DNA of 64,000 nucleotides from Macrostomum lignano. Taxonomy: Eukaryota. The position numbers were made by a program, and so were the translations under genes. The stretch is taken from NCBI GenBank assembly GCA_002269645.1, contig NIVC01000106.1, positions 434,001 to 498,000 of the forward strand, read 5' to 3'. Shown here piece by piece: positions 1 to 64,000 of this stretch; positions within the stretch are counted from its first letter, which is position 1, and each line of letters opens with the position of its first letter. The notes under the pieces were generated by a model. The model ran no database searches. It had not been told where the DNA came from and saw only the letters and a program-made list of their open reading frames with translations.

Positions 1-1166
1 GAGTCGCTTCATCAAACTGGCGCAGGCGCGGCTGTGAATGTTTTGTCAAAGTCTGCCGCAATCATCGAGCAAACAAACTTTAAGTGACGCAACAGCGCGT
101 CAGCGCTGGCAAAAGTGCGCAATAAAATTCAGTAAATTTTGCACTGCGTTCAAAACGGAGCAGCGAGTTAAAGGCTCCCGCCTTCGCCAGTGCGCGGTTG
201 CGAGAGCGACTGCTGTTCTCAGGCTCTCAGGCTACAGCAGCCTGGCCAATTATCGTGAAGGAAGGGATGACGGCAGGCAGGGAGGGGAGCAAGACTGGAG
301 GATTGCGGTGATATTGAAGGTCAAACCTGAGCAAGATCTAATGAGTTTTGATTGCTTTGTAGAGGTTCATTCATTGAATGTTACTGTAAGTAGAACAATG
401 CAAAAATGCGCAGCAAAACTTAAACTTCTTTAAGTTAAACTTAAACGTTACGCTCCAAAGATCTTAAGCTTGCTGGAGCAGCTAAGCGAGGCTACATCTC
501 TGAGGGAAATAAATAGCGTTTGGTAAGCCTTTGTTCGAGTCTTCGTTATTTGATTATTGAGAGCGATTTTATTGCCGGCCATTACTGATCAGTTGAATTA
601 CTGAGTTAATTGAATTTGAGGCCTCCCTCCTAAGGGATTGGATAGGATCTGCGGACCCTTTAAGGATTATCGATTTAATTGATTTTGATACCCTAGAGTA
701 ACCGATAGGGGCACACGACTCCGATTCGGTTATTTCTAGAAGAAGACGCCCTTTCTGAAGGACGTCGTTATTGCTATGAAGTTGACTTTGTTATTAGGGC
801 GCATCTCTGATAATTGACTTCTGCACTCGAGAAATTCTTCGACGTCGACGGATTAAATTGTAACGCGCTCACATTCGGCCGATTTTTAGAATTCAAGAAG
901 ACTACTCCGGAGGAAGACTCCATAGAAGACTACGAGCCCTACGAACCTGCCCGACAAAGAAGAGGAGCCCGCACCCGTGAGTGATCACTGAATTTTGTTC
1001 CCAGGCTTAAGGTCTGGAAGTGAGAGTTTTCGGGTGACTGATCACCACCCGATTAAACTCTTCAGCTTGATGGCTTGATAATTTTGATAGTTCTTGTAGA
1101 TAAATGCAAATTTTCAATTTCTACAGCACGGCAAACACAATAGACAGCCAGCTGCTTAGTGCTTAC

Positions 1167-1269
1167 CTCAGCCATGGAGCTGCACGAGTGCCTTCGGCTG
1201 CTCAAGGGCGGCTGAGTCGCTGCGGAGGTGATGACAGAGCTGATGTGCTGCGCTGAGTTTGAGGTGCGT
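1167..1269 (-). other. Candidate upstream exon (M-A-E) for an ankyrin copy predicted left of the window
   Basis: Same segment with donor variant GAG|GTAAGC at 1166. The donor consensus is retained despite substitutions. Confidence 0.4.
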
Positions 1270-1310
1270 CTGAGAATGGAGGCGGGACTTACGATGACGG
1301 TGGTGTACAA

Positions 1311-5588
<4,278 letters not shown>

Positions 5589-6415
5589 GGCACTCACCGG
5601 TTACTGTTTGTGAACTGTGCTGTGAGGATTCAGAAGCAAAACAGTAAAGTTTTGCCTGTGGCTTCTCTGCTCCAAAAAGCCAATGCAGTCTAAGAAAATT
5701 CTCGAGTCTGCCTGAGGCCGATGTGAGCTGAGACGCTCCAAGAGGCCCCTTCTGCATCTCTTAAAGAGATGCTCGAAACGAAGAAAGGCAGAAAAGAAGG
5801 CAGACAGAGAGAGCAGCAAGCAGATGGAGAACAATAGCGAGCTCAGCATCCATGCCCGCCTCTGTGCACCCAGCCTGATGAAGCTACTGTATTGAATTGA
5901 GCTGAATTGTTTTCAGATGCTCGGACAGGTAAAGGGCTGCCACTGCACTCATACGGTCTTGAGCATAGAGACAGCTCTGGCCCCCTATGCTGTTGCTAGG
6001 CAGCTCAGACCCCAACCTCACAGAGGTGGAATCGAGCTCGGAGACGAAGTGCTGGGGAAGGCGGGGACCCCAAAGGCATTGAACTGAATGGTCAATTGAA
6101 ATGACAGCAGTGCACAGTTTTAAAGCACAGTTGCACAGTTTTAATTTTGTACAAGCGATTCGGTAAGACTTCGGTAAGAGAGTGTTTTCATATTTGAAAA
6201 AATGTCGAAAACGCTGCTTGCTATTCTTGCTCTAGAGAAGTGTGCTGGCTGTCTAATGGTGGGTGCGTTAGATAAGGGGCAAGGGGCTGCAGGTCGGGAA
6301 TGCAGGTTGTCTGTTAGATCACAACTAAGGTCCTTACAGTACATTTTCATGTAATGACTCGCTAAAGTAAAAAAGTAATGAATAGTCCCTACGGTCAGAA
6401 TCAGGAATCAGAATT

Positions 6416-7286
6416 AGGGATCAGGATTGGGGATCAGGATTAAGGATCAGGATTAAGGATCAGGATTGAGGATCAGGATTGGGGATCAGGATTGGGGATG
6501 GAGATTGGGGATGGAGATTGAGGATCAGGATTGGGGATCAGGATTGGGGATCAGGATTGGGGATCAGGATTGGGGATCAGGATTGGGGATCAGGATTGGG
6601 GATCAGAATTGGGGATCAGGATTGGGGATCAGGATTGGGGATCAGGATTGGGGATCAGGATTGGGGATCAGGATTGGGGATCAGGATTGGGGATCAGGAT
6701 TGGGGATCAGGATTGGGGATCAGGATTGGGGATCAGGATTGGGGATCAGGATTGGGGATCAGGATTGGGGATCAGGATTGGGGATCAGGATTGGGGATCA
6801 GGATTGGGGATCAGGATTGGGGATCAGGATTGGGGATCAGGATTGGGGATCAGGATTGGGGATCAGGATTGGGGATCAGGATTGGGGATCAGGATTGGGG
6901 ATCAGGATTGGGGATCAGGATTGGGGATCAGGATTGGGGATGGAGATTGAGGATCAGGATTGGGGATCAGGATTGGGGATCAGGATTGGGGATGGAGATT
7001 GAGGATCAGGATTGGGGATGGAGATTGAGGATCAGGATTGGGGATGGAGATTGAGAATCAGGATTGGGGATCAGGATTGGGGATCAGGATTGGGGATGGA
7101 GATTGGGGATGGAGATTGAGGATCAGGATTGGGGATCAGGATTGGGGATGGAGATTGAGGATCAGGATTGGGGATCAGGATTGGGGATCAGGATTGGGGA
7201 TGGAGATTGAGGATCAGGATTGGGGATCAGGATTGGGGATGGAGATTGAGGATCAGGATTGGGGATCAGGATTGGGGATCAGGATT
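6416..7286. repeat. 13-bp minisatellite (GGGGATCAGGATT)n, copy 1
   Basis: Direct 13-bp periodicity, with variant GGGGATGGAGATT. Confidence 0.98.
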
Positions 7287-7624
7287 ATTGGGAGTGAAAC
7301 AGCCGGTCACATTGAGACTGAGGAGATGCTCGACCATCCTTGCAGCGGTGCTAAAATCAAATAATTCAAAGATTCACTACTATAATTGCAGCCTTGGGGA
7401 CAACAAAGTTAATAATTTTGAGTGTCATCCAGCAATAAAGCGAGTTTGAAGCTGTGGTTCAAGAATCGAAGCAGTAGGCTAATGCTCCCAAACTGGAGAA
7501 CCTGATTTACTGGCACAATTATGTACATTAAATTGAAGAGTCAGATTCAAATACACTTGATGAAGAATTTTTACACAGCTGATGCCCTTTGCTACAGTTA
7601 GGGTACACAAGTGTTTTGTCAAAG

Positions 7625-7884
7625 ACAGCATCCGCGGTCGCATACTGGCGCACATCGGCGACATCCGACACGCCCGCGACACTCCGGTGGCCCGCCACTT
7701 CACCAGCGATGGCCACAGCCTGGCAGACTTCGCCTTAACCGGCGTGTGGACTCAGGACGGCGCAGGACCGAAGGCCAATGAACGGCGTCAGCGCCAAGAA
7801 GCCAAGCTGATTGATGTCCTGAGGACCCGTTTTCCGCATGGCGCCAACGAGATTTTGGCCGTTGTGCAGCATCCGAGGCCCTAG
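7625..7884 (+). mobile_element. Penelope-like GIY-YIG 3' remnant (copy 1)
   Basis: Matches 31441-31700. The RT part has been removed by a 1399-bp deletion with ACAG microhomology. Confidence 0.88.
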
Positions 7885-8581
7885 TTGTCATGGTGAGGGA
7901 CCGGCTGGAACGACACTGCGAGGCCCCGGTGCTGCCAGCCTACACCAAGGGCAGGAGCCTCCGGGAGTTGCTCTGCCGCAGTCGGCTCGAACCTGCCAAT
8001 TAACATATTCAGGTATTTTTGCTCTCCCTACTCTGCGTTTTTTCTGCTCCTCTGCCATTGTTTGTACTTGTTTGTTGACTCTGTCACCTTGTGCGGTGCG
8101 GTAACTCTTTCTACGCAACGTTTATTTCTTACCTATTTAATTTTTTTGTTTTACATTATCGGGTGATATTCTATTTGGAAATATCTTATTTGACATTTAA
8201 ATGTCGGTAAGGCCTTCTTGTATTGTTGTAACAATTTATTTATTATCCAGTTTTTGTTTTTTATTCTATTTATTTTGATCTATTACTCATCATACTCAAT
8301 CTATTTATTTTGCCAATTTATAGTTCTCGTATATTTCTCTATGTACTATCGTATTTTAATTTTTACAATCAATCTTTGCCATAGCTTGACTGCGCATTTG
8401 GGGCAAAAAATGTGCGCCTCTCTCCCAGTAATGAAAATGGCAGTCCAGCACCCATCCTCAGGATTCCCTGTTGCCACCTTGATGCCACCCTCGGTGCCTT
8501 TCCTTTTCCCCTCCTAAACTGATGATTTTAAATATTCTGCTTTTGTTTTAAACTCGCAGCATCCCCACTTTCTGTACTTCA

Positions 8582-9218
8582 TCGAGGCTGCTATTTTTTG
8601 TGCCGAGGCGCCGACGGACAAGCGACGAAGCTTCCGTGCTGTCAGCAGTTCGTCTACCTCGGCTGTCTGGTGCCTGACGTTTGCGAGGACCTGCGACGTC
8701 TTCGTGGACTTGCCTGGGCTGCTTTCCGTTCCGTGAGGGTTGTCCTGCAGTCCGAGGCGCTGCCCGACTGCCAGAGGGCGGCGTTGTTCCAGGTGGTAAT
8801 CGAGACCGTCCTGCTGTACAACGCCGAGACCTGGACGCTGACGGATTCGCTCGAACAGCTGGTCGATGCGGCGCACGCTGGCCTGCTGCGCGCCGCCTTC
8901 AAGATCGGCTACGAGCGAGTGACCAATGCGGCACTCTATCGCCGCACCGGCCTGTCCCGCCCCAGCGAACTGTTGCGCCGTCGGCGACTCCAGCTGGCAG
9001 GCCAGTTCATCCGAGCCGAGTCGTACTGCTCACAGCCGGTGCAGGAGGTGCTGCTACTGACGCTACAGGCACCCTACCGGCGGGGGCAGGCGCGTACTCG
9101 GCGTTTCGTCGACTGCCTGCTGGCTGATGCCGGCGCCCCGGACAACTGCCGGCGGCGCCGCCTAGGTTCGCGCCCAGGCCTTGAAACGCGCCTTGTGACA
9201 TTGTCTGCTAACTGATTG

Positions 9219-9306
<88 letters not shown>

Positions 9307-10750
9307 GGTACTGCTCCCGCCGGCCACGCAGTAGCCAGAAAGGGGGGAGCAGTCAGAAAGCGCGTCTCTGGGCCATTGCCCTCAGGAAGTCGCATCCCCC
9401 TGCTTGGTCCGGGGCGCCAGCGTCACTCAAAAGTCGGTTAGGGTATCGCACCGTTTGCCCTTGGCCTCGCCTCCGCGGTCCCTGCAGCTTGAGCAGCAGC
9501 ACGTCGTGTAGCGGCTCAGGACAGCGGGCCTCCGACCGGATGACGTGGCCAGCCAGTCGAAGTCGCCGCCCGCGCAGCAGGTCAGAAGGCCGCGTCAGGC
9601 GCGCCCTAGTGTAGAGCGCGGCATTGGTCTCGCTGCCTGGGCCGCTGCGCACTCCGAAAGCCGCACGCAGCATTGCCGCATGCGCAGCGTCCAGCTGCCT
9701 CTCCAAGGCGTCCGTCAGGGTCCAAGTCTCGGCGTTGTACAACAGGACAGTCTCGACGACTGCCTGAAACAGCCGAGCCTTGAGCCCGTCGTCCAGGGCC
9801 TCAGATTGGAGCACGGAGCGCACAGATCGAAATGCGGCCCAGGCCAGTCCTCGTCGTCTCTTCAGGTCGTCGGCAACGTCCGGCACGGAACCGCCGAGGT
9901 ACACAAAGCGCTCGCAGCGGGTAAGCATAAATGCATTCCCGGCAGCGTCTCGGTAATTGATCTCGGCCGGCAAGTCGGAGGGCACCGGGAACACTGTCTT
10001 CCGCGCGTTCAGCTTAAGGCCAACCCGCGACGCTGCCGCCATCAGGCCATCAAGCAGCCGCTGGGCACCTTCAGCCGTCGATGAAAGTAGCGCGAGGTCG
10101 TCCGCGTAGCCGAGAACGGAGAGCCGCTTCTCCGGGTGCCGCCGACTCGTGCGTCTTCTCAAAAGGAAGCCGTCATCCAGGTTGGGCAGGCCGGTTTTCA
10201 GCACCCAGTCCAGTGCCAGCACAAACAGAAAAAGCGCCAAAGTGTCACCCTGCAGCACGCCTGACGACGTGCTGAATTGATCTGACAGTCCATCTGGCGT
10301 CATCACCGAAGCGGTCGTGTCCTGGTACATCGCCATGATGGCGGAAATCAGTTGCTCCGCTACATTGTACGCACGAAGCACGAGAGGCAGCGCGCCGCGA
10401 GCCAGCGAGTCGAAGGCCTTGAGGAAATCAATGAAGATCACCACGAGACTTGACTGATGGATGCGCGCCTCCTCGATGATGCGGCGGAGGGCTAGGATCT
10501 GCGTCACTGTGCCGCGATGTGGGCGGAACCCGTTCTGCTCAGTTCGCAGGAACTGGTCCAGCACAGGCTGTAACCGAGCCAGCAGCACCCGGTTGAACAG
10601 CTTAGCGGCGCAGGACATAAGCGAGATCCCCCTGTGCTCCTCCTTCCGTGTCGTGCCTGGCTTCTTCGGGATCGCGACGATGTGCGCGGTTGTCCACTCG
10701 CGGGGCGCGGCCCGCGAGGTTTGATTGACAACGTATTTTGTTGTTGTTGT
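8582..10750 (+). mobile_element. RTE-type LINE A, short 5'-truncated 3' fragment (interrupted by LINE B at 9224-10721)
   Basis: Translation FVYLG...LAWAAF...VLLYNAETWTLT (post-RT region of RTE-clade ORFs), a (TTG)4 tail, and 9-bp TSD TGTACTTCA at 8573-8581 and 10751-10759. Confidence 0.88.
9224..10721 (-). mobile_element. RTE-type LINE B, 5'-truncated, with RT domain
   Basis: RT motifs EQNGFR, FIDFLKAFDS, GVLQGDTL, YADD and FVYLG. (GTT)29 tail at 9220-9306. 11-bp TSD TGATTGACAAC at 9213-9223 and 10722-10732. No endonuclease domain. Confidence 0.93.
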
Positions 10751-12328
10751 TGTACTTCAGAAATATTCATACAAACGGATCAAGCGGCTCGAATATGCAT
10801 GTGCTCTGCCCGAGGTTTATTGGCCAGACTTTTAACCATTTGGAAGCCAAAGGCCTGCACTGCAGGCCATATCGAAACGGCCCAAAAATCCAGAGATTGA
10901 ACAATGTCTATGGCATTAAAAACCATCTCCCAATCACTAAAGCAACTGCCCAGTATGGCCTGCTGTGCAGGTCATGATTGATTTAAAGAAGTCCATTGTG
11001 CATTTCCGTTATGTTTTCACTCAAATGTTAAAGGTGAAATAAGCGTGTGCAGTGAAAATATGAGGTGATGCACAAATGTATGTTTTGGTCGTATTAAATG
11101 TAGCTAACTTTAATCACTTCACTTTCGTCTGGATTTTCTGGTAGATCGATGCTTGGATTGATGGTAGAAACCCTCGGAATTCCGGCACCCCGTCATGGTC
11201 AAACGAGTTGTCATTTCGACCCTTTCTTACTGGGTCCAGGGGGCTAATTCAACCCATTCCGCGGTCGCCTCATCTTGGCTCTCATCAGTTTCTGGATCCA
11301 TACTTTCCGACTCCGTTTCTGACTCAAAAACCGTTGAGTCATCGCTTGATAAAGCGTCTTCCGAATCGGAATCGAGTCCCAGTCTGCGCAAGGCGTCACT
11401 TTTAGCTGTCCTTATCGGGCGCGTAGAAGCAATTTGTGGGTAGGAAGGTTTGAACAGGAGCTAGCAGAAAAGTCTGTGGTATACTTTACTTCTGGGCTTC
11501 TAGGGTGTGCACTCGATTCAGCAAAAAAGACAAATTTGTCTATGGACTGCTCTGCAGGCCTTTGAGCTTTTAAGCGATCTTACAGAACCAAGCTTGGTAT
11601 AGCTATGATTATTGGTAATATCAGATATTTGGCAATAATGAAGCTGAACTTGTGCTAAACGGCTCTGTTTTGTTTCAAACTGCTTTCTGTCTGCGTAGCA
11701 ATGGATAAATAATCAGCGGTCCTAGTGTCGTGCTGCGACCGCTGATTATTTGCATTGTTATGCTGCTTGATCATCCTACAAACAATGCATTGTTGCATTA
11801 TTAGTAATATATTGTTCTGCATAAAAATGTAAATAATGATCGTCAAATTGCTAGACAATGAATGGAGGCTTCACGTGCGACAGATTTTGTAGCTACCAGG
11901 GTATTTTGAGGAATTCGTGTAGAAAGACATCACCACAAGTTTCGATTTTGAATTACAAAATGTACATTTCATGTATCTGAATTGCGTGTATCTGCAAGTT
12001 CAGCTTATTTCATTTTTATATTTATTAGTCGATTTTCGTTGCAAAAATACTTTCGGCTCCTATCTGTGCAGCGAGAAAATTAAATATCATTTGCAGCTTA
12101 CAATTGGAGGAGCATAATACGGCATGTGCATCTACTTGTACGAGTACCATGTGAAATTATGTTGTGTATGAACGAGTATATAGTGTGCCAGGATTCCAAG
12201 AGTGAACTGAGTGTAAAAGTGTGAGTGTGAGAGAGACAGTGAGAAAGGGAGTGTGAGGGAGTGAGTGAAAAAGTGAATGAGTGAGTGAGTGTGAGAGAGT
12301 GAGTGTGAGAGAGTGAGTGAATGAGTGA

Positions 12329-12583
12329 GGGTGAGAGAGTGAGGGTGAGAGAGTGAGGGTGAGAGAGTGAGGGTGAGAGAGTGAGGGTGAGAGAGTGAGG
12401 GTGAGAGAGTGAGGGTGAGAGAGTGAGGGTGAGAGAGTGAGGGTGAGAGAGTGAGGGTGAGAGAGTGAGGGTGAGAGAGTGAGGGTGAGAGAGTGAGGGT
12501 GAGAGAGTGAGGGTGAGAGAGTGAGGGTGAGAGAGTGAGGGTGAGAGAGTGAGGGTGAGAGAGTGAGGGTGAGAGAGTGAGGG
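12329..12583. repeat. 14-bp minisatellite (GTGAGAGAGTGAGG)n within a GA/GT-rich tract
   Basis: Direct periodicity. The copy-2 equivalent (~35700-35810) has essentially one unit. Confidence 0.95.
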
Positions 12584-14406
12584 TTAGTTAAATTTTCAAC
12601 ACAATTCAATTTACAATAAAATTCAACTTACAATAAAGTTCTATTTCCAAAACAAATAACATAAAAAACATTTCTATGTTTTTGTATTTTTGGGTCCAGT
12701 TGGTTTTCAAACCTTCACCAGTCACCTGAGCAAAAGAGCCTGTCGTGGGCGAAGTTTAAAGGGCACTTCTTCTAATCCAACCATTGGCCGATGTCAGGGA
12801 CTCTGTCCGAGATATCAATAATTGAATAGCGACGCATGCAGGAGGGGGGATATTTCTGCGTATGGGAATTCTTAATCACTTTGATTATTTATAAAACATA
12901 AAATACAGGGACATACATACAACAAAACAATTTTTATGGAAGCAATCATGCTAGCTACTGGCTCCGGTTTAAGACGGGTTTTAAGATCAGAAAGCCAAAT
13001 TCATATAGAGAGAAATAGCTATAGCTAGCTAATTAGAAAATATAGGAATTCAGCACTTGCTTATTAATAATAACGCTGAAGTGCTTGATAAAATGTCCAT
13101 AATTGGGTCATTTTGGGAGATTTATAAATTGAATAACATAAGGGAGAGTTGCCTCCGCCAGCGTACGCCACTAGCTATATACATTCAATATCGAGCAAAA
13201 TATTATTTAAACATATTGTGACCAACATAGCTGAATCCCACACATAAACAAGCCCAAACAAAGGAGAATATCGTAAAACCTAAGTTAAATCTATTAGTTA
13301 AAATTTGATATTGCAAGGCTTAGCTATGGTGAGGGAAATCAAGGGGTCAGGTAAGGGTGAACTATTAAGATACCAGTAAAGCTAAATATAACAATTAATA
13401 ACAACTAATTCACTAGGATTAGCAATTTGATTCCATTAGCTACACGAAAACGAAGCACAAAAAAGCCCACAGAAAAAGCAAATTCACTTGGTTAAACTGA
13501 GTATCGATGAAATGAGAAATATGATTAAGGATCATGCTAAAGCAAATGAATGTAACAAAAAATAAACATGTCAATATCAATTTAAAGCCAAAAACTGGCT
13601 TCAAACTTAAAACAGGGTTTAATCATGGAGGAAAGAATCTATTCATGGCTTTAATGTTATCAAATAATTCTTCATAGGTTTCGACAGTTCTCAAAAAAAT
13701 CAGGCAAAGGAAAATGTGAGAATTACAATATTCTAATTAACTCACTTCTAAATTAATACTCTGTAACCATTATTTAGTAGTAAAATCGATTTAACTAATA
13801 AAACAAAAAGGATAAAAAAAATCTGCATTTAAAAGTCCACTTCAGTAGCATTTATTGGTATCCCACAGAATGCAACTACTCGTATTACTACGAGTAACAC
13901 AAACAGGATTAGCTAGCAATGCCAATAAACTGATCAGCATTTAAAGGTTCTATTTATCAGCATTTTGCAGTCGCTACGAGTATACATAAACCACAGAAAA
14001 TACACAGAAAAGTTAGTCAGCTCTCTCGCACAGAACCTGCTGATGTAGCAAGTTTGCTTTATACCTCTTTTAATTGATTAGGAGACATGCTTATACCACG
14101 AGCTAACAAAGAATAGCAGTTGAAGTCGCATGGTGGTTTACCAATAGCTATAACAATTATATAAGTTTTCTAACAAATTTACTAGAATACTCGCAATTTT
14201 ACGATGTAGCTATCTCATCCTTGATTTTCAAAAGAAATAATTTCGAACTCACTTGTTTCAAGCCAGTTTAAAGGTAGTTTTAGTAACCAACTTAAACAAC
14301 CAACCATTCCATGCATTATTCTGTGGTACTACCATGACATTGACAATATTAGCAACAGAAACTGCCAGAACAAGATACCGTCTGTTGCCTTGCCTATGGC
14401 CTAAAA

Positions 14407-16974
14407 TTACCTTCTTAACTTAAAAATGTTGGCTATTGCCCCAAAAAAGACAGCACGCCTTGTGCGAACAAAACTTGACAGTCGATCAAAAACAAGCTTG
14501 CACTGAAATTGTTCGCAGATTGATAAAACAGACCGACGTGAGCTATCTCTGTCAGTGAGACAGTCTGGTCCGAGCTCGTTCACCAGCCACTCGAGTGATG
14601 AGCTGCTCACAGCATTGAAAGCAGCACAGTGCACTGCAGTCATGTTCTTCCATCCTCTCAGCTTGAAACACTCGACTCCATTCATCTTCTCTTTGATGAG
14701 CTGCATTGATTCCGCCTTCTGGAACTCAGCCGCAATGTGGATGACTGTGTCATTGTTTGCATCTCTGTCAGTGAGACAGTCTGGACCGAGCTCGTTCACC
14801 AGCCACTCGAGTGCTGAGCTGCTCACAGCATTGCCAGCAGCACAGTGCACTGCAGTCGTGTTGCAACTTTCTCTCAGCTGGAAACACTCGACTCCATTCA
14901 TCTTCTCTTTGATGAACTGCATTGATTCCGCCTTCTGGACAGAAGCCGCAATGTGGATGACTGTGCCATTGTCTGCATCTCTGTCAGTGAGACAGTCTGG
15001 TCCGAGCTCGTTCACCAGCCACTCGAGTGCTGAGCTGCTCACAGCATTGCCAGCAGCACAGTGCACTGCAGTCATTTTGTTCATTCTTCTCAGCTTGAAA
15101 CACTCGACTCCATTCATCTTCTCTTTGATGAACTGCATTGATTTCGCCTTCTGGAACTGAGCCGCAATGTGGATGACTGTGTCATTGTCTGCATCTCTGT
15201 CAGTGAGACAGTCTGGTCCGAGCTCGTTCACCAGCCACTCGAGTGCTGAGCTGCTCACAGCATTGCCAGCAGCACAGTGCACTGCAGTCATTTTGTTCAT
15301 TCTTCTCAGCTTGAAACACTCGACTCCATTCATCTTCTCTTTGATGAACTGCATTGATTTCGCCTTCTGGAACGCAGCCGCAACATGAATAACTGTGTCA
15401 CTGTTTGCATTTCTGTCAGTGAGACAACCTCGTCCGAGCTCGTTCACCAGCCACTCGAGTGTTGAGCTGCTCACTTCATTGCAAGCAGCCCAGTGCACTG
15501 TAGTCGTGTTGCAACATCCTCTCAGCTTGAAACACTCGACTCCATTCATCTTCTCTTTGATGAACTGCATTGATTCCGCCTTCTGGAACTGAGCCGCAAT
15601 GTGGATGACTGTGTTATTGTTAGCAGCTCTGTCAGTGAGACAGTCTGGTCCGAGCTCGTTCACCAGCCACTCGAGTGCTGAGCTGCTCACAGCATTAAAA
15701 GCAGCACAGTGCACTGCAGTCATGTTTTGCCTTCCTCTTAGCTTGAAACACTCGACTCCATTCATCTTCTCATTGATGAACTGCATTGATTCCGCCTTCT
15801 GGAACTCAGCCGCAATGTGGATGACTGTGTTATTGAATTGATCTCTGTCAGTGAGACAGTCTGGTCCGAGCTCGTTCACCAGCCACTCGAGTGCTGAGCT
15901 GCTCACAGCATTGCAAGCAGCCCAGTGCACTGCAGTCCTGTTGTTGAATCCTCTCAGCTTGAAACACTCGACTCCATTCATCTTCTCTTTGATAAACTGC
16001 ATTGATTCCGCCCTCTGGAACTCAGCCGCAGTGTGGATGACTGTTAAATGTTTTGCATCTCCGTCAGTGAGACAGTCTGGTCCGAGCTCGTTCACCAGCC
16101 ACTCGAGTGCTGAGCTGCTCACAACATTGCATGCAGCACGGTGCACTGAAGTCATGTTTTGCCTTCCTCTCAGCTTGAAACACTCGACTCCATTCATCTT
16201 CTCTTTGATGAACTGCATTGATTCCGCCTTCTGGAACTGAGCGGCAATGTGGATGACTGTGTCATTGTTTGCATCTCTGTCAGTGAGACAGTCTGGTCCG
16301 AGCTCGTTCACCAGCCACTCGAGTGTTGAGCTGCTCACTTCATTGCAAGCAGCACAATGCACTGCAGTCATGTTGTTAATTCCTCTCAGCTTGAAACACT
16401 CGACTCCATTCATCTTCTCTTTGATGAACTGCATTGATTCCGCCTTCTGGAACTCAGCCGCAGTGTGGATGACTGTGTTATTGTTTGCATCTCTGTCAGT
16501 GAGACAGTCCGCTTCGAGTTCGAACATCAGCCATTGGAATGTCGATCCATGATGTGTGAGATTCTCAGCTGCCCTATGCATCACTGTTTTCTGCCTGCTA
16601 TCTCTTGCTTCGAATGGGTTCCAGTCCGCTTCTGCTGCCTGCAGCTTCTGTTTCAGGAACTCCATCGTCTCCGCAGTCTGACTCTTCGCTGCCAGGTGAG
16701 TCACCGAGTCGCCATCGCTATCAACCAGCCGAAATATGTCGACCCCGTGCCCCATCTCCAGTAATCGAAGAACCGGCAGTCCGTCTCTGTGCCGAGCTGC
16801 AGCAAAAATGACGCCTTTGGCGAAGTCTTCTCCAGGTCCGACGATGCTCTCGGACACCTGGAACAGCAGATCATCAGTCAGCCGTTCGTCTCCGGCTGCT
16901 ACCGCCTGCTTGATCTGCCTAAAGAGATGCTGAGAGGCCTCGTATTCGCTGAACTCGCTGGGACTCAGAGCTCT
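14407..16974 (-). CDS. Ankyrin-repeat protein, large terminal exon (copy 1): divergent N-terminal repeats plus 9 x 72-aa di-ankyrin modules
   Basis: 816-aa ORF with repeated TxxHxAA motifs (TVIHxAA / TAVHxAA) and 216-bp periodicity. The track start at 16857 is GTG. The frame stays open for 39 more codons up to an acceptor-like site (minus strand CTAAT...TTCCGATTTCAG|AGA), so the exon probably starts at 16974 in phase 0. Confidence 0.9.
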   Translation of the reverse strand, partial: RALSPSEFSEYEASQHLFRQIKQAVAAGDERLTDDLLFQVSESIVGPGEDFAKGVIFAAARHRDGLPVLRLLEMGHGVDIFRLVDSDGDSVTHLAAKSQTAETMEFLKQKLQAAEADWNPFEARDSRQKTVMHRAAENLTHHGSTFQWLMFELEADCLTDRDANNNTVIHTAAEFQKAESMQFIKEKMNGVECFKLRGINNMTAVHCAACNEVSSSTLEWLVNELGPDCLTDRDANNDTVIHIAAQFQKAESMQFIKEKMNGVECFKLRGRQNMTSVHRAACNVVSSSALEWLVNELGPDCLTDGDAKHLTVIHTAAEFQRAESMQFIKEKMNGVECFKLRGFNNRTAVHWAACNAVSSSALEWLVNELGPDCLTDRDQFNNTVIHIAAEFQKAESMQFINEKMNGVECFKLRGRQNMTAVHCAAFNAVSSSALEWLVNELGPDCLTDRAANNNTVIHIAAQFQKAESMQFIKEKMNGVECFKLRGCCNTTTVHWAACNEVSSSTLEWLVNELGRGCLTDRNANSDTVIHVAAAFQKAKSMQFIKEKMNGVECFKLRRMNKMTAVHCAAGNAVSSSALEWLVNELGPDCLTDRDADNDTVIHIAAQFQKAKSMQFIKEKMNGVECFKLRRMNKMTAVHCAAGNAVSSSALEWLVNELGPDCLTDRDADNGTVIHIAASVQKAESMQFIKEKMNGVECFQLRESCNTTAVHCAAGNAVSSSALEWLVNELGPDCLTDRDANNDTVIHIAAEFQKAESMQLIKEKMNGVECFKLRGWKNMTAVHCAAFNAVSSSSLEWLVNELGPDCLTDRDSSRRSVLSICEQFQCKLVFDRLSSFVRTRRAVFFGAIANIFKLRR

Positions 16975-17699
16975 CTGAAATCGGAATAGGCAGATAGTTA
17001 TAATTAGTCTAGGGTAATTAAAGGCCTATGATATTGGCTGTGAAACTTAAGGACATATAGGTAAATTGGGAAGGGCAGAGCAGAAACATTTTCGCTCGGT
17101 TCGGTCGTGAGTGTCGTGCTATGTGACTGCAAAGTGGCAGAGCAGTTGTTTTCCGCTATCATGTTGATGGGCTGTGTAACAGGTAGGATTTTGTGTCCTG
17201 CCTGCCTGCACCTTCTGCTCACGTCGGATAACAAAGAATTGAACTCGAAGCACGGTTTTTCTGGGTCCAGGCTGCTGCGGCCTACAGCCCAGCCGAGGCA
17301 ATGGCCATGCCTTTAGGCCCGCAGATGCGGGCGAGAGAAAAGTGAAGCGAGCGCCTCCACTACTGTCTCTCCTTTTATTTAAAACACAGCAGAACAATCG
17401 CGTGGGAACGTAAACTCTTATAGGCTACATAGAACAAAATGCAAATTACGCAGCAAGTTTTAGGTGCAGCCGTCCTTCGCAAATATGACTGCATTCTATG
17501 CAGCTCATAGGCTGCCGTGTCATCACCTGGCAGCCTTTCCGACTTTTTTCGACATGATCTTTGTAGGTAAAGCGCGATATATGAGAAAGCACCATTTCTG
17601 TTTGTCCGTTGCTCAACTTGGTGGTGCCGCTATCTACACTTCCTATCAACGACGTCTACGAGTACTCTCTGCTTCGGCGGGGTGTATGCAGAAACTAGC

Positions 17700-18537
17700 A
17701 GAATTCGCGAGAGACAGCCGATGATATCGCCCTGCTGTCCTTTAACCTCTACGCGACAGGTGGTGCTTGGCATCACCCTTGTTGCCAACGGCTGTGCCGA
17801 AATCGGGACATAGACTATTTGACAGTCGCTACGAACAACTTTGTTAGTTTTCCTAGGAGCCACGTTGAAATCAATCAGACCATGGCCGGGTTCCATTTGA
17901 TTGCCGAACTGCCACATGTCATTGGTGTTATCGACTGCACAAATGTCGCTATCAAGAGTCCAACTAACAATGAGTATGTTTTTGAGAACAGAAAATCGTT
18001 TTATTCTATTAATGTTCAAGCTGTGTGCAGTGTCTCAATGTCATTCACGAACATTCTAGTACGCTGGCCGAGAAGTACACACGATTCTTTCATATTCAAC
18101 AACTCTGCATTAAAGGAGATTCTATCAGAAGTGTTAGTGGCAGTATTCCTCGTCGGTGATAGTGGATATCCTCTGAGACCATTTCTCATGAAGGTTTTCG
18201 ACACTCCAAAAGAGATGCAAGAGAGACCGACTTCAACCGGAGGCTGCGACAAACTCGGGTGAAAATAGAATGTTCATTCGGGATTCTAAAGTCTCGATTT
18301 TAATGCCTGAATCGTCATTCCGCAAGTCTCCGATTCCATCCGAGCAAGTTTTGCTTGATAATAAGCGCCTGTTTTGTGCTGCATAACATTGCGATCAACA
18401 GAGGAGTTCCACTGGTTGTGCCGATCCAGCCTGACATCAATGACGAACCGGAGGATGTTGGCGTCGATGATATTGGAGCTAGAAGAGCCGAGCGAATTCG
18501 CATCGTACATTTGATACAACATGCAAGTAATCAGTAA
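17700..18537 (+). pseudogene. PIF/Harbinger (HARBI1-like) DDE transposase relic, copy 1
   Basis: Motifs HVIGVIDCTNVAI, NRKSFYSINVQAVC, THDS, GDSGYPL, KIECSFGILKSRF and ACFVLHNI. Frameshift near 18230 and TAA at 18301-18303. Confidence 0.9.
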
Positions 18538-19860
18538 AGAGGCCCTGGAGCTGGGCCATTGTGGGCACGAGGTTGGCGGCGCGGTTGTTCCGGATTTCGG
18601 TCTGGAGCTCGAGCGGGAGGCGGTTCCAGAGTGCGTAGACGCGGCTGTCGAGGGTGCACGCGAGCTCACCTAGGCGGAGTAGCTGGCCGGTAGCGAGTCG
18701 GAGGGCGTCGGTGTAATTCTCGAGCTCATCCAAGTCGGAGGCGGAGCTGCAGTGAAGAGCGAAAAGGATCTGGAAGAAGGCGTTTTTCTGCTCCTGGGCA
18801 TCGGCGTAGTTGGCCTGGAGGACGCGGCAGGCTTCGGCGTAGGCGTTGGGCTGGCAAGCGTCGAGGGCGCCAAGCTTCCGGAGTGCCGAGCCAGAGTGAA
18901 GACCGCGGAGCGCCTCAAACTTATCGACGTCGTTGAGACTGGATTGGTCGACGTGGTAGAAGAAGGCGTTCCAGAACCCGGGGAATGCGGTGGGGTCGGT
19001 GCCGTCGAATGTCGGGAGACGAACCTTCTGGAGAACAGTGGAGTGGATTAGAGCGGCCGGATCGCTATCGCTGGTTGCGGACTACGACGCAGATTTCAGG
19101 GCAGGATGGGAATTAGCGGCGAGCTGTTGTATGAGCAGCTGATTCTGCTGCATCATGGCGGTCATAGCGGTCAGGAGGGCGTTGATATCGACGGAGGCAG
19201 CGGGAGCTGCTGCAGGGATCGCAGTTGTGGAAGGAGCAGCGGGAAGAGCAGATGTCGCGGCTGCTGAAGCAGCAGGCGGCGGGTCACTGGCTTTGACGTG
19301 CGGCTGCTCCGCGTCGATTGGCGCTTCAGCAGAGGCTGTGCTGTGGTCGTTCTTGGACTGCTTGATCTGGTCGCCAGATAGGTCAGTTGTTGATCGCGTG
19401 ATAACCATGGTAATCCGGACGCTCTGCTACCAATTTGTAGAATAGATTCGTCGAGGAAGAGAGAGGAACCACGCTCTGCTACCAATTTGTGGAAGTTGAC
19501 AATAAACTAATATTGAACGAGCGGTTAGCGGGGAAGGAATCAGTAGAAGAGAAGCAGAGGTGAAGGGCAGAAGCCGCGAGTTGAACTTGTATTTGTACTA
19601 ACACAGCGAACAGGGTAGCTGAAATGTCTGTGGCAAATTAACGGTTATGCTAGTCTGTGGGAAAAGCGTGGTAGACGAAGGGAGCCAGCTAACTGAAAAG
19701 TACGAGTCTTTATTGCAAAACAGAAAGTAGAAATATTTGAAGGATGAAATCGCCAAGACCTCGAATTTGACAAACTTGCTCGGATAGCTAATGAAGTCAG
19801 TGTTGCTGCCTGCAAGATAGGTGAAGAATTTCTACTTTCTAGACAAGCAGGTCATTAACA
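18538..19860 (-). mobile_element. BEL/Pao-type LTR retrotransposon 5' fragment (putative LTR 19488-19860, tRNA-iMet PBS, truncated gag)
   Basis: The gag from ATG 19408 has KVRLPTFDG..FWNAF...DKFEALRGL...AYAEA..VLQANY (DUF1759-like), with a premature stop at 19082-19084. PBS TGGTAGCAGAGCGTGGTT lies at 19484-19467. The LTR limits (TGTT...CACA) are tentative. Confidence 0.8.
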
Positions 19861-22135
19861 TGGAACTCTATCGCATCGCAGAACTGACACGGTGTCTTCG
19901 GCTGCGTCGACGGTCTCGCCCTGCTGTTATCAACTACAACAACAACTGTTCTCAACTAGTGATGAGGCGCTAACGAATGATGCTCGCCAATGGTGCCTCA
20001 TTCCTTTGGTTATTGCGCTTGTACTTTGCTTCCACAGCTTCTACTTAATAATTAATAATTAATAATAATTAATAACTAATAATATAACTACTTAATAATA
20101 ATAAGTCAAAGACTTTCTGCCACCCAGCTCAGCCTCAGACACTTCGAGATGTTAAATCAGCAAGCAGTGCGACTTGATGAAATATTGGCTTTCATGCTGA
20201 CCTGACATCCTTGATGCTGGATGCCATCAGAGTCCCATAACCATTTAAATATCTCGCTCGAGTGCAGGAAGGAAAGTCGCGTTGCAAGAACAGGCACTCC
20301 AGGAAAGCTTGAATAAATAAGCAACGCAATAATTGTACTTTATATCGACAATCATTTATTTATTTTGGATAAACGCAATAAAATATACTTATTATCAGTC
20401 AATGGGGTAGTGGGTGCATAATGTACAGAGACACAGCTTAATGATATTACGAGCTAAGTCGTAACCAAGTTACCAAGAACACAGGTGAGTCAACAATGAC
20501 TAAACGCATCCAGTCTTAGCGCGTTCATACGCTGGTGTGACATGCTGAACTTCTCAACACTTCTTGCAAGTCGCTCAGGCAACAGCCGAATGGTTGACAT
20601 ATGATGTCATGTGATCGCCCTTGCGGATCATGCAGGTCTGAAATGCTGCGACTCCGAGACGTCTCAAAGCGCCACTGAAATTCTTGTCATTGTCAACTTC
20701 GCGGCAGCTGTTGAGTACATCGCGCATAACACAAAAAACAGAGACTGCGGCATGACTCTCAGCCAAAGATGCAAAAATTACATTTCGTAATATTGCAGAG
20801 GGTGGACCCAAGTATAAGTACAAAGCCTAACAAAAAACTGCTTAGTTTTTTAATCTGAAAAATGGATTCAGATTACCTGATCACTATGAGAATCCGTGTA
20901 TTTAATAATGGCAATTATGCCGAATTTACGTAAAAATAAAAGTACACAACTTTGATGCTTTTATTACTGTAGAGATGAGGTATTAAAAGAGCAAAGTGCA
21001 CATTTTATGGATCAATTATGGAATAAGCTGAGTCGGCTGAGTCGCTTCATCAAACTGGCGCAGGCGCGGCTGTGAATGTTTTGTCAAAGTCTGCCGCAAT
21101 CATCGAGCAAACAAACTTTAAGTGACGCAACAGCGCGTCAGCGCTGGCAAAAGTGCGCAATAAAATTCAGTAAATTTTGCACTGCGTTCAAAACGGAGCA
21201 GCGAATTAAAGGCTCCCGCCTTCGCCAGTGCGCGGTTGCGAGAGCGACTGCTGTTCTCAGGCTCTCAGGCTACAGCAGCCTGGCCAATTATCGTGAAGGA
21301 AGGGATGACGGCAGGCAGGGAGGGGAGCAAGACTGGAGGATTGCGGTGATATTAAAGGTCAAACCTGAGCAAGATCTAATGAGTTTTGATTGCTTTGTAG
21401 AGGTTCATTCATTGAATGTTACTGTAAGTAGAACAATGCACACATTCGAAGCAAAACTTGAACTTCGTTAAGTTAAACTTAAACGTTACGCTCCAAAGAT
21501 CTTACGCTTGCTGGAGCAGCTAAGCGAGGCTACATCTCTGAGGGAAATAAATACTTTTCGGTAAGCCTTTGTTCGAGTCTTCGTTATTTGATTATTGAGA
21601 GCGATTTTATTGCCGGCCATTACTGATCAGTTGAATTACTGAGTTAATTGATTTTGATACCCTAGAGTAACCGATAGGGGCACACGACTCCGATTCGGTT
21701 ATTTCTAGAAGAAGACGCCCTTTCTGAAGGACGTCGTTATTGCTATGAAGTTGACTTTGTTATTAGGGCGCATCTCTGATAATTGACTTCTGCACTCGAG
21801 AAATTCTTCGACGTCGACGGATTAAATTGTAACGCGCTCACATTCGGCCGATTTTTAGAATTCAAGAAGACTACTCCGGAGGAAGACTCCATAGAAGACT
21901 ACGAGCCCTACGAACCTGCCCGACAAAGAAGAGGAGCCCGCACCCGTGAGTGATCACTGAATTTTGTTCCCAGGCTTAAGGTCTGGAAGTGAGAGTTTTC
22001 GGGTGACTGATCACCACCCGATTAAACTCTTCAGCTTGATGGCTTGATAATTTTGATAGTTCTTGTAGATAAATGCAAATTTTCAATTTCTACAGCACGG
22101 CAAACACAATAGACAGCCAGCTGCTTAGTACTCAC

Positions 22136-22238
22136 CTCAGCCATGGAGCTGCTCGAGTGCCTTCGGCTGCTCAAGGGCGGCTGAGTCGCTGCCGAGGTGC
22201 TGACAGAGCTGATGTGCTGCGCTGAGTTTGAGATGCGT
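22136..22238 (-). other. Candidate upstream exon (start ATG-GCT-GAG, M-A-E) for ankyrin gene copy 1
   Basis: Minus strand shows acceptor TCCATTCTCAG| at 22239, a 103-nt exon ending ...TCC ATG GCT GAG|GTGAGT (ATG 22144-22142, donor 22135). The phase-0 donor matches the phase-0 acceptor at 16974. Inference only, with no transcript evidence. Confidence 0.45.
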
Positions 22239-22278
22239 CTGAGAATGGAGGCGGGACTTACGATGACGGTGGTGTACA

Positions 22279-22717
<439 letters not shown>

Positions 22718-23545
22718 GGCACTCACCGGTTACTATTTGTGAACTGTGCTGTGAGGATTCAGAAGCAAAACAGTAAAGTTATGCCTGTGGCTTCTCTGCT
22801 CCAAAAAGCCAATGCAGTCTAAAAAAATTCTCGAGTATGCCTGAGGCCGATGTGAGCTGACGCGCTCCAAGAGGCCCCTTCTGCATCTCTTAAAGAGAAG
22901 CTCGAAACGAAGAAAGGCAGAAAAGAAGGCAGACAGAGAGAGCTGCAAGCAGATGGAGAACAATAGCGAGCTCAGCATCCATGCCCGCCTCTGTGCACCC
23001 AGCCTGATGAAGCTACTGTATTGAATTGAGCTGAACTGTTTTCAGATGCTCGGACAGGTAAAGGGCTGCCACTGCACTCATACGGTCTTGAGCATAGAGA
23101 CAGCTCTCTAGCCCCCTATGCTGTTGCTGGGCAGCTCAGACCCCAACCTCACAGAGGTGGAATCGAGCTCGGAGACGGAGTGCTGGGGAAGGCGGGGACC
23201 CCAAAGGTATTGAACTGAATGGTCAATTGAAATGACAGCAGTGCACAGTTTTAAAGCACAGTTGCACAGTTTAAATTTTGTACAAGCGATTCGGTAAGAC
23301 TTCGGTAAGAGAGTGTTTTCATATTTGAAAAAATGTCGAAAACGCTGCTTGCTATTCTTGCTCTAGAGAAGTGTGCTGGCTGTCTAATGGTGGGTGCGTT
23401 AGATAAGGGGCAAGGGGCTGCAGGTCGGGAATGCAGGTTTTCTGTTAGATCACAACTAAGGTCCTTACAGTACATTTTCATGTAATGACTCGCTAAAGTA
23501 AAAAAGTAATGAATAGTCCCTACGGTCAGAATCAGGAATCAGAAT

Positions 23546-26500
23546 TAGGGATCAGGATTGGGGATCTGGATTGGGGATCAGGATTAAGGATCAGGATTGG
23601 GGATCAGGATTGGGGATCAGGATTGAGGATCAGGATTGGGGATCAGGATTGGGGATCAGGATTGGGGATCAGGATTGGGGATCAGGATTGGGGATCAGGA
23701 TTGGGGATCAGGATTGGGGATCAGGATTGGGGATCAGGATTGGGGATCAGGATTGGGGATCAGGATTGGGGATCAGGATTGGGGATCAGGATTGGGGATC
23801 AGGATTGGGGATCAGGATTGGGGATCAGGATTGGGGATCAGGATTGGGGATCAGGATTGGGGATCAGGATAGACTATCAGGATAGACTATCAGGATTGGG
23901 TATCTGGATTGGGGATTAGGATTGGGTATCAGGATTGGGGATCAGGATTGGGGATCAGGATTGGGGATCAGGATTGGGGATCAGGATTGGGGATCAGGAT
24001 TGGGGATCAGGATTGGGAATCAGGATTGGGGATCAGGATTGGGGATCAGGATTGGGGATCAGGATTGGGGATCAGGATTGGGGATCAGAATTGGGGATCA
24101 GGATTGGGGATCAGGATTGGGGATCAGGATTGGGGATCAGGATTGGGGATCAGGATTGGGGATCAGGATTGGGGATTAGGATTGGGGATCAGGATTGGCG
24201 ATCAGGATTGGGGATCAGAATTGGGGATCAGGATTGGGGATCAGGATTGGGGATCAGGATTGGGGATCAGGATTGGGGATCAGGATTGGGGATCAGGATT
24301 GGGGATCAGGATTGAAGATCAGGATTGGGGATCAGGATAGACTATCCGGATAGACTATCGGGATAGACTATCAGGATTGGGGATCTGGATTGGGGATTAG
24401 GATTGGGTATCAGGATTGGGGATCAGGATTGGGGATCAGGATTGGGGATCAGGATTGGGGATCAGGATTGGGGATCAGGATTGGGGATCAGGATTGGGGA
24501 TCAGGATTGGGGATCAGGATTGGGGATCAGGATTGGGGATCAGGATTGGGGATGGAGATTGAGGATCAGGATTGGGGATCAGGATTGGGGATCAGGATTG
24601 GGGATGGAGATTGAGGATCAGGATTGGGGATGGAGATTGAGGATCAGGATTGGGGATGGAGATTGAGAATCAGGATTGGGGATCAGGATTGGGGATCAGG
24701 ATTGGGGATCAGGATTGGGGATCAGGATTGGGGATCTGGATTTTGGGATTAGGATTGGGGATCAAGATTGGGGATCAGGATTGGGGATCAGGATTGGGGA
24801 TCAGGATTGGGGATCAGGATAGACTATCAGGATAGACTATCAGGATTGGGTATCTGGATTGGGGATCTGGATTGGGGATTAGGATTGGGTATCAGGATTG
24901 GGGATCAGGATTGGGGATCAGGATTGGGGATCAGGATTGGGGATCAGGATAGACTATCAGGATTGGGGATCAGGATTGGGGATCAGGATTGGGAATCAGG
25001 ATTGGGGATCAGGATTGGGGATCAGGATTGGGGATCAGGATTGGGGATCAGGATTGGGGATCAGGATTGGGGATCAGGATTAAAGATCAGGATTGGGGAT
25101 CAGGATTGGGGATCAGGATTGGGGATCAGGATTGGGGATCAGGATTGGGGATCAGGATTGGGGATCAGGATTGGGGATCAGGATTGGGGATCAGGATTGG
25201 GGATCAGGATTGGGGATCAGGATTGGGGATCAGGATTGGGGATCAGGATTGGGGATCAGGATTGAAGATCAGGATTGGGGATCAGGATAGACTATCAGGA
25301 TAGACTATCAGGATAGACTATCAGGATAGACTATCAGGATAGACTATCAGGATAGACTATCAGGATAGAAAATCAGGATTGGGGATCTGGATTGGGGATT
25401 AGGATTGGGTATCAGGATTGGGGATCAGGATTGGGGATCAGGATTGGGGATCAGGATTGGGGATCAGGATTGGGGATCAGGATTGGGGATCAGGATTGGG
25501 GATCAGGATTGGGGATCAGGATTGGGGATCAGGATTGGGGATCCGGATTGGGGATCAGGATTGGGGATCAGGATTGGGGATCAGGATTAGGGATCAGGAT
25601 TGGGGATCAGGATTGGGGATCAGAATTGGGGATCAGGACTGGGGATCAGGATTGGGGATCAGGATTGGGGATCAGGATTGGGGATCAGGATTGAAGATCA
25701 GGATTGGGGATCAGGATAGACTATCAGGATAGACTATCAGGATAGACTATCAGGATAGACTATCAGGATAGACTATCAGGATAGACTATCAGGATAGACA
25801 ATCAGGATTGGGGATCTGGATTGGGGATTAGGATTGGGTATCAGGATTGGGGATCAGGATTGGGGATCAGGATTGGGGATCAGGATTGGGGATCAGGAGT
25901 GGGGATCAGGATTGGGGATCAGGATTGGGGATCAGGATTGGGGATCAGGATTGGGGATCAGGATTGGGGATCAGGATTGGGGATCAGAATTGGGGATCAG
26001 GATTGGGGATCAGAATTGGGGATCAGAATTGGGGATCAGGACTGGGGATCAGGATTGGGGATCAGGATTGGGGATCAGGATTGGGGATCAGGATTGAAGA
26101 TCTGGATTGGGGATCAGGATAGACTATCAGGATAGACTATCAGGATAGACTATCAGGATAGACTATCAGGATAGACTATCAGGATAGACTATCAGAATAG
26201 TCTATCAGGATAGACTATCAGGATTGGGGATCTGGATTGGGGATTAGGATTGGGTATCAGGATTGGGGATCAGAATTGGGGATCAGGATTGGGGATCAGG
26301 ATTGGGGATCAGGATTGAGGATCAGGATGGACTTTTAGGATAGACTATCAGGATTGGGGATCTGGATTGGGGATTAGGATTGGGGATCAGGATTGGGGAT
26401 CAGGATTGAAGATAAGGATTGGGGATCAGGATAGACTATCAGGATAGACTATCAGGATAGACTATCAGGATTGACTATCAGGATAGACAATCAGGATTGG

Positions 26501-28522
26501 GGATCAGGATTGAGGATCAGGATGGACTATCAGGATAGACTATCAGGATTGGGGATCTGGATTGGGGATTAGGATTGGGGATCAGGATTGGGGATCAGGA
26601 TTGAAGATAAGGATTGGGGATCAGGATTGGGGATCAGGATTGGGGATCAGGATTGGGGATCAGGATTGGGGATCAGGATTGGGGATCAGGATTGGGGATC
26701 AGGATTGGGGATCAGGATTGGGGATCAGGATTGGGGATCAGGATTAAAGATCAGGATTGGGGATCAGGATTGGGGATCAGGATTGGGGATCAGGATTGGG
26801 GATCAGGATTGGGGATCAGGATTGGGGATCAGGATTGGGGATCAGGATTGAAGATCAGGATTGGGGATCAGGATTGGGGATCAGGATTGGGGATCAGGAT
26901 TGGGGATCAGGATTGGGGATCAGGATTGGGGATCAGGATTGAAGATCAGGATTGGGGATCAGGATTGGGGATCAGGATAGACTATCAGGATAGACTATCA
27001 GGATTGGGGATCTGGATTGGGGATTAGGATTGGTTATCAGGATTGGGGATCAGGATTGGGGATCAGGATTGGGGATTAGGATTGGGGATCAGGATTGGGG
27101 ATCAGGATTGGGGATCAGGATTGGGGATCAGGATTAGGGATCAGGATTGGGGATCAGGATTGGGGATCAGGATTGGGGATCAGGATTGGGGATCAGGATT
27201 GGGGATCAGGATTGGGGATCAGGATTGGGGATCAGGATTGGATCAGGATTGGGGATCAGGATTGGGGATCAGGATTGGGGATCAGGATTGGGGATCAGGA
27301 TTGGGGATCAGGATTGGGGATCAGGATTGAAGATCAGGATTGGGGATCAGGATAGACTATCAGGATAGACTATCAGGATAGACTATCAGGATTGGGTATC
27401 TGGATTGGGGATCTGGATTGGGGATTAGGATTGGGTATCAGGATTGGGGATCAGGATTGGGGATCAGGATTGGGGATCAGGATTGGGGATCAGGATAGAC
27501 TATCAGGATTGGGGATCTGGATTGGGGATTAGGATTGGGGATCAGGATTGGGGATCAGGATTGGGGATCAGGATTGGGGATCAGGATTGGGGATCAGGAT
27601 AGACTATCAGGATAGACTATCAGGATTGGGTATCTGGATTGGGGATCTGGATTGGGGATTAGGATTGGGTATCAGGATTGGGGATCAGGATTGGGGATCA
27701 GGATTGGGGATCAGGATAGACTATCAGGATTGGGGATCAGGATTGGGGATCAGGATTTGGGATCAGGATTGGGGATCAGGATTGGGGATCAGGATTGGGG
27801 ATCAGGATTGGGGATTAGGATTGGGGATCAGGATTGGGATCAGGATTGGGATCAGGATTGGGGATCAGGATTGGGGATCAGGATTGGGGATCAGGATTGG
27901 GGATCAGGATTGGGGATCAGGATTGGGGATCAGGATTGGGGATCAGGATTGGGGATCAGGATTGGGGATCAGGATTGGGGATCAGGATTGGGGATGGAGA
28001 TTGAGGATCAGGATTGGGGATCAGAATTGGGGATGGAGATTGAGGATCAGGATTGGGGATCAGGATTGGGGATCAGGATTGGGGATCAGGATTGGGGATC
28101 AGGATTGGGGATCAGGATTGGGGATCAGGATTGGGGATTAGGATTGGGGATCAGGATTGGGGATCAGGATTGGGGATCAGGATTGGGGATCAGGATTGAA
28201 GATCAGGATTGGGGATCAGGATAGACTATCAGGATAGACTATCGGGATAGACTATCAGGATTGGGGATCTGAATTGGGGATCAGGATTGGGGATGGCGAT
28301 TGAGGATCAGGATTGGGGATGAGCACGGAGGATCTGGATTGGGAATCAGGATTGGGGATCAGGATTGGGGATCAGGATTGGGGATCAGGATTGGGGATCA
28401 GGATTGGGGATCAGGATTGGGGATCAGGATTGGGGATCAGGATTGGGGATCAGGATTGGGGATCAGGATTGGGGATCAGGATTGGGGATCAGGATTGGGG
28501 ATCAGGATTGGGGATCAGGATT
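23546..28522. repeat. 13-bp minisatellite (GGGGATCAGGATT)n, expanded ~5 kb allele with (GATAGACTATCAG)n sub-arrays
   Basis: Same flanks as 6416-7286. GATAGACTATCAG runs occur only in this copy. Confidence 0.98.
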
Positions 28523-28676
28523 ATTGGGAGTGAAACAGCCGGACACATTGAGACTGAGGAGATGCTCGACCATCCTTGCAGCGGTGCTAAAATCAAATAA
28601 TTCAAAGATTCACTACTATAATTGCAGCCTTGGGGACAACAAAGTTAATAATTTTGAGTGTCATCCATGCCAGCAA

Positions 28677-29844
28677 CAAGGACTACTTAAGAACACAGGA
28701 CGTTACACTTGCAAATATTGGCAGAATTCTAAAAGGCCGCTTTGAATGCATGTGTCTATGGTTTTAGTGGCCTTTTTGCTTAGTAATTCGCATCGCAGCG
28801 TAGCATGATACTCATAACCCATAAGTCTACGTTAGAGCACCAAGCAGACAAGATCGCAAACAGCTCACTTTATTGTGTTCTCTGGATCTTTTATTTCTTT
28901 CTTCAAATTAAATTATCAATTGAGTTATACAAGATGCCGACGAAGTGTTGCGTTCCAGGCTGCACAAGCAACTACAAAAGTGGTAAAAGGTGCACCGTAT
29001 ATACTTTTCCGAAACAAGAGGCTGAAATTGACTCCTGGATGAAGGCTTTGCGGTTATGTCTCGTACAAGGAAAATTTGTCCGGGAAAAGCACCGAGGCAT
29101 ATGCTACAGACAACAGCTGTGAGTTCACAAAGTTGGTGTCTCGCGGAAAATTGAGTCATCCGCCAGAATGGCTTGTTGTGTATGCTAGTTTCTGCTACGT
29201 CTTCTTTCTCGGCTCCGGACAGCGTTGCGTTAACAGTTCAGTTAATGTGTTTCTGAGAATTTTCGACTCTTTTTTGGATATTGCACTTGGCAACGAGCTA
29301 CTTATAAGAATATCTCGCCGGTTTGCAAATTCCTTTTACAAGGGTTTAGTAAGAAAGGAATCTGAAACTGAGAGACATCAAAGCGGTGTTGGTGCAAGAC
29401 GGTTACGAAAATTAAACTCCGGTTAACTTTGTGACGAATTTATTACTATTTTCACTGTCATCTTTGCTACCATCGTGTTGCTTCTACATTTTAAACAAGT
29501 CCATGAATCGGGATATGAGCGAATAAGTATTATTATTGTTGACCAAGTGTAGTTTCTATCATTCAATATTGTCATTCTTGTTATTTTTGGGTATTTCTTC
29601 GTTTTTTGTTAAACTTCTACACCCTGTTCACGATCACCTTTTGGAGAAAATATAAATATTTTGTCGGTGTACATGCATATAAAAAGCTTTATTTACTAGG
29701 CTTTAATTTCTATTCATGTATTATACACATTGCTTCAAATAGCAAAAAGGCCACTAAAACCATAGACACATGCATTCAAAGCGGCCTTTTAGAATTCTGC
29801 CAATATTTGCAAGTGTAACGTTCTGTGTTCTTAAGTAGTCCTTG
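28677..29844 (+). mobile_element. Non-autonomous P-element-like DNA transposon (THAP N-terminus fused to transposase C-terminus)
   Basis: 104-bp TIRs (28677-28780 and 29741-29844, 1 mismatch) starting CAAGG, and 8-bp TSD GCCAGCAA. MPTKCCVPGCTSNY...YTFPK...W from 28934 is THAP-like. CGYVSYK...SRGKLSHP...RRFANSF follows from about 29049 in another frame. Confidence 0.88.
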
Positions 29845-30322
29845 GCCAGCAATAAAGCGAGTTTGAAGCTGTGGTTCAAGAATCGAAGCAGTAGGCTAAT
29901 GATCCCAAACTGGAGAACCTGATTTACTGGAACAATTATGTACATTAAATTTAAGAGTCAGATTCAAATACACTTGATAAAGAATTTTTACACAGCTGAT
30001 GCCCTTTGCTACAGTTAGGGTACACAAGTGTTTTGTCAAAGACAGGACTTTCAATATTGCTATTGGCACCAGAAAATTGCATGTAGATGTGGCCAATTTT
30101 GCATCCAAAATGAACGAAACTGAAAGTTGTTAGCCAGGGGGTCGGCAAACTCTCCCGAAGCCTCTCGATCCGGCCCGGGGATTAATAATTGTATTAGCGA
30201 TCTGGACTGCTCACGGGCTTGTGTCTCTTTCAGTGCTCTCCTCTCTTCTCTCCTCTCTCTCATCTCTGTTTTTCTATTCTGTAATCTCGTCTCTTCCCTC
30301 TCCTCTCTTTTTCTAATCTCTC

Positions 30323-30323
<1 letters not shown>

Positions 30324-30393
<70 letters not shown>
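30324..30393. repeat. (CT)n microsatellite
   Basis: Perfect CT run of ~70 bp. Confidence 0.98.
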
Positions 30394-30395
<2 letters not shown>

Positions 30396-30607
30396 CTCTC
30401 CTCTTTATCTGTCATATCATATCTTCTCTTCTGAGCTCCCTCTTTCCTTTTCTCTCTCATTTGGCTCTCTTATGAACTGGATTCTTTATCTGACCCTTGA
30501 GGTACGCATGCAGACCCTGGGTTTAAAAACCCTTGGCAGTGTACCGTAGTGTACGAGTAGAAGCTGTAAACTTTGTGACACGTAAAAATTAAAATCTCTG
30601 AGCAATC

Positions 30608-31700
30608 AACATTCTTCGCCTTCCTGCTCAGCCTGCTCAAGCTGAACCTGGAGCGCAACGAATCCGAGTTCCCAATTCGATGGCAAGCACTTCCTGTAGG
30701 TTAAAGGCACTGCCATGGGGAAGTCGTTCGCGCCCAGCTACAGCAACATCTACATGGGCTACTGGGAGCAGAGAGGCCTGGAGACCAGCCCGCAGAAGCT
30801 CAGCCTTTGGCTTCGCTACATTGATGAAATCTTCGGCGTGTGGCGCGGCACAGAGGCGGAGCTGGCCCAGTTCCATCAACACCTGGACGCCCTCGACCCG
30901 AACATCCGGCTTCAACTGAGCTACAGCAGCGCAGAGGTGAACTTCCTGGACACCACCGTCCTCTGGGACCGCGAAGGCCACATTAAGAGCCTGGCAAGCA
31001 GGGTGTACTTCAAGCCCACCGACAGCCGAGCCCTCATTCACCACGGCTCCTTTCATCCTAAGTGGACTTTCCGAGGCGTGGTGAAATCCCAGCTCCTCAG
31101 GTACGCCCGGCGGTGCTCCCGGTTGGCCAACTTCGACGCAGCAGGCACCTCGCTGATGTCGAATCTGGTGCAACACCAAGGCTACAGCCAGCGTTTCCTC
31201 CGCACCATCAAGTACGACGTGCTGACTGAGCTGGGCTTCTACCCGACCAGACGGTGGGAGTTCGGCTTCCTGCCGTGCAACTCGGCCCGGCTCTGCAAGT
31301 GCTGCCAGGCGCATGCCAGGTTCACCTCCGTCTACCCCGGATCTGCTGCCACATCGGTCCAACTCGTCATCAGTCCCAGGATCGACTGCAACGCAATGAA
31401 CGCCGGTGCGACCACACTGTGTTTGTCGGCGAGACCGTCAACAGCATCCGCGGTCGCATACTGGCGCACATCGGCGACATCCGACACGCCCGCGACACTC
31501 CGGTGGCCCGCCACTTCACCAGCGATGGCCACAGCCTGGCAGACTTCGCCTTAACCGGCGTGTGGACTCAGGACGGCGCAGGACCGAAGGCCAATGAACG
31601 GCGTCAGCGCCAAGAAGCCAAGCTGATTGATGTCCTGAGGACCCGTTTTCCGCATGGCGCCAACGAGATTTTGGCCGTTGTGCAGCATCCGAGGCCCTAG
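30608..31700 (+). mobile_element. 5'-truncated, degenerate Penelope-like retroelement (RT + GIY-YIG endonuclease)
   Basis: The translation has FDGKHFL*VKGTAMGKSFAPSYSNIYM, WLRYIDEIF (YIDD changed to YIDE), VNFLDTTV and VYFKPTD...HPKW. A frameshifted GIY-YIG-like tail follows (FVGETVNSIRGRILAH...EAKLI..LRTRFPHGANE). Confidence 0.9.
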
Positions 31701-32082
31701 TTGTCATTGTGAGGGACCGGCTGGAACGACACTGCGAGGCCCCGGTGCTGCCAGCCTACACCAAGGGCAGGAGCCTCCGGGAGTTGCTCTGCCGCAGTCG
31801 GCTCGAACCTGCCAATTAACATATTCAGGTATTTTTGCTCTCCCTACTCTGCGTTTTTTCTGCTCCTCTGCCATTGTTTGTACTTGTTTGTTGACTCTGT
31901 CACCTTGTGCGGTGCGGTAACTCTTTCTACGCAACGTTTATTTCTTACCTATTTAATTTTTTTGTTTTACATTATCGGGTGATATTCTATTTGGAAATAT
32001 CTTATTTGACATTTAAATGTCGGTAAGGCCTTTGTTTTTTATTCTATTTATTTTGATCTATTACTCATCATACTCAATCTAT

Positions 32083-32369
32083 GTATCCCCCTTTTGCCCC
32101 GGGCGAGTGTCTATGTGACGCATGTTTTCATTTATTTCCCTAGGTGAATAAATCATTTATTTCCCGCTGCCCCGCGGGCTGATAAATTCGAGACAACAAC
32201 CATAGACAACGAACGGGGGATACATATCATATTCCCCACTCATTTAGCTGTCTAGGGCCAAAAGCACTCGGTGTCTCGATCATTGACCTCGGCTTCGCCT
32301 CGGTCAATAAACGAGACACCTCTTGCTTTTGCCCGCTAGACAACAAAATAAATGGGGAATATATACCAT
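32083..32369. mobile_element. 287-bp insertion of two adjacent palindromic (fold-back) modules, MITE/non-autonomous Crypton-like
   Basis: Absent at the homologous sites of copies 1 and 3. Module 1 has ATGTATCCCCC...GGGGGATACAT (32081-32225). Module 2 is a long hairpin TATTCCCCA...TGGGGAATA with a CTCGGCTTCGCCTCG core. Only an AT dinucleotide is repeated at the ends. Confidence 0.75.
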
Positions 32370-32647
32370 TTATTTTGCCAATTTATAGTTCTCGTATATT
32401 TCTCTATGTACTATCGTATTTTAATTTTTACAATCAATCTTTGCCATAGCTTGACTGCGCATTTGGGGCAAAAAAATGTGCGCCTCTCTCCCAGTAATGA
32501 AAATGGCAGTCCAGCACCCATCCTCAGGATTCCCTGTTGCCACCTTGATGCCACCCTCGGTGCCTTTCCTTTTCCCCTCCTAAACTGATGATTTTAAATA
32601 TTCTGCTTTTGTTTTAAACTCGCAGCATCCCCACTTTCTGTACTTCA

Positions 32648-33305
32648 TCGAGGCTGCTATTTTCTGCCGAGGCGCCGACGGACAAGCGACGAAGCTTCCG
32701 TGCTGTCAGCAGTTCGTCTACCTCGGCTGTCTGGTGCCTGACGTTTGCGAGGACCTGCGACGTCTTCGTGGACTTGCCTGGGCTGCTTTCCGTTCCGTGA
32801 GGGTTGTCCTGCAGTCCGAGGCGCTGCCCGACTGCCAGAGGGCGGCGTTGTTCCAGGTGGTAATCGAGACCGTCCTGCTGTACAACGCCGAGACCTGGAC
32901 GCTGACGGATTCGCTCGAACAGCTGGTCGATGCGGCGCATGCTGGCCTGCTGCGCGCCGCCTTCAACATCGGCTACGAGCGAGTGACCAATGCGGCACTC
33001 TATCGCCGCACCGGCCTGTCCCGCCCCAGCGAACTGTTGCGCCGTCGGCGACTCCAGCTGGCAGGCCAGTTCATCCGAGCCGAGTCGTACTGCTCACAGC
33101 CGGTGCAGGAGGTGCTGCTACTGACGCTACAGGCACCCTACCGGCGGGGACAGGCGCGTACTCGGCGTTTCGTCGACTGCCTGCTGGCTGATGCCGGCGC
33201 CCCGGACAACTGCCGGCGGCGCCGCCTAGGTTCGCGCCCAGGCCTTGAAACGCGCCTTGTGACATTGTCTGCTAACTGATTGACAACGTATTTTGTTGTT
33301 GTTGT
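32648..33305 (+). mobile_element. RTE-type LINE A, uninterrupted allele (empty site for LINE B)
   Basis: TSD TGTACTTCA at 32639-32647 and 33306-33314. A single TGATTGACAAC is present at 33277-33287. Confidence 0.9.
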
Positions 33306-34139
33306 TGTACTTCAGAAATATTCATACAAACGGATCAAGCGGCTCGAATATGCATGTGCTCTGCGCGAGGTTTATTGGCCAGACTTTTAACCATTTGGAA
33401 GCCAAAGGCCTGCACTGCAGGCCATATCGAAACGGCCCAAAAATCCAGAGATTGAACAATTTCTATGGCATCAAAAACCATCTCCCAATCACTAAAGCAA
33501 CTGCCCAGTATGGCCTGCTGTGCAGGTCATGATTGATTTAAAGAAGTCCATTGTGCATTTCCGTTATGTTTTCACTCAAATGTTAAAGGTGAAATAAGCG
33601 TGTGCAGTGAAAATGAGGTGATGCACAAATGTATGTTTTGGTCGTATTAAATGTAGCTAACTTTAATCACTTCACTTTCGTCTGGATTTTCTGGTAGATC
33701 GATGCTTGGATTGATGGTAGAAACCCTCGGAATTCCGGCACCCCGTCATGGTCAAACGAGTTGTCATTTCGACCCTTTCTTACTGGGTCCAGGGGGCTAA
33801 TTCAACCCATTCCGCGGTCGCCTCATCTTGGCTCTCATCAGTTTCTGGATCCATACTTTCCGACTCCGTTTCTGACTCAAAAACCGTCGAGTCATCGCTT
33901 GATAAGCGTCTTCCGAATCGGAATCGAGTCCCAGTCTGCGCAAGGCGTCACTTTTAGCTGTCCTTATCGGGCGCGTAGAAGCAATTTGTGGGTAGGAAGG
34001 TTTGAACAGGAGCTAGCAGAAAAAGTCTGTGGTATACTTTACTTCTGGGCTTCTAGGGTGTGCACTCGATTCAGCAAAAAGGACAAATTTGTCTATGGAC
34101 TGCTGTGCAGGAGGTGATATCAGATATTTGGCAATAATG

Positions 34140-35142
34140 GTTGGTTATTCGTAAATGAGACTTTAGGATAATAGTCCGGCTCATGAGTGCGCGCTATGAG
34201 GACTATTATCCTAAAGTCTCACTTACGAATAACCGCATTGTCGAATTTCAGTGGGGCCATAGACAAAAAGGGCATCGAAAGGAGAGAGGGGTTACCGAGG
34301 AGAGAGAGACATAAAGACTGAGGTGGTTTACTGGAGTTTGGGCCATAGACAACGAAGTTGCAAACAGGCTGGGGGTTAAGAGGGTGGAAAGGAAGGAGAT
34401 GTGGAGAGAAAGAGAGATTAAAACGTAAATAGCTACATTCGCTTGGCCATGGAGAACCAGACGTCATATCCGATCAACTGGGGCAATCTGCCTGTCGAAA
34501 GTTTAGCCAACGTATCTAGCAGCGAACTCAATTGGATCTCAATACTTTCCACATCTCAGAAGGACATGAAGGATAACGAAGACTTTTTGAACTTCTTGCA
34601 CTTTCTTGAGACCTGGAATCGGCTGGGCATTCGATGAGCGAGATCATGGCTATCACGGGTCAAAAGTCCGAGAGCACGGTCCGGCGCTACCTGGCAGTTA
34701 AACGGGACAAGTCCCTGCAACAATGCAGCGATGCAGTGTCGCGTGCGTTGAACATGGGACAAAGCGCCGCGACCCACGGTCAAGTAACAATGCCTACTGA
34801 CATCAGCATCCAAAGTTCCATCGTGCAAGAAGCAGTGAGCGTGTCTGATGGTCGTCAGATGAACGGTCGGAATATCTTTATTATGAACAACTGCACTTTC
34901 AACAATTGCAATCTGTAATGGTCTTCGGCACTATGACAATTGCGCCATATTGATACTGCACAATTAACTTTCCATAGCGCTAATCTTTTGTTGTTGGTGT
35001 TTGCTGTTTTGTTCTAAAAATAGGTGTCCATTATCCCGAGTTTGAAATCATTATCCTGAAGTTTAAGTGAAAAAATAAATAAATGTGCTCATGGTTTAAC
35101 CATAGACGATTGCATTATCCTAAAGGCTGATTTTTGACAATG
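34140..35142 (+). mobile_element. Crypton-like (tyrosine recombinase) internally deleted element
   Basis: 1003-bp insertion absent from copies 1 and 3, bounded by a direct AATG repeat with no TIRs. It encodes LESAGHSMSEIMAITGQKSESTVRRY (tyrosine-recombinase box II ending at Tyr 34688-34690) and a C-terminal NNCTFNNC. It also has a 35-bp-arm hairpin at the left end. Confidence 0.72.
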
Positions 35143-37687
35143 AAGCTGAACTTGTGCTAAACGGCTCTGTTTTGTTTCAAACTGCTTTCTGTCTGCGTAG
35201 CAATGGATAAATAATCAGCGGTCCCAGTGTCGTGCTGCGACCGCTGATTATTTGCATTGTTATGCTGCTTGATCATCCTACAAACAATGCATTGTTAGTA
35301 GTAATATATTGTTCTGCATAAAAATGTAAATAATGATCGTCAAATTGCTAGACAATGAATGGAGGCTTCACGTGCGACAGATTTTGTAGCTATTTTGAGG
35401 AATTCGTGTAGAAAGACATCACCACAAGTTTCGATTTTGAATTACAAAATGTACATTTCATGTATCTGAATTGCGTGTATCTGCAAGTTCAGCTTATTTC
35501 ATTTTTATATTTATTAGTCGATTTTCGTTGCAAAAATACTTTCGGCTCATATCTGTGCAGCGAGAAAATTACATATCATTTGCAGCTTAAAATTGGAGGA
35601 GCATAATACGGCATGTGCATCTACTTGTACGAGTACTATGTGAAATTATGTTGTGTATGAACGAGTATATAGTGTGCCAGGATTCCAAGAGTGAACTGAG
35701 TGTAAAAGTGTGAGTGTGAGAGAGACAGTGAGAAAGTGAGTGTGAGGGAGTGAGTGAAAAAGTGAATGAGTGAGTGAGTGTGAGAGAGTGAGTGTGAGAG
35801 AGTGAGGGTTAGTTAAATTTCCAACACAATTCAATTTACAATAAAATTCAACTTACAATAAAGTTCTATTTCCAAAACAAGTAAACATAAAAACACTTCA
35901 ATTTCATACAATACAAAAACCGGCGGGTTTTTGTATTTTTGGGTCCAGTTGGTTTTCAAACCTTCATCAGTCACCTGAGCAAAAGTGCCTGTCTGGGCGA
36001 AGTTTTAAGGGCACTTTTTCTAATCCAGCCATTGGCCGATGTCAGGGACTCTGTCCGAGATATCAATAATTGAATAGCGACGCATGCAGGAGGGGGGATA
36101 TTTCTGCGTATGGGAATTCTTAATCACTTTGATTATTTATAAAACATAAAATACAGGGACATACATACAACAAAACAATTTTTATGGAAGCAATCATGCT
36201 AGCTACTGGCTCCGGTTTAAGACGGGTTTTAAGATCAGAAAGCCAAATTCATATAGAGAGAAATAGCTATAGCTAGCTAATTAGAAAATATAGGAAATCA
36301 GCACTTGCTTAATAATAATAACGCTGAAGTGCTTGATAAAATGTCCATAATTGGGTCATTTTGGGAGATTTATAAATTGAATAACATAAGGGAGAGTTCC
36401 GCCTCCGCCAGCGTACGCCACTATAGCTATATACATTCAATATCGAGCAAAATATTATTTAAACATATTGTGACCAACATAGCTGAATCCCACACATAAA
36501 CAAACCCAAAAAAGGAGAATATCGTAAAACCTAAGTTAAATCTATTAGTTAAAATTTGATAATGCAAGGCTTAGCTATTGTGAGGAAACTCAAGGGGTCA
36601 GAAGTCTCAACAATTGAATGACAGAATTCAATGTGTAGGCAAGGGTGAACTATTAAGATACCAGTAAAGCTAAATAACAGTTAATAACAACTAATTCACT
36701 AGGATTGGCAATTTGATTCCATTAGCTACACGAAAACGAAGCACAAAAAAGCCCACAGGAAAGCAAATTCACTTGGTTAAACTGAGTATCGATGAAATGA
36801 GAAATATGATTATGGATCATGCTAAAGCAAATGAATGTAACATAAAATAAGAGATATCAATATCAATTTAAAGCCAAAAACTGACTTCAAACTTAAAACA
36901 GGGTTTAATCATGGAGGAAAGAATCTATTCATGGCTTTAATATGTTATCAAATAATTCTTCATAGGTTTCGACAGTTCTCAAAAAAATCAGGCAAAGGAA
37001 AATGTGAGAATTACAATATTCTAATTAACTCACTTCTAAATTAATACTCTGTAACCATTATTTAGTAGTAAAATCGATTTAACTAATAAAACAAAAAGGA
37101 TAAAAAAATCAGCATTTAAAAGTCCACTTCAGTAGCATTTATTGGTATCCCACAGAATGCAACTACTCGTATTACTACGAGTAACACAAACAGGATTAGC
37201 AATGTCAATAAACTGATCAGCATTTAAAGGTTCTATTTATCAGCATTTTGCAGTCGCTACGAGTATACATAAACCACAGAAAATACACAGAAAAGTTAGT
37301 CAGCTCTCTCGCACAGAACCTGCTGATGTAGCAAGTTTGCTTTATACCTCTTTTAATTGATTAGGAGACATGCTTATACCACGAGCTAACAAAGAATAGC
37401 AGTTGAAGTCGCATGGTGGTTTACCAATAGCTATAACAATTATTTAAGTTTTCTAACAAATTTACTAGAATACTCGCAATTTTACCAGATGTATCTCATC
37501 CTTGATTTTCAAAAGAAATAATTTCGAACTCACTTGTTTCAAGCCAGTTTAAAGCTAGTTTTAGTAACCAACTTAAACAACCAACCATTCCATGCATTAT
37601 TCTGTGGTACTACCATGACATTGACAATATTAACAACAGAAACTTCCAGAACAAGGTACCGTCTGTTGCCTTGCCTATGGCCTAAAA

Positions 37688-40255
37688 TTACCTTCTTAAC
37701 TTAAAAATGTTGGCTATTGCCCCAAAAAAGACAGCACGCCTTGAGCGAACAAAACTTGACAGTCGATCAAAAACAAGCTTGCACTGAAATTGTTCGCAGA
37801 TTGATAAAACAGACCGACGTGAGCTATCTCTGTCAGTGAGACAGTCTGGTCCGAGCTCGTTCACCAGCCACTCGAGTGCTGAGCTGCTCACAGCATTGAA
37901 AGCAGCACAGTGCACTGCTGTCATGTTCTTCCATCCTCTCAGCTTGAAACACTCGACTCCATTCATCTTCTCTTTGATGAACTGCATTGATTCCGCCTTC
38001 TGGAACTCAGCCGCAATGTGGATGACTGTGTCATTGTTTGCATCTCTGTCAGTGAGACAGTCTGGACCGAGCTCGTTCACCAGCCACTCGAGTGCTGAGC
38101 TGCTCACAGCATTGCCAGCAGCCCAGTGCACTGCAGTCCTGTTGATCATTCCTCTCAGCTTGAAACACTCGACTCCATTCATCTTCTCTTTGATGAACTG
38201 CATTGATTCTGCCTTCTGGACAGAAGCCGCAATGTGGATGACCGTCAAGTTATCTGCATCTTTATCAGTGAGACAGTCTGGTCCGAGCTCGTTCACCAGC
38301 CACTCGAGTGCTGAGCTGCTCACAGCATTGCCAGCAGCACAGTGCACTGCAGTCATTTTGTTCATTCTTCTCAGCTTGAAACACTCGACTCCATTCATCT
38401 TCTCTTTGATGAACTGCATTGATTTCGCCTTCTGGAACGCAGCCGCAACGTGAATAACTGTGTCACTGTTTGCATTTCTGTCAGTGAGACAACCTCGTCC
38501 GAGCTCGTTCACCAGCCACTCGAGTGCTGAGCTGCTCACTTCATTGCAAGCAGCCCAGTGCACTGTAGTCGTGTTGCAACATCCTCTCAGCTTGAAACAC
38601 TCGACTCCATTCATCTTCTCTTTGATGAACTGCATTGATTCCGCCTTCTGGAACTCAGCCGCAATGTGGATGACTGTGTTATTGTTAGCAGCTCTGTCAG
38701 TGAGACAGTCTGGTCCGAGCTCGTTCACCAGCCACTCGAGTGCTGAGCTGCTCACAGCATTAAAAGCAGCACAGTGCACTGCAGTCTTGTTTTGCCTTCC
38801 TCTTAGCTTGAAACACTCGACTCCATTCATCTTCTCATTGATGAACTGCATTGATTCCGCCTTCTGGAACTGAGCCGCTATGTGGATGACTGTGTTATTG
38901 AATTGATCTCTGTCAGTGAGACAGTCTGGTCCGAGCTTGTTCACCAGCCACTCGAGTGCTGAGCTGCTCACAGCATTGCAAGCAGCCCAGTGCACTGCAG
39001 TCCTGTTGTTGAATCCTCTCAGCTTGAAACACTCGACTCCATTCATCTTCTCTTTGATGAACTGCATTGATTCCGCCTTCTGGAACTCAGCCGCAATGTG
39101 GATGACTGTGTCATTGTCTGCATCTCTGTCAGTGAGACAGTCTGGTCCGAGCTCGTTCACCAGCCACTCGAGTGCTGAGCTGCTCACAGCATTGCAAGCA
39201 GCCCAGTGCACTGCAGTCCTGTTGTTGAATCCTCTCAGCTTGAAACACTCGACTCCATTCATCTTCTCTTTGATGAACTGCATTGATTCCGCCCTCTGGA
39301 ACTCAGCCGCAGTGTGGATGACTGTTAAATTTTTTGTATCTCCGTCAGTGAGACAGTCTGTTCCGAGCTCGTTCACCAGCCACTCGAGTGCTGAGCTGCT
39401 CACAGCATTGCATGCAGCACGGTGCACTGAAGTCATGTTTTGCCTTCCTCTCAGCTTAAAACACTCGACTCCATTCATCTTCTCTTTGATGAACTGCATT
39501 GATTCCGCCTTCTGAAACTGAGCCGCAATGTGGATGACTGTGTCATTGTTTGCATCTCTGTCAGTGAGACAGTCTGGTCCGAGCTCGTTCACCAGCCACT
39601 CGAGTGTTGAGCTGCTCACTTCATTGCAAGCAGCACAATGCACTGCAGTCATGTTGTTAATTCCTCTCAGCTTGAAACACTCGACTCCATTCATCTTCTC
39701 TTTGATGAACTGCATTGATTCCGCCTTCTGGAACTCAGCCGCAGTGTGGATGACTGTGTTATTGTTAGCATCTCTGTCAGTGAGACAGTCCGCTTCGAGT
39801 TCGAACATCAGCCATTGGAATGTCGATCCATGATCTGTGAGATTCTCTGCTGCCCTATGCATCACTGTTTTCTGCCTGCTATCTCTTGCTTCGAATGGGT
39901 TCCAGTCCGCTTCTACTGCCTGCAGCTTCTGTTTCAGGAACTCCATCGTCTCCGCAGTCTGACTCTTTGCTGCCAGGTGAGTCACCGAGTCGCCATCGCT
40001 ATCAACCAGCCGAAATATGTCGACCCCGTGCCCCATCTCCAGTAATCGAAGAACCGGCAGTCCGTCTCTGTCCCGAGCTGCAGCAAAAATGACGCCTTTG
40101 GCGAAGTCTTCTCCAGGTCCGACGATGCTCTCGGACACCTGGAACAGCAGATCATCAGTGAGCTGTTCGTCTCCGTCTGCTACTGCTTGATGGATCTGCC
40201 TATAGAGATGCTGGGATGCCTCGTATTCGCTGGACTCGCTGGGACTCAGAGCTCT
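37688..40255 (-). CDS. Ankyrin-repeat protein, large terminal exon (copy 2), 9 x 72-aa modules
   Basis: 816-aa ORF 37688-40138 plus 39 open codons up to the same acceptor (CAG at 40258-40256). No stops or frameshifts. Confidence 0.9.
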   Translation of the reverse strand, partial: RALSPSESSEYEASQHLYRQIHQAVADGDEQLTDDLLFQVSESIVGPGEDFAKGVIFAAARDRDGLPVLRLLEMGHGVDIFRLVDSDGDSVTHLAAKSQTAETMEFLKQKLQAVEADWNPFEARDSRQKTVMHRAAENLTDHGSTFQWLMFELEADCLTDRDANNNTVIHTAAEFQKAESMQFIKEKMNGVECFKLRGINNMTAVHCAACNEVSSSTLEWLVNELGPDCLTDRDANNDTVIHIAAQFQKAESMQFIKEKMNGVECFKLRGRQNMTSVHRAACNAVSSSALEWLVNELGTDCLTDGDTKNLTVIHTAAEFQRAESMQFIKEKMNGVECFKLRGFNNRTAVHWAACNAVSSSALEWLVNELGPDCLTDRDADNDTVIHIAAEFQKAESMQFIKEKMNGVECFKLRGFNNRTAVHWAACNAVSSSALEWLVNKLGPDCLTDRDQFNNTVIHIAAQFQKAESMQFINEKMNGVECFKLRGRQNKTAVHCAAFNAVSSSALEWLVNELGPDCLTDRAANNNTVIHIAAEFQKAESMQFIKEKMNGVECFKLRGCCNTTTVHWAACNEVSSSALEWLVNELGRGCLTDRNANSDTVIHVAAAFQKAKSMQFIKEKMNGVECFKLRRMNKMTAVHCAAGNAVSSSALEWLVNELGPDCLTDKDADNLTVIHIAASVQKAESMQFIKEKMNGVECFKLRGMINRTAVHWAAGNAVSSSALEWLVNELGPDCLTDRDANNDTVIHIAAEFQKAESMQFIKEKMNGVECFKLRGWKNMTAVHCAAFNAVSSSALEWLVNELGPDCLTDRDSSRRSVLSICEQFQCKLVFDRLSSFVRSRRAVFFGAIANIFKLRR

Positions 40256-40639
40256 CTGAAATCGGATGAGGCAGATAGTTATAATTAGTCTAGGTTAATT
40301 AAAGGCCTATGACATTGGCAGTGAAACTTAAGGACATATAGGTAAATTGGGAAGGGCAGAGCAGAAACATTTCCGCTCGGTTCGGTCGTGAGTGTCGTGC
40401 TATGTGACTGCAAAGTGGCAGAGCAGTTGTTTTCCGCTATCATGTTGATGGGCTGCCGTGTCATCACCTGGCAGCCTTTCCGACTTTTTTCGACATGATC
40501 TTTGTAGGTAAAGCGCGATATATGAGAAAGCAGCATTTCTGTTTGTCCGTTGCTCAACTTGGTGGTGCCGCTATCTACACTTCCTATCAACGACGTCTAC
40601 GAGTACTCTCTGCTTCGGCGGGGTGTATGCAGAAACTAG

Positions 40640-41478
40640 CAGAATTCGCGAGAGACAGCCGATGATATCGCGCTGCTGTCCTTTAACCTCTACGCGACAG
40701 GTGGTGCTTGGCATCACCCTTGTTGCCAACGGCTGTGCCGAAATCGGGACATAGACTATTTGACAGTCGCTTCGAACAACTTTGTTAGTTTTCCTAGGAG
40801 CCACGTTGAAATCAATTAGACCATGGCCGGGTTCCATTTGATTGCCGAACTGCCACATGTCATTGGTGTTATCGACTGCACAAATGTCGCTATCAAGAGT
40901 CCAACTAACAATGAGTATGTTTTTGAGAACAGAAAATCGTTTTATTCTATTAATGTTCAAGCTGTGTGCAGTGTCGCAATGTCATTCACGAACATTCTAG
41001 TACGCCGGCCGAGAAGTACTTACGATTCTTTCATATTCAACAACTCTGCATTAAAGGAGATTCTATCAGAAGTGTTAGTGGCAGTATTCCTCGTCGGAGA
41101 TAGTGGATATCCTCTGAGACCATTTCTCATGAAGGTTTTCGACACTCCAAAAGAGATGCAAGAGAGACCGACTTCAACCGGAGGCTGCGACAAACTCGGG
41201 TGAAAATAGAATGTTCATTCGGGATTCTAAAGTCTCGATTTTAATGCCTGAATCGTCATTCCGCAAGTCTCCGATTCCATCCGAGCAAGTTTTGCTTGAT
41301 AATAAGCGCCTGTTTTGTGCTGCATAACATTGCGATCAACAGAGGAGTTCCACTGGTTGTGCCGATCCAGCCTGACATCAATGACGAACCGGAGGATGTT
41401 GGCGTCGATGATATTGGAGCTAGAAGAGCCGAGCGAATTCGCATCGTAAATTTGATACAACATGCAAGTAATCAGTAA
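40640..41478 (+). pseudogene. PIF/Harbinger transposase relic, copy 2
   Basis: Near-identical to copy 1, with the same disablements. Confidence 0.9.
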
Positions 41479-42810
41479 AGAGGCCCTAGAGCTGGGCCAT
41501 GGTGGGCACGAGGGGCAGCCCCTTGGCGGCGCGGTTGTTCCGGATTTCGGTCTGGAGCTCGAGCGGGAGGCGGTTCCAGAATGCGTAGACGCGGCTGTCG
41601 AGGGTGCACGCGAGCTCACCTAGGCGGAGTAACTGGCCGGTAGCGAGTCGGAGGGCGTCGGTTTAATTCTCGAGCTCATCCAAGTCGGAGTCGGAGCTGC
41701 AGTGAAGAGCGAAAAGGATCTGGAAGAAGGCGTTTTTCTGCTCCTGGGCATCGGCGTAGTTGGCCTGGAGGACGCGGCAGGCTTCGGCGTAGGCGTTGGG
41801 CTGGCAAGCGTCGAGGGCGCCAAGCTTCCGGAGTGCCGAGCCAGAGTGAAGACCGCGGAGCGCCTCAAACTTATCGACGTCGTTGAGACTGGATTGGTCG
41901 ACGCGGTAGAGGAAGGCGTTCCAGAACCCGGGGAATGCGGTTGGGTTGGTGCCGTCGAATGTCGGGAGACGAACCTTCTGGAGAACAGTGGAGTGGATTA
42001 GAGCGGCCGGATCGCTATCGCTGGTTGCGGACGACGACGCAGATGTCAGGGCAGGATGGGAATTAGCGGCGAGCTGTTGTATGAGCAGCTGATTCTGCTG
42101 CATCATGGCGGTCATAGCGGTCAGGAGGGCGTTGATATCGACGGAGGCAGCGGGAGCTGCTGCAGGGATCGCAGTTGTGGATGGAGCAGCGGGAAGAGCA
42201 GATGTCGCGGCTGCTGAAGCAGCAGGCGGCGGGTCACTGGCTTTGACGTGCGGCTGCTCCGCGTCGATTGGCGCTTCAGCAGAGGCTGTGCTGTGGTCGT
42301 TCTTGGACTGCTTGATCTGGTCGCCAGATAGGTCAGTTGTTGATCGCGTGATAACCATGGTAATCCGGACGCTCTGCTACCAATTTGTAGAATAGATTCG
42401 TCGAGGAAGAGAGAGGAACCACGCTCTGCTACCAATTTGTGGAAGTTGACAATAAACTAATATTGAACGAGCGGTTAGCGGGGAAGGAATCAGTAGAAGA
42501 GAAGCAGAGGTGAAGGGCAGAAGCCGCGAGTTGAACTTGTATTTGTACTAACACAGCGAACAGGGTAGCTGAAATGTCTGTGGCAAATTAACGGTTATGC
42601 TAGTCTGTGGGAAAAGCGTGGTAGACGAAGGGAGCCAGCTAACTGAAAAGTACGAGTCTTTATTGCAAAACAGAAAGTAGAAATATTTGAAGGATGAAAT
42701 CGCCAAGACCTCGAATTTGACAAACTTGCTCGGATAGCTAATGAAGTCAGTGTTGCTGCCTGCAAGATAGGTGAAGAATTTCTACTTTCTAGACAAGCAG
42801 GTCATTAACA
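41479..42810 (-). mobile_element. BEL/Pao-type LTR retrotransposon 5' fragment, copy 2
   Basis: gag ORF 42358-41663 (231 aa, with a different premature stop from copy 1). PBS at 42434-42417. Confidence 0.8.
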
Positions 42811-45034
42811 TGGAACTCTATCGCATCGCAGAACTGACACGGTGTCTTCGGCTGCGTCGACGGTCTCGCCCTGCTGTTATCAACTACAACAACAACTGTT
42901 CTCAACTAGTGATGAGGCGCTAACGAATGATGCTCGCCAATGGTGCCTCATTCCTTTGGTTATTGCGCTTGTACTTTGCTTCCACAGCTTCTACTTAATA
43001 AAAAAGTCAAAGACCTTCTGCCACCCAGCTCAGCCTCAGACACTTCGAGATGTTAAATCAGCAAGCAGTGCGACTTGATAAATATTGGCTTTCATGTTGA
43101 CCTGACATCCTTGATGCTGGATGCCATCAGAGTCCCATAACCTTTTAAATATCTCGCTCGAGTGCAGGAAGGAAAGTCGCGTTGCAAGAACAGGACTTCA
43201 GGAAAGCTTGAATAAATAAGCAACGCAATAATTGTACTTTATATCGACAATCATTTATTTATTTTGGATAAACGCAATAAATTATACTTATTACCAGTCA
43301 ATGGGGTAGTCGGTGCATAATGTACAGAGACACAGCTTAATGATATTACGAGCTAAGTCGTAACCAAGTTAACAAGAACACAGGTGAGTCAACAATGACT
43401 AAACGCATCCAGTCTTAGCGCGTTCATACGCTGGTGTGACATGCTGAACTTCTCAACACTTCTTGCAAGTCGCTCAGGCAACAGCCGAATGGTTGACATA
43501 TGATGTCATGTGATCGCCCTTGCGGATCATGCAGGTCTGAAATGCTGCGACTCCGAGACGTCTCAAAGCGCCACTGAAATTCTTGTCATTGTCAACTTCG
43601 CGGCAGCTGTTGAGTACATCGCGCATAACACAAAAAACAGAGACTGCGGCATGACTCTCAGCCAAAGATGCAAAAATTACATTTCGTAATATTGCAGAGG
43701 GTGGACCCAAGTATAAGTACAAATCCTAACAAAAAACTGCTTAGTTGTTTAATCTGAAAAATGGATTCAGATTACCTGATCACTATGAGAAACCGTGTAT
43801 TTAATAATGGCAATTATGCCGAATTTACGTAAAAATAAAAGTACAAAACTTTGATGCTTTTATAACTGTAGAGATGAGGTATTAAAAGAGCAAAGTGCAC
43901 ATTTTATGGATCAATTATGGAATAAGCTGAGTCGGCTGAGTCGCTTCATCAAACTGGCGCAGGCGCGGCTGTGAATGTTTTGTCAAAGTCTGCCGCAATC
44001 ATCGAGCAAACAAACTTTAAGTGACGCAACAGCGCGTCAGCGCTGGCAAAAGTGCGCAATAAAATTCAGTAAATTTTGCACTGCGTTCAAAACGGAGCAG
44101 CGAATTAAAGGCTCCCGCCTTCGCCAGTGCGCGGTTGCGAGAGCGACTGCTGTTCTCAGGCTCTCAGGCTACAGCAGCCTGGCCAATTATCGTGAAGGAA
44201 GGGATGACGGCAGGCAGGGAGGGGAGCAAGACAGGAGGATTGCGGTGATATTAAAGGTCAAACCTGAGCAAGATCTAATGAGTTTTGATTGCTTTGTAGA
44301 GGTTCATTCATTGAATGTTACTGTAAGTAGAACAATGCACACATTCGCAGCAAAACTTGAACTTCGTTAAGTTAAACTTAAACGTTACGCTCCAAAGATC
44401 TTACGCTTGCTGGAGCAGCTAAGCGAGGCTACATCTCTGAGGGAAATAAATACTTTTCGGTAAGCCTTTGTTCGAGTCTTCGTTATTTGATTATTGAGAG
44501 CGATTTTATTGCCGGCCATTACTGATCAGTTGAATTACTGAGTTAATTGATTTTGATACCCTAGAGTAACCGATAGGGGCACACGACTCCGATTCGGTTA
44601 TTTCTAGAAGAAGACGCCCTTTCTGAAGGACGTCGTTATTGCTATGAAGTTGACTTTGTTATTAGGGCGCATCTCTGATAATTGACTTCTGCACTCGAGA
44701 AATTCTTCGACGTCGACGGATTAAATTGTAACGCGCTCACATTCGGCCGATTTTTAGAATTCAAGAAGACTACTCCGGAGGAAGACTCCATAGAAGACTA
44801 CGAGCCCTACGAACCTGCCCGACAAAGAAGAGGAGCCCGCACCCGTGAGTGATCACTGAATTTTGTTCCCAGGCTTAAGGTCTGGAAGTGAGAGTTTTCG
44901 GGTGACTGATCACCACCCGATTAAACTCTTCAGCTTGATGGCTTGATAATTTTGATAGTTCTTGTAGATAAATGCAAATTTTCAATTTCTACAGCACGGC
45001 AAACACAATAGACAGCCAGCTGCTTAGTACTCAC

Positions 45035-45137
45035 CTCAGCCATGGAGCTGCTCGAGTGCCTTCGGCTGCTCAAGGGCGGCTGAGTCGCTGCCGAGGTGCT
45101 GACAGAGCTGATGTGCTGCGCTGAGTTTGAGATGCGT
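45035..45137 (-). other. Candidate upstream exon (M-A-E) for ankyrin gene copy 2
   Basis: Same 103-nt exon-like segment: ATG 45043-45041, donor GTGAGT at 45034. Confidence 0.45.
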
Positions 45138-45177
45138 CTGAGAATGGAGGTGGGACTTACGATGACGGTGGTGTACA

Positions 45178-45756
<579 letters not shown>

Positions 45757-48700
45757 CTCTTACGACTGTCTGTGTGTTTAGCGGGACCTGAGTTATGTTA
45801 ATGCGTTACGTGGACCACGCAATTCCGGTTAAAAAATAGAGTCTGTTTTGACAACGCGAAAGGCTAGCTAGGGTTATCTTTTTGTTAACTTGACGGAATA
45901 GCCAGTTCGTGGAAACTGTGGTGGTTCACTAACTACGTTTTGGGGACCGGGTTAGGTGGACCGCAAAAAAACAGTTGGTTTAGTTAGACCTCTTTCGTTG
46001 TAGAAAATTTATTGCTTTAAACTGTTCTTTTGAACTAATTAAAACAGAAATTCTCAAAAAGAACAGATAAAAGGGTTACGACGTCATTTAATGAAAATAT
46101 CCCAAGTTCAAACCAATTTATTTAGCATTATTAATCGGGTTAATCGGGTTAAACAAATGTACGATCGCATTAGTTAGTTGCGTCGCGTGAATACAAGAAG
46201 GTGAATGAAAATAAAGCATTTTAAAAATAAATACCGAATCATATCAAATACTAACTGTAAACTCATTAAAACTAATTTAGGTCAAAATGTATGCTTCAAA
46301 TACATGTTAACAAACGTAAGATTCCATTAGTTAATAAAGGTCATCCGAGTACGAGCCTACAAGAAGTTGAAGGGCATTTTTAATAACGACAAAAGTTACT
46401 AAAACTGAAATTAAATTTATTTGACTACATCAGTCCTATTATACTGAATGAGTTGGTGAGCAATCATATGCTAAGCCAATCATTTTACCGACTTTCATCT
46501 TTTCGTTCACGCAGATGATGGCTTAATCTTCTTATTTTTTCTACGAAATATTCTCCTGGACCTTCCCTGCCTCCGTGGTCCGGGACCGCTTCTGTTATTG
46601 ATCTGTCATTGCCTCTCTCACGAAGTTCAGCTTACTCAGCCATCGAATCCGCTTTCGTCAGCTCAGCTCTATGATGAACCTTTCTATATTTCTCGTCAAT
46701 TAGTGGTTTGAATCTTCTTTTACAGTTCGTTTTAACCTTCATCTCGGTGAAACGCAGTCAGTCTCGTCGAGATCAGGCGAACAAAATCAACCACAGGCTC
46801 CTACAAAGGTAGAAAATAAAATTAACTGACAATCAAACAGACACAGAAATCTGTTCCAGTTGTGTCTGTAGGTTATGTGGACCACCTGAGAGCCAGAGCC
46901 TCAAACAGACAGAGAAATCTGTTCGAGTTGTGTCTGTAGGTTAGATGGACCAGCTATTCTACAGCACTTCTAGGCGATAATCTGAGCCAGGAATCTCCAA
47001 GAGCCTCTCGTTACACATCCAGATGTTCTGCCTTGATGCTGGACTAGCTCACTTTCTAGGAATCTGTTCTGATTGCATTCTAACAAACTGAAGCATTCTC
47101 GGCACTAAACATTCTCGGCGGCTCTGAGAGCCAGAGCCTCAAACAGACAGAGAAATCTGTTCGAGTTGTGTCTGTAGGTTAGGTGGACCAGCTATTCTAC
47201 AGCACTTCTAGGCGATAATCTGAGCCAGGAATCTCCGAGAGCCTTTCGTTACACATCCAGATGTTCTGCCTTGATGCTGGACTAGCTCACTTCCTAGGAA
47301 TCTGTTCTGATTACATTCTAACAAACTGAAGCATTCTCGGCACTAAACTTTCTCAGCGGCTCTGAGATCCAGAGCCTCAAACAGACAGAAATCTGTTCGA
47401 GTTGTGTCTGTAGGTTAGGTGGACCAGCTACTCCACAGCACTTCTAGGCGATAATCTGAGCCAGGAGTCTTCGAGAGACTTTCGTTACACATCCAGATGT
47501 TCTGCCTTGATGCTGGACTAGCTCACTTTCTAGGAATCTGTTCTGATTGCATTCTAACAAACTGAAGCATTTTCTGCACTAAACTTTCTCGGCGGCTCTG
47601 AGAGCCAGAGCCTAAACAGACAGAGAAATCTGCTCGAGTTGTGTCTGTAGGTTAGGTGGACCACCTTCTGAGAAACAAAGCCTCAAACAGACTGAGAGAG
47701 CTGCTTCAGTTCTGTCTGTAGGTTATGTGGACCATTTAAGAGCCAGAGCCTCAAACAGACAGAGAAATCTGTTCGAGTTGTGTCTGTAGGTTAGGTGGAC
47801 CAGCTATTCTACAGCACTTCTAGACGATAATCCGAGCCAGGAATCTCCGAGAGCCTCTCGTTACACATCCAGATGTTCTGCCTTGATGCTGGACTAGCTC
47901 ACTTTCTAGGAATCTGTTCTGATTGCATTCTAACAAACTGAAGCATTTTCTGCACTAAACTTTCTCGGTGGCTCTAAGAGCCAGAGCCTAAACAGACAGA
48001 GAAATCTGCTTGAGGAGTTGTGTCTGTAGGTTAGGTGGACCACCTTCTGAGAGACAAAGCCTCAAACAGACTGAGAGAGCTGCTTCAGTTCTGTTTGTAG
48101 GTTATGTGGACCATTTAAGAGCCAGAGCCTCAAACAGACAGAGAAATCTGTTCGAGTTGTGTCTGTATGTTAGGTGGACCAGCTATTCTATAGCACTTCT
48201 AGGCGATAATCTGAGCCAGGAATCTCCGAGAGCCTCTCGTTACACATCCAGATGTTCTGCCTTGATGCTGGACTAGCTCACTTTCTAGGAATCTGTTCTG
48301 ATTGCATTCTAACAAACTGAAGCATTCTCGGCACTAAACTTTCTCAGCGGCTCTGAGAGCCAGAGCCTCAAACAGACAGAGAAATCTGTTCGAGTTGTGT
48401 CTGTAGGTTAGGTGGAGCAGCTACTCCACAGCACTTCTAGGCGATAATCTGAGCCAGGAATCTCCGAGAGCCTCTCGTTACACATCCAGATGTTCTGCCT
48501 TGATGCTGGACTAGCTCACTTTCTAGGAATCTGTTCTGATTGCATTCTAACAAACTGAAGCATTCTCGGCACTAAACTTTCTCAGCGGCTCTGAGAGCCA
48601 GAGCCTCAAACAGACAGAAATCTGTTCGAGTTGTGTCTGTAGGTTAGATGGACCAGCTATTCTACAGCACTTCTAGGCGATAATCTGAGCCAGGAATCTC

Positions 48701-49988
48701 CAAGAGCCTCTCGTTACACATCCAGATGTTCTGCCTTGATGCTGGACTAGCTCACTTTCTAGGAATCTGTTCTGATTGCATTCTAACAAACTGAAGCATT
48801 CTCGGCACTAAACTTTCTCGGCGGCTCTGAGAGACAGAGCCTCAAACAGACAGAGAAATCTGTTCGAGTTGTGTCTGTAGGTTAGGTGGACCAGCTATTC
48901 TACAGCACTTCTAGGCGATAATCTGAGCCAGGAATCTCCGAGAGCCTTTCGTTACACATCCAGATGTTCTGCCTTGATGCTGGACTAGCTCACTTTCTAG
49001 GAATCTGTTCTGATTACATTCTAACAAACTGAAGCATTCTCGGCACTAAACTTTCTCAGCGGCTCTGAGATCCAGAGCCTCAAACAGACAGAAATCTGTT
49101 CGAGTTGTGTCTGTAGGTTAGATGGACCAGCTACTCCACAGCACTTCTAGGCGATAATCTGAGCCAGGAGTCTTCGAGAGACTTTCGTTACACATCCAGA
49201 TGTTCTGCCTTGATGCTGGACTAGCTCACTTTCTAGGAATCTGTTCTGATTGCATTCTAACAAACTGAAGCATTTTCTGCACTAAACTTTCTCGGCGGCT
49301 CTAAGAGCCAGAGCCTAAACAGACAGAGAAATCTGCTCGAGTTGTGTCTGTAGGTTAGGTGGACCACCTTCTGAGAGACAAAGCCTCAAACAGACTGAGA
49401 GAGCTGCTTCAGTTCTGTCTGTAGGTTATGTGGACCATTTAAGAGCCAGAGCCTCAAACAGACAGAGAAATCTGTTCGAGTTGTGTCTTTAGGTTAGGTG
49501 GACCAGCTATTCTACAGCACTTCTAGGCGATAATCCGAGCCAGGAATCTCCGAGAGCCTCTCGTTACACATCCAGATGTTCTGCCTTGATGCTGGACTAG
49601 CTCACTTTCTAGGAATCTGTTCTGATTGCATTCTAACAAACTGAAGCATTTTCTGCACTAAACTTTCTCGGTGGCTCTAAGAGCCAGAGCCTAAACAGAC
49701 AGAGAAATCTGCTCGAGTTGTGTCTGTAGGTTAGGTGGACCACCTTCTGAGAGACAAAGCCTCAAACAGACTGAGAGAGCTGCTTCAGTTCTGTTTGTAG
49801 GTTATGTGGACCATTTAAGAGCCAGAGCCTCAAACAGACAGAGAAATCTGTTCGAGTTGTGTCTGTATGTTAGGTGGACCAGCTATTCTACAGCACTTCT
49901 AGGCGATAATCTGAGCCAGGAATCTCCGAGAGCCTCTCGTTACACATCCAGATGTTCTGCCTTGATGCTGGACTAGCTCACTTTCTAG

Positions 49989-50285
49989 CATACATGCGCA
50001 ACAGTCGGCCGAGTCGGCCGATCCGGCCGACCGATTTAGCGGCCAACCAAGGTAAGTCGCAAAAATGCCCACCCAAAAGAATCATACGTAGTACTAATTA
50101 GATGACGAGGCATTTAGCCCTTTTAAGACAGTTATAGTTACTCCTGCCGTTTACCCAAAATTGCGTTAATTTTGCTTAAGGGTTTCTTTTACAGGTAAGT
50201 CGCATTTTTGGCCAAAAACTACGTCGCATTTTTTGTTAAAACTAAGTCGCACGGCCGACCGAATTTTGGAGGTTGCGCATGTATG
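49989..50285. mobile_element. 297-bp MITE (hAT- or P-type) inserted in a satellite monomer
   Basis: Perfect 14-bp TIR CATACATGCGCAAC / GTTGCGCATGTATG and 8-bp TSD CTTTCTAG (49981-49988 and 50286-50293). Subterminal CGGCCGA and AAGTCGCA repeats. Confidence 0.95.
50093..50156 (-). pseudogene. Captured 28S (LSU) rRNA fragment, helix 69-71 region
   Basis: The minus strand GGGTAAACGGCAGGAGTAACTATAACTGTCTTAAAAGGGCTAAATGCCTCGTCATCTAATTAGT matches the conserved eukaryotic 28S sequence (recalled from memory) GGGTAAACGGCGGGAGTAACTATGACTCTCTTAAGGTAGCCAAATGCCTCGTCATCTAATTAGT at 56/64, ungapped. Confidence 0.9.
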
Positions 50286-53200
50286 CTTTCTAGGAATCTG
50301 TTCTGATTGCATTCTAACAAACTGAAGCATTCTCGGCACTAAACTTTCTCAGCGGCTCTGAGAGCCAGAGCCTTAAACAGACAGAAATCTGTTCGAGTTG
50401 TGTCTGTAGGTTAGATGGACCAGCTATTCTACAGCACTTCTAGGCGATAATCTGAGCCAGGAATCTCCAAGAGCCTCTCGTTACACATCCAGATGTTCTG
50501 CCTTGATGCTGGACTAGCTCACTTTCTAGGAATCTGTTCTGATTGCATTCTAACAAACTGAAGCATTCTCGGCACTAAACTTTCTCGGCGGCTCTGAGAG
50601 CCAGAGCCTCAAACAGACAGAGAAATCTGTTCGAGTTGTGTCTGTAGGTTAGGTGGACCAGCTATTCTACAGCACTTCTAGGCGATAATCTGAGCCAGGA
50701 ATCTCCGAGAGCCTCTCGTTACACATCCAGATGTTCTGCCTTGATGCTGACTAGCTCACTTTCTAGGAATCTGTTCTGATTACATTCTAACAAACTGAAG
50801 AATTCTCGGCACTAAACTTTCTCGGCGGCTCTGAGAGCCAGAGCCTCAAACAGACAGAGAAATCTGTTCGAGTTGTGTCTGTAGGTTAGGTGGACCAGCT
50901 ATTCTACAGCACTTCTAGGCGATAATCTGAGCCAGGAATCTCCGAGAGCCTCTCGTTACACATCCAGATGTTCTGCCTTGATGCTGGACTAGCTCACTTT
51001 CTAGGAATCTGTTCTGATTACATTCTAACAAACTGAAGCATTCTCGGCACTAAACTTTCTCGGCGGCTCTGAGATCCAGAGCCTCAAACAGACAGAAATC
51101 TGTTCGAGTTGTGTCTGTAGGTTAGGTGGACCAGCTACTCCACAGCACTTCTAGGCGATAATCTGAGCCAGGAGTCTTCGAGAGACTTTCGTTACACATC
51201 CAGATGTTCTGCCTTGATGCTGGACTAGCTCACGTTCTAGGAATCTGTTCTGATTGCATTGTAACAAACTGAAGCATTTTCTGCACTAAACTTTCTCGGC
51301 GGCTCTAAGAGCCAGAGCCTAAACAGACAGAGAAATCTGCTCGAGTTGTGTCTGTAGGTTAGGTGGACCACCTTCTGAGAGACAAAGCCTCAAACAGACT
51401 GAGAGAGCTGCTTCAGTTCTGTCTGTAGGTTATGTGGACCATTTAAGAGCCAGAGCCTCAAACAGACAGAGAAATCTGTTCGAGTTGTGTCTGTAGGTTA
51501 GGTGGACCAGCTATTCTACAGCACTTCTAGGCGATAATCCGAGCCAGGAATCTCCGAGAGCCTCTCGTTACACATCCAGATGTTCTGCCTTGATGCTGGA
51601 CTAGCTCACTTTCTAGGAATCTGTTCTGATTGCATTCTAACAAACTGAAGCATTTTCTGCACTAAACTTTCTCGGTGGCTCTAAGAGCCAGAGCCTAAAC
51701 AGACAGAGAAATCTGCTCGAGTTGTGTCTGTAGGTTAGGTGGACCACCTTCTGAGAGACAAAGCCTCAAACAGACTGAGAGAGCTGCTTCAGTTCTGTCT
51801 GTAGGTTATGTGGACCATTTAAGAGCCAGAGCCTCAAACAGACAGAGAAATCTGTTCGAGTTGTGTCTTTAGGTTAGGTGGACCAGCTATTCTACAGCAC
51901 TTCTAGGCGATAATCTGAGCCAGGAATCTCCAAGAGCCTCTCGTTACACATCCAGATGTTCTGCCTTGATGCTGGACTAGCTCACTTTCTAGGAATCTGT
52001 TCTGATTGCATTCTAACAAACTGAAGCATTCTCGGCACTAAATTTTCTCGGCGGCTCTGAGAGCCAGAGCCTCAAACAGACAGAGAAATCTGTTCGAGTT
52101 GTGTCTGTAGGTTAGGTGGACCAGCTATTCTACAGCACTTCTAGGCGATAATCTGAGCCAGGAATCTCCGAGAGCCTCTCGTTACACATCCAGATGTTCT
52201 GCCTTGATGCTGGACTAGCTTACTTTCTAGGAATCTGTTCTGATTACATTCTAACAAACTGAAGCATTCTCGGCACTAAACTTTCTCGGCGGCTCTGAGA
52301 GCCAGAGCCTCAAACAGACAGAAATCTGTTCGAGTTGTGTCTGTAGGTTAGGTGGACCAGCTACTCCACAGCACTTCTAGGCGATAATCTGAGCCAGGAG
52401 TCTTCGAGAGACTTTCGTTACACATCCAGATGTTCTGCCTTGATGCTGGACTAGCTCACTTTCTAGGAATCTGTTCTGATTGCATTGTAACAAACTGAAG
52501 CATTTTCTGCACTAAACTTTCTCGGCGGCTCTAAGAGCCAGAGCCTAAACAGACAGAGAAATCTGCTCGAGTTGTGTCTGTAGGTTAGGTGGACCACCTT
52601 CTGAGAGACAAAGCCTCAAACAGACTGAGAGAGCTGCTTCAGTTCTGTCTGTAGGTTATGTGGACCATTTAAGAGCCAGAGCCTCAAACAGACAGAGAAA
52701 TCTGTTCGAGTTGTGTCTGTAGGTTAGGTGGACCAGCTACTCCACAGCACTTCTAGGCGATAATCTGAGCCAGGAATCTCCGAGAGCCTCTCGTTACACA
52801 TCCAGATGTTCTGCCTTGATGCTGGACTAGCTCACTTTCTAGGAATCTGTTCTGATTGCATTCTAACAAACTGAAGCATTCTCGGCACTATACTTTCTCG
52901 GCGGCTCTGAGAGCCAGAGCCTAAACAGACAGAGAAATCTGTTCGAGTTGTGTCTGTAGGTTAGGTGGACCAGCTACTCCACAGCACTTCTAGGCGATAA
53001 TCTGAGCCAGGAATCTCCGAGAGCCTCTCGTTACACATCCAGATGTTCTGCCTTGATGCTGGACTAGCTCACTTTCTAGGAATCTGTTCTGATTGCATTC
53101 TAACAAACTGAAGCATTCTCGGCACTATACTTTCTCGGCGGCTCTGAGAGCCAGAGCCTTAAACAGACAGAAATCTGTTCGAGTTGTGTCTGTAGGTTAG

Positions 53201-56200
53201 ATGGACCAGCTATTCTACAGCACTTCTAGGCGATAATCTGAGCCAGGAATCTCCGAGAGCCTCTCGTTACACATCCAGATGTTCTGCCTTGATGCTGGAC
53301 TAGCTCACTTTCTAGGAATCTGTTCTGATTGCATTCTAACAAACTGAAGCATTCTCGGCACTAAACTTTCTCGGCGGCTCTGAGAGCCAGAGCCTCAAAC
53401 AGACAGAGAAATCTGTTCGAGTTGTGTCTGTAGGTTAGGTGGACCAGCTATTCTACAGCACTTCTAGGCGATAATCTGAGCCAGGAATCTCCGAGAGCCT
53501 CTCGTTACACATCCAGATGTTCTGCCTTGATGCTGGACTAGCTCACTTTCTAAGAATCTGTTCTGATTGCATTCTAACAAACTGAAGCATTTTCTGCACT
53601 AAACTTTCTCGGCGGCTCTAAGAGCCAGAGCCTAAACAGACAGAGAAATCTGCTCGAGTTGTGTCTGTAGGTTAGGTGGACCACCTTCTGAGAGACAAAG
53701 CCTCAAACAGACTGAGAGAGCTGCTTCAGTTCTGTCTGTAGGTTATGTGGACCATTTAAGAGCCAGAGCCTCAAACAGACAGAGAAATCTGTTCGAGTTG
53801 TGTCTGTAGGTTAGGTGGACCAGCTATTCTACAGCACTTCTAGGCGATAATCCGAGCCAGGAATCTCTAAGAGCCTCTCGTTACGCATCCAGATGTTCTG
53901 CCTTGATGCTGGACTAGCTCACTTTCTAGGAATCTGTTCTGATTGCATTCTAACAAACTGAAGCATTCTCGGCACTAAACTTTCTCGGCGGCTCTAAGAG
54001 CCAGAGCCTCAAACAGACAGAGAAATCTGTTCGAGTTGTGTCTGTAAGTTAGATGGACCAGCTATTCTACAGCACTTCTAGGCGATAATCTGAGCCAGGA
54101 ATCTCCGAGAGCCTCTCGTTACACATCCAGATGTTCTGCCTTGATGCTGGACTAGCTCACATTCTAGGAATCTGTTCTGATTGCATTCTAACAAACTGAA
54201 GCATTCTCGGCAACAAAAAATTCTCGGCGGCTCTGAGAGCCAGAGCCTCAAACAGACAGAGAAATCTGTTCGAGTTGTGTCTGTAGGTTAGGTGGACCAG
54301 CTACTCCACAGCACTTCTAGGCGATAATCTGAGCCAGGAATCTCCGAGAGCCTCTCGTTACACATCCAGATGTTCTGCCTTGATGCTGGACTAGCTCACT
54401 TTCTAGGAATCTGTTCTGATTGCATTCTAACAAACTGAAGCATTCTCGGCACTAAACTTTCTCGGCGGCTCTGAGAGCCAGAGCCTCAAACAGACAGAGA
54501 AATCTGTTCGAGTTGTGTCTGTAGGTTAGGTGGACCAGCTACTCCACAGCACTTCTAGGCGATAATCTGAGCCAGGAATCTTCAAGAGACTTTCGTTACA
54601 CATCCAGATGTTCTGCCTTGATGCTGGACTAGCTCACTTTCTAGGAATCTGTTCTGATTGCATTCTAACAAACTGAAGCATTCTCGGCACTAAATTTTCT
54701 CGGCGGTTCTGAGAGCCAGAGCTTCAAACAGACAGAGAAATCTGTTCGAGTTGTGTCTGTAGGTTAGGTGGACCAGCTATTCTACAGCACTTCTAGGCGA
54801 TAATCCGAGCCAGGAATCTCCGAGAGCCTCTCGTTACACATCCAGATGTTCTGCCTTGATGCTGGACTAGCTCACTTTCTAAGAATCTGTTCTGATTGCA
54901 TTCTAACAAACTGAAGCATTCTCGGCACTAAATTTTCTCGGCGGCTCTGAGAGCCAGAGCCTCAAACAGACAGAAATCTGTTCGAGTTGTGTCTGTAGGT
55001 TAGGTGGACCAGCTATTCTACAGCACTTCTAGGCGATAATCCGAGCCAGGAATCTCCGAGAGCCTCTCGTTACACATCCAGATGTTCTGCCTTGATGCTG
55101 GACTAGCTCACTTTCTAGGAATCTGTTCTGATTGCATTCTAACAAACTGAAGCATTTTCTGCACTAAACTTTCTCGGCGGCTCTGAGAGCCAGAGCCCTA
55201 AACAGACAGAGAAATCTGTTCGAGTTGTGTCTGTAGGTTAGGTGGACCACCTTCTGAGAGACAAAGCCTCAAACAGACTGAGAGAGCTGCTTCAGTTCTG
55301 TCTGTAGGTTATGTGGACCACCTAATAGCCAGAGCTCTAAACAGACAGAGAAATCTGTTCGAGTTGTGTCTGTAGGTTAGGTGGACCAGCTATTCTATAG
55401 CACTTCTAGGCGATAATCTGAGCCAGGAATCTCCGAGAGCCTCTCGTTACACATCCAGATGTTCTGCCTTGATGCTGGACTAGCTCACTTTCTAGGAATA
55501 TGTTCTGATTGCATTCTAACAAACTGAAGCATTCTCGGCACTAAACTTTCTCAGCGGCTCTGAGAGCCAGAGCCTCAAACAGACAGAGAAATCTGTTCGA
55601 GTTGTGTCTGTAGGTTAGGTGGACCAGCTTCTCTACAGCAATTGAGTTGCAGGCCTTGCAGCTAGCTACTTTGAGATCATCAAACGAAACTCACTTTTCT
55701 GGACTCGGTGTCGACGGATTTGCGAGCAGACTGATGATTTTCACCAGGCGATGCGGCTTCTTCGATTTCGCAGTGGCTTTTTGCGACGGTGTTTTTTTAG
55801 TTTTTATTTTAGGCTTGGCGTCCTTTTTTGCGGGTCATCATATCTTGGTTGTAGATTACAGTTTTTGGCACAATAAATTTATATATGGATGAAACTTGGA
55901 GTAATGATTAACATTAGACCTATTAAGTATAAAAAACCGTTCTAATTTATACAATTGCAATCCTTTAGAGTTGTATAGTATGGATTATAAGTACTTTCTT
56001 TTAAACTGTCTGTGTCTGGTCTCACTACGCCATGGTTTACGTGGACCACCCGCTTAGACATTATATATCCCTCTCTCCACTGTCTTACCTTCAGAACGCT
56101 TGCGGGTTTCCTATTGGCTGCGGTCGGTCCCATTGTTGGGGTGGATCTATCCTCCTAAGTGTTAACCAGCCAATAAGAAAGGGAGGTCTGTCTGTCTGTC

Positions 56201-57368
56201 TGTTCCAACCCTATACTCCTGCACATGTGTTTACGTGGACCAAACAGACAGTGAGTGTTAGGCTGACTGTTAATGCGTTCTTAGTTTTACTGGGACCGCA
56301 ATCAAGTCGACCTTTTGCTAGAGAGTCAGAGACCCAATCGCTAGCTAAAAGGCCCTTCTTAATTGCGTCCTCTTGATCAAATCTTTTGCATGTACATGTA
56401 TGAATTGTCCTTTTCAATTAGGTAAATTGCATCTTCAACTTTGCACTTGAAAGGCTGCAGCTTAGGATCTTCTTCTTCCAACATTGGAGGAGGATAGAAC
56501 AGGATATCCCATAGTGTTTAGGATAGAATTGGCAAGCACTTAATTCATGAAGTTGCTATTTTCTTCTTGTGTAATGGTAGAGCCTCAGAAATTCGCATTT
56601 ACACAGTGTGGCTATCAAGGACCACTGGGAGTTCTTGAGAAGTCATTGAAGAATACTATTTAGGCTTCACTTAAATATCTTTCTTGTCTCGGAGTCTTTA
56701 TCGTTTGATCTGGTTAGCGAATTGGATTTCTTTACGTTGGTGTCTTACTCTGTGAGTCTGTGCTCAGAGTACGATACCGAAATTGCTGGAACTGAGCTAA
56801 TTAAATGGAGTTTAAAGTTTACTGTATCAAATTCATTTCGCATACGAGGTTTCAGAATTTAACCTGCGTACCTACTTGAATGTCAAAGATGTTGAACGCA
56901 TATTGTTTTAAAGCCAGTGGCGGTCATAATATGATGTTAACATAGCCATTTGTTCGTAAGGTAATGATCTGTAAAAAATTCAGTTTTGCATCGAATCTAT
57001 GCTTAATAACTGCTATACACAAACAGACACAAACAGACACAAACAGACACAAACAGACGATTTTCGAAAAATTTTCTAAAATTTTTCGGTTTACGTGGAC
57101 CAGACTCGCTCAGTTTAGGTAGACCAGGCTGGAGGTCCAGCTAAACTGAAATGCAAATAACTTTGGAAAAAACCATGCTAGACATCCCAAAATTGCTTAA
57201 GCCTTTCTTGACCCGCCTGACATTAATGTGAGATCCTCATCAACGTCTTAACCCCACCAGAGACAAAATTATTTGGTGGTCCACCTAAGTGGTCTACCTA
57301 CACCGGGTGGTCCAGCTAACGAGGCTACTAAACTTCCAAAAAGTCCACGTAAACACACAGACAGTAGA

Positions 57369-57999
<631 letters not shown>

Positions 58000-58827
58000 G
58001 GCACTCACCGGTTACTATTTGTGAACTGTGCTGTGAGGATTCAGAAGCAAAACAGTAAAGTTATGCCTGTGGCTTCTCTGCTCCAAAAAGCCAATGCAGT
58101 CTAAAAAAATTCTCGAGTTTGCCTGAGGCCGATGTGAGCTGACGCGCTCCAAGAGGCCCCTTCTGCATCTCTTAAAGAGATGCTCGAAACGAAGAAAGGC
58201 AGAAAAGAAGGCAGACAGAGAGAGCAGCAAGCAGATGGAGAACAATAGCGAGCTCAGCATCCATGCCCGCCTCTGTGCACCCAGCCTGATGAAGCTACTG
58301 TATTGAATTGAGCTGAATTGTTTTCAGATGCTCGGACAGGTAAAGGGCTGCCACTGCACTCATACGGTCTTGAGCATAGAGACAGCTCTGGCCCCCTATG
58401 CTGTTGCTAGGCAGCTCAGACCCCAACCTCACAGAGGTGGAATCGAACTCGGAGACGGAGTGCTGGGGAAGGCGGGGACCCCAAAGGTATTGAACTGAAT
58501 GGTCAATTGAAATGACAGCAGTGCACAGTTTTAAAGCACAGTTGCACAGTTTTAATTTTGTACAAGCGATTCGGTAAGACTTCGGTAAGAGAGTGTTTTC
58601 ATATTTGAAAAAATGTCGAAAACGCTGCTTGCTATTCCTGCTCTAGAGAAGTGTGCTGGCTGTCTAATGGTGGGTGCGTTAGATAAGGGGCAAGGGGCTG
58701 CAGGTCGGGAATGCAGGTTGTCTGTTAGATCACAACTAAGGTCCTTATAGTACATTTTCATGTAATGACTCGCTAAAGTAAAAAAGTAACGAATAGTCCC
58801 TACAGTCAGAATCAGGAATCAGAATTA

Positions 58828-59632
58828 GGAATCAGGTTTGGGGATCAGGATTGGGGATCAGGATTGGGGATCAGGATTGGGGATCAGGATTGAGGATCAG
58901 GATTGGGGATCAGGATTGGGGATCAGGATTGGGGATCAGGATTGGGGATCAGAATTGGGGATCAGGATTGGGGATCAGAATTGGGGATCAGGATTGGGGA
59001 TCAGGATTGGGGATCAGGATTGGGGATCAGGATTGGGGATCAGGATTGGGGATCAGGATTGGGGATCAGGATTGGGGATCAGGATTGGGGATCAGGATTG
59101 GGGATCAGGATTGGGGATCAGGATTGGGGATCAGGATTGGGGATCAGGATTGGGGATCAGGATTGGGGATCAGGATTGGGGATCAGGATTGGGGATCAGG
59201 ATTGGGGATCAGGATTGGGGATGGAGATTGAGGATCAGGATTGGGGATGGAGATTGAGGATCAGGATTGGGGATGGAGATTGAGAATCAGGATTGGGGAT
59301 CAGGATTGGGGATCAGAATTGGGGATCAGGATTGGGGATCAGGATTGGGGATCAGGATTGGGGATCAGGATTGGGGATCAGGATTGGGGATCAGGATTGG
59401 GGATCAGGATTGGGGATCAGGATTGGGGATCAGAATTGGGGATCAGGATTGGGGATCAGGATTGGGGATCAGGATTGGGGATCAGGATTGGGGATGGAGA
59501 TTGAGGATCAGGATTGGGGATCAGGATTGGGGATGGAGATTGAGGATCAGGATTGGGGATGGAGATTGAGGATCAGGATTGGGGATGGAGATTGAGAATC
59601 AGGATTGGGGATCAGGATTGGGGATCAGGATT
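58828..59632. repeat. 13-bp minisatellite (GGGGATCAGGATT)n, copy 3
   Basis: Direct periodicity and the same flanks. Confidence 0.98.
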
Positions 59633-59970
59633 ATTGGGAGTGAAACAGCCGGACACATTGAGACTGAGGAGATGCTCGACCATCCTTGCAGCGGTGCTAA
59701 AATCAAATAATTCAAAGATTCACTACTATAATTGCAGCCTTGGGGACAACAAAGTTAATAATTTTGAGTGTCATCCAGCAATAAAGCGAGTTTGAAGCTG
59801 TGGTTCAAGAATCGAAGCAGTAGGCTAATGCTCCCAAACTGGAGAACCTGATTTACTGGCACAATTATGTACATTAAATTTAAGAGTCAGATTCAAATAC
59901 ACTTGATGAAGAATTTTTACACAGCTGATGCCCTTTGCTACAGTTAGGGTACACAAGTGTTTTGTCAAAG

Positions 59971-60230
59971 ACAGCATCCGCGGTCGCATACTGGCGCACA
60001 TCGGCGACATCCGACACGCCCGCGACACTCCGGTGGCCCGCCACTTCACCAGCGATGGCCACAGCCTGGCAGACTTCGCCTTAACCGGCGTGTGGACTCA
60101 GGACGGCGCAGGACCGAAGGCCAATGAACGGCGTCAGCGCCAAGAAGCCAAGCTGATTGATGTCCTGAGGACCCGTTTTCCGCATGGCGCCAACGAGATT
60201 TTGGCCGTTGTGCAGCATCCGAGGCCCTAG
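59971..60230 (+). mobile_element. Penelope-like GIY-YIG 3' remnant (copy 3)
   Basis: Same deletion junction as 7625 (GTCAAAGACAG|CATCCG). Confidence 0.88.
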
Positions 60231-60927
60231 TTGTCATGGTGAGGGACCGGCTGGAACGACACTGCGAGGCCCCGGTGCTGCCAGCCTACACCAAGGGCAG
60301 GAGCCTCCGGGAGTTGCTCTGCCGCAGTCGGCTCGAACCTGCCAATTAACATATTCAGGTATTTTTGCTCTCCCTACTCTGCGTTTTTTCTGCTCCTCTG
60401 CCATTGTTTGTACTTGTTTGTTGACTCTGTCACCTTGTGCGGTGCGGTAACTCTTTCTACGCAACGTTTATTTCTTACCTATTTAATTTTTTTGTTTTAC
60501 ATTATCGGGTGATATTCTATTTGGAAATATCTTATTTGACATTTAAATGTCGGTAAGGCCTTCTTGTATTGTTGTAACAATTTATTTATTATCCAGTTTT
60601 TGTTTTTTATTCTATTTATTTTGATCTATTACTCATCATACTCAATCTATTTATTTTGCCAATTTATAGTTCTCGTATATTTCTCTATGTACTATCGTAT
60701 TTTAATTTTTACAATCAATCTTTGCCATAGCTTGACTGCGCATTTGGGGCAAAAAATGTGCGCCTCTCTCCCAGTAATGAAAATGGCAGTCCAGCACCCA
60801 TCCTCAGGATTCCCTGTTGCCACCGTGATGCCACCCTCGGTGCCTTTCCTTTTCCCCTCCTAAACTGATGATTTTAAATATTCTGCTTTTGTTTTAAACT
60901 CGCAGCATCCCCACTTTCTGTACTTCA

Positions 60928-62957
60928 TCGAAGCTGCTATTTTTTGTGCCGAGGCGCCGACGGACAAGCGACGAAGCTTCCGTGCTGTCAGCAGTTCGTC
61001 TAACCTCGGCTGTCTGGTGCCTGACGTTTGCGAGGACCTGCGACGTCTTCGTGGACTTGCCTGGGCTGCTTTCCGTTCCGTGAGGGTTGTCCTGCAGTCC
61101 GAGGCGCTGCCCGACTGCCAGAGGGCGGCGTTGTTCCAGGTGGTAATCGAGACCGTCCTGCTGTACAACGCCGAGACCTGGACGCTGACGGATTCGCTCG
61201 AACAGCTGGTCGATGCGGCGCACGCTGGCCTGCTGCGCGCCGCCTTCAAGATCGGCTACGAGCGAGTGACCAATGCGGCACTCTATCGCCGCACCGGCCT
61301 GTCCCGCCCCAGCGAACTGTTGCGCCGTCGGCGACTCCAGCTGGCAGGCCAGTTCATCCGAGCCGAGTCGTACTGCTCACAGCCGGTGCAGGAGGTGCTG
61401 CTACTGACGCTACAGGCACCCTACCGGCGGGGGCAGGCGCGTACTCGGCGTTTCGTCGACTGCCTGCTGGCTGATGCCGGCGCCCCGGACAACTGCCGGC
61501 GGCGCCGCCTAGGTTCGCGCCCAGGCCTTGAAACGCGCCTTGTGACATTGTCTGCTAACTGATTGACAACAACAACAACAACAACAACAACAAGGTACTG
61601 CTCCCGCCGGCCACGCAGTAGCCAGAAAGGGGGGAGCAGTCAGAAAGCGCGTCTCTGGGCCATTGCCCTCAGGAAGTCGCATCCCCCTGCTTGGTCCGGG
61701 GCGCCAGCGTCACTCAAAAGTCGGTTAGGGTATCGCACCGTTTGCCCTTGGCCTCGCCTCCGCGGTCCCTGCAGCTTGAGCAGCAGCACGTCGTGTAGCG
61801 GCTCAGGACAGCGGGCCTCCGACCGGATGACGTGGCCAGCCAGTCGAAGTCGCCGCCCGCGCAGCAGGTCAGAAGGCCGCGTCAGGCGCGCCCTAGTGTA
61901 GAGCGCGGCATTGGTCTCGCTGCCTGGGCCGCTGCGCACTCCGAAAGCCGCACGCAGCATTGCCGCATGCGCAGCGTCCAGCTGCCTCTCCAAGGCGTCC
62001 GTCAGGGTCCAAGTCTCGGCGTTGTACAACAGGACAGTCTCGACGACTGCCTGAAACAGCCGAGCCTTGAGCCCGTCGTCCAGGGCCTCAGATTGGAGCA
62101 CGGAGCGCACAGATCGAAATGCGGCCCAGGCCAGTCCTCGTCGTCTCTTCAGGTCGTCGGCAACGTCCGGCACGGAACCGCCGAGGTACACAAAGCGCTC
62201 GCAGCGGGTAAGCATAAATGCATTCCCGGCAGCGTCTCGGTAATTGATCTCGGCCGGCAAGTCGGAGGGCACCGTGAACACTACCGTCTTCCGCGCGTTC
62301 AGCTTAAGGCCGACCCGCGACGCTGCCGCCATCAGGCCATCAAGCAGCCGCTGGGCACCTTCAGCCGTCGATGAAAGTAGCGCGAGGTCGTCCGCGTAGC
62401 CGAGAACGGAGAGCCGCTTCTCCGGGTGCCACCGACTCGTGCGTCTTCTCAAAAGGAAGCCGTCATCCAGGTTGGGCAGGCCGGTTTTCAGCACCCAGTC
62501 CAGTGCCAGCACAAACAGAAAAGGCGCCAAAGTGTCACCCTGCAGCACGCCTGACGACGTGCTGAATTGATCTGACAGTCCATCTGGCGTCATCACCGAA
62601 GCGGTCGTGTCCTGGTACATCGCCATGATGGCGGAAATCAGTTGCTCCGGTACATTGTACGCACGAAGCACGAGAGGCAGCGCGCCGCGAGCCAGCGAGT
62701 CGAAGGCCTTGAGGAAATCAATGAAGATCACCACGAGACTTGACTGATGGATGCGCGCCTCCTCGATGATGCGGCGGAGGGCTAGGATCTGCGTCACTGT
62801 GCCGCGATGTGGGCGGAACCCGTTCTGCTCAGTTCGCAGGAACTGGTCCAGCACAGGCTGTAACCGAGCCAGCAGCACCCGGTTGAACAGCTTCGGTTGT
62901 CCACTCGCGGGGCGCGGCCTGCGAGGTTTGATTGACAACGTATTTTGTTGTTGTTGT
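60928..62957 (+). mobile_element. RTE-type LINE A, copy 3 (interrupted by LINE B)
   Basis: TSD TGTACTTCA at 60919-60927 and 62958-62966. Confidence 0.88.
61571..62928 (-). mobile_element. RTE-type LINE B, copy 3 (83-bp deletion near its 5' end)
   Basis: Same RT, (GTT)9 tail, TSD at 61560-61570 and 62929-62939. Confidence 0.93.
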
Positions 62958-64000
62958 TGTACTTCAGAAATATTCATACAAACGGATCAAGCGGCTCCAA
63001 TATGCATGTGCTCTGCCCGAGGTTTATTGGCCAGACTTTTAACCATTTGGAAGCCAAAGGCCTGCACTGCAGGCCATATCGAAACGGCCCAAAAATCCAG
63101 AGATTGAACAATGTCTATGGCATCAAAAACCATCTCCCAATCACTAAAGCAACTGCCCAGTATGGCCTGCTGTGCAGGTCATGATTGATTTAAAGAAGTC
63201 CATTGTGCATTTCCGTTATGTTTTCACTCAAATGTTAAAGGTGAAATAAGCGTGTGCAGTGAAAATGAGGTGATGCACAAATGTATGTTTTGGTCGTATT
63301 AAATGTAGCTAACTTTAATCACTTCACTTTCGTCTGGATTTTCTGGTAGATCGATGCTTGGATTGATGGTCGAAACCCTCGGAATTCCGGCCGTCATGGT
63401 CAAACGAGTTGTCATTTCGACCCTTTTTTACTGGGTCCAGGGGGCTAATTCAACCCATTCCGCGGTCGCCTCATCTTGGCTCTCATCAGTTTCTGGATCC
63501 ATACTTTCCGACTCCGTTTCTGACTCAAAAACCGTTGAGTCATCGCTTGATAAAGCGTCTTCCGAATCGGAATCGAGTCCCAGTCTGCGCAAGGCGTCAC
63601 TTTTAGCTGTCCTTATCGGGCGCGTAGAAGCAATTTGTGGGTAGGAAGGTTTGAACAGGAGCTAGCAGAAAAAGTCTGTGGTATACTTTACTTCTGGGCT
63701 TCTAGGGTGTGCACTCGATTCAGCAAAAAAGACAAATTTGTCTATGGACTGCTCTGCAGGCCTTTGAGCTTTTAAGCGATCTTACAGAACCAAGTTTGGT
63801 ATATAGCTATGATTATTTGGTAATATCAGATATTTGGCAATAATGAAGCTGAACTTGTGCTAAACGGCTCTGTTTTGTTTCAAACTGCTTTCTGTCTGCG
63901 TAGCAATGGATAAATAATCAGCGGTCCCAGTGTCGTGCTGCGACCGCTGATTATTTGCATTGTTATACTGCTTGATCATCCTACAAACAATGCATTGTTA

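Follow-up and report, generated by a model that had tools for sequence, protein, structure and literature searches.

The window analysed here, 64,000 nucleotides of Macrostomum lignano DNA, is a tandem segmental duplication with at least three units of approximately 23 kb, whose flanks are 96.7–99.1% identical (Table 1). The first two units each carry an ankyrin-repeat (ANK) coding region, and these regions, which we call copy A and copy B, are tandem paralogues, separated by 23 kb, of an apparently intronless ankyrin-repeat gene. A preliminary description of this DNA had called the adjacent transposable element (TE) relics full of stops; relics are indeed present, but they are truncated fragments that retain ORFs of 421, 445 and 147 aa rather than simply stop-ridden sequences. 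The reverse transcriptase (RT) relic shows 59–74% identity with RTs of M. lignano, and its identity with environmental sequences is 80% or less. Neither Rfam nor tRNA scanning gave a match in the window.

Table 1 Features of the 64,000-nucleotide window (positions count from its first letter).
Feature	Position	Strand	Remarks
Unit A	1–22719	.	Carries copy A
Unit B	~21039–45756		Carries copy B
Unit C	~43938–64000		Ends with the window, short of the expected ANK gene
RVT_1 relic	9353–10618	-	ORF of 421 aa
Copy A	14407–16974	-	Single open exon, 855 codons + stop; TAA at 14407–14409; exon start 16974
Copy A, 816-codon ORF	14407–16857	-	
Copy A module array A1–A9	14563–16506	-	9 x 216 bp; A1 = 16291–16506, A9 = 14563–14778
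A8	14779–14994	-	Second-ANK loop ESCNT
A7	14995–15210	-	Unpaired chimeric module; 3' part = A6 (RMN), 5' end with 22G
Copy A polypyrimidine tract + CAG acceptor (ctatctgcctattccgatttcag)	16975–16997	-	Abuts the open frame on its upstream side
DDE_Tnp_4 transposase fragment, Harbinger/PIF-type	17819–18262	+	147 aa; ~850 bp upstream of copy A
Copy B	37688–40255	-	Single open exon, 855 codons + stop; architecture as in copy A
Copy B, 816-codon ORF	37688–40138	-	
Copy B module array B1–B9	37844–39787	-	B1 = 39572–39787, B9 = 37844–38059
B8	38060–38275	-	Patch nt 12–33 with private changes
B4	38924–39139	-	Unpaired chimeric module; 3' part = B3 (GFN), 5' 62 nt consensus + 22G
Copy B counterpart of the tract and acceptor	40256–40278	-	
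DDE_Tnp_4 counterpart near copy B	40823–41203		
DUF1759 (gag-associated), weak match	41663–42358	-	231-aa ORF; 21.6 bits, under the Pfam cut-off of 25.4 bits
RVT_1 relic	61640–62977	-	ORF of 445 aa

Both copies hold a minus-strand ORF with, as had been described, 816 codons and nine modules in frame (117 aa, 9 x 72 aa and a tail of 51 aa). The frame of both ORFs extends through 39 more open codons to a splice acceptor at 16974 in copy A and 40255 in copy B, giving 855 codons that encode an N-terminal region of 156 aa with a diverged module 0, the nine double-ANK modules of 72 aa and the 51-aa tail. ATG is absent from both 816-codon ORFs and from the whole open exon of either copy; in copy A an in-frame stop lies 17 codons upstream of the acceptor, with no ATG in that interval. 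The gene model of both copies, an exon without ATG, therefore depends on a predicted splice or trans-splice. The M. lignano spliced leader has the 3' end ...TTGCATG (PMC8629364). An exact-protein look-up matched no record.

The Pfam scan places the protein in the ankyrin-repeat superfamily (Ank_2, E = 7e-49, 10 stretches); beyond ANK families it gave spurious short matches in the 816-aa ORF and neither NACHT nor NB-ARC. Each protein is predicted to fold into a single long ANK solenoid. In an AlphaFold2 (AF2) model (pLDDT 87.5, pTM 0.71) the solenoid is continuous, helix pairs recur every ~36 residues, and the first 156 aa are likewise helical and resemble ANK repeats. Foldseek matched this model to AnkB, AnkR and NOMPC, best to the 24-repeat AnkB solenoid (4rlv, E = 1e-27) and also to 5vkq, and a sequence search of the PDB found one weak generic ANK match, NOMPC.

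The best phmmer match is an M. lignano protein (E = 4e-217, 51% identity over 82% of the query). Because all ten strong database matches (P0001–P0010) come from one species, the double-ANK-module family appears to be lineage-specific. Copies A and B belong with it by their 72-aa periodicity, the invariant framework columns in the alignment (D..G.T..H.AA..Q...SM.FIK.K.G..CF...G....T..H.AA.N..S.S.L.WLV.ELG..CL) and a similar N-terminal region. BOX15_Mlig034366g1 (P0001) resembles them in the double-ANK period, framework motifs, N-terminal region, overall length and single exon, but possesses an ATG of its own and occurs as one copy at its locus. P0007–P0010 form an ANK-kinase subfamily with a C-terminal protein kinase, to which copies A and B do not belong: Pfam finds no kinase in the protein, tblastn finds no kinase-like coding sequence in the whole window, and the window contains neither a downstream kinase exon nor additional ANK fragments. 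Modules of the M. lignano relatives are old and diverged, with 38–49% mutual identity against 83–85% here; all nine modules of the present copies are most like one single module of the nearest relative, and no positional module orthology with the relatives was found. A literature search on M. lignano homologues and Macrostomum ANK genes returned nothing relevant and no functional evidence.

The module, a double ankyrin of 216 bp, occurs nine times in each copy, with 'CLTD' spaced by exactly 72 residues throughout both arrays; Tandem Repeats Finder (TRF) reports a period of 216 with 9.1 copies and 90–91% matches at 14545–16509 and 37826–39790. Modules are ~90% identical in DNA; at the amino acid level they average 83.3% pairwise identity within copy A and 84.5% within copy B over 648 aa (maximum 93%). 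The module orders are exactly those originally reported, with the loop signatures GIN-GRQ-GFN-GRQ-GCC-RMN-RMN-ESC-GWK for copy A and GIN-GRQ-GFN-GFN-GRQ-GCC-RMN-GMI-GWK for copy B. Between these two copies repeat number is equal and module content differs. The reported Q/E swap of neighbouring modules is likewise real; it lies in codon 18, where the pairs A4/B5 and A5/B6 have G or C at nt 52.

Seven pairs of modules are collinear and orthologous (A1-B1, A2-B2, A3-B3, A4-B5, A5-B6, A6-B7 and A9-B9), with 1–5 differences per 216 nt, compared with 9–31 between paralogous modules. We regard A7 and B4 as unpaired chimeras. From nt 54 to nt 216 A7 is the same as A6, whereas nine sites within nt 16–53 distinguish the two; the 5' end of A7 has 22G in common with module 8. 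The whole module fits a junction of A8 (nt 1 to ~45) with A6 (nt ~45 to 216) with three mismatches (nt 29, 52 and 53), and we accept as its probable origin a one-step unequal crossover of adjacent modules with a breakpoint at nt ~44–51. B4 in turn matches B3 over nt 63–216 bar one site (202A) and differs from it at nine sites in nt 13–62; its 5' 62 nt follow the consensus apart from 22G, and only nt 52 separates this 5' end from that of A7. A one-step unequal crossover of the neighbours B3 and B5 was rejected as the source of B4, since at least seven sites then fail to match, including five within the hairpin.

The sub-module mosaicism that had been proposed is borne out by these breakpoints. 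A7 shares none of seven A6-specific sites in its 5' part and all four in its 3' part (hand-calculated 1/330), and B4 shares none of eight B3-specific sites in its 5' part and all four in its 3' part (hand-calculated 1/495). The 5' and 3' parts yield discordant trees, A8 and B8 falling together in the 5' tree and with different modules in the 3' tree. The PHI recombination test, run on the 18 modules and on subsets, gave weak or inconsistent significance, with p between 0.0035 and 0.58 according to the set, and the mosaicism call rests on explicit breakpoints and tree discordance. Informative sites are few, so that some of the mosaic pattern may have arisen by repeated mutation of codons under selection.

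Module 8 was said to have been replaced. Its signatures do differ (ESC versus GMI), but replacement of the whole module does not hold, as 16 of the 17 differences between A8 and B8 lie inside two patches, nt 12–33 and nt 115–153, which cluster in the two hairpins; outside them the modules are otherwise identical, including the module-8 markers 52–55 TCTG, 160G and 210T. Seventeen differences compare with 2.6 expected (Poisson P = 2e-9). The ESCNT loop of A8 has five consecutive derived sites (128G, 129T, 130T, 131G and 137C) in common with the GCC module A5/B6, and the second-loop patch of B8 has 137G and 153G in common with GFN modules. Within nt 12–33, B8 carries six private changes, and since four of these are synonymous, the patch indicates a probable conversion tract from a donor outside both genes.

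For the analysis of selection, both sets of ligand-binding positions were chosen beforehand, a partition by observed variability having been discarded as circular. At ANK positions 2, 3, 5, 10, 13 and 33, taken from the literature (PMC4308713), module-to-module dN/dS was 2.40, a value above 1 that refers to 12 codons and to pairwise comparisons which are not independent, against 0.46 elsewhere. Eleven of the 12 codons were variable (p = 4e-5), and non-synonymous to synonymous variant alleles stood at 38:4 at binding positions and 23:18 outside (Fisher p = 4e-4). With positions 2, 3, 5, 13, 14 and 33, reportedly the list given for DARPins by Binz and colleagues in 2003, dN/dS was 2.10 versus 0.53, 10 of 12 codons were variable and synonymous density per codon was equal inside and outside (0.33 and 0.30). 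In the AF2 model, codons 5–10 and 42–46 map to hairpins or loops, and codons 15, 18, 51 and 54 to inner helices. Differences do fall on the canonical ANK binding surface, in agreement with the earlier suggestion of changed binding surfaces; module-to-module differences carry a signature of diversifying selection at predicted ligand-contacting residues, and we infer that the array would present a string of different predicted binding patches on one scaffold.

Comparison of copy A with copy B gave pS 0.033 and pN 0.012 (ratio 0.36, binomial p = 0.003), and no small indels in 2352 bp, where the flank rate of 2.3 per kb predicts ~5.5 (P = 0.004). Judged by these contrasts, the framework and reading frame of both copies are under purifying selection. 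Selection on the frame, as proposed at the outset, is thus upheld, but not by the evidence then offered: in-register recombination of a 216-bp unit keeps the frame mechanically, so that its retention across module indels needs no selection. The same mechanics produce arrays of equal length and leave the frame open when modules are gained or lost, and neither outcome is evidence of selection; the usable evidence is the contrast of synonymous with non-synonymous changes and that of gene with flank indels.

Taken together, we consider it probable that these are tandem ANK paralogues with in-register module recombination, a constrained framework and diversifying contact residues. Recent amplification or homogenisation of the nine modules would have formed the solenoid core, and because the 216-bp modules are ~90% identical in DNA, they may misalign and recombine in register. 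A three-module block (GRQ'-GCC-RMN) is shifted by one module between the copies and flanked by the chimeras A7 and B4. The history that we favour takes the copy B order as ancestral; copy A would have lost a B4-like module and gained A7, composed of the module-8 5' end and the RMN 3' end, through two unequal exchanges or a single out-of-register conversion tract, and in the latter case equal array length follows automatically. This polarity is drawn from two copies with no outgroup copy, and one event is inseparable from two. Short conversion patches, one with a donor outside both genes, would account for both hairpins of module 8, and the codon 18 flips would be a further difference between the copies.

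The preliminary description had instead proposed different duplications in the two copies, of RMN in A and of GFN in B, independently after the gene duplication and possibly with selection holding the array at nine modules. Both arrays do have nine, and the 3' two-thirds of each unpaired module equal its upstream neighbour. However, B4 is unlike the expected B3/B5 exchange product, and the pattern fits equally well or better if an array of ten lost a different module in each copy, or if copy A underwent one shifted conversion; two duplications are inseparable from these alternatives. Nor does equal length call for selection on module number: two independent changes of plus or minus one module reach it with a probability of ~0.5, and a shifted conversion always does. 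Nine recognisable modules are also found in the two closest kinase-less M. lignano relatives, but a module HMM recognises five to nine across the relatives, and copies A and B have ten if module 0 is counted. We find this account unlikely.

In-register recombination between functional paralogues also has to be weighed against readings in which the genes, or their tandem arrangement, are not what they seem. The arrays could be young repeats in dying or non-functional copies, their variability reflecting relaxed surface constraint; the overall module-to-module dN/dS of 1.0, the exon without ATG and the surrounding satellites and TE relics would agree with this, and at ~1–3% divergence two intact ORFs are not improbable alone. 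Such decay is nevertheless hard to reconcile with the between-copy ratio and the lack of small indels, with constraint on the framework but not on binding positions at equal synonymous density, or with the framework being kept in M. lignano relatives at 51% identity, and we judge it improbable. An assembly artefact, by which mis-joined near-identical repeats or haplotypes placed in tandem lie behind the orders or the duplication, would be favoured by modules that are ~90% and units about 97–99% identical, and haplotype redundancy is known in Macrostomum assemblies (PMC10468722). Yet a 13-mer minisatellite of 5 kb and an (ACAG)n tract of 4.2 kb are both resolved on this contig, a sign of long reads that would easily span the 1.9-kb array; the 9–31 site differences make each module individually recognisable, units differ in satellite lengths, in the RT fragment and in a 332-bp insertion, and collinear modules and flanks diverge at an equal rate. 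We judge an artefact improbable as well.

The proteins may serve, for example, to recognise non-self or partner proteins that evolve rapidly. We put forward, as a speculation and with little confidence, that the tandem array of these genes is a flatworm-specific cytosolic recognition repertoire, generated by in-register exchange among many paralogues and diversifying selection on DARPin-like positions, which would be a NOD-less animal counterpart of the fungal receptors with highly internally conserved (HiC) repeats, with kinase relatives as possible signalling partners.

Among known systems, the 24-repeat domain of Ankyrin-B/R and the ANK spring of NOMPC share the long uninterrupted solenoid (~20–24 repeats), but at 15–17% sequence identity, with old, diverged repeats and conserved repeat numbers. 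DARPin and ANK-N5C libraries are similar by design analogy only, with an invariant consensus framework and diversity at hairpin and helix-1; DARPins are synthetic and built from single 33-aa modules with 2–5 internal repeats. The closer likeness is to the HiC ANK, TPR and WD repeats of NOD-like receptors (NLRs) in Podospora anserina and other fungi (Dyrka et al. 2014, PMC4986451), which that study reports as rare in metazoans (0.8% of ANK/TPR/WD repeats). Repeats of one fungal gene are ~85% identical, undergo reshuffling and exchange both inside a gene and among its paralogues, and have hypervariable, positively selected sites on the concave surface, in the beta-hairpin and inner helices (PMC4986451). 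The present modules compare well with the HiC threshold (~85% identity over at least 100 aa), and the excess of non-synonymous change at 11 of 12 predicted contact codons is of the same kind. The host here, in contrast, is an animal, NACHT/NB-ARC and effector domains are absent from copies A and B, the shuffled unit is a 72-aa double ANK rather than a single 33-aa repeat, and between the two copies, of nine modules each, no repeat-number polymorphism was seen; most modules have stayed collinear after the gene duplication, which points to slower turnover than at fungal loci. Shuffled near-identical ANK modules are thus a pattern known from fungal immune receptors and no new mechanism. Near-identical modules with hypervariable contacts and in-register shuffling are a known quick route to new specificities, best documented in fungal NLRs. 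In Macrostomum, where transgenesis and RNAi are established, a family with this signature would offer a tractable way of asking, in an animal, what arrays of this kind recognise.

The two neighbouring minus-strand genes, copy A and copy B, each encode an N-terminal part of 117 aa, nine modules of 72 aa (216 bp; A1-A9 and B1-B9) and a tail of 51 aa, with 'CLTD' spaced exactly 72 residues apart along both proteins. Tandem Repeats Finder gave a period of 216 in 9.1 copies (90-91% matches). The translated ORFs reproduced exactly the loop-signature orders of the preliminary description, GIN-GRQ-GFN-GRQ-GCC-RMN-RMN-ESC-GWK in copy A and GIN-GRQ-GFN-GFN-GRQ-GCC-RMN-GMI-GWK in copy B, and confirmed nine modules and 816 aa in each. 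Each 72-aa unit comprises two ANK repeats, Pfam matches were confined to ankyrin families (Ank_2, E = 7e-49), and AlphaFold2 predicted a continuous ANK solenoid (pLDDT 87.5, pTM 0.71); the top PDB matches were the 24-repeat AnkB/AnkR domains and NOMPC. Antisense ORFs of 129-205 aa within the module arrays are unlikely to be genes, and appear to arise as repetitive by-products from an antisense frame without stops that recurs in each module.

Coordinates of the genes, tandem units and repeated elements (positions within the window)
Feature	Position	Strand	Remark
Copy A ORF	14407-16857	minus	816 codons
Copy B ORF	37688-40138	minus	816 codons
Period-216 array, copy A	14545-16509
Period-216 array, copy B	37826-39790
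Polypyrimidine/CAG acceptor, copy A	16975-16997	minus	exon start 16974
Polypyrimidine/CAG acceptor, copy B	40256-40278	minus	exon start 40255
Donor-like motif, copy A	14405-14412	minus
Donor-like motif, copy B	near 37686-37693	minus
Antisense ORFs	14555-15160, 15851-16240, 37836-38453, 38460-38873, 38916-39515	plus
Unit A	1-22719
Unit B	about 21039-45756
Unit C	about 43938-64000		ends at window edge before its expected gene
(ACAG)n	1310-5552, 22279-22681, 45178-45756, 57353-57963
13-mer minisatellite	6407-7286, 23538-28522, 58818-59632
238-bp satellite	46886-55249
Non-LTR fragment with RVT_1	9279-10603, 61566-62893
332-bp insertion	17175-17506
131-aa ORF	38-433, 21076-21471, 43975-44370

No ATG is present in either ANK ORF, nor between the upstream in-frame stop and the ORF start. 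In both copies the open frame reaches 39 codons beyond the ORF start to a polypyrimidine/CAG acceptor, 17 codons downstream of that stop. The M. lignano spliced leader (SL) has the 3' end ...TTGCATG (PMC8629364) and the first exon codon at the acceptor is AGA, so that an SL-borne ATG would be in frame (M-RALSPSEF...); judging from the sequence, the start codon may be donated via SL trans-splicing. The TAA stop overlaps a donor-like AAG|GTAATT which, if used, would let the ORF run on into a further downstream exon; no candidate for such an exon was found within the window.

The seven collinear orthologue pairs (A1-B1, A2-B2, A3-B3, A4-B5, A5-B6, A6-B7 and A9-B9) differ at 1, 5, 3, 3, 2, 1 and 3 sites per 216 nt, respectively, whereas paralogous modules differ at 9-31 nt, and therefore no wholesale concerted evolution followed the gene duplication. 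A7 and B4 have no partner in the other copy. Over nt 54-216 A7 matches A6 exactly, whereas nine sites within nt 16-53 differ, and B4 equals B3 over nt 63-216 save for 202A, with nine differing sites within nt 13-62. In their 5' 62 nt, A7 and B4 differ from each other solely at nt 52, and 22G (N to D) is common to A7, B4 and module 8.

Between A8 and B8 there are 17 differing sites where 2.6 would be expected (P = 2e-9): eight fall in nt 12-33 (first hairpin), eight in nt 115-153 (second hairpin) and the last at nt 66. The two modules are otherwise identical, module-8 markers included. The previously proposed replacement of module 8 (ESC versus GMI) thus holds for two hairpin patches but not for the remainder of the module. 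Six changes in B8 nt 12-33 are absent from all other modules and four of the six are synonymous, which favours a conversion tract derived from some donor outside both genes over selected point mutations. In the second loop, five derived sites in a row are common to A8 and the GCC module, and B8 has 137G and 153G in common with the GFN modules. Trees of nt 1-62 and nt 63-216 are discordant in the ways that the A7, B4, A8 and B8 mosaics show, in line with the suggested recombination between modules, although a global PHI test was only weakly significant. The reported Q/E swap between neighbouring modules was also seen, at nt 52 of codon 18 (A4/B5 and A5/B6).

A7 agrees with the product that unequal exchange between RMN and module 8 would canonically give, as a model joining A8 nt 1 to ~45 with A6 nt ~45 to 216 leaves three mismatches (nt 29, 52 and 53). 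The equivalent origin of B4 from its neighbours was ruled out (at least seven mismatches). Because A7 fits an exchange and B4 does not, the simplest reading of the two copies compared is that the order of copy B is ancestral, and that in copy A a module like B4 would have been lost and A7 gained. A crossover inside the 3' 154 nt of GFN/B4, which hold one difference (202A), would have removed this module without a scar. Loss and gain could have been two separate events; alternatively, one out-of-register conversion tract from module 4 to module 7/8 would have moved GRQ'-GCC-RMN by one module, made the exact A7 chimera and kept the length. The selection on module number considered possible earlier is not needed, since equal length is automatic with a shifted tract and has a 50% chance with two independent +/-1 events. 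Nor does survival of the frame call for selection on frame, as 216-bp in-register recombination preserves it by construction.

Overall dN/dS among 11 non-redundant modules was 1.0. The binding surface made up of hairpin and helix-1 residues corresponds to ANK positions 2, 3, 5, 10, 13 and 33 (PMC4308713), and from this literature we set module codons 5, 7, 8, 10, 15, 18, 41, 43, 44, 46, 51 and 54 in advance as binding positions. At these 12 predicted codons dN/dS was 2.40, versus 0.46 at the remaining codons; 11/12 were variable (p = 4e-5), and non-synonymous to synonymous variant alleles stood at 38:4, versus 23:18 elsewhere (Fisher p = 4e-4). With the DARPin position set, dN/dS was 2.10 inside and 0.53 outside, and the equal synonymous density (0.33 inside versus 0.30 per codon outside) ruled out a mutational hot spot at contact codons. 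Between copies, pS was 0.033 and pN 0.012 (ratio 0.36, binomial p = 0.003), and the 2352 bp of orthologous CDS contain no small indels, while the flanks have 2.3 gap openings per kb (P = 0.004). On these grounds both genes look functional and constrained, with diversity apparently concentrated at predicted contact residues.

At least three tandem units, about 23-28 kb in size, lie within the window, and their flanks are 96.7-99.1% identical to one another. Length variation between units involves (ACAG)n (0.4 kb to 4.2 kb, at an equivalent position per unit), a 13-mer minisatellite, ATCAGGATTGGGG (about 0.8 kb to 5 kb depending on the unit), and, in the third unit only, an 8.4-kb satellite (238-bp repeat, higher-order periodicity 474-477 bp). 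The minisatellite accounts for the extreme GC skew and the long artefactual '+' ORFs at 24-28 kb. A conserved ATG-initiated ORF of 131 aa, one per unit, had no match in Pfam. TE relics comprise RVT_1 fragments and, 850 bp upstream of each ANK gene, a fragment of DDE_Tnp_4; a DUF1759 (gag-associated) match was weak and sub-threshold. The RVT_1-bearing non-LTR retrotransposon fragment, present in units A and C and absent from unit B, has ORFs of 421 aa and 445 aa, with a frameshift as the difference between the two, and its closest named matches are from M. lignano (59-74%). Roughly 200 bp upstream of the acceptor in copy A, a 332-bp insertion with a 5-bp direct repeat (GGCTG) on either side occurs once in the window and is missing from copy B; this could be a young non-autonomous element located in a putative promoter or outron.

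An exact database look-up returned no identical protein. The top ten protein matches were all hypothetical ANK proteins of M. lignano (best E = 4e-217, 51% identity), which have the 72-aa double-ANK periodicity and framework in common with the window genes, carry 5-9 modules and in some cases a C-terminal kinase; no kinase exon is present in the window. Module-to-module identity is 38-49% in these relatives versus 83-85% in the window genes. All nine window modules have the same best counterpart (aa 510-581) in BOX15_Mlig034366g1, a one-exon gene with one copy at its locus, and there is no positional orthology between the two sets of modules. The whole array is thus, by sequence comparison, derived from a single module type, amplified or homogenised after the split from the BOX15_Mlig034366g1 lineage. 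In DNA comparisons, too, all window modules match one stretch of that gene (L001:11579-11760, M. lignano NIVC01002363.1), again the module at aa 510-581, with 72-75% identity.

This kind of array is already known, and the closest described phenomenon is seen in fungal NLRs, whose highly internally conserved ANK/TPR/WD repeats are about 85% identical, undergo reshuffling both inside one gene and among paralogues, and show positive selection on the concave ANK face; such repeats are reported from only 0.8% of metazoan repeat proteins (PMC4986451). The window locus resembles them in behaviour. Nevertheless, it is not an NLR, since its genes lack a NOD domain (Pfam), and, unlike in the fungal repeats, the exchanged unit is a double ANK repeat.

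What the first reader, a model, noticed from the sequence alone, without database searches (positions are those of the whole stretch)
14407..40255. Ankyrin repeats with invariant framework and hypervariable binding positions: a natural DARPin-like recognition repertoire
Seen: each gene has nine 216-bp modules. The framework stretches (SMQFIKEKMNGVECFKLR, LEWLVNELGPDCLTD) are almost invariant even at DNA level. A few codons vary by multi-base, non-conservative changes: the beta-turn loop before the second TxxH (GIN, GRQ, GFN, GCC, RMN, ESC, GWK, GMI), the loop before the first (ANNN, AKHL, QFNN, ADNG, TKNL) and the inner-helix HxAAx positions (C/R/W; C/F/G; E/Q/A/S). Established: these are the concave-face positions randomised in designed ankyrin proteins (DxxGxTPLHLAAxx). 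High internal conservation with hypervariable contact codons is also the signature of fungal NLR sensor repeats such as the Podospora HNWD WD40 repeats. Inference: this is a tandemly amplified, diversifying non-self or ligand sensor family in an invertebrate, possibly undescribed.
Basis: partly seen in the sequence, partly recalled or inferred. Interest (0 to 1): 0.88.

Follow-up and report, generated by a model that had tools for sequence, protein, structure and literature searches.

The report
Flatworm hypervariable ankyrin-repeat recognition genes
Two neighbouring genes of the flatworm Macrostomum lignano encode proteins built from nine near-identical double ankyrin repeats that differ almost only at the ligand-contacting positions. 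These positions are under diversifying selection, and relatives carry the same kind of array fused to a caspase or a kinase, so this looks like a rapidly evolving intracellular recognition family not yet described in animals.

Summary
Two 855-codon, intron-less reading frames on the minus strand (14407-16974 and 37688-40255) each hold nine in-frame 216-bp modules, each module being two 36-residue ankyrin repeats. Modules are 91% identical in DNA. The window is Macrostomum lignano: an older assembly's gene model matches gene A over 669 residues with one difference.

Variation sits at the canonical ankyrin binding positions. For 12 codons chosen beforehand from the literature, pN/pS is 3.5, against 0.47 for the other 60. 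A site-model test gives LRT 34.3, above all 35 neutral simulations run with extreme recombination. The two copies share seven modules at about 1.2% divergence and differ by half-module chimeras, so unequal exchange reshuffles the array.

The same signature recurs in paralogues on other contigs: an ankyrin-caspase gene (LRT 50.6) and an ankyrin-kinase gene (LRT 51.6). Their arrays are 93% identical to each other despite the different effector domains.

Best reading: a lineage-specific family of cytosolic recognition proteins that works like fungal NLR repeat sensors but has no NOD domain. Not shown here: transcription, the ligand, and any role in immunity or non-self recognition. The sequences are public but uncharacterised. 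Novelty: new variant of a known kind.

The parts
14407..16974 (-). Gene A: 855 codons plus stop, no intron and no in-frame ATG. It encodes about 21 ankyrin repeats and nothing else.
   Evidence: ORF and translation. Pfam Ank_2 E=7e-49. AF2 pLDDT 88, a continuous ankyrin solenoid. Foldseek top hits are ankyrin-1, AnkB and NOMPC. Identical over 669 aa, bar one residue, to M. lignano model P0157.
14554..16497 (-). Array A: nine 216-bp modules A1-A9. Each is two 36-residue ankyrin repeats.
   Evidence: TRF, module table, tblastn module coordinates. Mean pairwise DNA identity 91%.
16498..16974 (-). N-terminal cap plus a diverged 'module 0' that escaped homogenisation.
   Evidence: Aligns to the N-terminus of paralogue P0001 from residue 5. 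A versus B pN/pS is 0.37 here.
16975..16980 (-). tttcag splice acceptor immediately before the first codon of gene A. It is a candidate spliced-leader trans-splice site, where the leader would supply the ATG.
   Evidence: Sequence. The M. lignano spliced leader ends in ATG (PMC8629364). The step is inferred, not shown.
37688..40255 (-). Gene B: tandem paralogue of gene A with the same length and architecture.
   Evidence: Outside the shuffled modules, pN/pS against gene A is 0.32-0.44.
37835..39778 (-). Array B: nine modules B1-B9. Seven are orthologous to A modules. B4 and B8 are unique.
40256..40261 (-). tttcag acceptor of gene B.
   Evidence: upstream 30 nt printed.
22133..22237 (-). Alternative candidate 5' exon with an ATG (..SSSSMAE..), about 5 kb upstream of gene A. 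It is used in the older M. lignano gene model P0014.
   Evidence: tblastn of the P0014 N-terminus, 97% identity.
45029..45136 (-). The same candidate 5' exon upstream of gene B.
   Evidence: 94% identity.
1161..1268 (-). A third copy of that exon at the left edge of the window. It implies a further gene copy beyond the window.
   Evidence: 86% identity. The unit repeats at 666-1760, 21635-22709 and 44534-45756.
12466..21700 (.). Duplicated unit around gene A. Its partner is 35697-44599, and the gene-to-gene offset is 23281 bp.
   Evidence: blastn: 17507-21700 versus 40448-44599 is 98.7-98.8% identical. 13335-17174 versus 36624-40455 is 95.8%, lowered by the shuffled modules.
35697..44599 (.). 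Duplicated unit around gene B.

Best explanation
The window is Macrostomum lignano DNA. It carries two tandem copies, probably of at least three, of an intron-less gene for a cytosolic protein of about 856 residues made only of about 21 ankyrin repeats.

Shown here:
- Eighteen of the repeats form nine 72-residue double-repeat modules, kept 91% identical in DNA by recent amplification or gene conversion.
- The residues at the beta-hairpin tips and on the inner helix, which form the ligand-binding groove, are driven apart by diversifying selection.
- Modules and half-modules are reshuffled by unequal exchange within and between copies.
- The same mode of evolution operates in paralogues whose arrays are fused to a caspase or to an STE-type kinase.

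Inferred mechanism:
- The long groove binds variable, probably extended protein ligands.
- New specificities arise by point change at about ten codons per module, plus module shuffling and gene duplication.
- In the fused paralogues, binding would be read out by the caspase or kinase.
- The ankyrin-only proteins of this window act as stand-alone binders, adaptors or decoys in the same system.
- The selective driver is most likely some form of conflict: pathogens, selfish elements or conspecific non-self.
For: Anatomy.

Ankyrin identity and fold.

Organism: P0014 and P0157 are M. lignano entries that match the window genes.

Selection in the window genes:
- Whole-module pN/pS is 0.8-1.2.
- At 12 codons fixed beforehand (DARPin positions 2, 3, 5, 13, 14, 33; PMC1261162), pN/pS is 3.5 (bootstrap 2.0-6.1), against 0.47 elsewhere. 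No random set of 12 codons out of 100000 reaches this.
- A conservative count that scores each multi-base change as one event gives a ratio of 2.0, p=0.009.
- M1a/M2a LRT is 34.3, with omega 4.7 at 22% of sites. The signal holds in each half-module, in each gene alone and in a non-redundant set.
- It exceeds all 35 neutral simulations run with extreme recombination, whose maximum was 18.2.

Shuffling:
- A6 and A7 differ only in codons 3-15.
- B4 combines an A7-like first half with the B3 second half.
- Seven orthologous module pairs differ by 1-5 nt, the same divergence as the 98.7-98.8% identical flanks.

Both copies are constrained: pN/pS is 0.32-0.44 outside the shuffled modules.

Family replicates:
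- Ankyrin-caspase BOX15_Mlig032136g1: 10 modules, 92.6% identical, LRT 50.6, selected columns 5, 7, 15, 16, 40, 41, 43, 48, 51.
- Ankyrin-kinase BOX15_Mlig023755g1: LRT 51.6, selected columns 40, 41, 43, 48, 51. Its array is 93.4% identical in DNA to the caspase gene's array.
- Effector domains confirmed by Pfam and PDB searches.
Against: - No transcript, protein or ligand evidence could be obtained here.
- Neither copy has an in-frame ATG. The start depends either on an inferred trans-spliced leader or on an exon 5 kb upstream.
- The locus is embedded in satellites and transposon debris.
- The codon models are my own implementation with a fixed NJ tree. Recombination inflates the test: 11 of 35 neutral simulations passed the nominal threshold.
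- Synonymous diversity is higher at the hypervariable codons. With local pS the ratio falls to about 1.5-1.9.
- The 18 recent A-versus-B differences in orthologous modules give a ratio of only 0.32.
- Placement on the concave face rests on alignment and secondary structure. No coordinates were available.
- No NOD, TIR or death domain was found in any relative scanned.
Confidence: 0.6

Rival explanations
1. Recent tandem amplification plus ordinary relaxed constraint. Surface positions of ankyrin repeats are the most tolerant anywhere, so they simply drift faster, and there is no adaptive diversification.
For: Across all natural ankyrin repeats the same positions are the most variable (PMC1261162). 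The diverged M. lignano paralogues show this too: entropy 2.75 against 1.65. The recent A-versus-B differences give a ratio of 0.32.
Against: Drift cannot push dN above dS. The pre-specified codons give 3.5 (2.0 by the conservative event count). The site test beats all neutral simulations, and two independent paralogues give LRTs above 50 with omega of 17 or more at the same columns.
Confidence: 0.08
2. Real diversifying selection, but not immune or non-self sensing. The ankyrin-only proteins would be regulators or decoys that co-evolve with endogenous partners, for example the ankyrin-caspase and ankyrin-kinase paralogues, reproductive proteins in this sexually conflicted hermaphrodite, or transposons.
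For: The window genes have no effector domain. The family is large and confined to M. lignano among the hits: all 35 hits. The locus is transposon-rich.
Against: Nothing here separates this from pathogen sensing. The caspase and STE-kinase fusions fit a sensor-plus-effector logic but do not identify what is sensed.
Confidence: 0.25
3. Assembly artefact or dead genes. The arrays would be collapsed or chimeric long-read assemblies, or pseudogenes in repeat-rich DNA.
For: There is no ATG. The region is satellite- and transposon-rich. The M. lignano genome is a hidden polyploid (PMC10468722). The older model P0157 is chimeric with transposon sequence.
Against: Both 2.5-kb frames are open with no indels in the arrays. 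Seven modules agree between copies at the flank divergence. An independent assembly gives the same module order A1-A8 with one substitution. The framework is under purifying selection: omega 0.03-0.19 for 45-74% of sites.
Confidence: 0.04
4. A targeted mutational mechanism produces the variation without selection, such as diversity-generating retroelement-like mutagenesis or local hypermutation.
For: Reverse-transcriptase ORFs lie nearby. Asn codons are common at the variable loops.
Against: The reverse transcriptases are retrotransposon fragments. No template copy of the module exists outside the two arrays. Changes start from all four bases with no adenine bias: G>T 12, A>T 10, C>A 5. The same codons vary in unlinked paralogues.
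Confidence: 0.02

Closest known systems
Fungal NLR sensor repeats with high internal conservation (Podospora HNWD WD40; NACHT-ANK such as Pa_3_8560; Dyrka et al. 2014, PMC4986451)
   Same: Near-identical tandem repeats. Positive selection confined to a few positions on the binding surface (inner helices and hairpin of ANK). Repeat shuffling within and between paralogues. The same repeat type combined with different effector domains.
   Different: Animal, not fungal. No NACHT/NB-ARC domain. The unit is a double ankyrin repeat of 72 residues. Effectors are C-terminal (caspase or STE-type kinase) or absent. No shared ancestry beyond the ankyrin fold is implied.
Designed ankyrin repeat proteins (DARPins)
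   Same: A constant framework with variation at positions 2, 3, 5, 13, 14 (and 33). 10 of these 12 codons vary here and they carry 57% of non-synonymous change.
   Different: Natural. Two alternating 36-residue repeat types instead of one 33-residue consensus. Extra strongly selected sites at position 10 (HxAA), plus weaker ones at positions 15 and 20. 18 variable repeats rather than 2-3.
Platyhelminth ANK-caspases (PMC11463336)
   Same: [quoted passage not shown] The caspase domain is closest to caspase-8 and caspase-3.
   Different: The window genes have no caspase domain. The near-identical, hypervariable array was not described for ANK-caspases, and that paper treats them as unique to parasitic flatworms.
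PRDM9-type zinc-finger arrays (from my own knowledge, not tested here)
   Same: An animal example of a minisatellite-like coding array with a homogenised framework and positively selected contact residues.
   Different: Different fold, different ligand (DNA), single gene. A functional analogy only.
Ankyrin-R/B 24-repeat membrane-binding domain, NOMPC
   Same: Best structural matches: a long continuous ankyrin solenoid whose inner groove binds extended peptides.
   Different: 14-16% identity. Those repeats are individually diverged and conserved across species, with no homogenisation or hypervariability.

Membership tests
Ankyrin repeat superfamily | Match to the Pfam ankyrin models above the gathering score | tested here: met
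   Ank_2 E=7e-49, 164.8 bits against a cutoff of 27.3, 10 stretches.
Ankyrin repeat superfamily | Helix-turn-helix plus beta-hairpin solenoid fold with a T-x-x-H...A-A motif | tested here: met
   AF2 pLDDT 88.3 with the expected secondary-structure pattern. Foldseek E=7e-26 to ankyrin-1 and AnkB. TVIH/TAVH aligns with TPLH in PDB hits.
Fungal-type high-internal-conservation sensor repeats | Repeats about 85% or more identical to one another | tested here: met
   Mean pairwise DNA identity 91% (86-96%). Protein identity to module A1 is 82-90% among distinct modules.
Fungal-type high-internal-conservation sensor repeats | Positive selection limited to binding-surface positions | tested here: met
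   Replicated in two paralogues. The surface assignment is by alignment, not by coordinates.
Fungal-type high-internal-conservation sensor repeats | Repeat shuffling and repeat-number variation | tested here: met
   Half-module chimeras A7 and B4 and different module content in the two copies. Both window genes have 9 modules, but the number varies among ankyrin-caspase paralogues or alleles: at least 11, at least 5, and 4.
NLR / STAND receptors | Central NACHT or NB-ARC nucleotide-binding domain | tested here: not met
   Pfam finds only ankyrin models in the window proteins, and ankyrin plus kinase or caspase in the relatives scanned.
DARPin-like library architecture | Variation restricted to positions 2, 3, 5, 13, 14, 33 of an otherwise fixed repeat | tested here: inconclusive
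   10 of 12 such codons vary (Fisher p=6e-4), but position 10 (columns 12 and 48) and columns 53 and 58 also vary or are selected.
DARPin-like library architecture | Single 33-residue consensus repeat | tested here: not met
   Two alternating 36-residue repeat types form a 72-residue unit.
Platyhelminth ANK-caspases | Caspase (Peptidase_C14) domain after the ankyrin pro-domain | tested here: not met
   No significant caspase match anywhere in the window: tblastn finds only E=0.8 hits inside the ankyrin region. It is present in paralogues P0013, P0166, P0167 and P0169.
Ankyrin-kinase paralogues of M. lignano | C-terminal protein kinase domain | tested here: not met
   No kinase hit in the window by tblastn. 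It is present in P0008, P0012, P0016 and P0168.
Diversity-generating retroelements | Template repeat next to a dedicated reverse transcriptase, with adenine-specific changes | tested here: not met
   No extra module copy in the window. No adenine bias. The reverse-transcriptase ORFs are RVT_1 retrotransposon fragments repeated in the duplication units.
Expressed, trans-spliced M. lignano gene | Spliced-leader or RNA-seq reads at the tttcag acceptor | not testable with these tools
   Only indirect evidence: an acceptor directly before codon 1 and a spliced leader that ends in ATG.

The most novel reading that the evidence does not exclude
Macrostomum lignano has a large, lineage-specific class of intracellular receptors that need no NOD domain. 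In it, a homogenised but hypervariable double-ankyrin array is the sensor, and it is wired directly to a caspase, to an STE-type kinase, or to nothing. The class would function in non-self recognition (pathogen, virus or transposon, or conspecific). It would be an animal counterpart of fungal high-internal-conservation NLR sensors, and possibly a replacement for the FADD/DED-caspase pathway that flatworms have lost.
Probability: 0.35. Interest if true: 0.88.

Novelty: new variant of a known kind. Interest (0 to 1): 0.7.

Why it matters
Repeat sensors that combine concerted evolution with diversifying selection are a hallmark of fungal NLRs. In the library searches made here, no paper described ankyrin arrays of this kind in an animal.

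Here the signature is found three times over in one flatworm. It occurs on ankyrin-only, caspase-fused and kinase-fused proteins, and arrays are shared between genes with different effectors. That points to a modular recognition system built on a different chassis from NLRs, TLRs or lamprey VLRs.

Platyhelminths are reported to have lost FADD and DED caspases (PMC11463336). A caspase whose pro-domain is a hypervariable binder suggests a direct route from ligand recognition to cell death.

M. lignano is an established laboratory model, so the hypothesis could be tested experimentally. The arrays are also a natural library of ankyrin binders with framework and variable positions already sorted by selection.

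Tried and rejected
- Exact look-up of the window protein in public assemblies found nothing on record. No population or allele comparison was possible beyond the two older M. lignano models.
- Kinase, caspase and spliced-leader RNA searches in the window found none. No effector exon lies downstream, although the stop codon sits in AG|GTAAT.
- The DGR-like mutagenesis idea, prompted by nearby reverse transcriptases and Asn-rich loops, was rejected: no template copy and no adenine bias.
- The first simulation run timed out. It was repeated with 35 replicates.
- The M0 optimiser in my codon code is sloppy and sometimes stays near its start values. Restarts changed M0 but left the M1a/M2a LRT unchanged at 50.6.
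- Literature searches for Macrostomum plus ankyrin, high internal conservation plus ankyrin, concerted evolution plus ankyrin, and the gene identifiers returned no description of this family.
- The paralogue P0001 locus in M. lignano is a single gene with diverged modules, not a tandem cluster.
Full report
WHAT IS THERE

Tandem Repeats Finder reports two arrays of period 216 bp, 9.1 copies, 90-91% matches and no indels, at 14545-16509 and 37826-39790. Each lies in an 816-aa ORF on the minus strand. The translations show a 120-residue N-terminal part, nine 72-residue modules and a 48-residue tail.

Pfam finds only ankyrin models (Ank_2 E=7e-49). Each module is two 36-residue ankyrin repeats. 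TVIH and TAVH align with the canonical TPLH of solved ankyrin proteins.

An AlphaFold2 model built with eight family sequences has mean pLDDT 88.3 and pTM 0.71. It shows an unbroken helix-turn-helix/hairpin solenoid. Its best PDB matches are the 24-repeat domains of ankyrin-1 and AnkB, then NOMPC, latrotoxins and DARPins.

GENE MODEL

The frame stays open upstream of the listed GTG, back to a tttcag acceptor, with no ATG in frame. That gives 855 codons at 14407-16974 and 37688-40255. The extra 39 residues align with the N-terminus of a paralogue.

The M. lignano spliced leader ends in ATG (PMC8629364) and is conserved in the genus (PMC10468722). A trans-spliced start is therefore plausible, but it is inferred. 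An older gene model instead uses an ATG exon that I find once per duplication unit, about 5 kb upstream: 22133-22237, 45029-45136, and also 1161-1268. The last of these implies a further copy left of the window.

There is no signal peptide-like N-terminus, and no kinase or caspase domain in the window.

ORGANISM AND PRIOR RECORDS

The exhaustive representative search returned a 227-aa M. lignano UniRef entry, 98% identical to gene A. It differs from gene B at only 2 positions. Its cluster mate is a 1760-aa chimeric model. That model contains gene A with modules A1-A8 in the same order, identical over 669 residues except G670D at hypervariable column 7.

So the window is Macrostomum lignano. 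An independent assembly confirms the array. The short entry is a mosaic of copies A and B, which points to a third haplotype or copy. The sequences are public but annotated only as ankyrin-repeat proteins. No paper in the library mentions them or the pattern.

DUPLICATION AND SHUFFLING

The two genes sit 23281 bp apart in a tandem unit of roughly 21-23 kb that also holds satellites and transposon fragments. Flanks are 98.7-98.8% identical.

Seven module pairs are orthologous, with 1-5 differences per 216 nt, the same divergence as the flanks. A7, A8, B4 and B8 are unique.
- A7 equals A6 except for nine differences, all in codons 3-15.
- B4 is an A7-like first half joined to the B3 second half.

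Half-module exchange, not point mutation, is therefore the main difference between the copies. Outside these modules, pN/pS between copies is 0.32-0.44, so both are constrained.

IS THE VARIATION SELECTED?

Whole-module pN/pS among modules is 0.8-1.2, which is very high for a folded domain.

To avoid choosing sites after the fact, I fixed 12 codons beforehand. These are repeat positions 2, 3, 5, 13, 14 and 33 of each repeat, the positions randomised in DARPins and identified as ligand-contacting (PMC1261162). I mapped them by the TxxH anchor.
- Ten of the 12 vary in amino acid, against 17 of the other 60 (p=6e-4).
- Their pN is 0.306 against pS 0.087 for the whole module. The ratio is 3.5 (bootstrap 2.0-6.1). 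The remaining codons give 0.47.
- None of 100000 random 12-codon sets reaches this pN.
- Counting every multi-base change as one event, without a tree, still gives a ratio of 2.0 (p=0.009).

My own GY94 site-model code gives M1a versus M2a LRT 34.3, with omega 4.7 at 22% of sites. Sites with posterior above 0.9 are columns 4, 5, 7, 15, 40, 41, 43, 48, 51 and 58. The signal persists in each half-module with its own tree (LRT 8.5 and 24.0), in each gene alone and in a non-redundant set.

Neutral simulations with extreme recombination do inflate the test: 11 of 35 exceed 5.99. Their maximum is 18.2, below the observed value.

Caveats:
- Synonymous diversity is higher at the hypervariable codons and piles up in module codons 1-13. 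With local pS the ratio is about 1.5-1.9, and part of the first-hairpin diversity travels as older cassettes.
- The few recent A-versus-B differences give no evidence of ω above 1.

WHERE THE SITES LIE

In the model's secondary structure, columns 2-8 form the first beta-hairpin and columns 9-16 the first inner helix. Columns 39-44 form the second loop and columns 45-50 the second inner helix.

The selected columns are therefore hairpin tips and inner-helix positions, the canonical ankyrin binding groove. Column 48 (and column 12) is repeat position 10, the x of HxAA. It is not a DARPin position but lies one helical turn before positions 13/14.

FAMILY CONTEXT

All close relatives are M. lignano proteins. 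They share the 72-residue module. In diverged paralogues the same pre-specified positions are the most variable: entropy 2.75 against 1.65, p=4e-4.

Many relatives end in a protein kinase domain closest to STE20-like kinases and MAP3K2/5. Several end in a caspase domain with an intact QACRG motif, closest to caspase-8 and caspase-3.

High internal conservation is not unique to the window.
- Ankyrin-caspase BOX15_Mlig032136g1 has at least 11 modules. Ten clean ones are 92.6% identical in DNA. There are 19 non-synonymous events in the 12 pre-specified codons, 5 in the other 58, and 7 synonymous events in all (p=4e-4). LRT is 50.6 with omega 17. Selected columns are 5, 7, 15, 16, 40, 41, 43, 48 and 51.
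- Ankyrin-kinase BOX15_Mlig023755g1 carries the same array type. LRT is 51.6 and the event test gives p=0.001. Selected columns are 40, 41, 43, 48 and 51. Its modules are 93.4% identical in DNA to those of the caspase gene on another contig, as similar as modules within one gene.
- Module number differs among the caspase paralogues or alleles.

INTERPRETATION

Shown:
- a homogenised double-ankyrin array;
- diversifying selection at the binding positions;
- module shuffling;
- tandem gene duplication;
- the same mode of evolution in arrays attached to a caspase, a kinase or nothing.

Inferred: the arrays are recognition surfaces for variable ligands. The fused effectors read out binding. The ankyrin-only proteins of this window act as stand-alone binders, adaptors or decoys. 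The driver is some form of conflict.

The nearest known system in how it works is the fungal NLR repeat domain with high internal conservation. There, ANK, TPR and WD repeats show the same combination, and the selected ANK sites also map to the inner helices and hairpin (PMC4986451). It is not a member of that family, because no NOD domain exists here.

ANK-caspases are known in flatworms, but they were described as unique to parasitic species and without this array property (PMC11463336).

REJECTED ALTERNATIVES
- Plain relaxed constraint is rejected because omega exceeds 1 in three loci.
- Assembly artefact or pseudogene is rejected because the frames are open, there are no indels, an independent assembly agrees, and the framework is under purifying selection.
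- Retroelement-style targeted mutagenesis is rejected because there is no template and no adenine bias.

VERDICT

The sensor or non-self function remains a well-motivated hypothesis. This is a new variant of a known kind, in a tractable animal.

Noticed in passing
L002 (NIVC01003147.1:1-9728), gene at 3-3728; also proteins P0013, P0167, P0169: M. lignano, a free-living flatworm, has caspases whose pro-domain is an array of at least 11 near-identical double-ankyrin modules. A recent survey (PMC11463336) describes ANK-caspases as unique to parasitic flatworms.
   Followed up: yes
L003 (NIVC01000934.1, reversed 109233-119494) versus L002: An ankyrin-kinase gene and an ankyrin-caspase gene on different contigs carry arrays 93.4% identical in DNA (maximum 97.2%). 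This means either concerted evolution between genes or a very recent swap of effector domains.
   Followed up: partly
window 23538-28522; also 6407-7286 and 58818-59632: A 13-bp minisatellite, ATCAGGATTGGGG, reaches 384 copies (5 kb) in one duplication unit but only about 65 copies in the others.
   Followed up: no
window 1310-5552; 22279-22681; 45178-45756; 57353-57963: ACAG microsatellites range from 0.4 kb to 4.2 kb at the same place in each unit, next to the candidate 5' exon of the ankyrin genes.
   Followed up: no
window 46886-55640: A nested satellite, reported by Tandem Repeats Finder with periods of 68, about 238, about 376 and about 474 bp, occupies 8.7 kb of the third unit only.
   Followed up: no
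window 9353-10618(-), 61640-62977(-), 17819-18262(+), 28805-29122(+), 41663-42358(-): Transposon debris surrounds the genes: RVT_1 reverse-transcriptase ORFs, a DDE_Tnp_4 (PIF/Harbinger-type) transposase fragment, a THAP-domain ORF and a weak gag-like DUF1759 match.
   Followed up: partly
module codons 1-13 of both arrays (for example A6 versus A7, window about 15202-15633): Synonymous variants among modules cluster in the first 13 codons. The first hairpin and helix start appears to be exchanged as an older cassette. The second hypervariable patch (codons 39-53) has almost no linked synonymous change.
   Followed up: partly
hypervariable columns 40, 41, 48, 51 of the window modules: Cysteine is unusually frequent at the selected positions of what should be a cytosolic protein: 10 of 18 at column 48, 9 of 18 at column 51, and a CC pair in A5/B6. 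The paralogues also use Cys, Trp, Phe, Tyr and Arg there.
   Followed up: no
window 14407-14412 and 37688-37693: The TAA stop of both genes lies in AAG|GTAAT, a plausible 5' splice site. No downstream effector exon was found in the window, so read-through by splicing is unlikely but not excluded.
   Followed up: partly
window 17174-17507: About 330 bp is present upstream of gene A and absent from the otherwise 98.7% identical unit of gene B.
   Followed up: no
proteins P0020/P0161 (Kangiellaceae MAG, 5.1-kb contig): A protein filed under a marine bacterial metagenome bin is 33% identical to the window protein and matches the same double-ankyrin module. It may be eukaryotic contamination or a transfer.
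   Followed up: no
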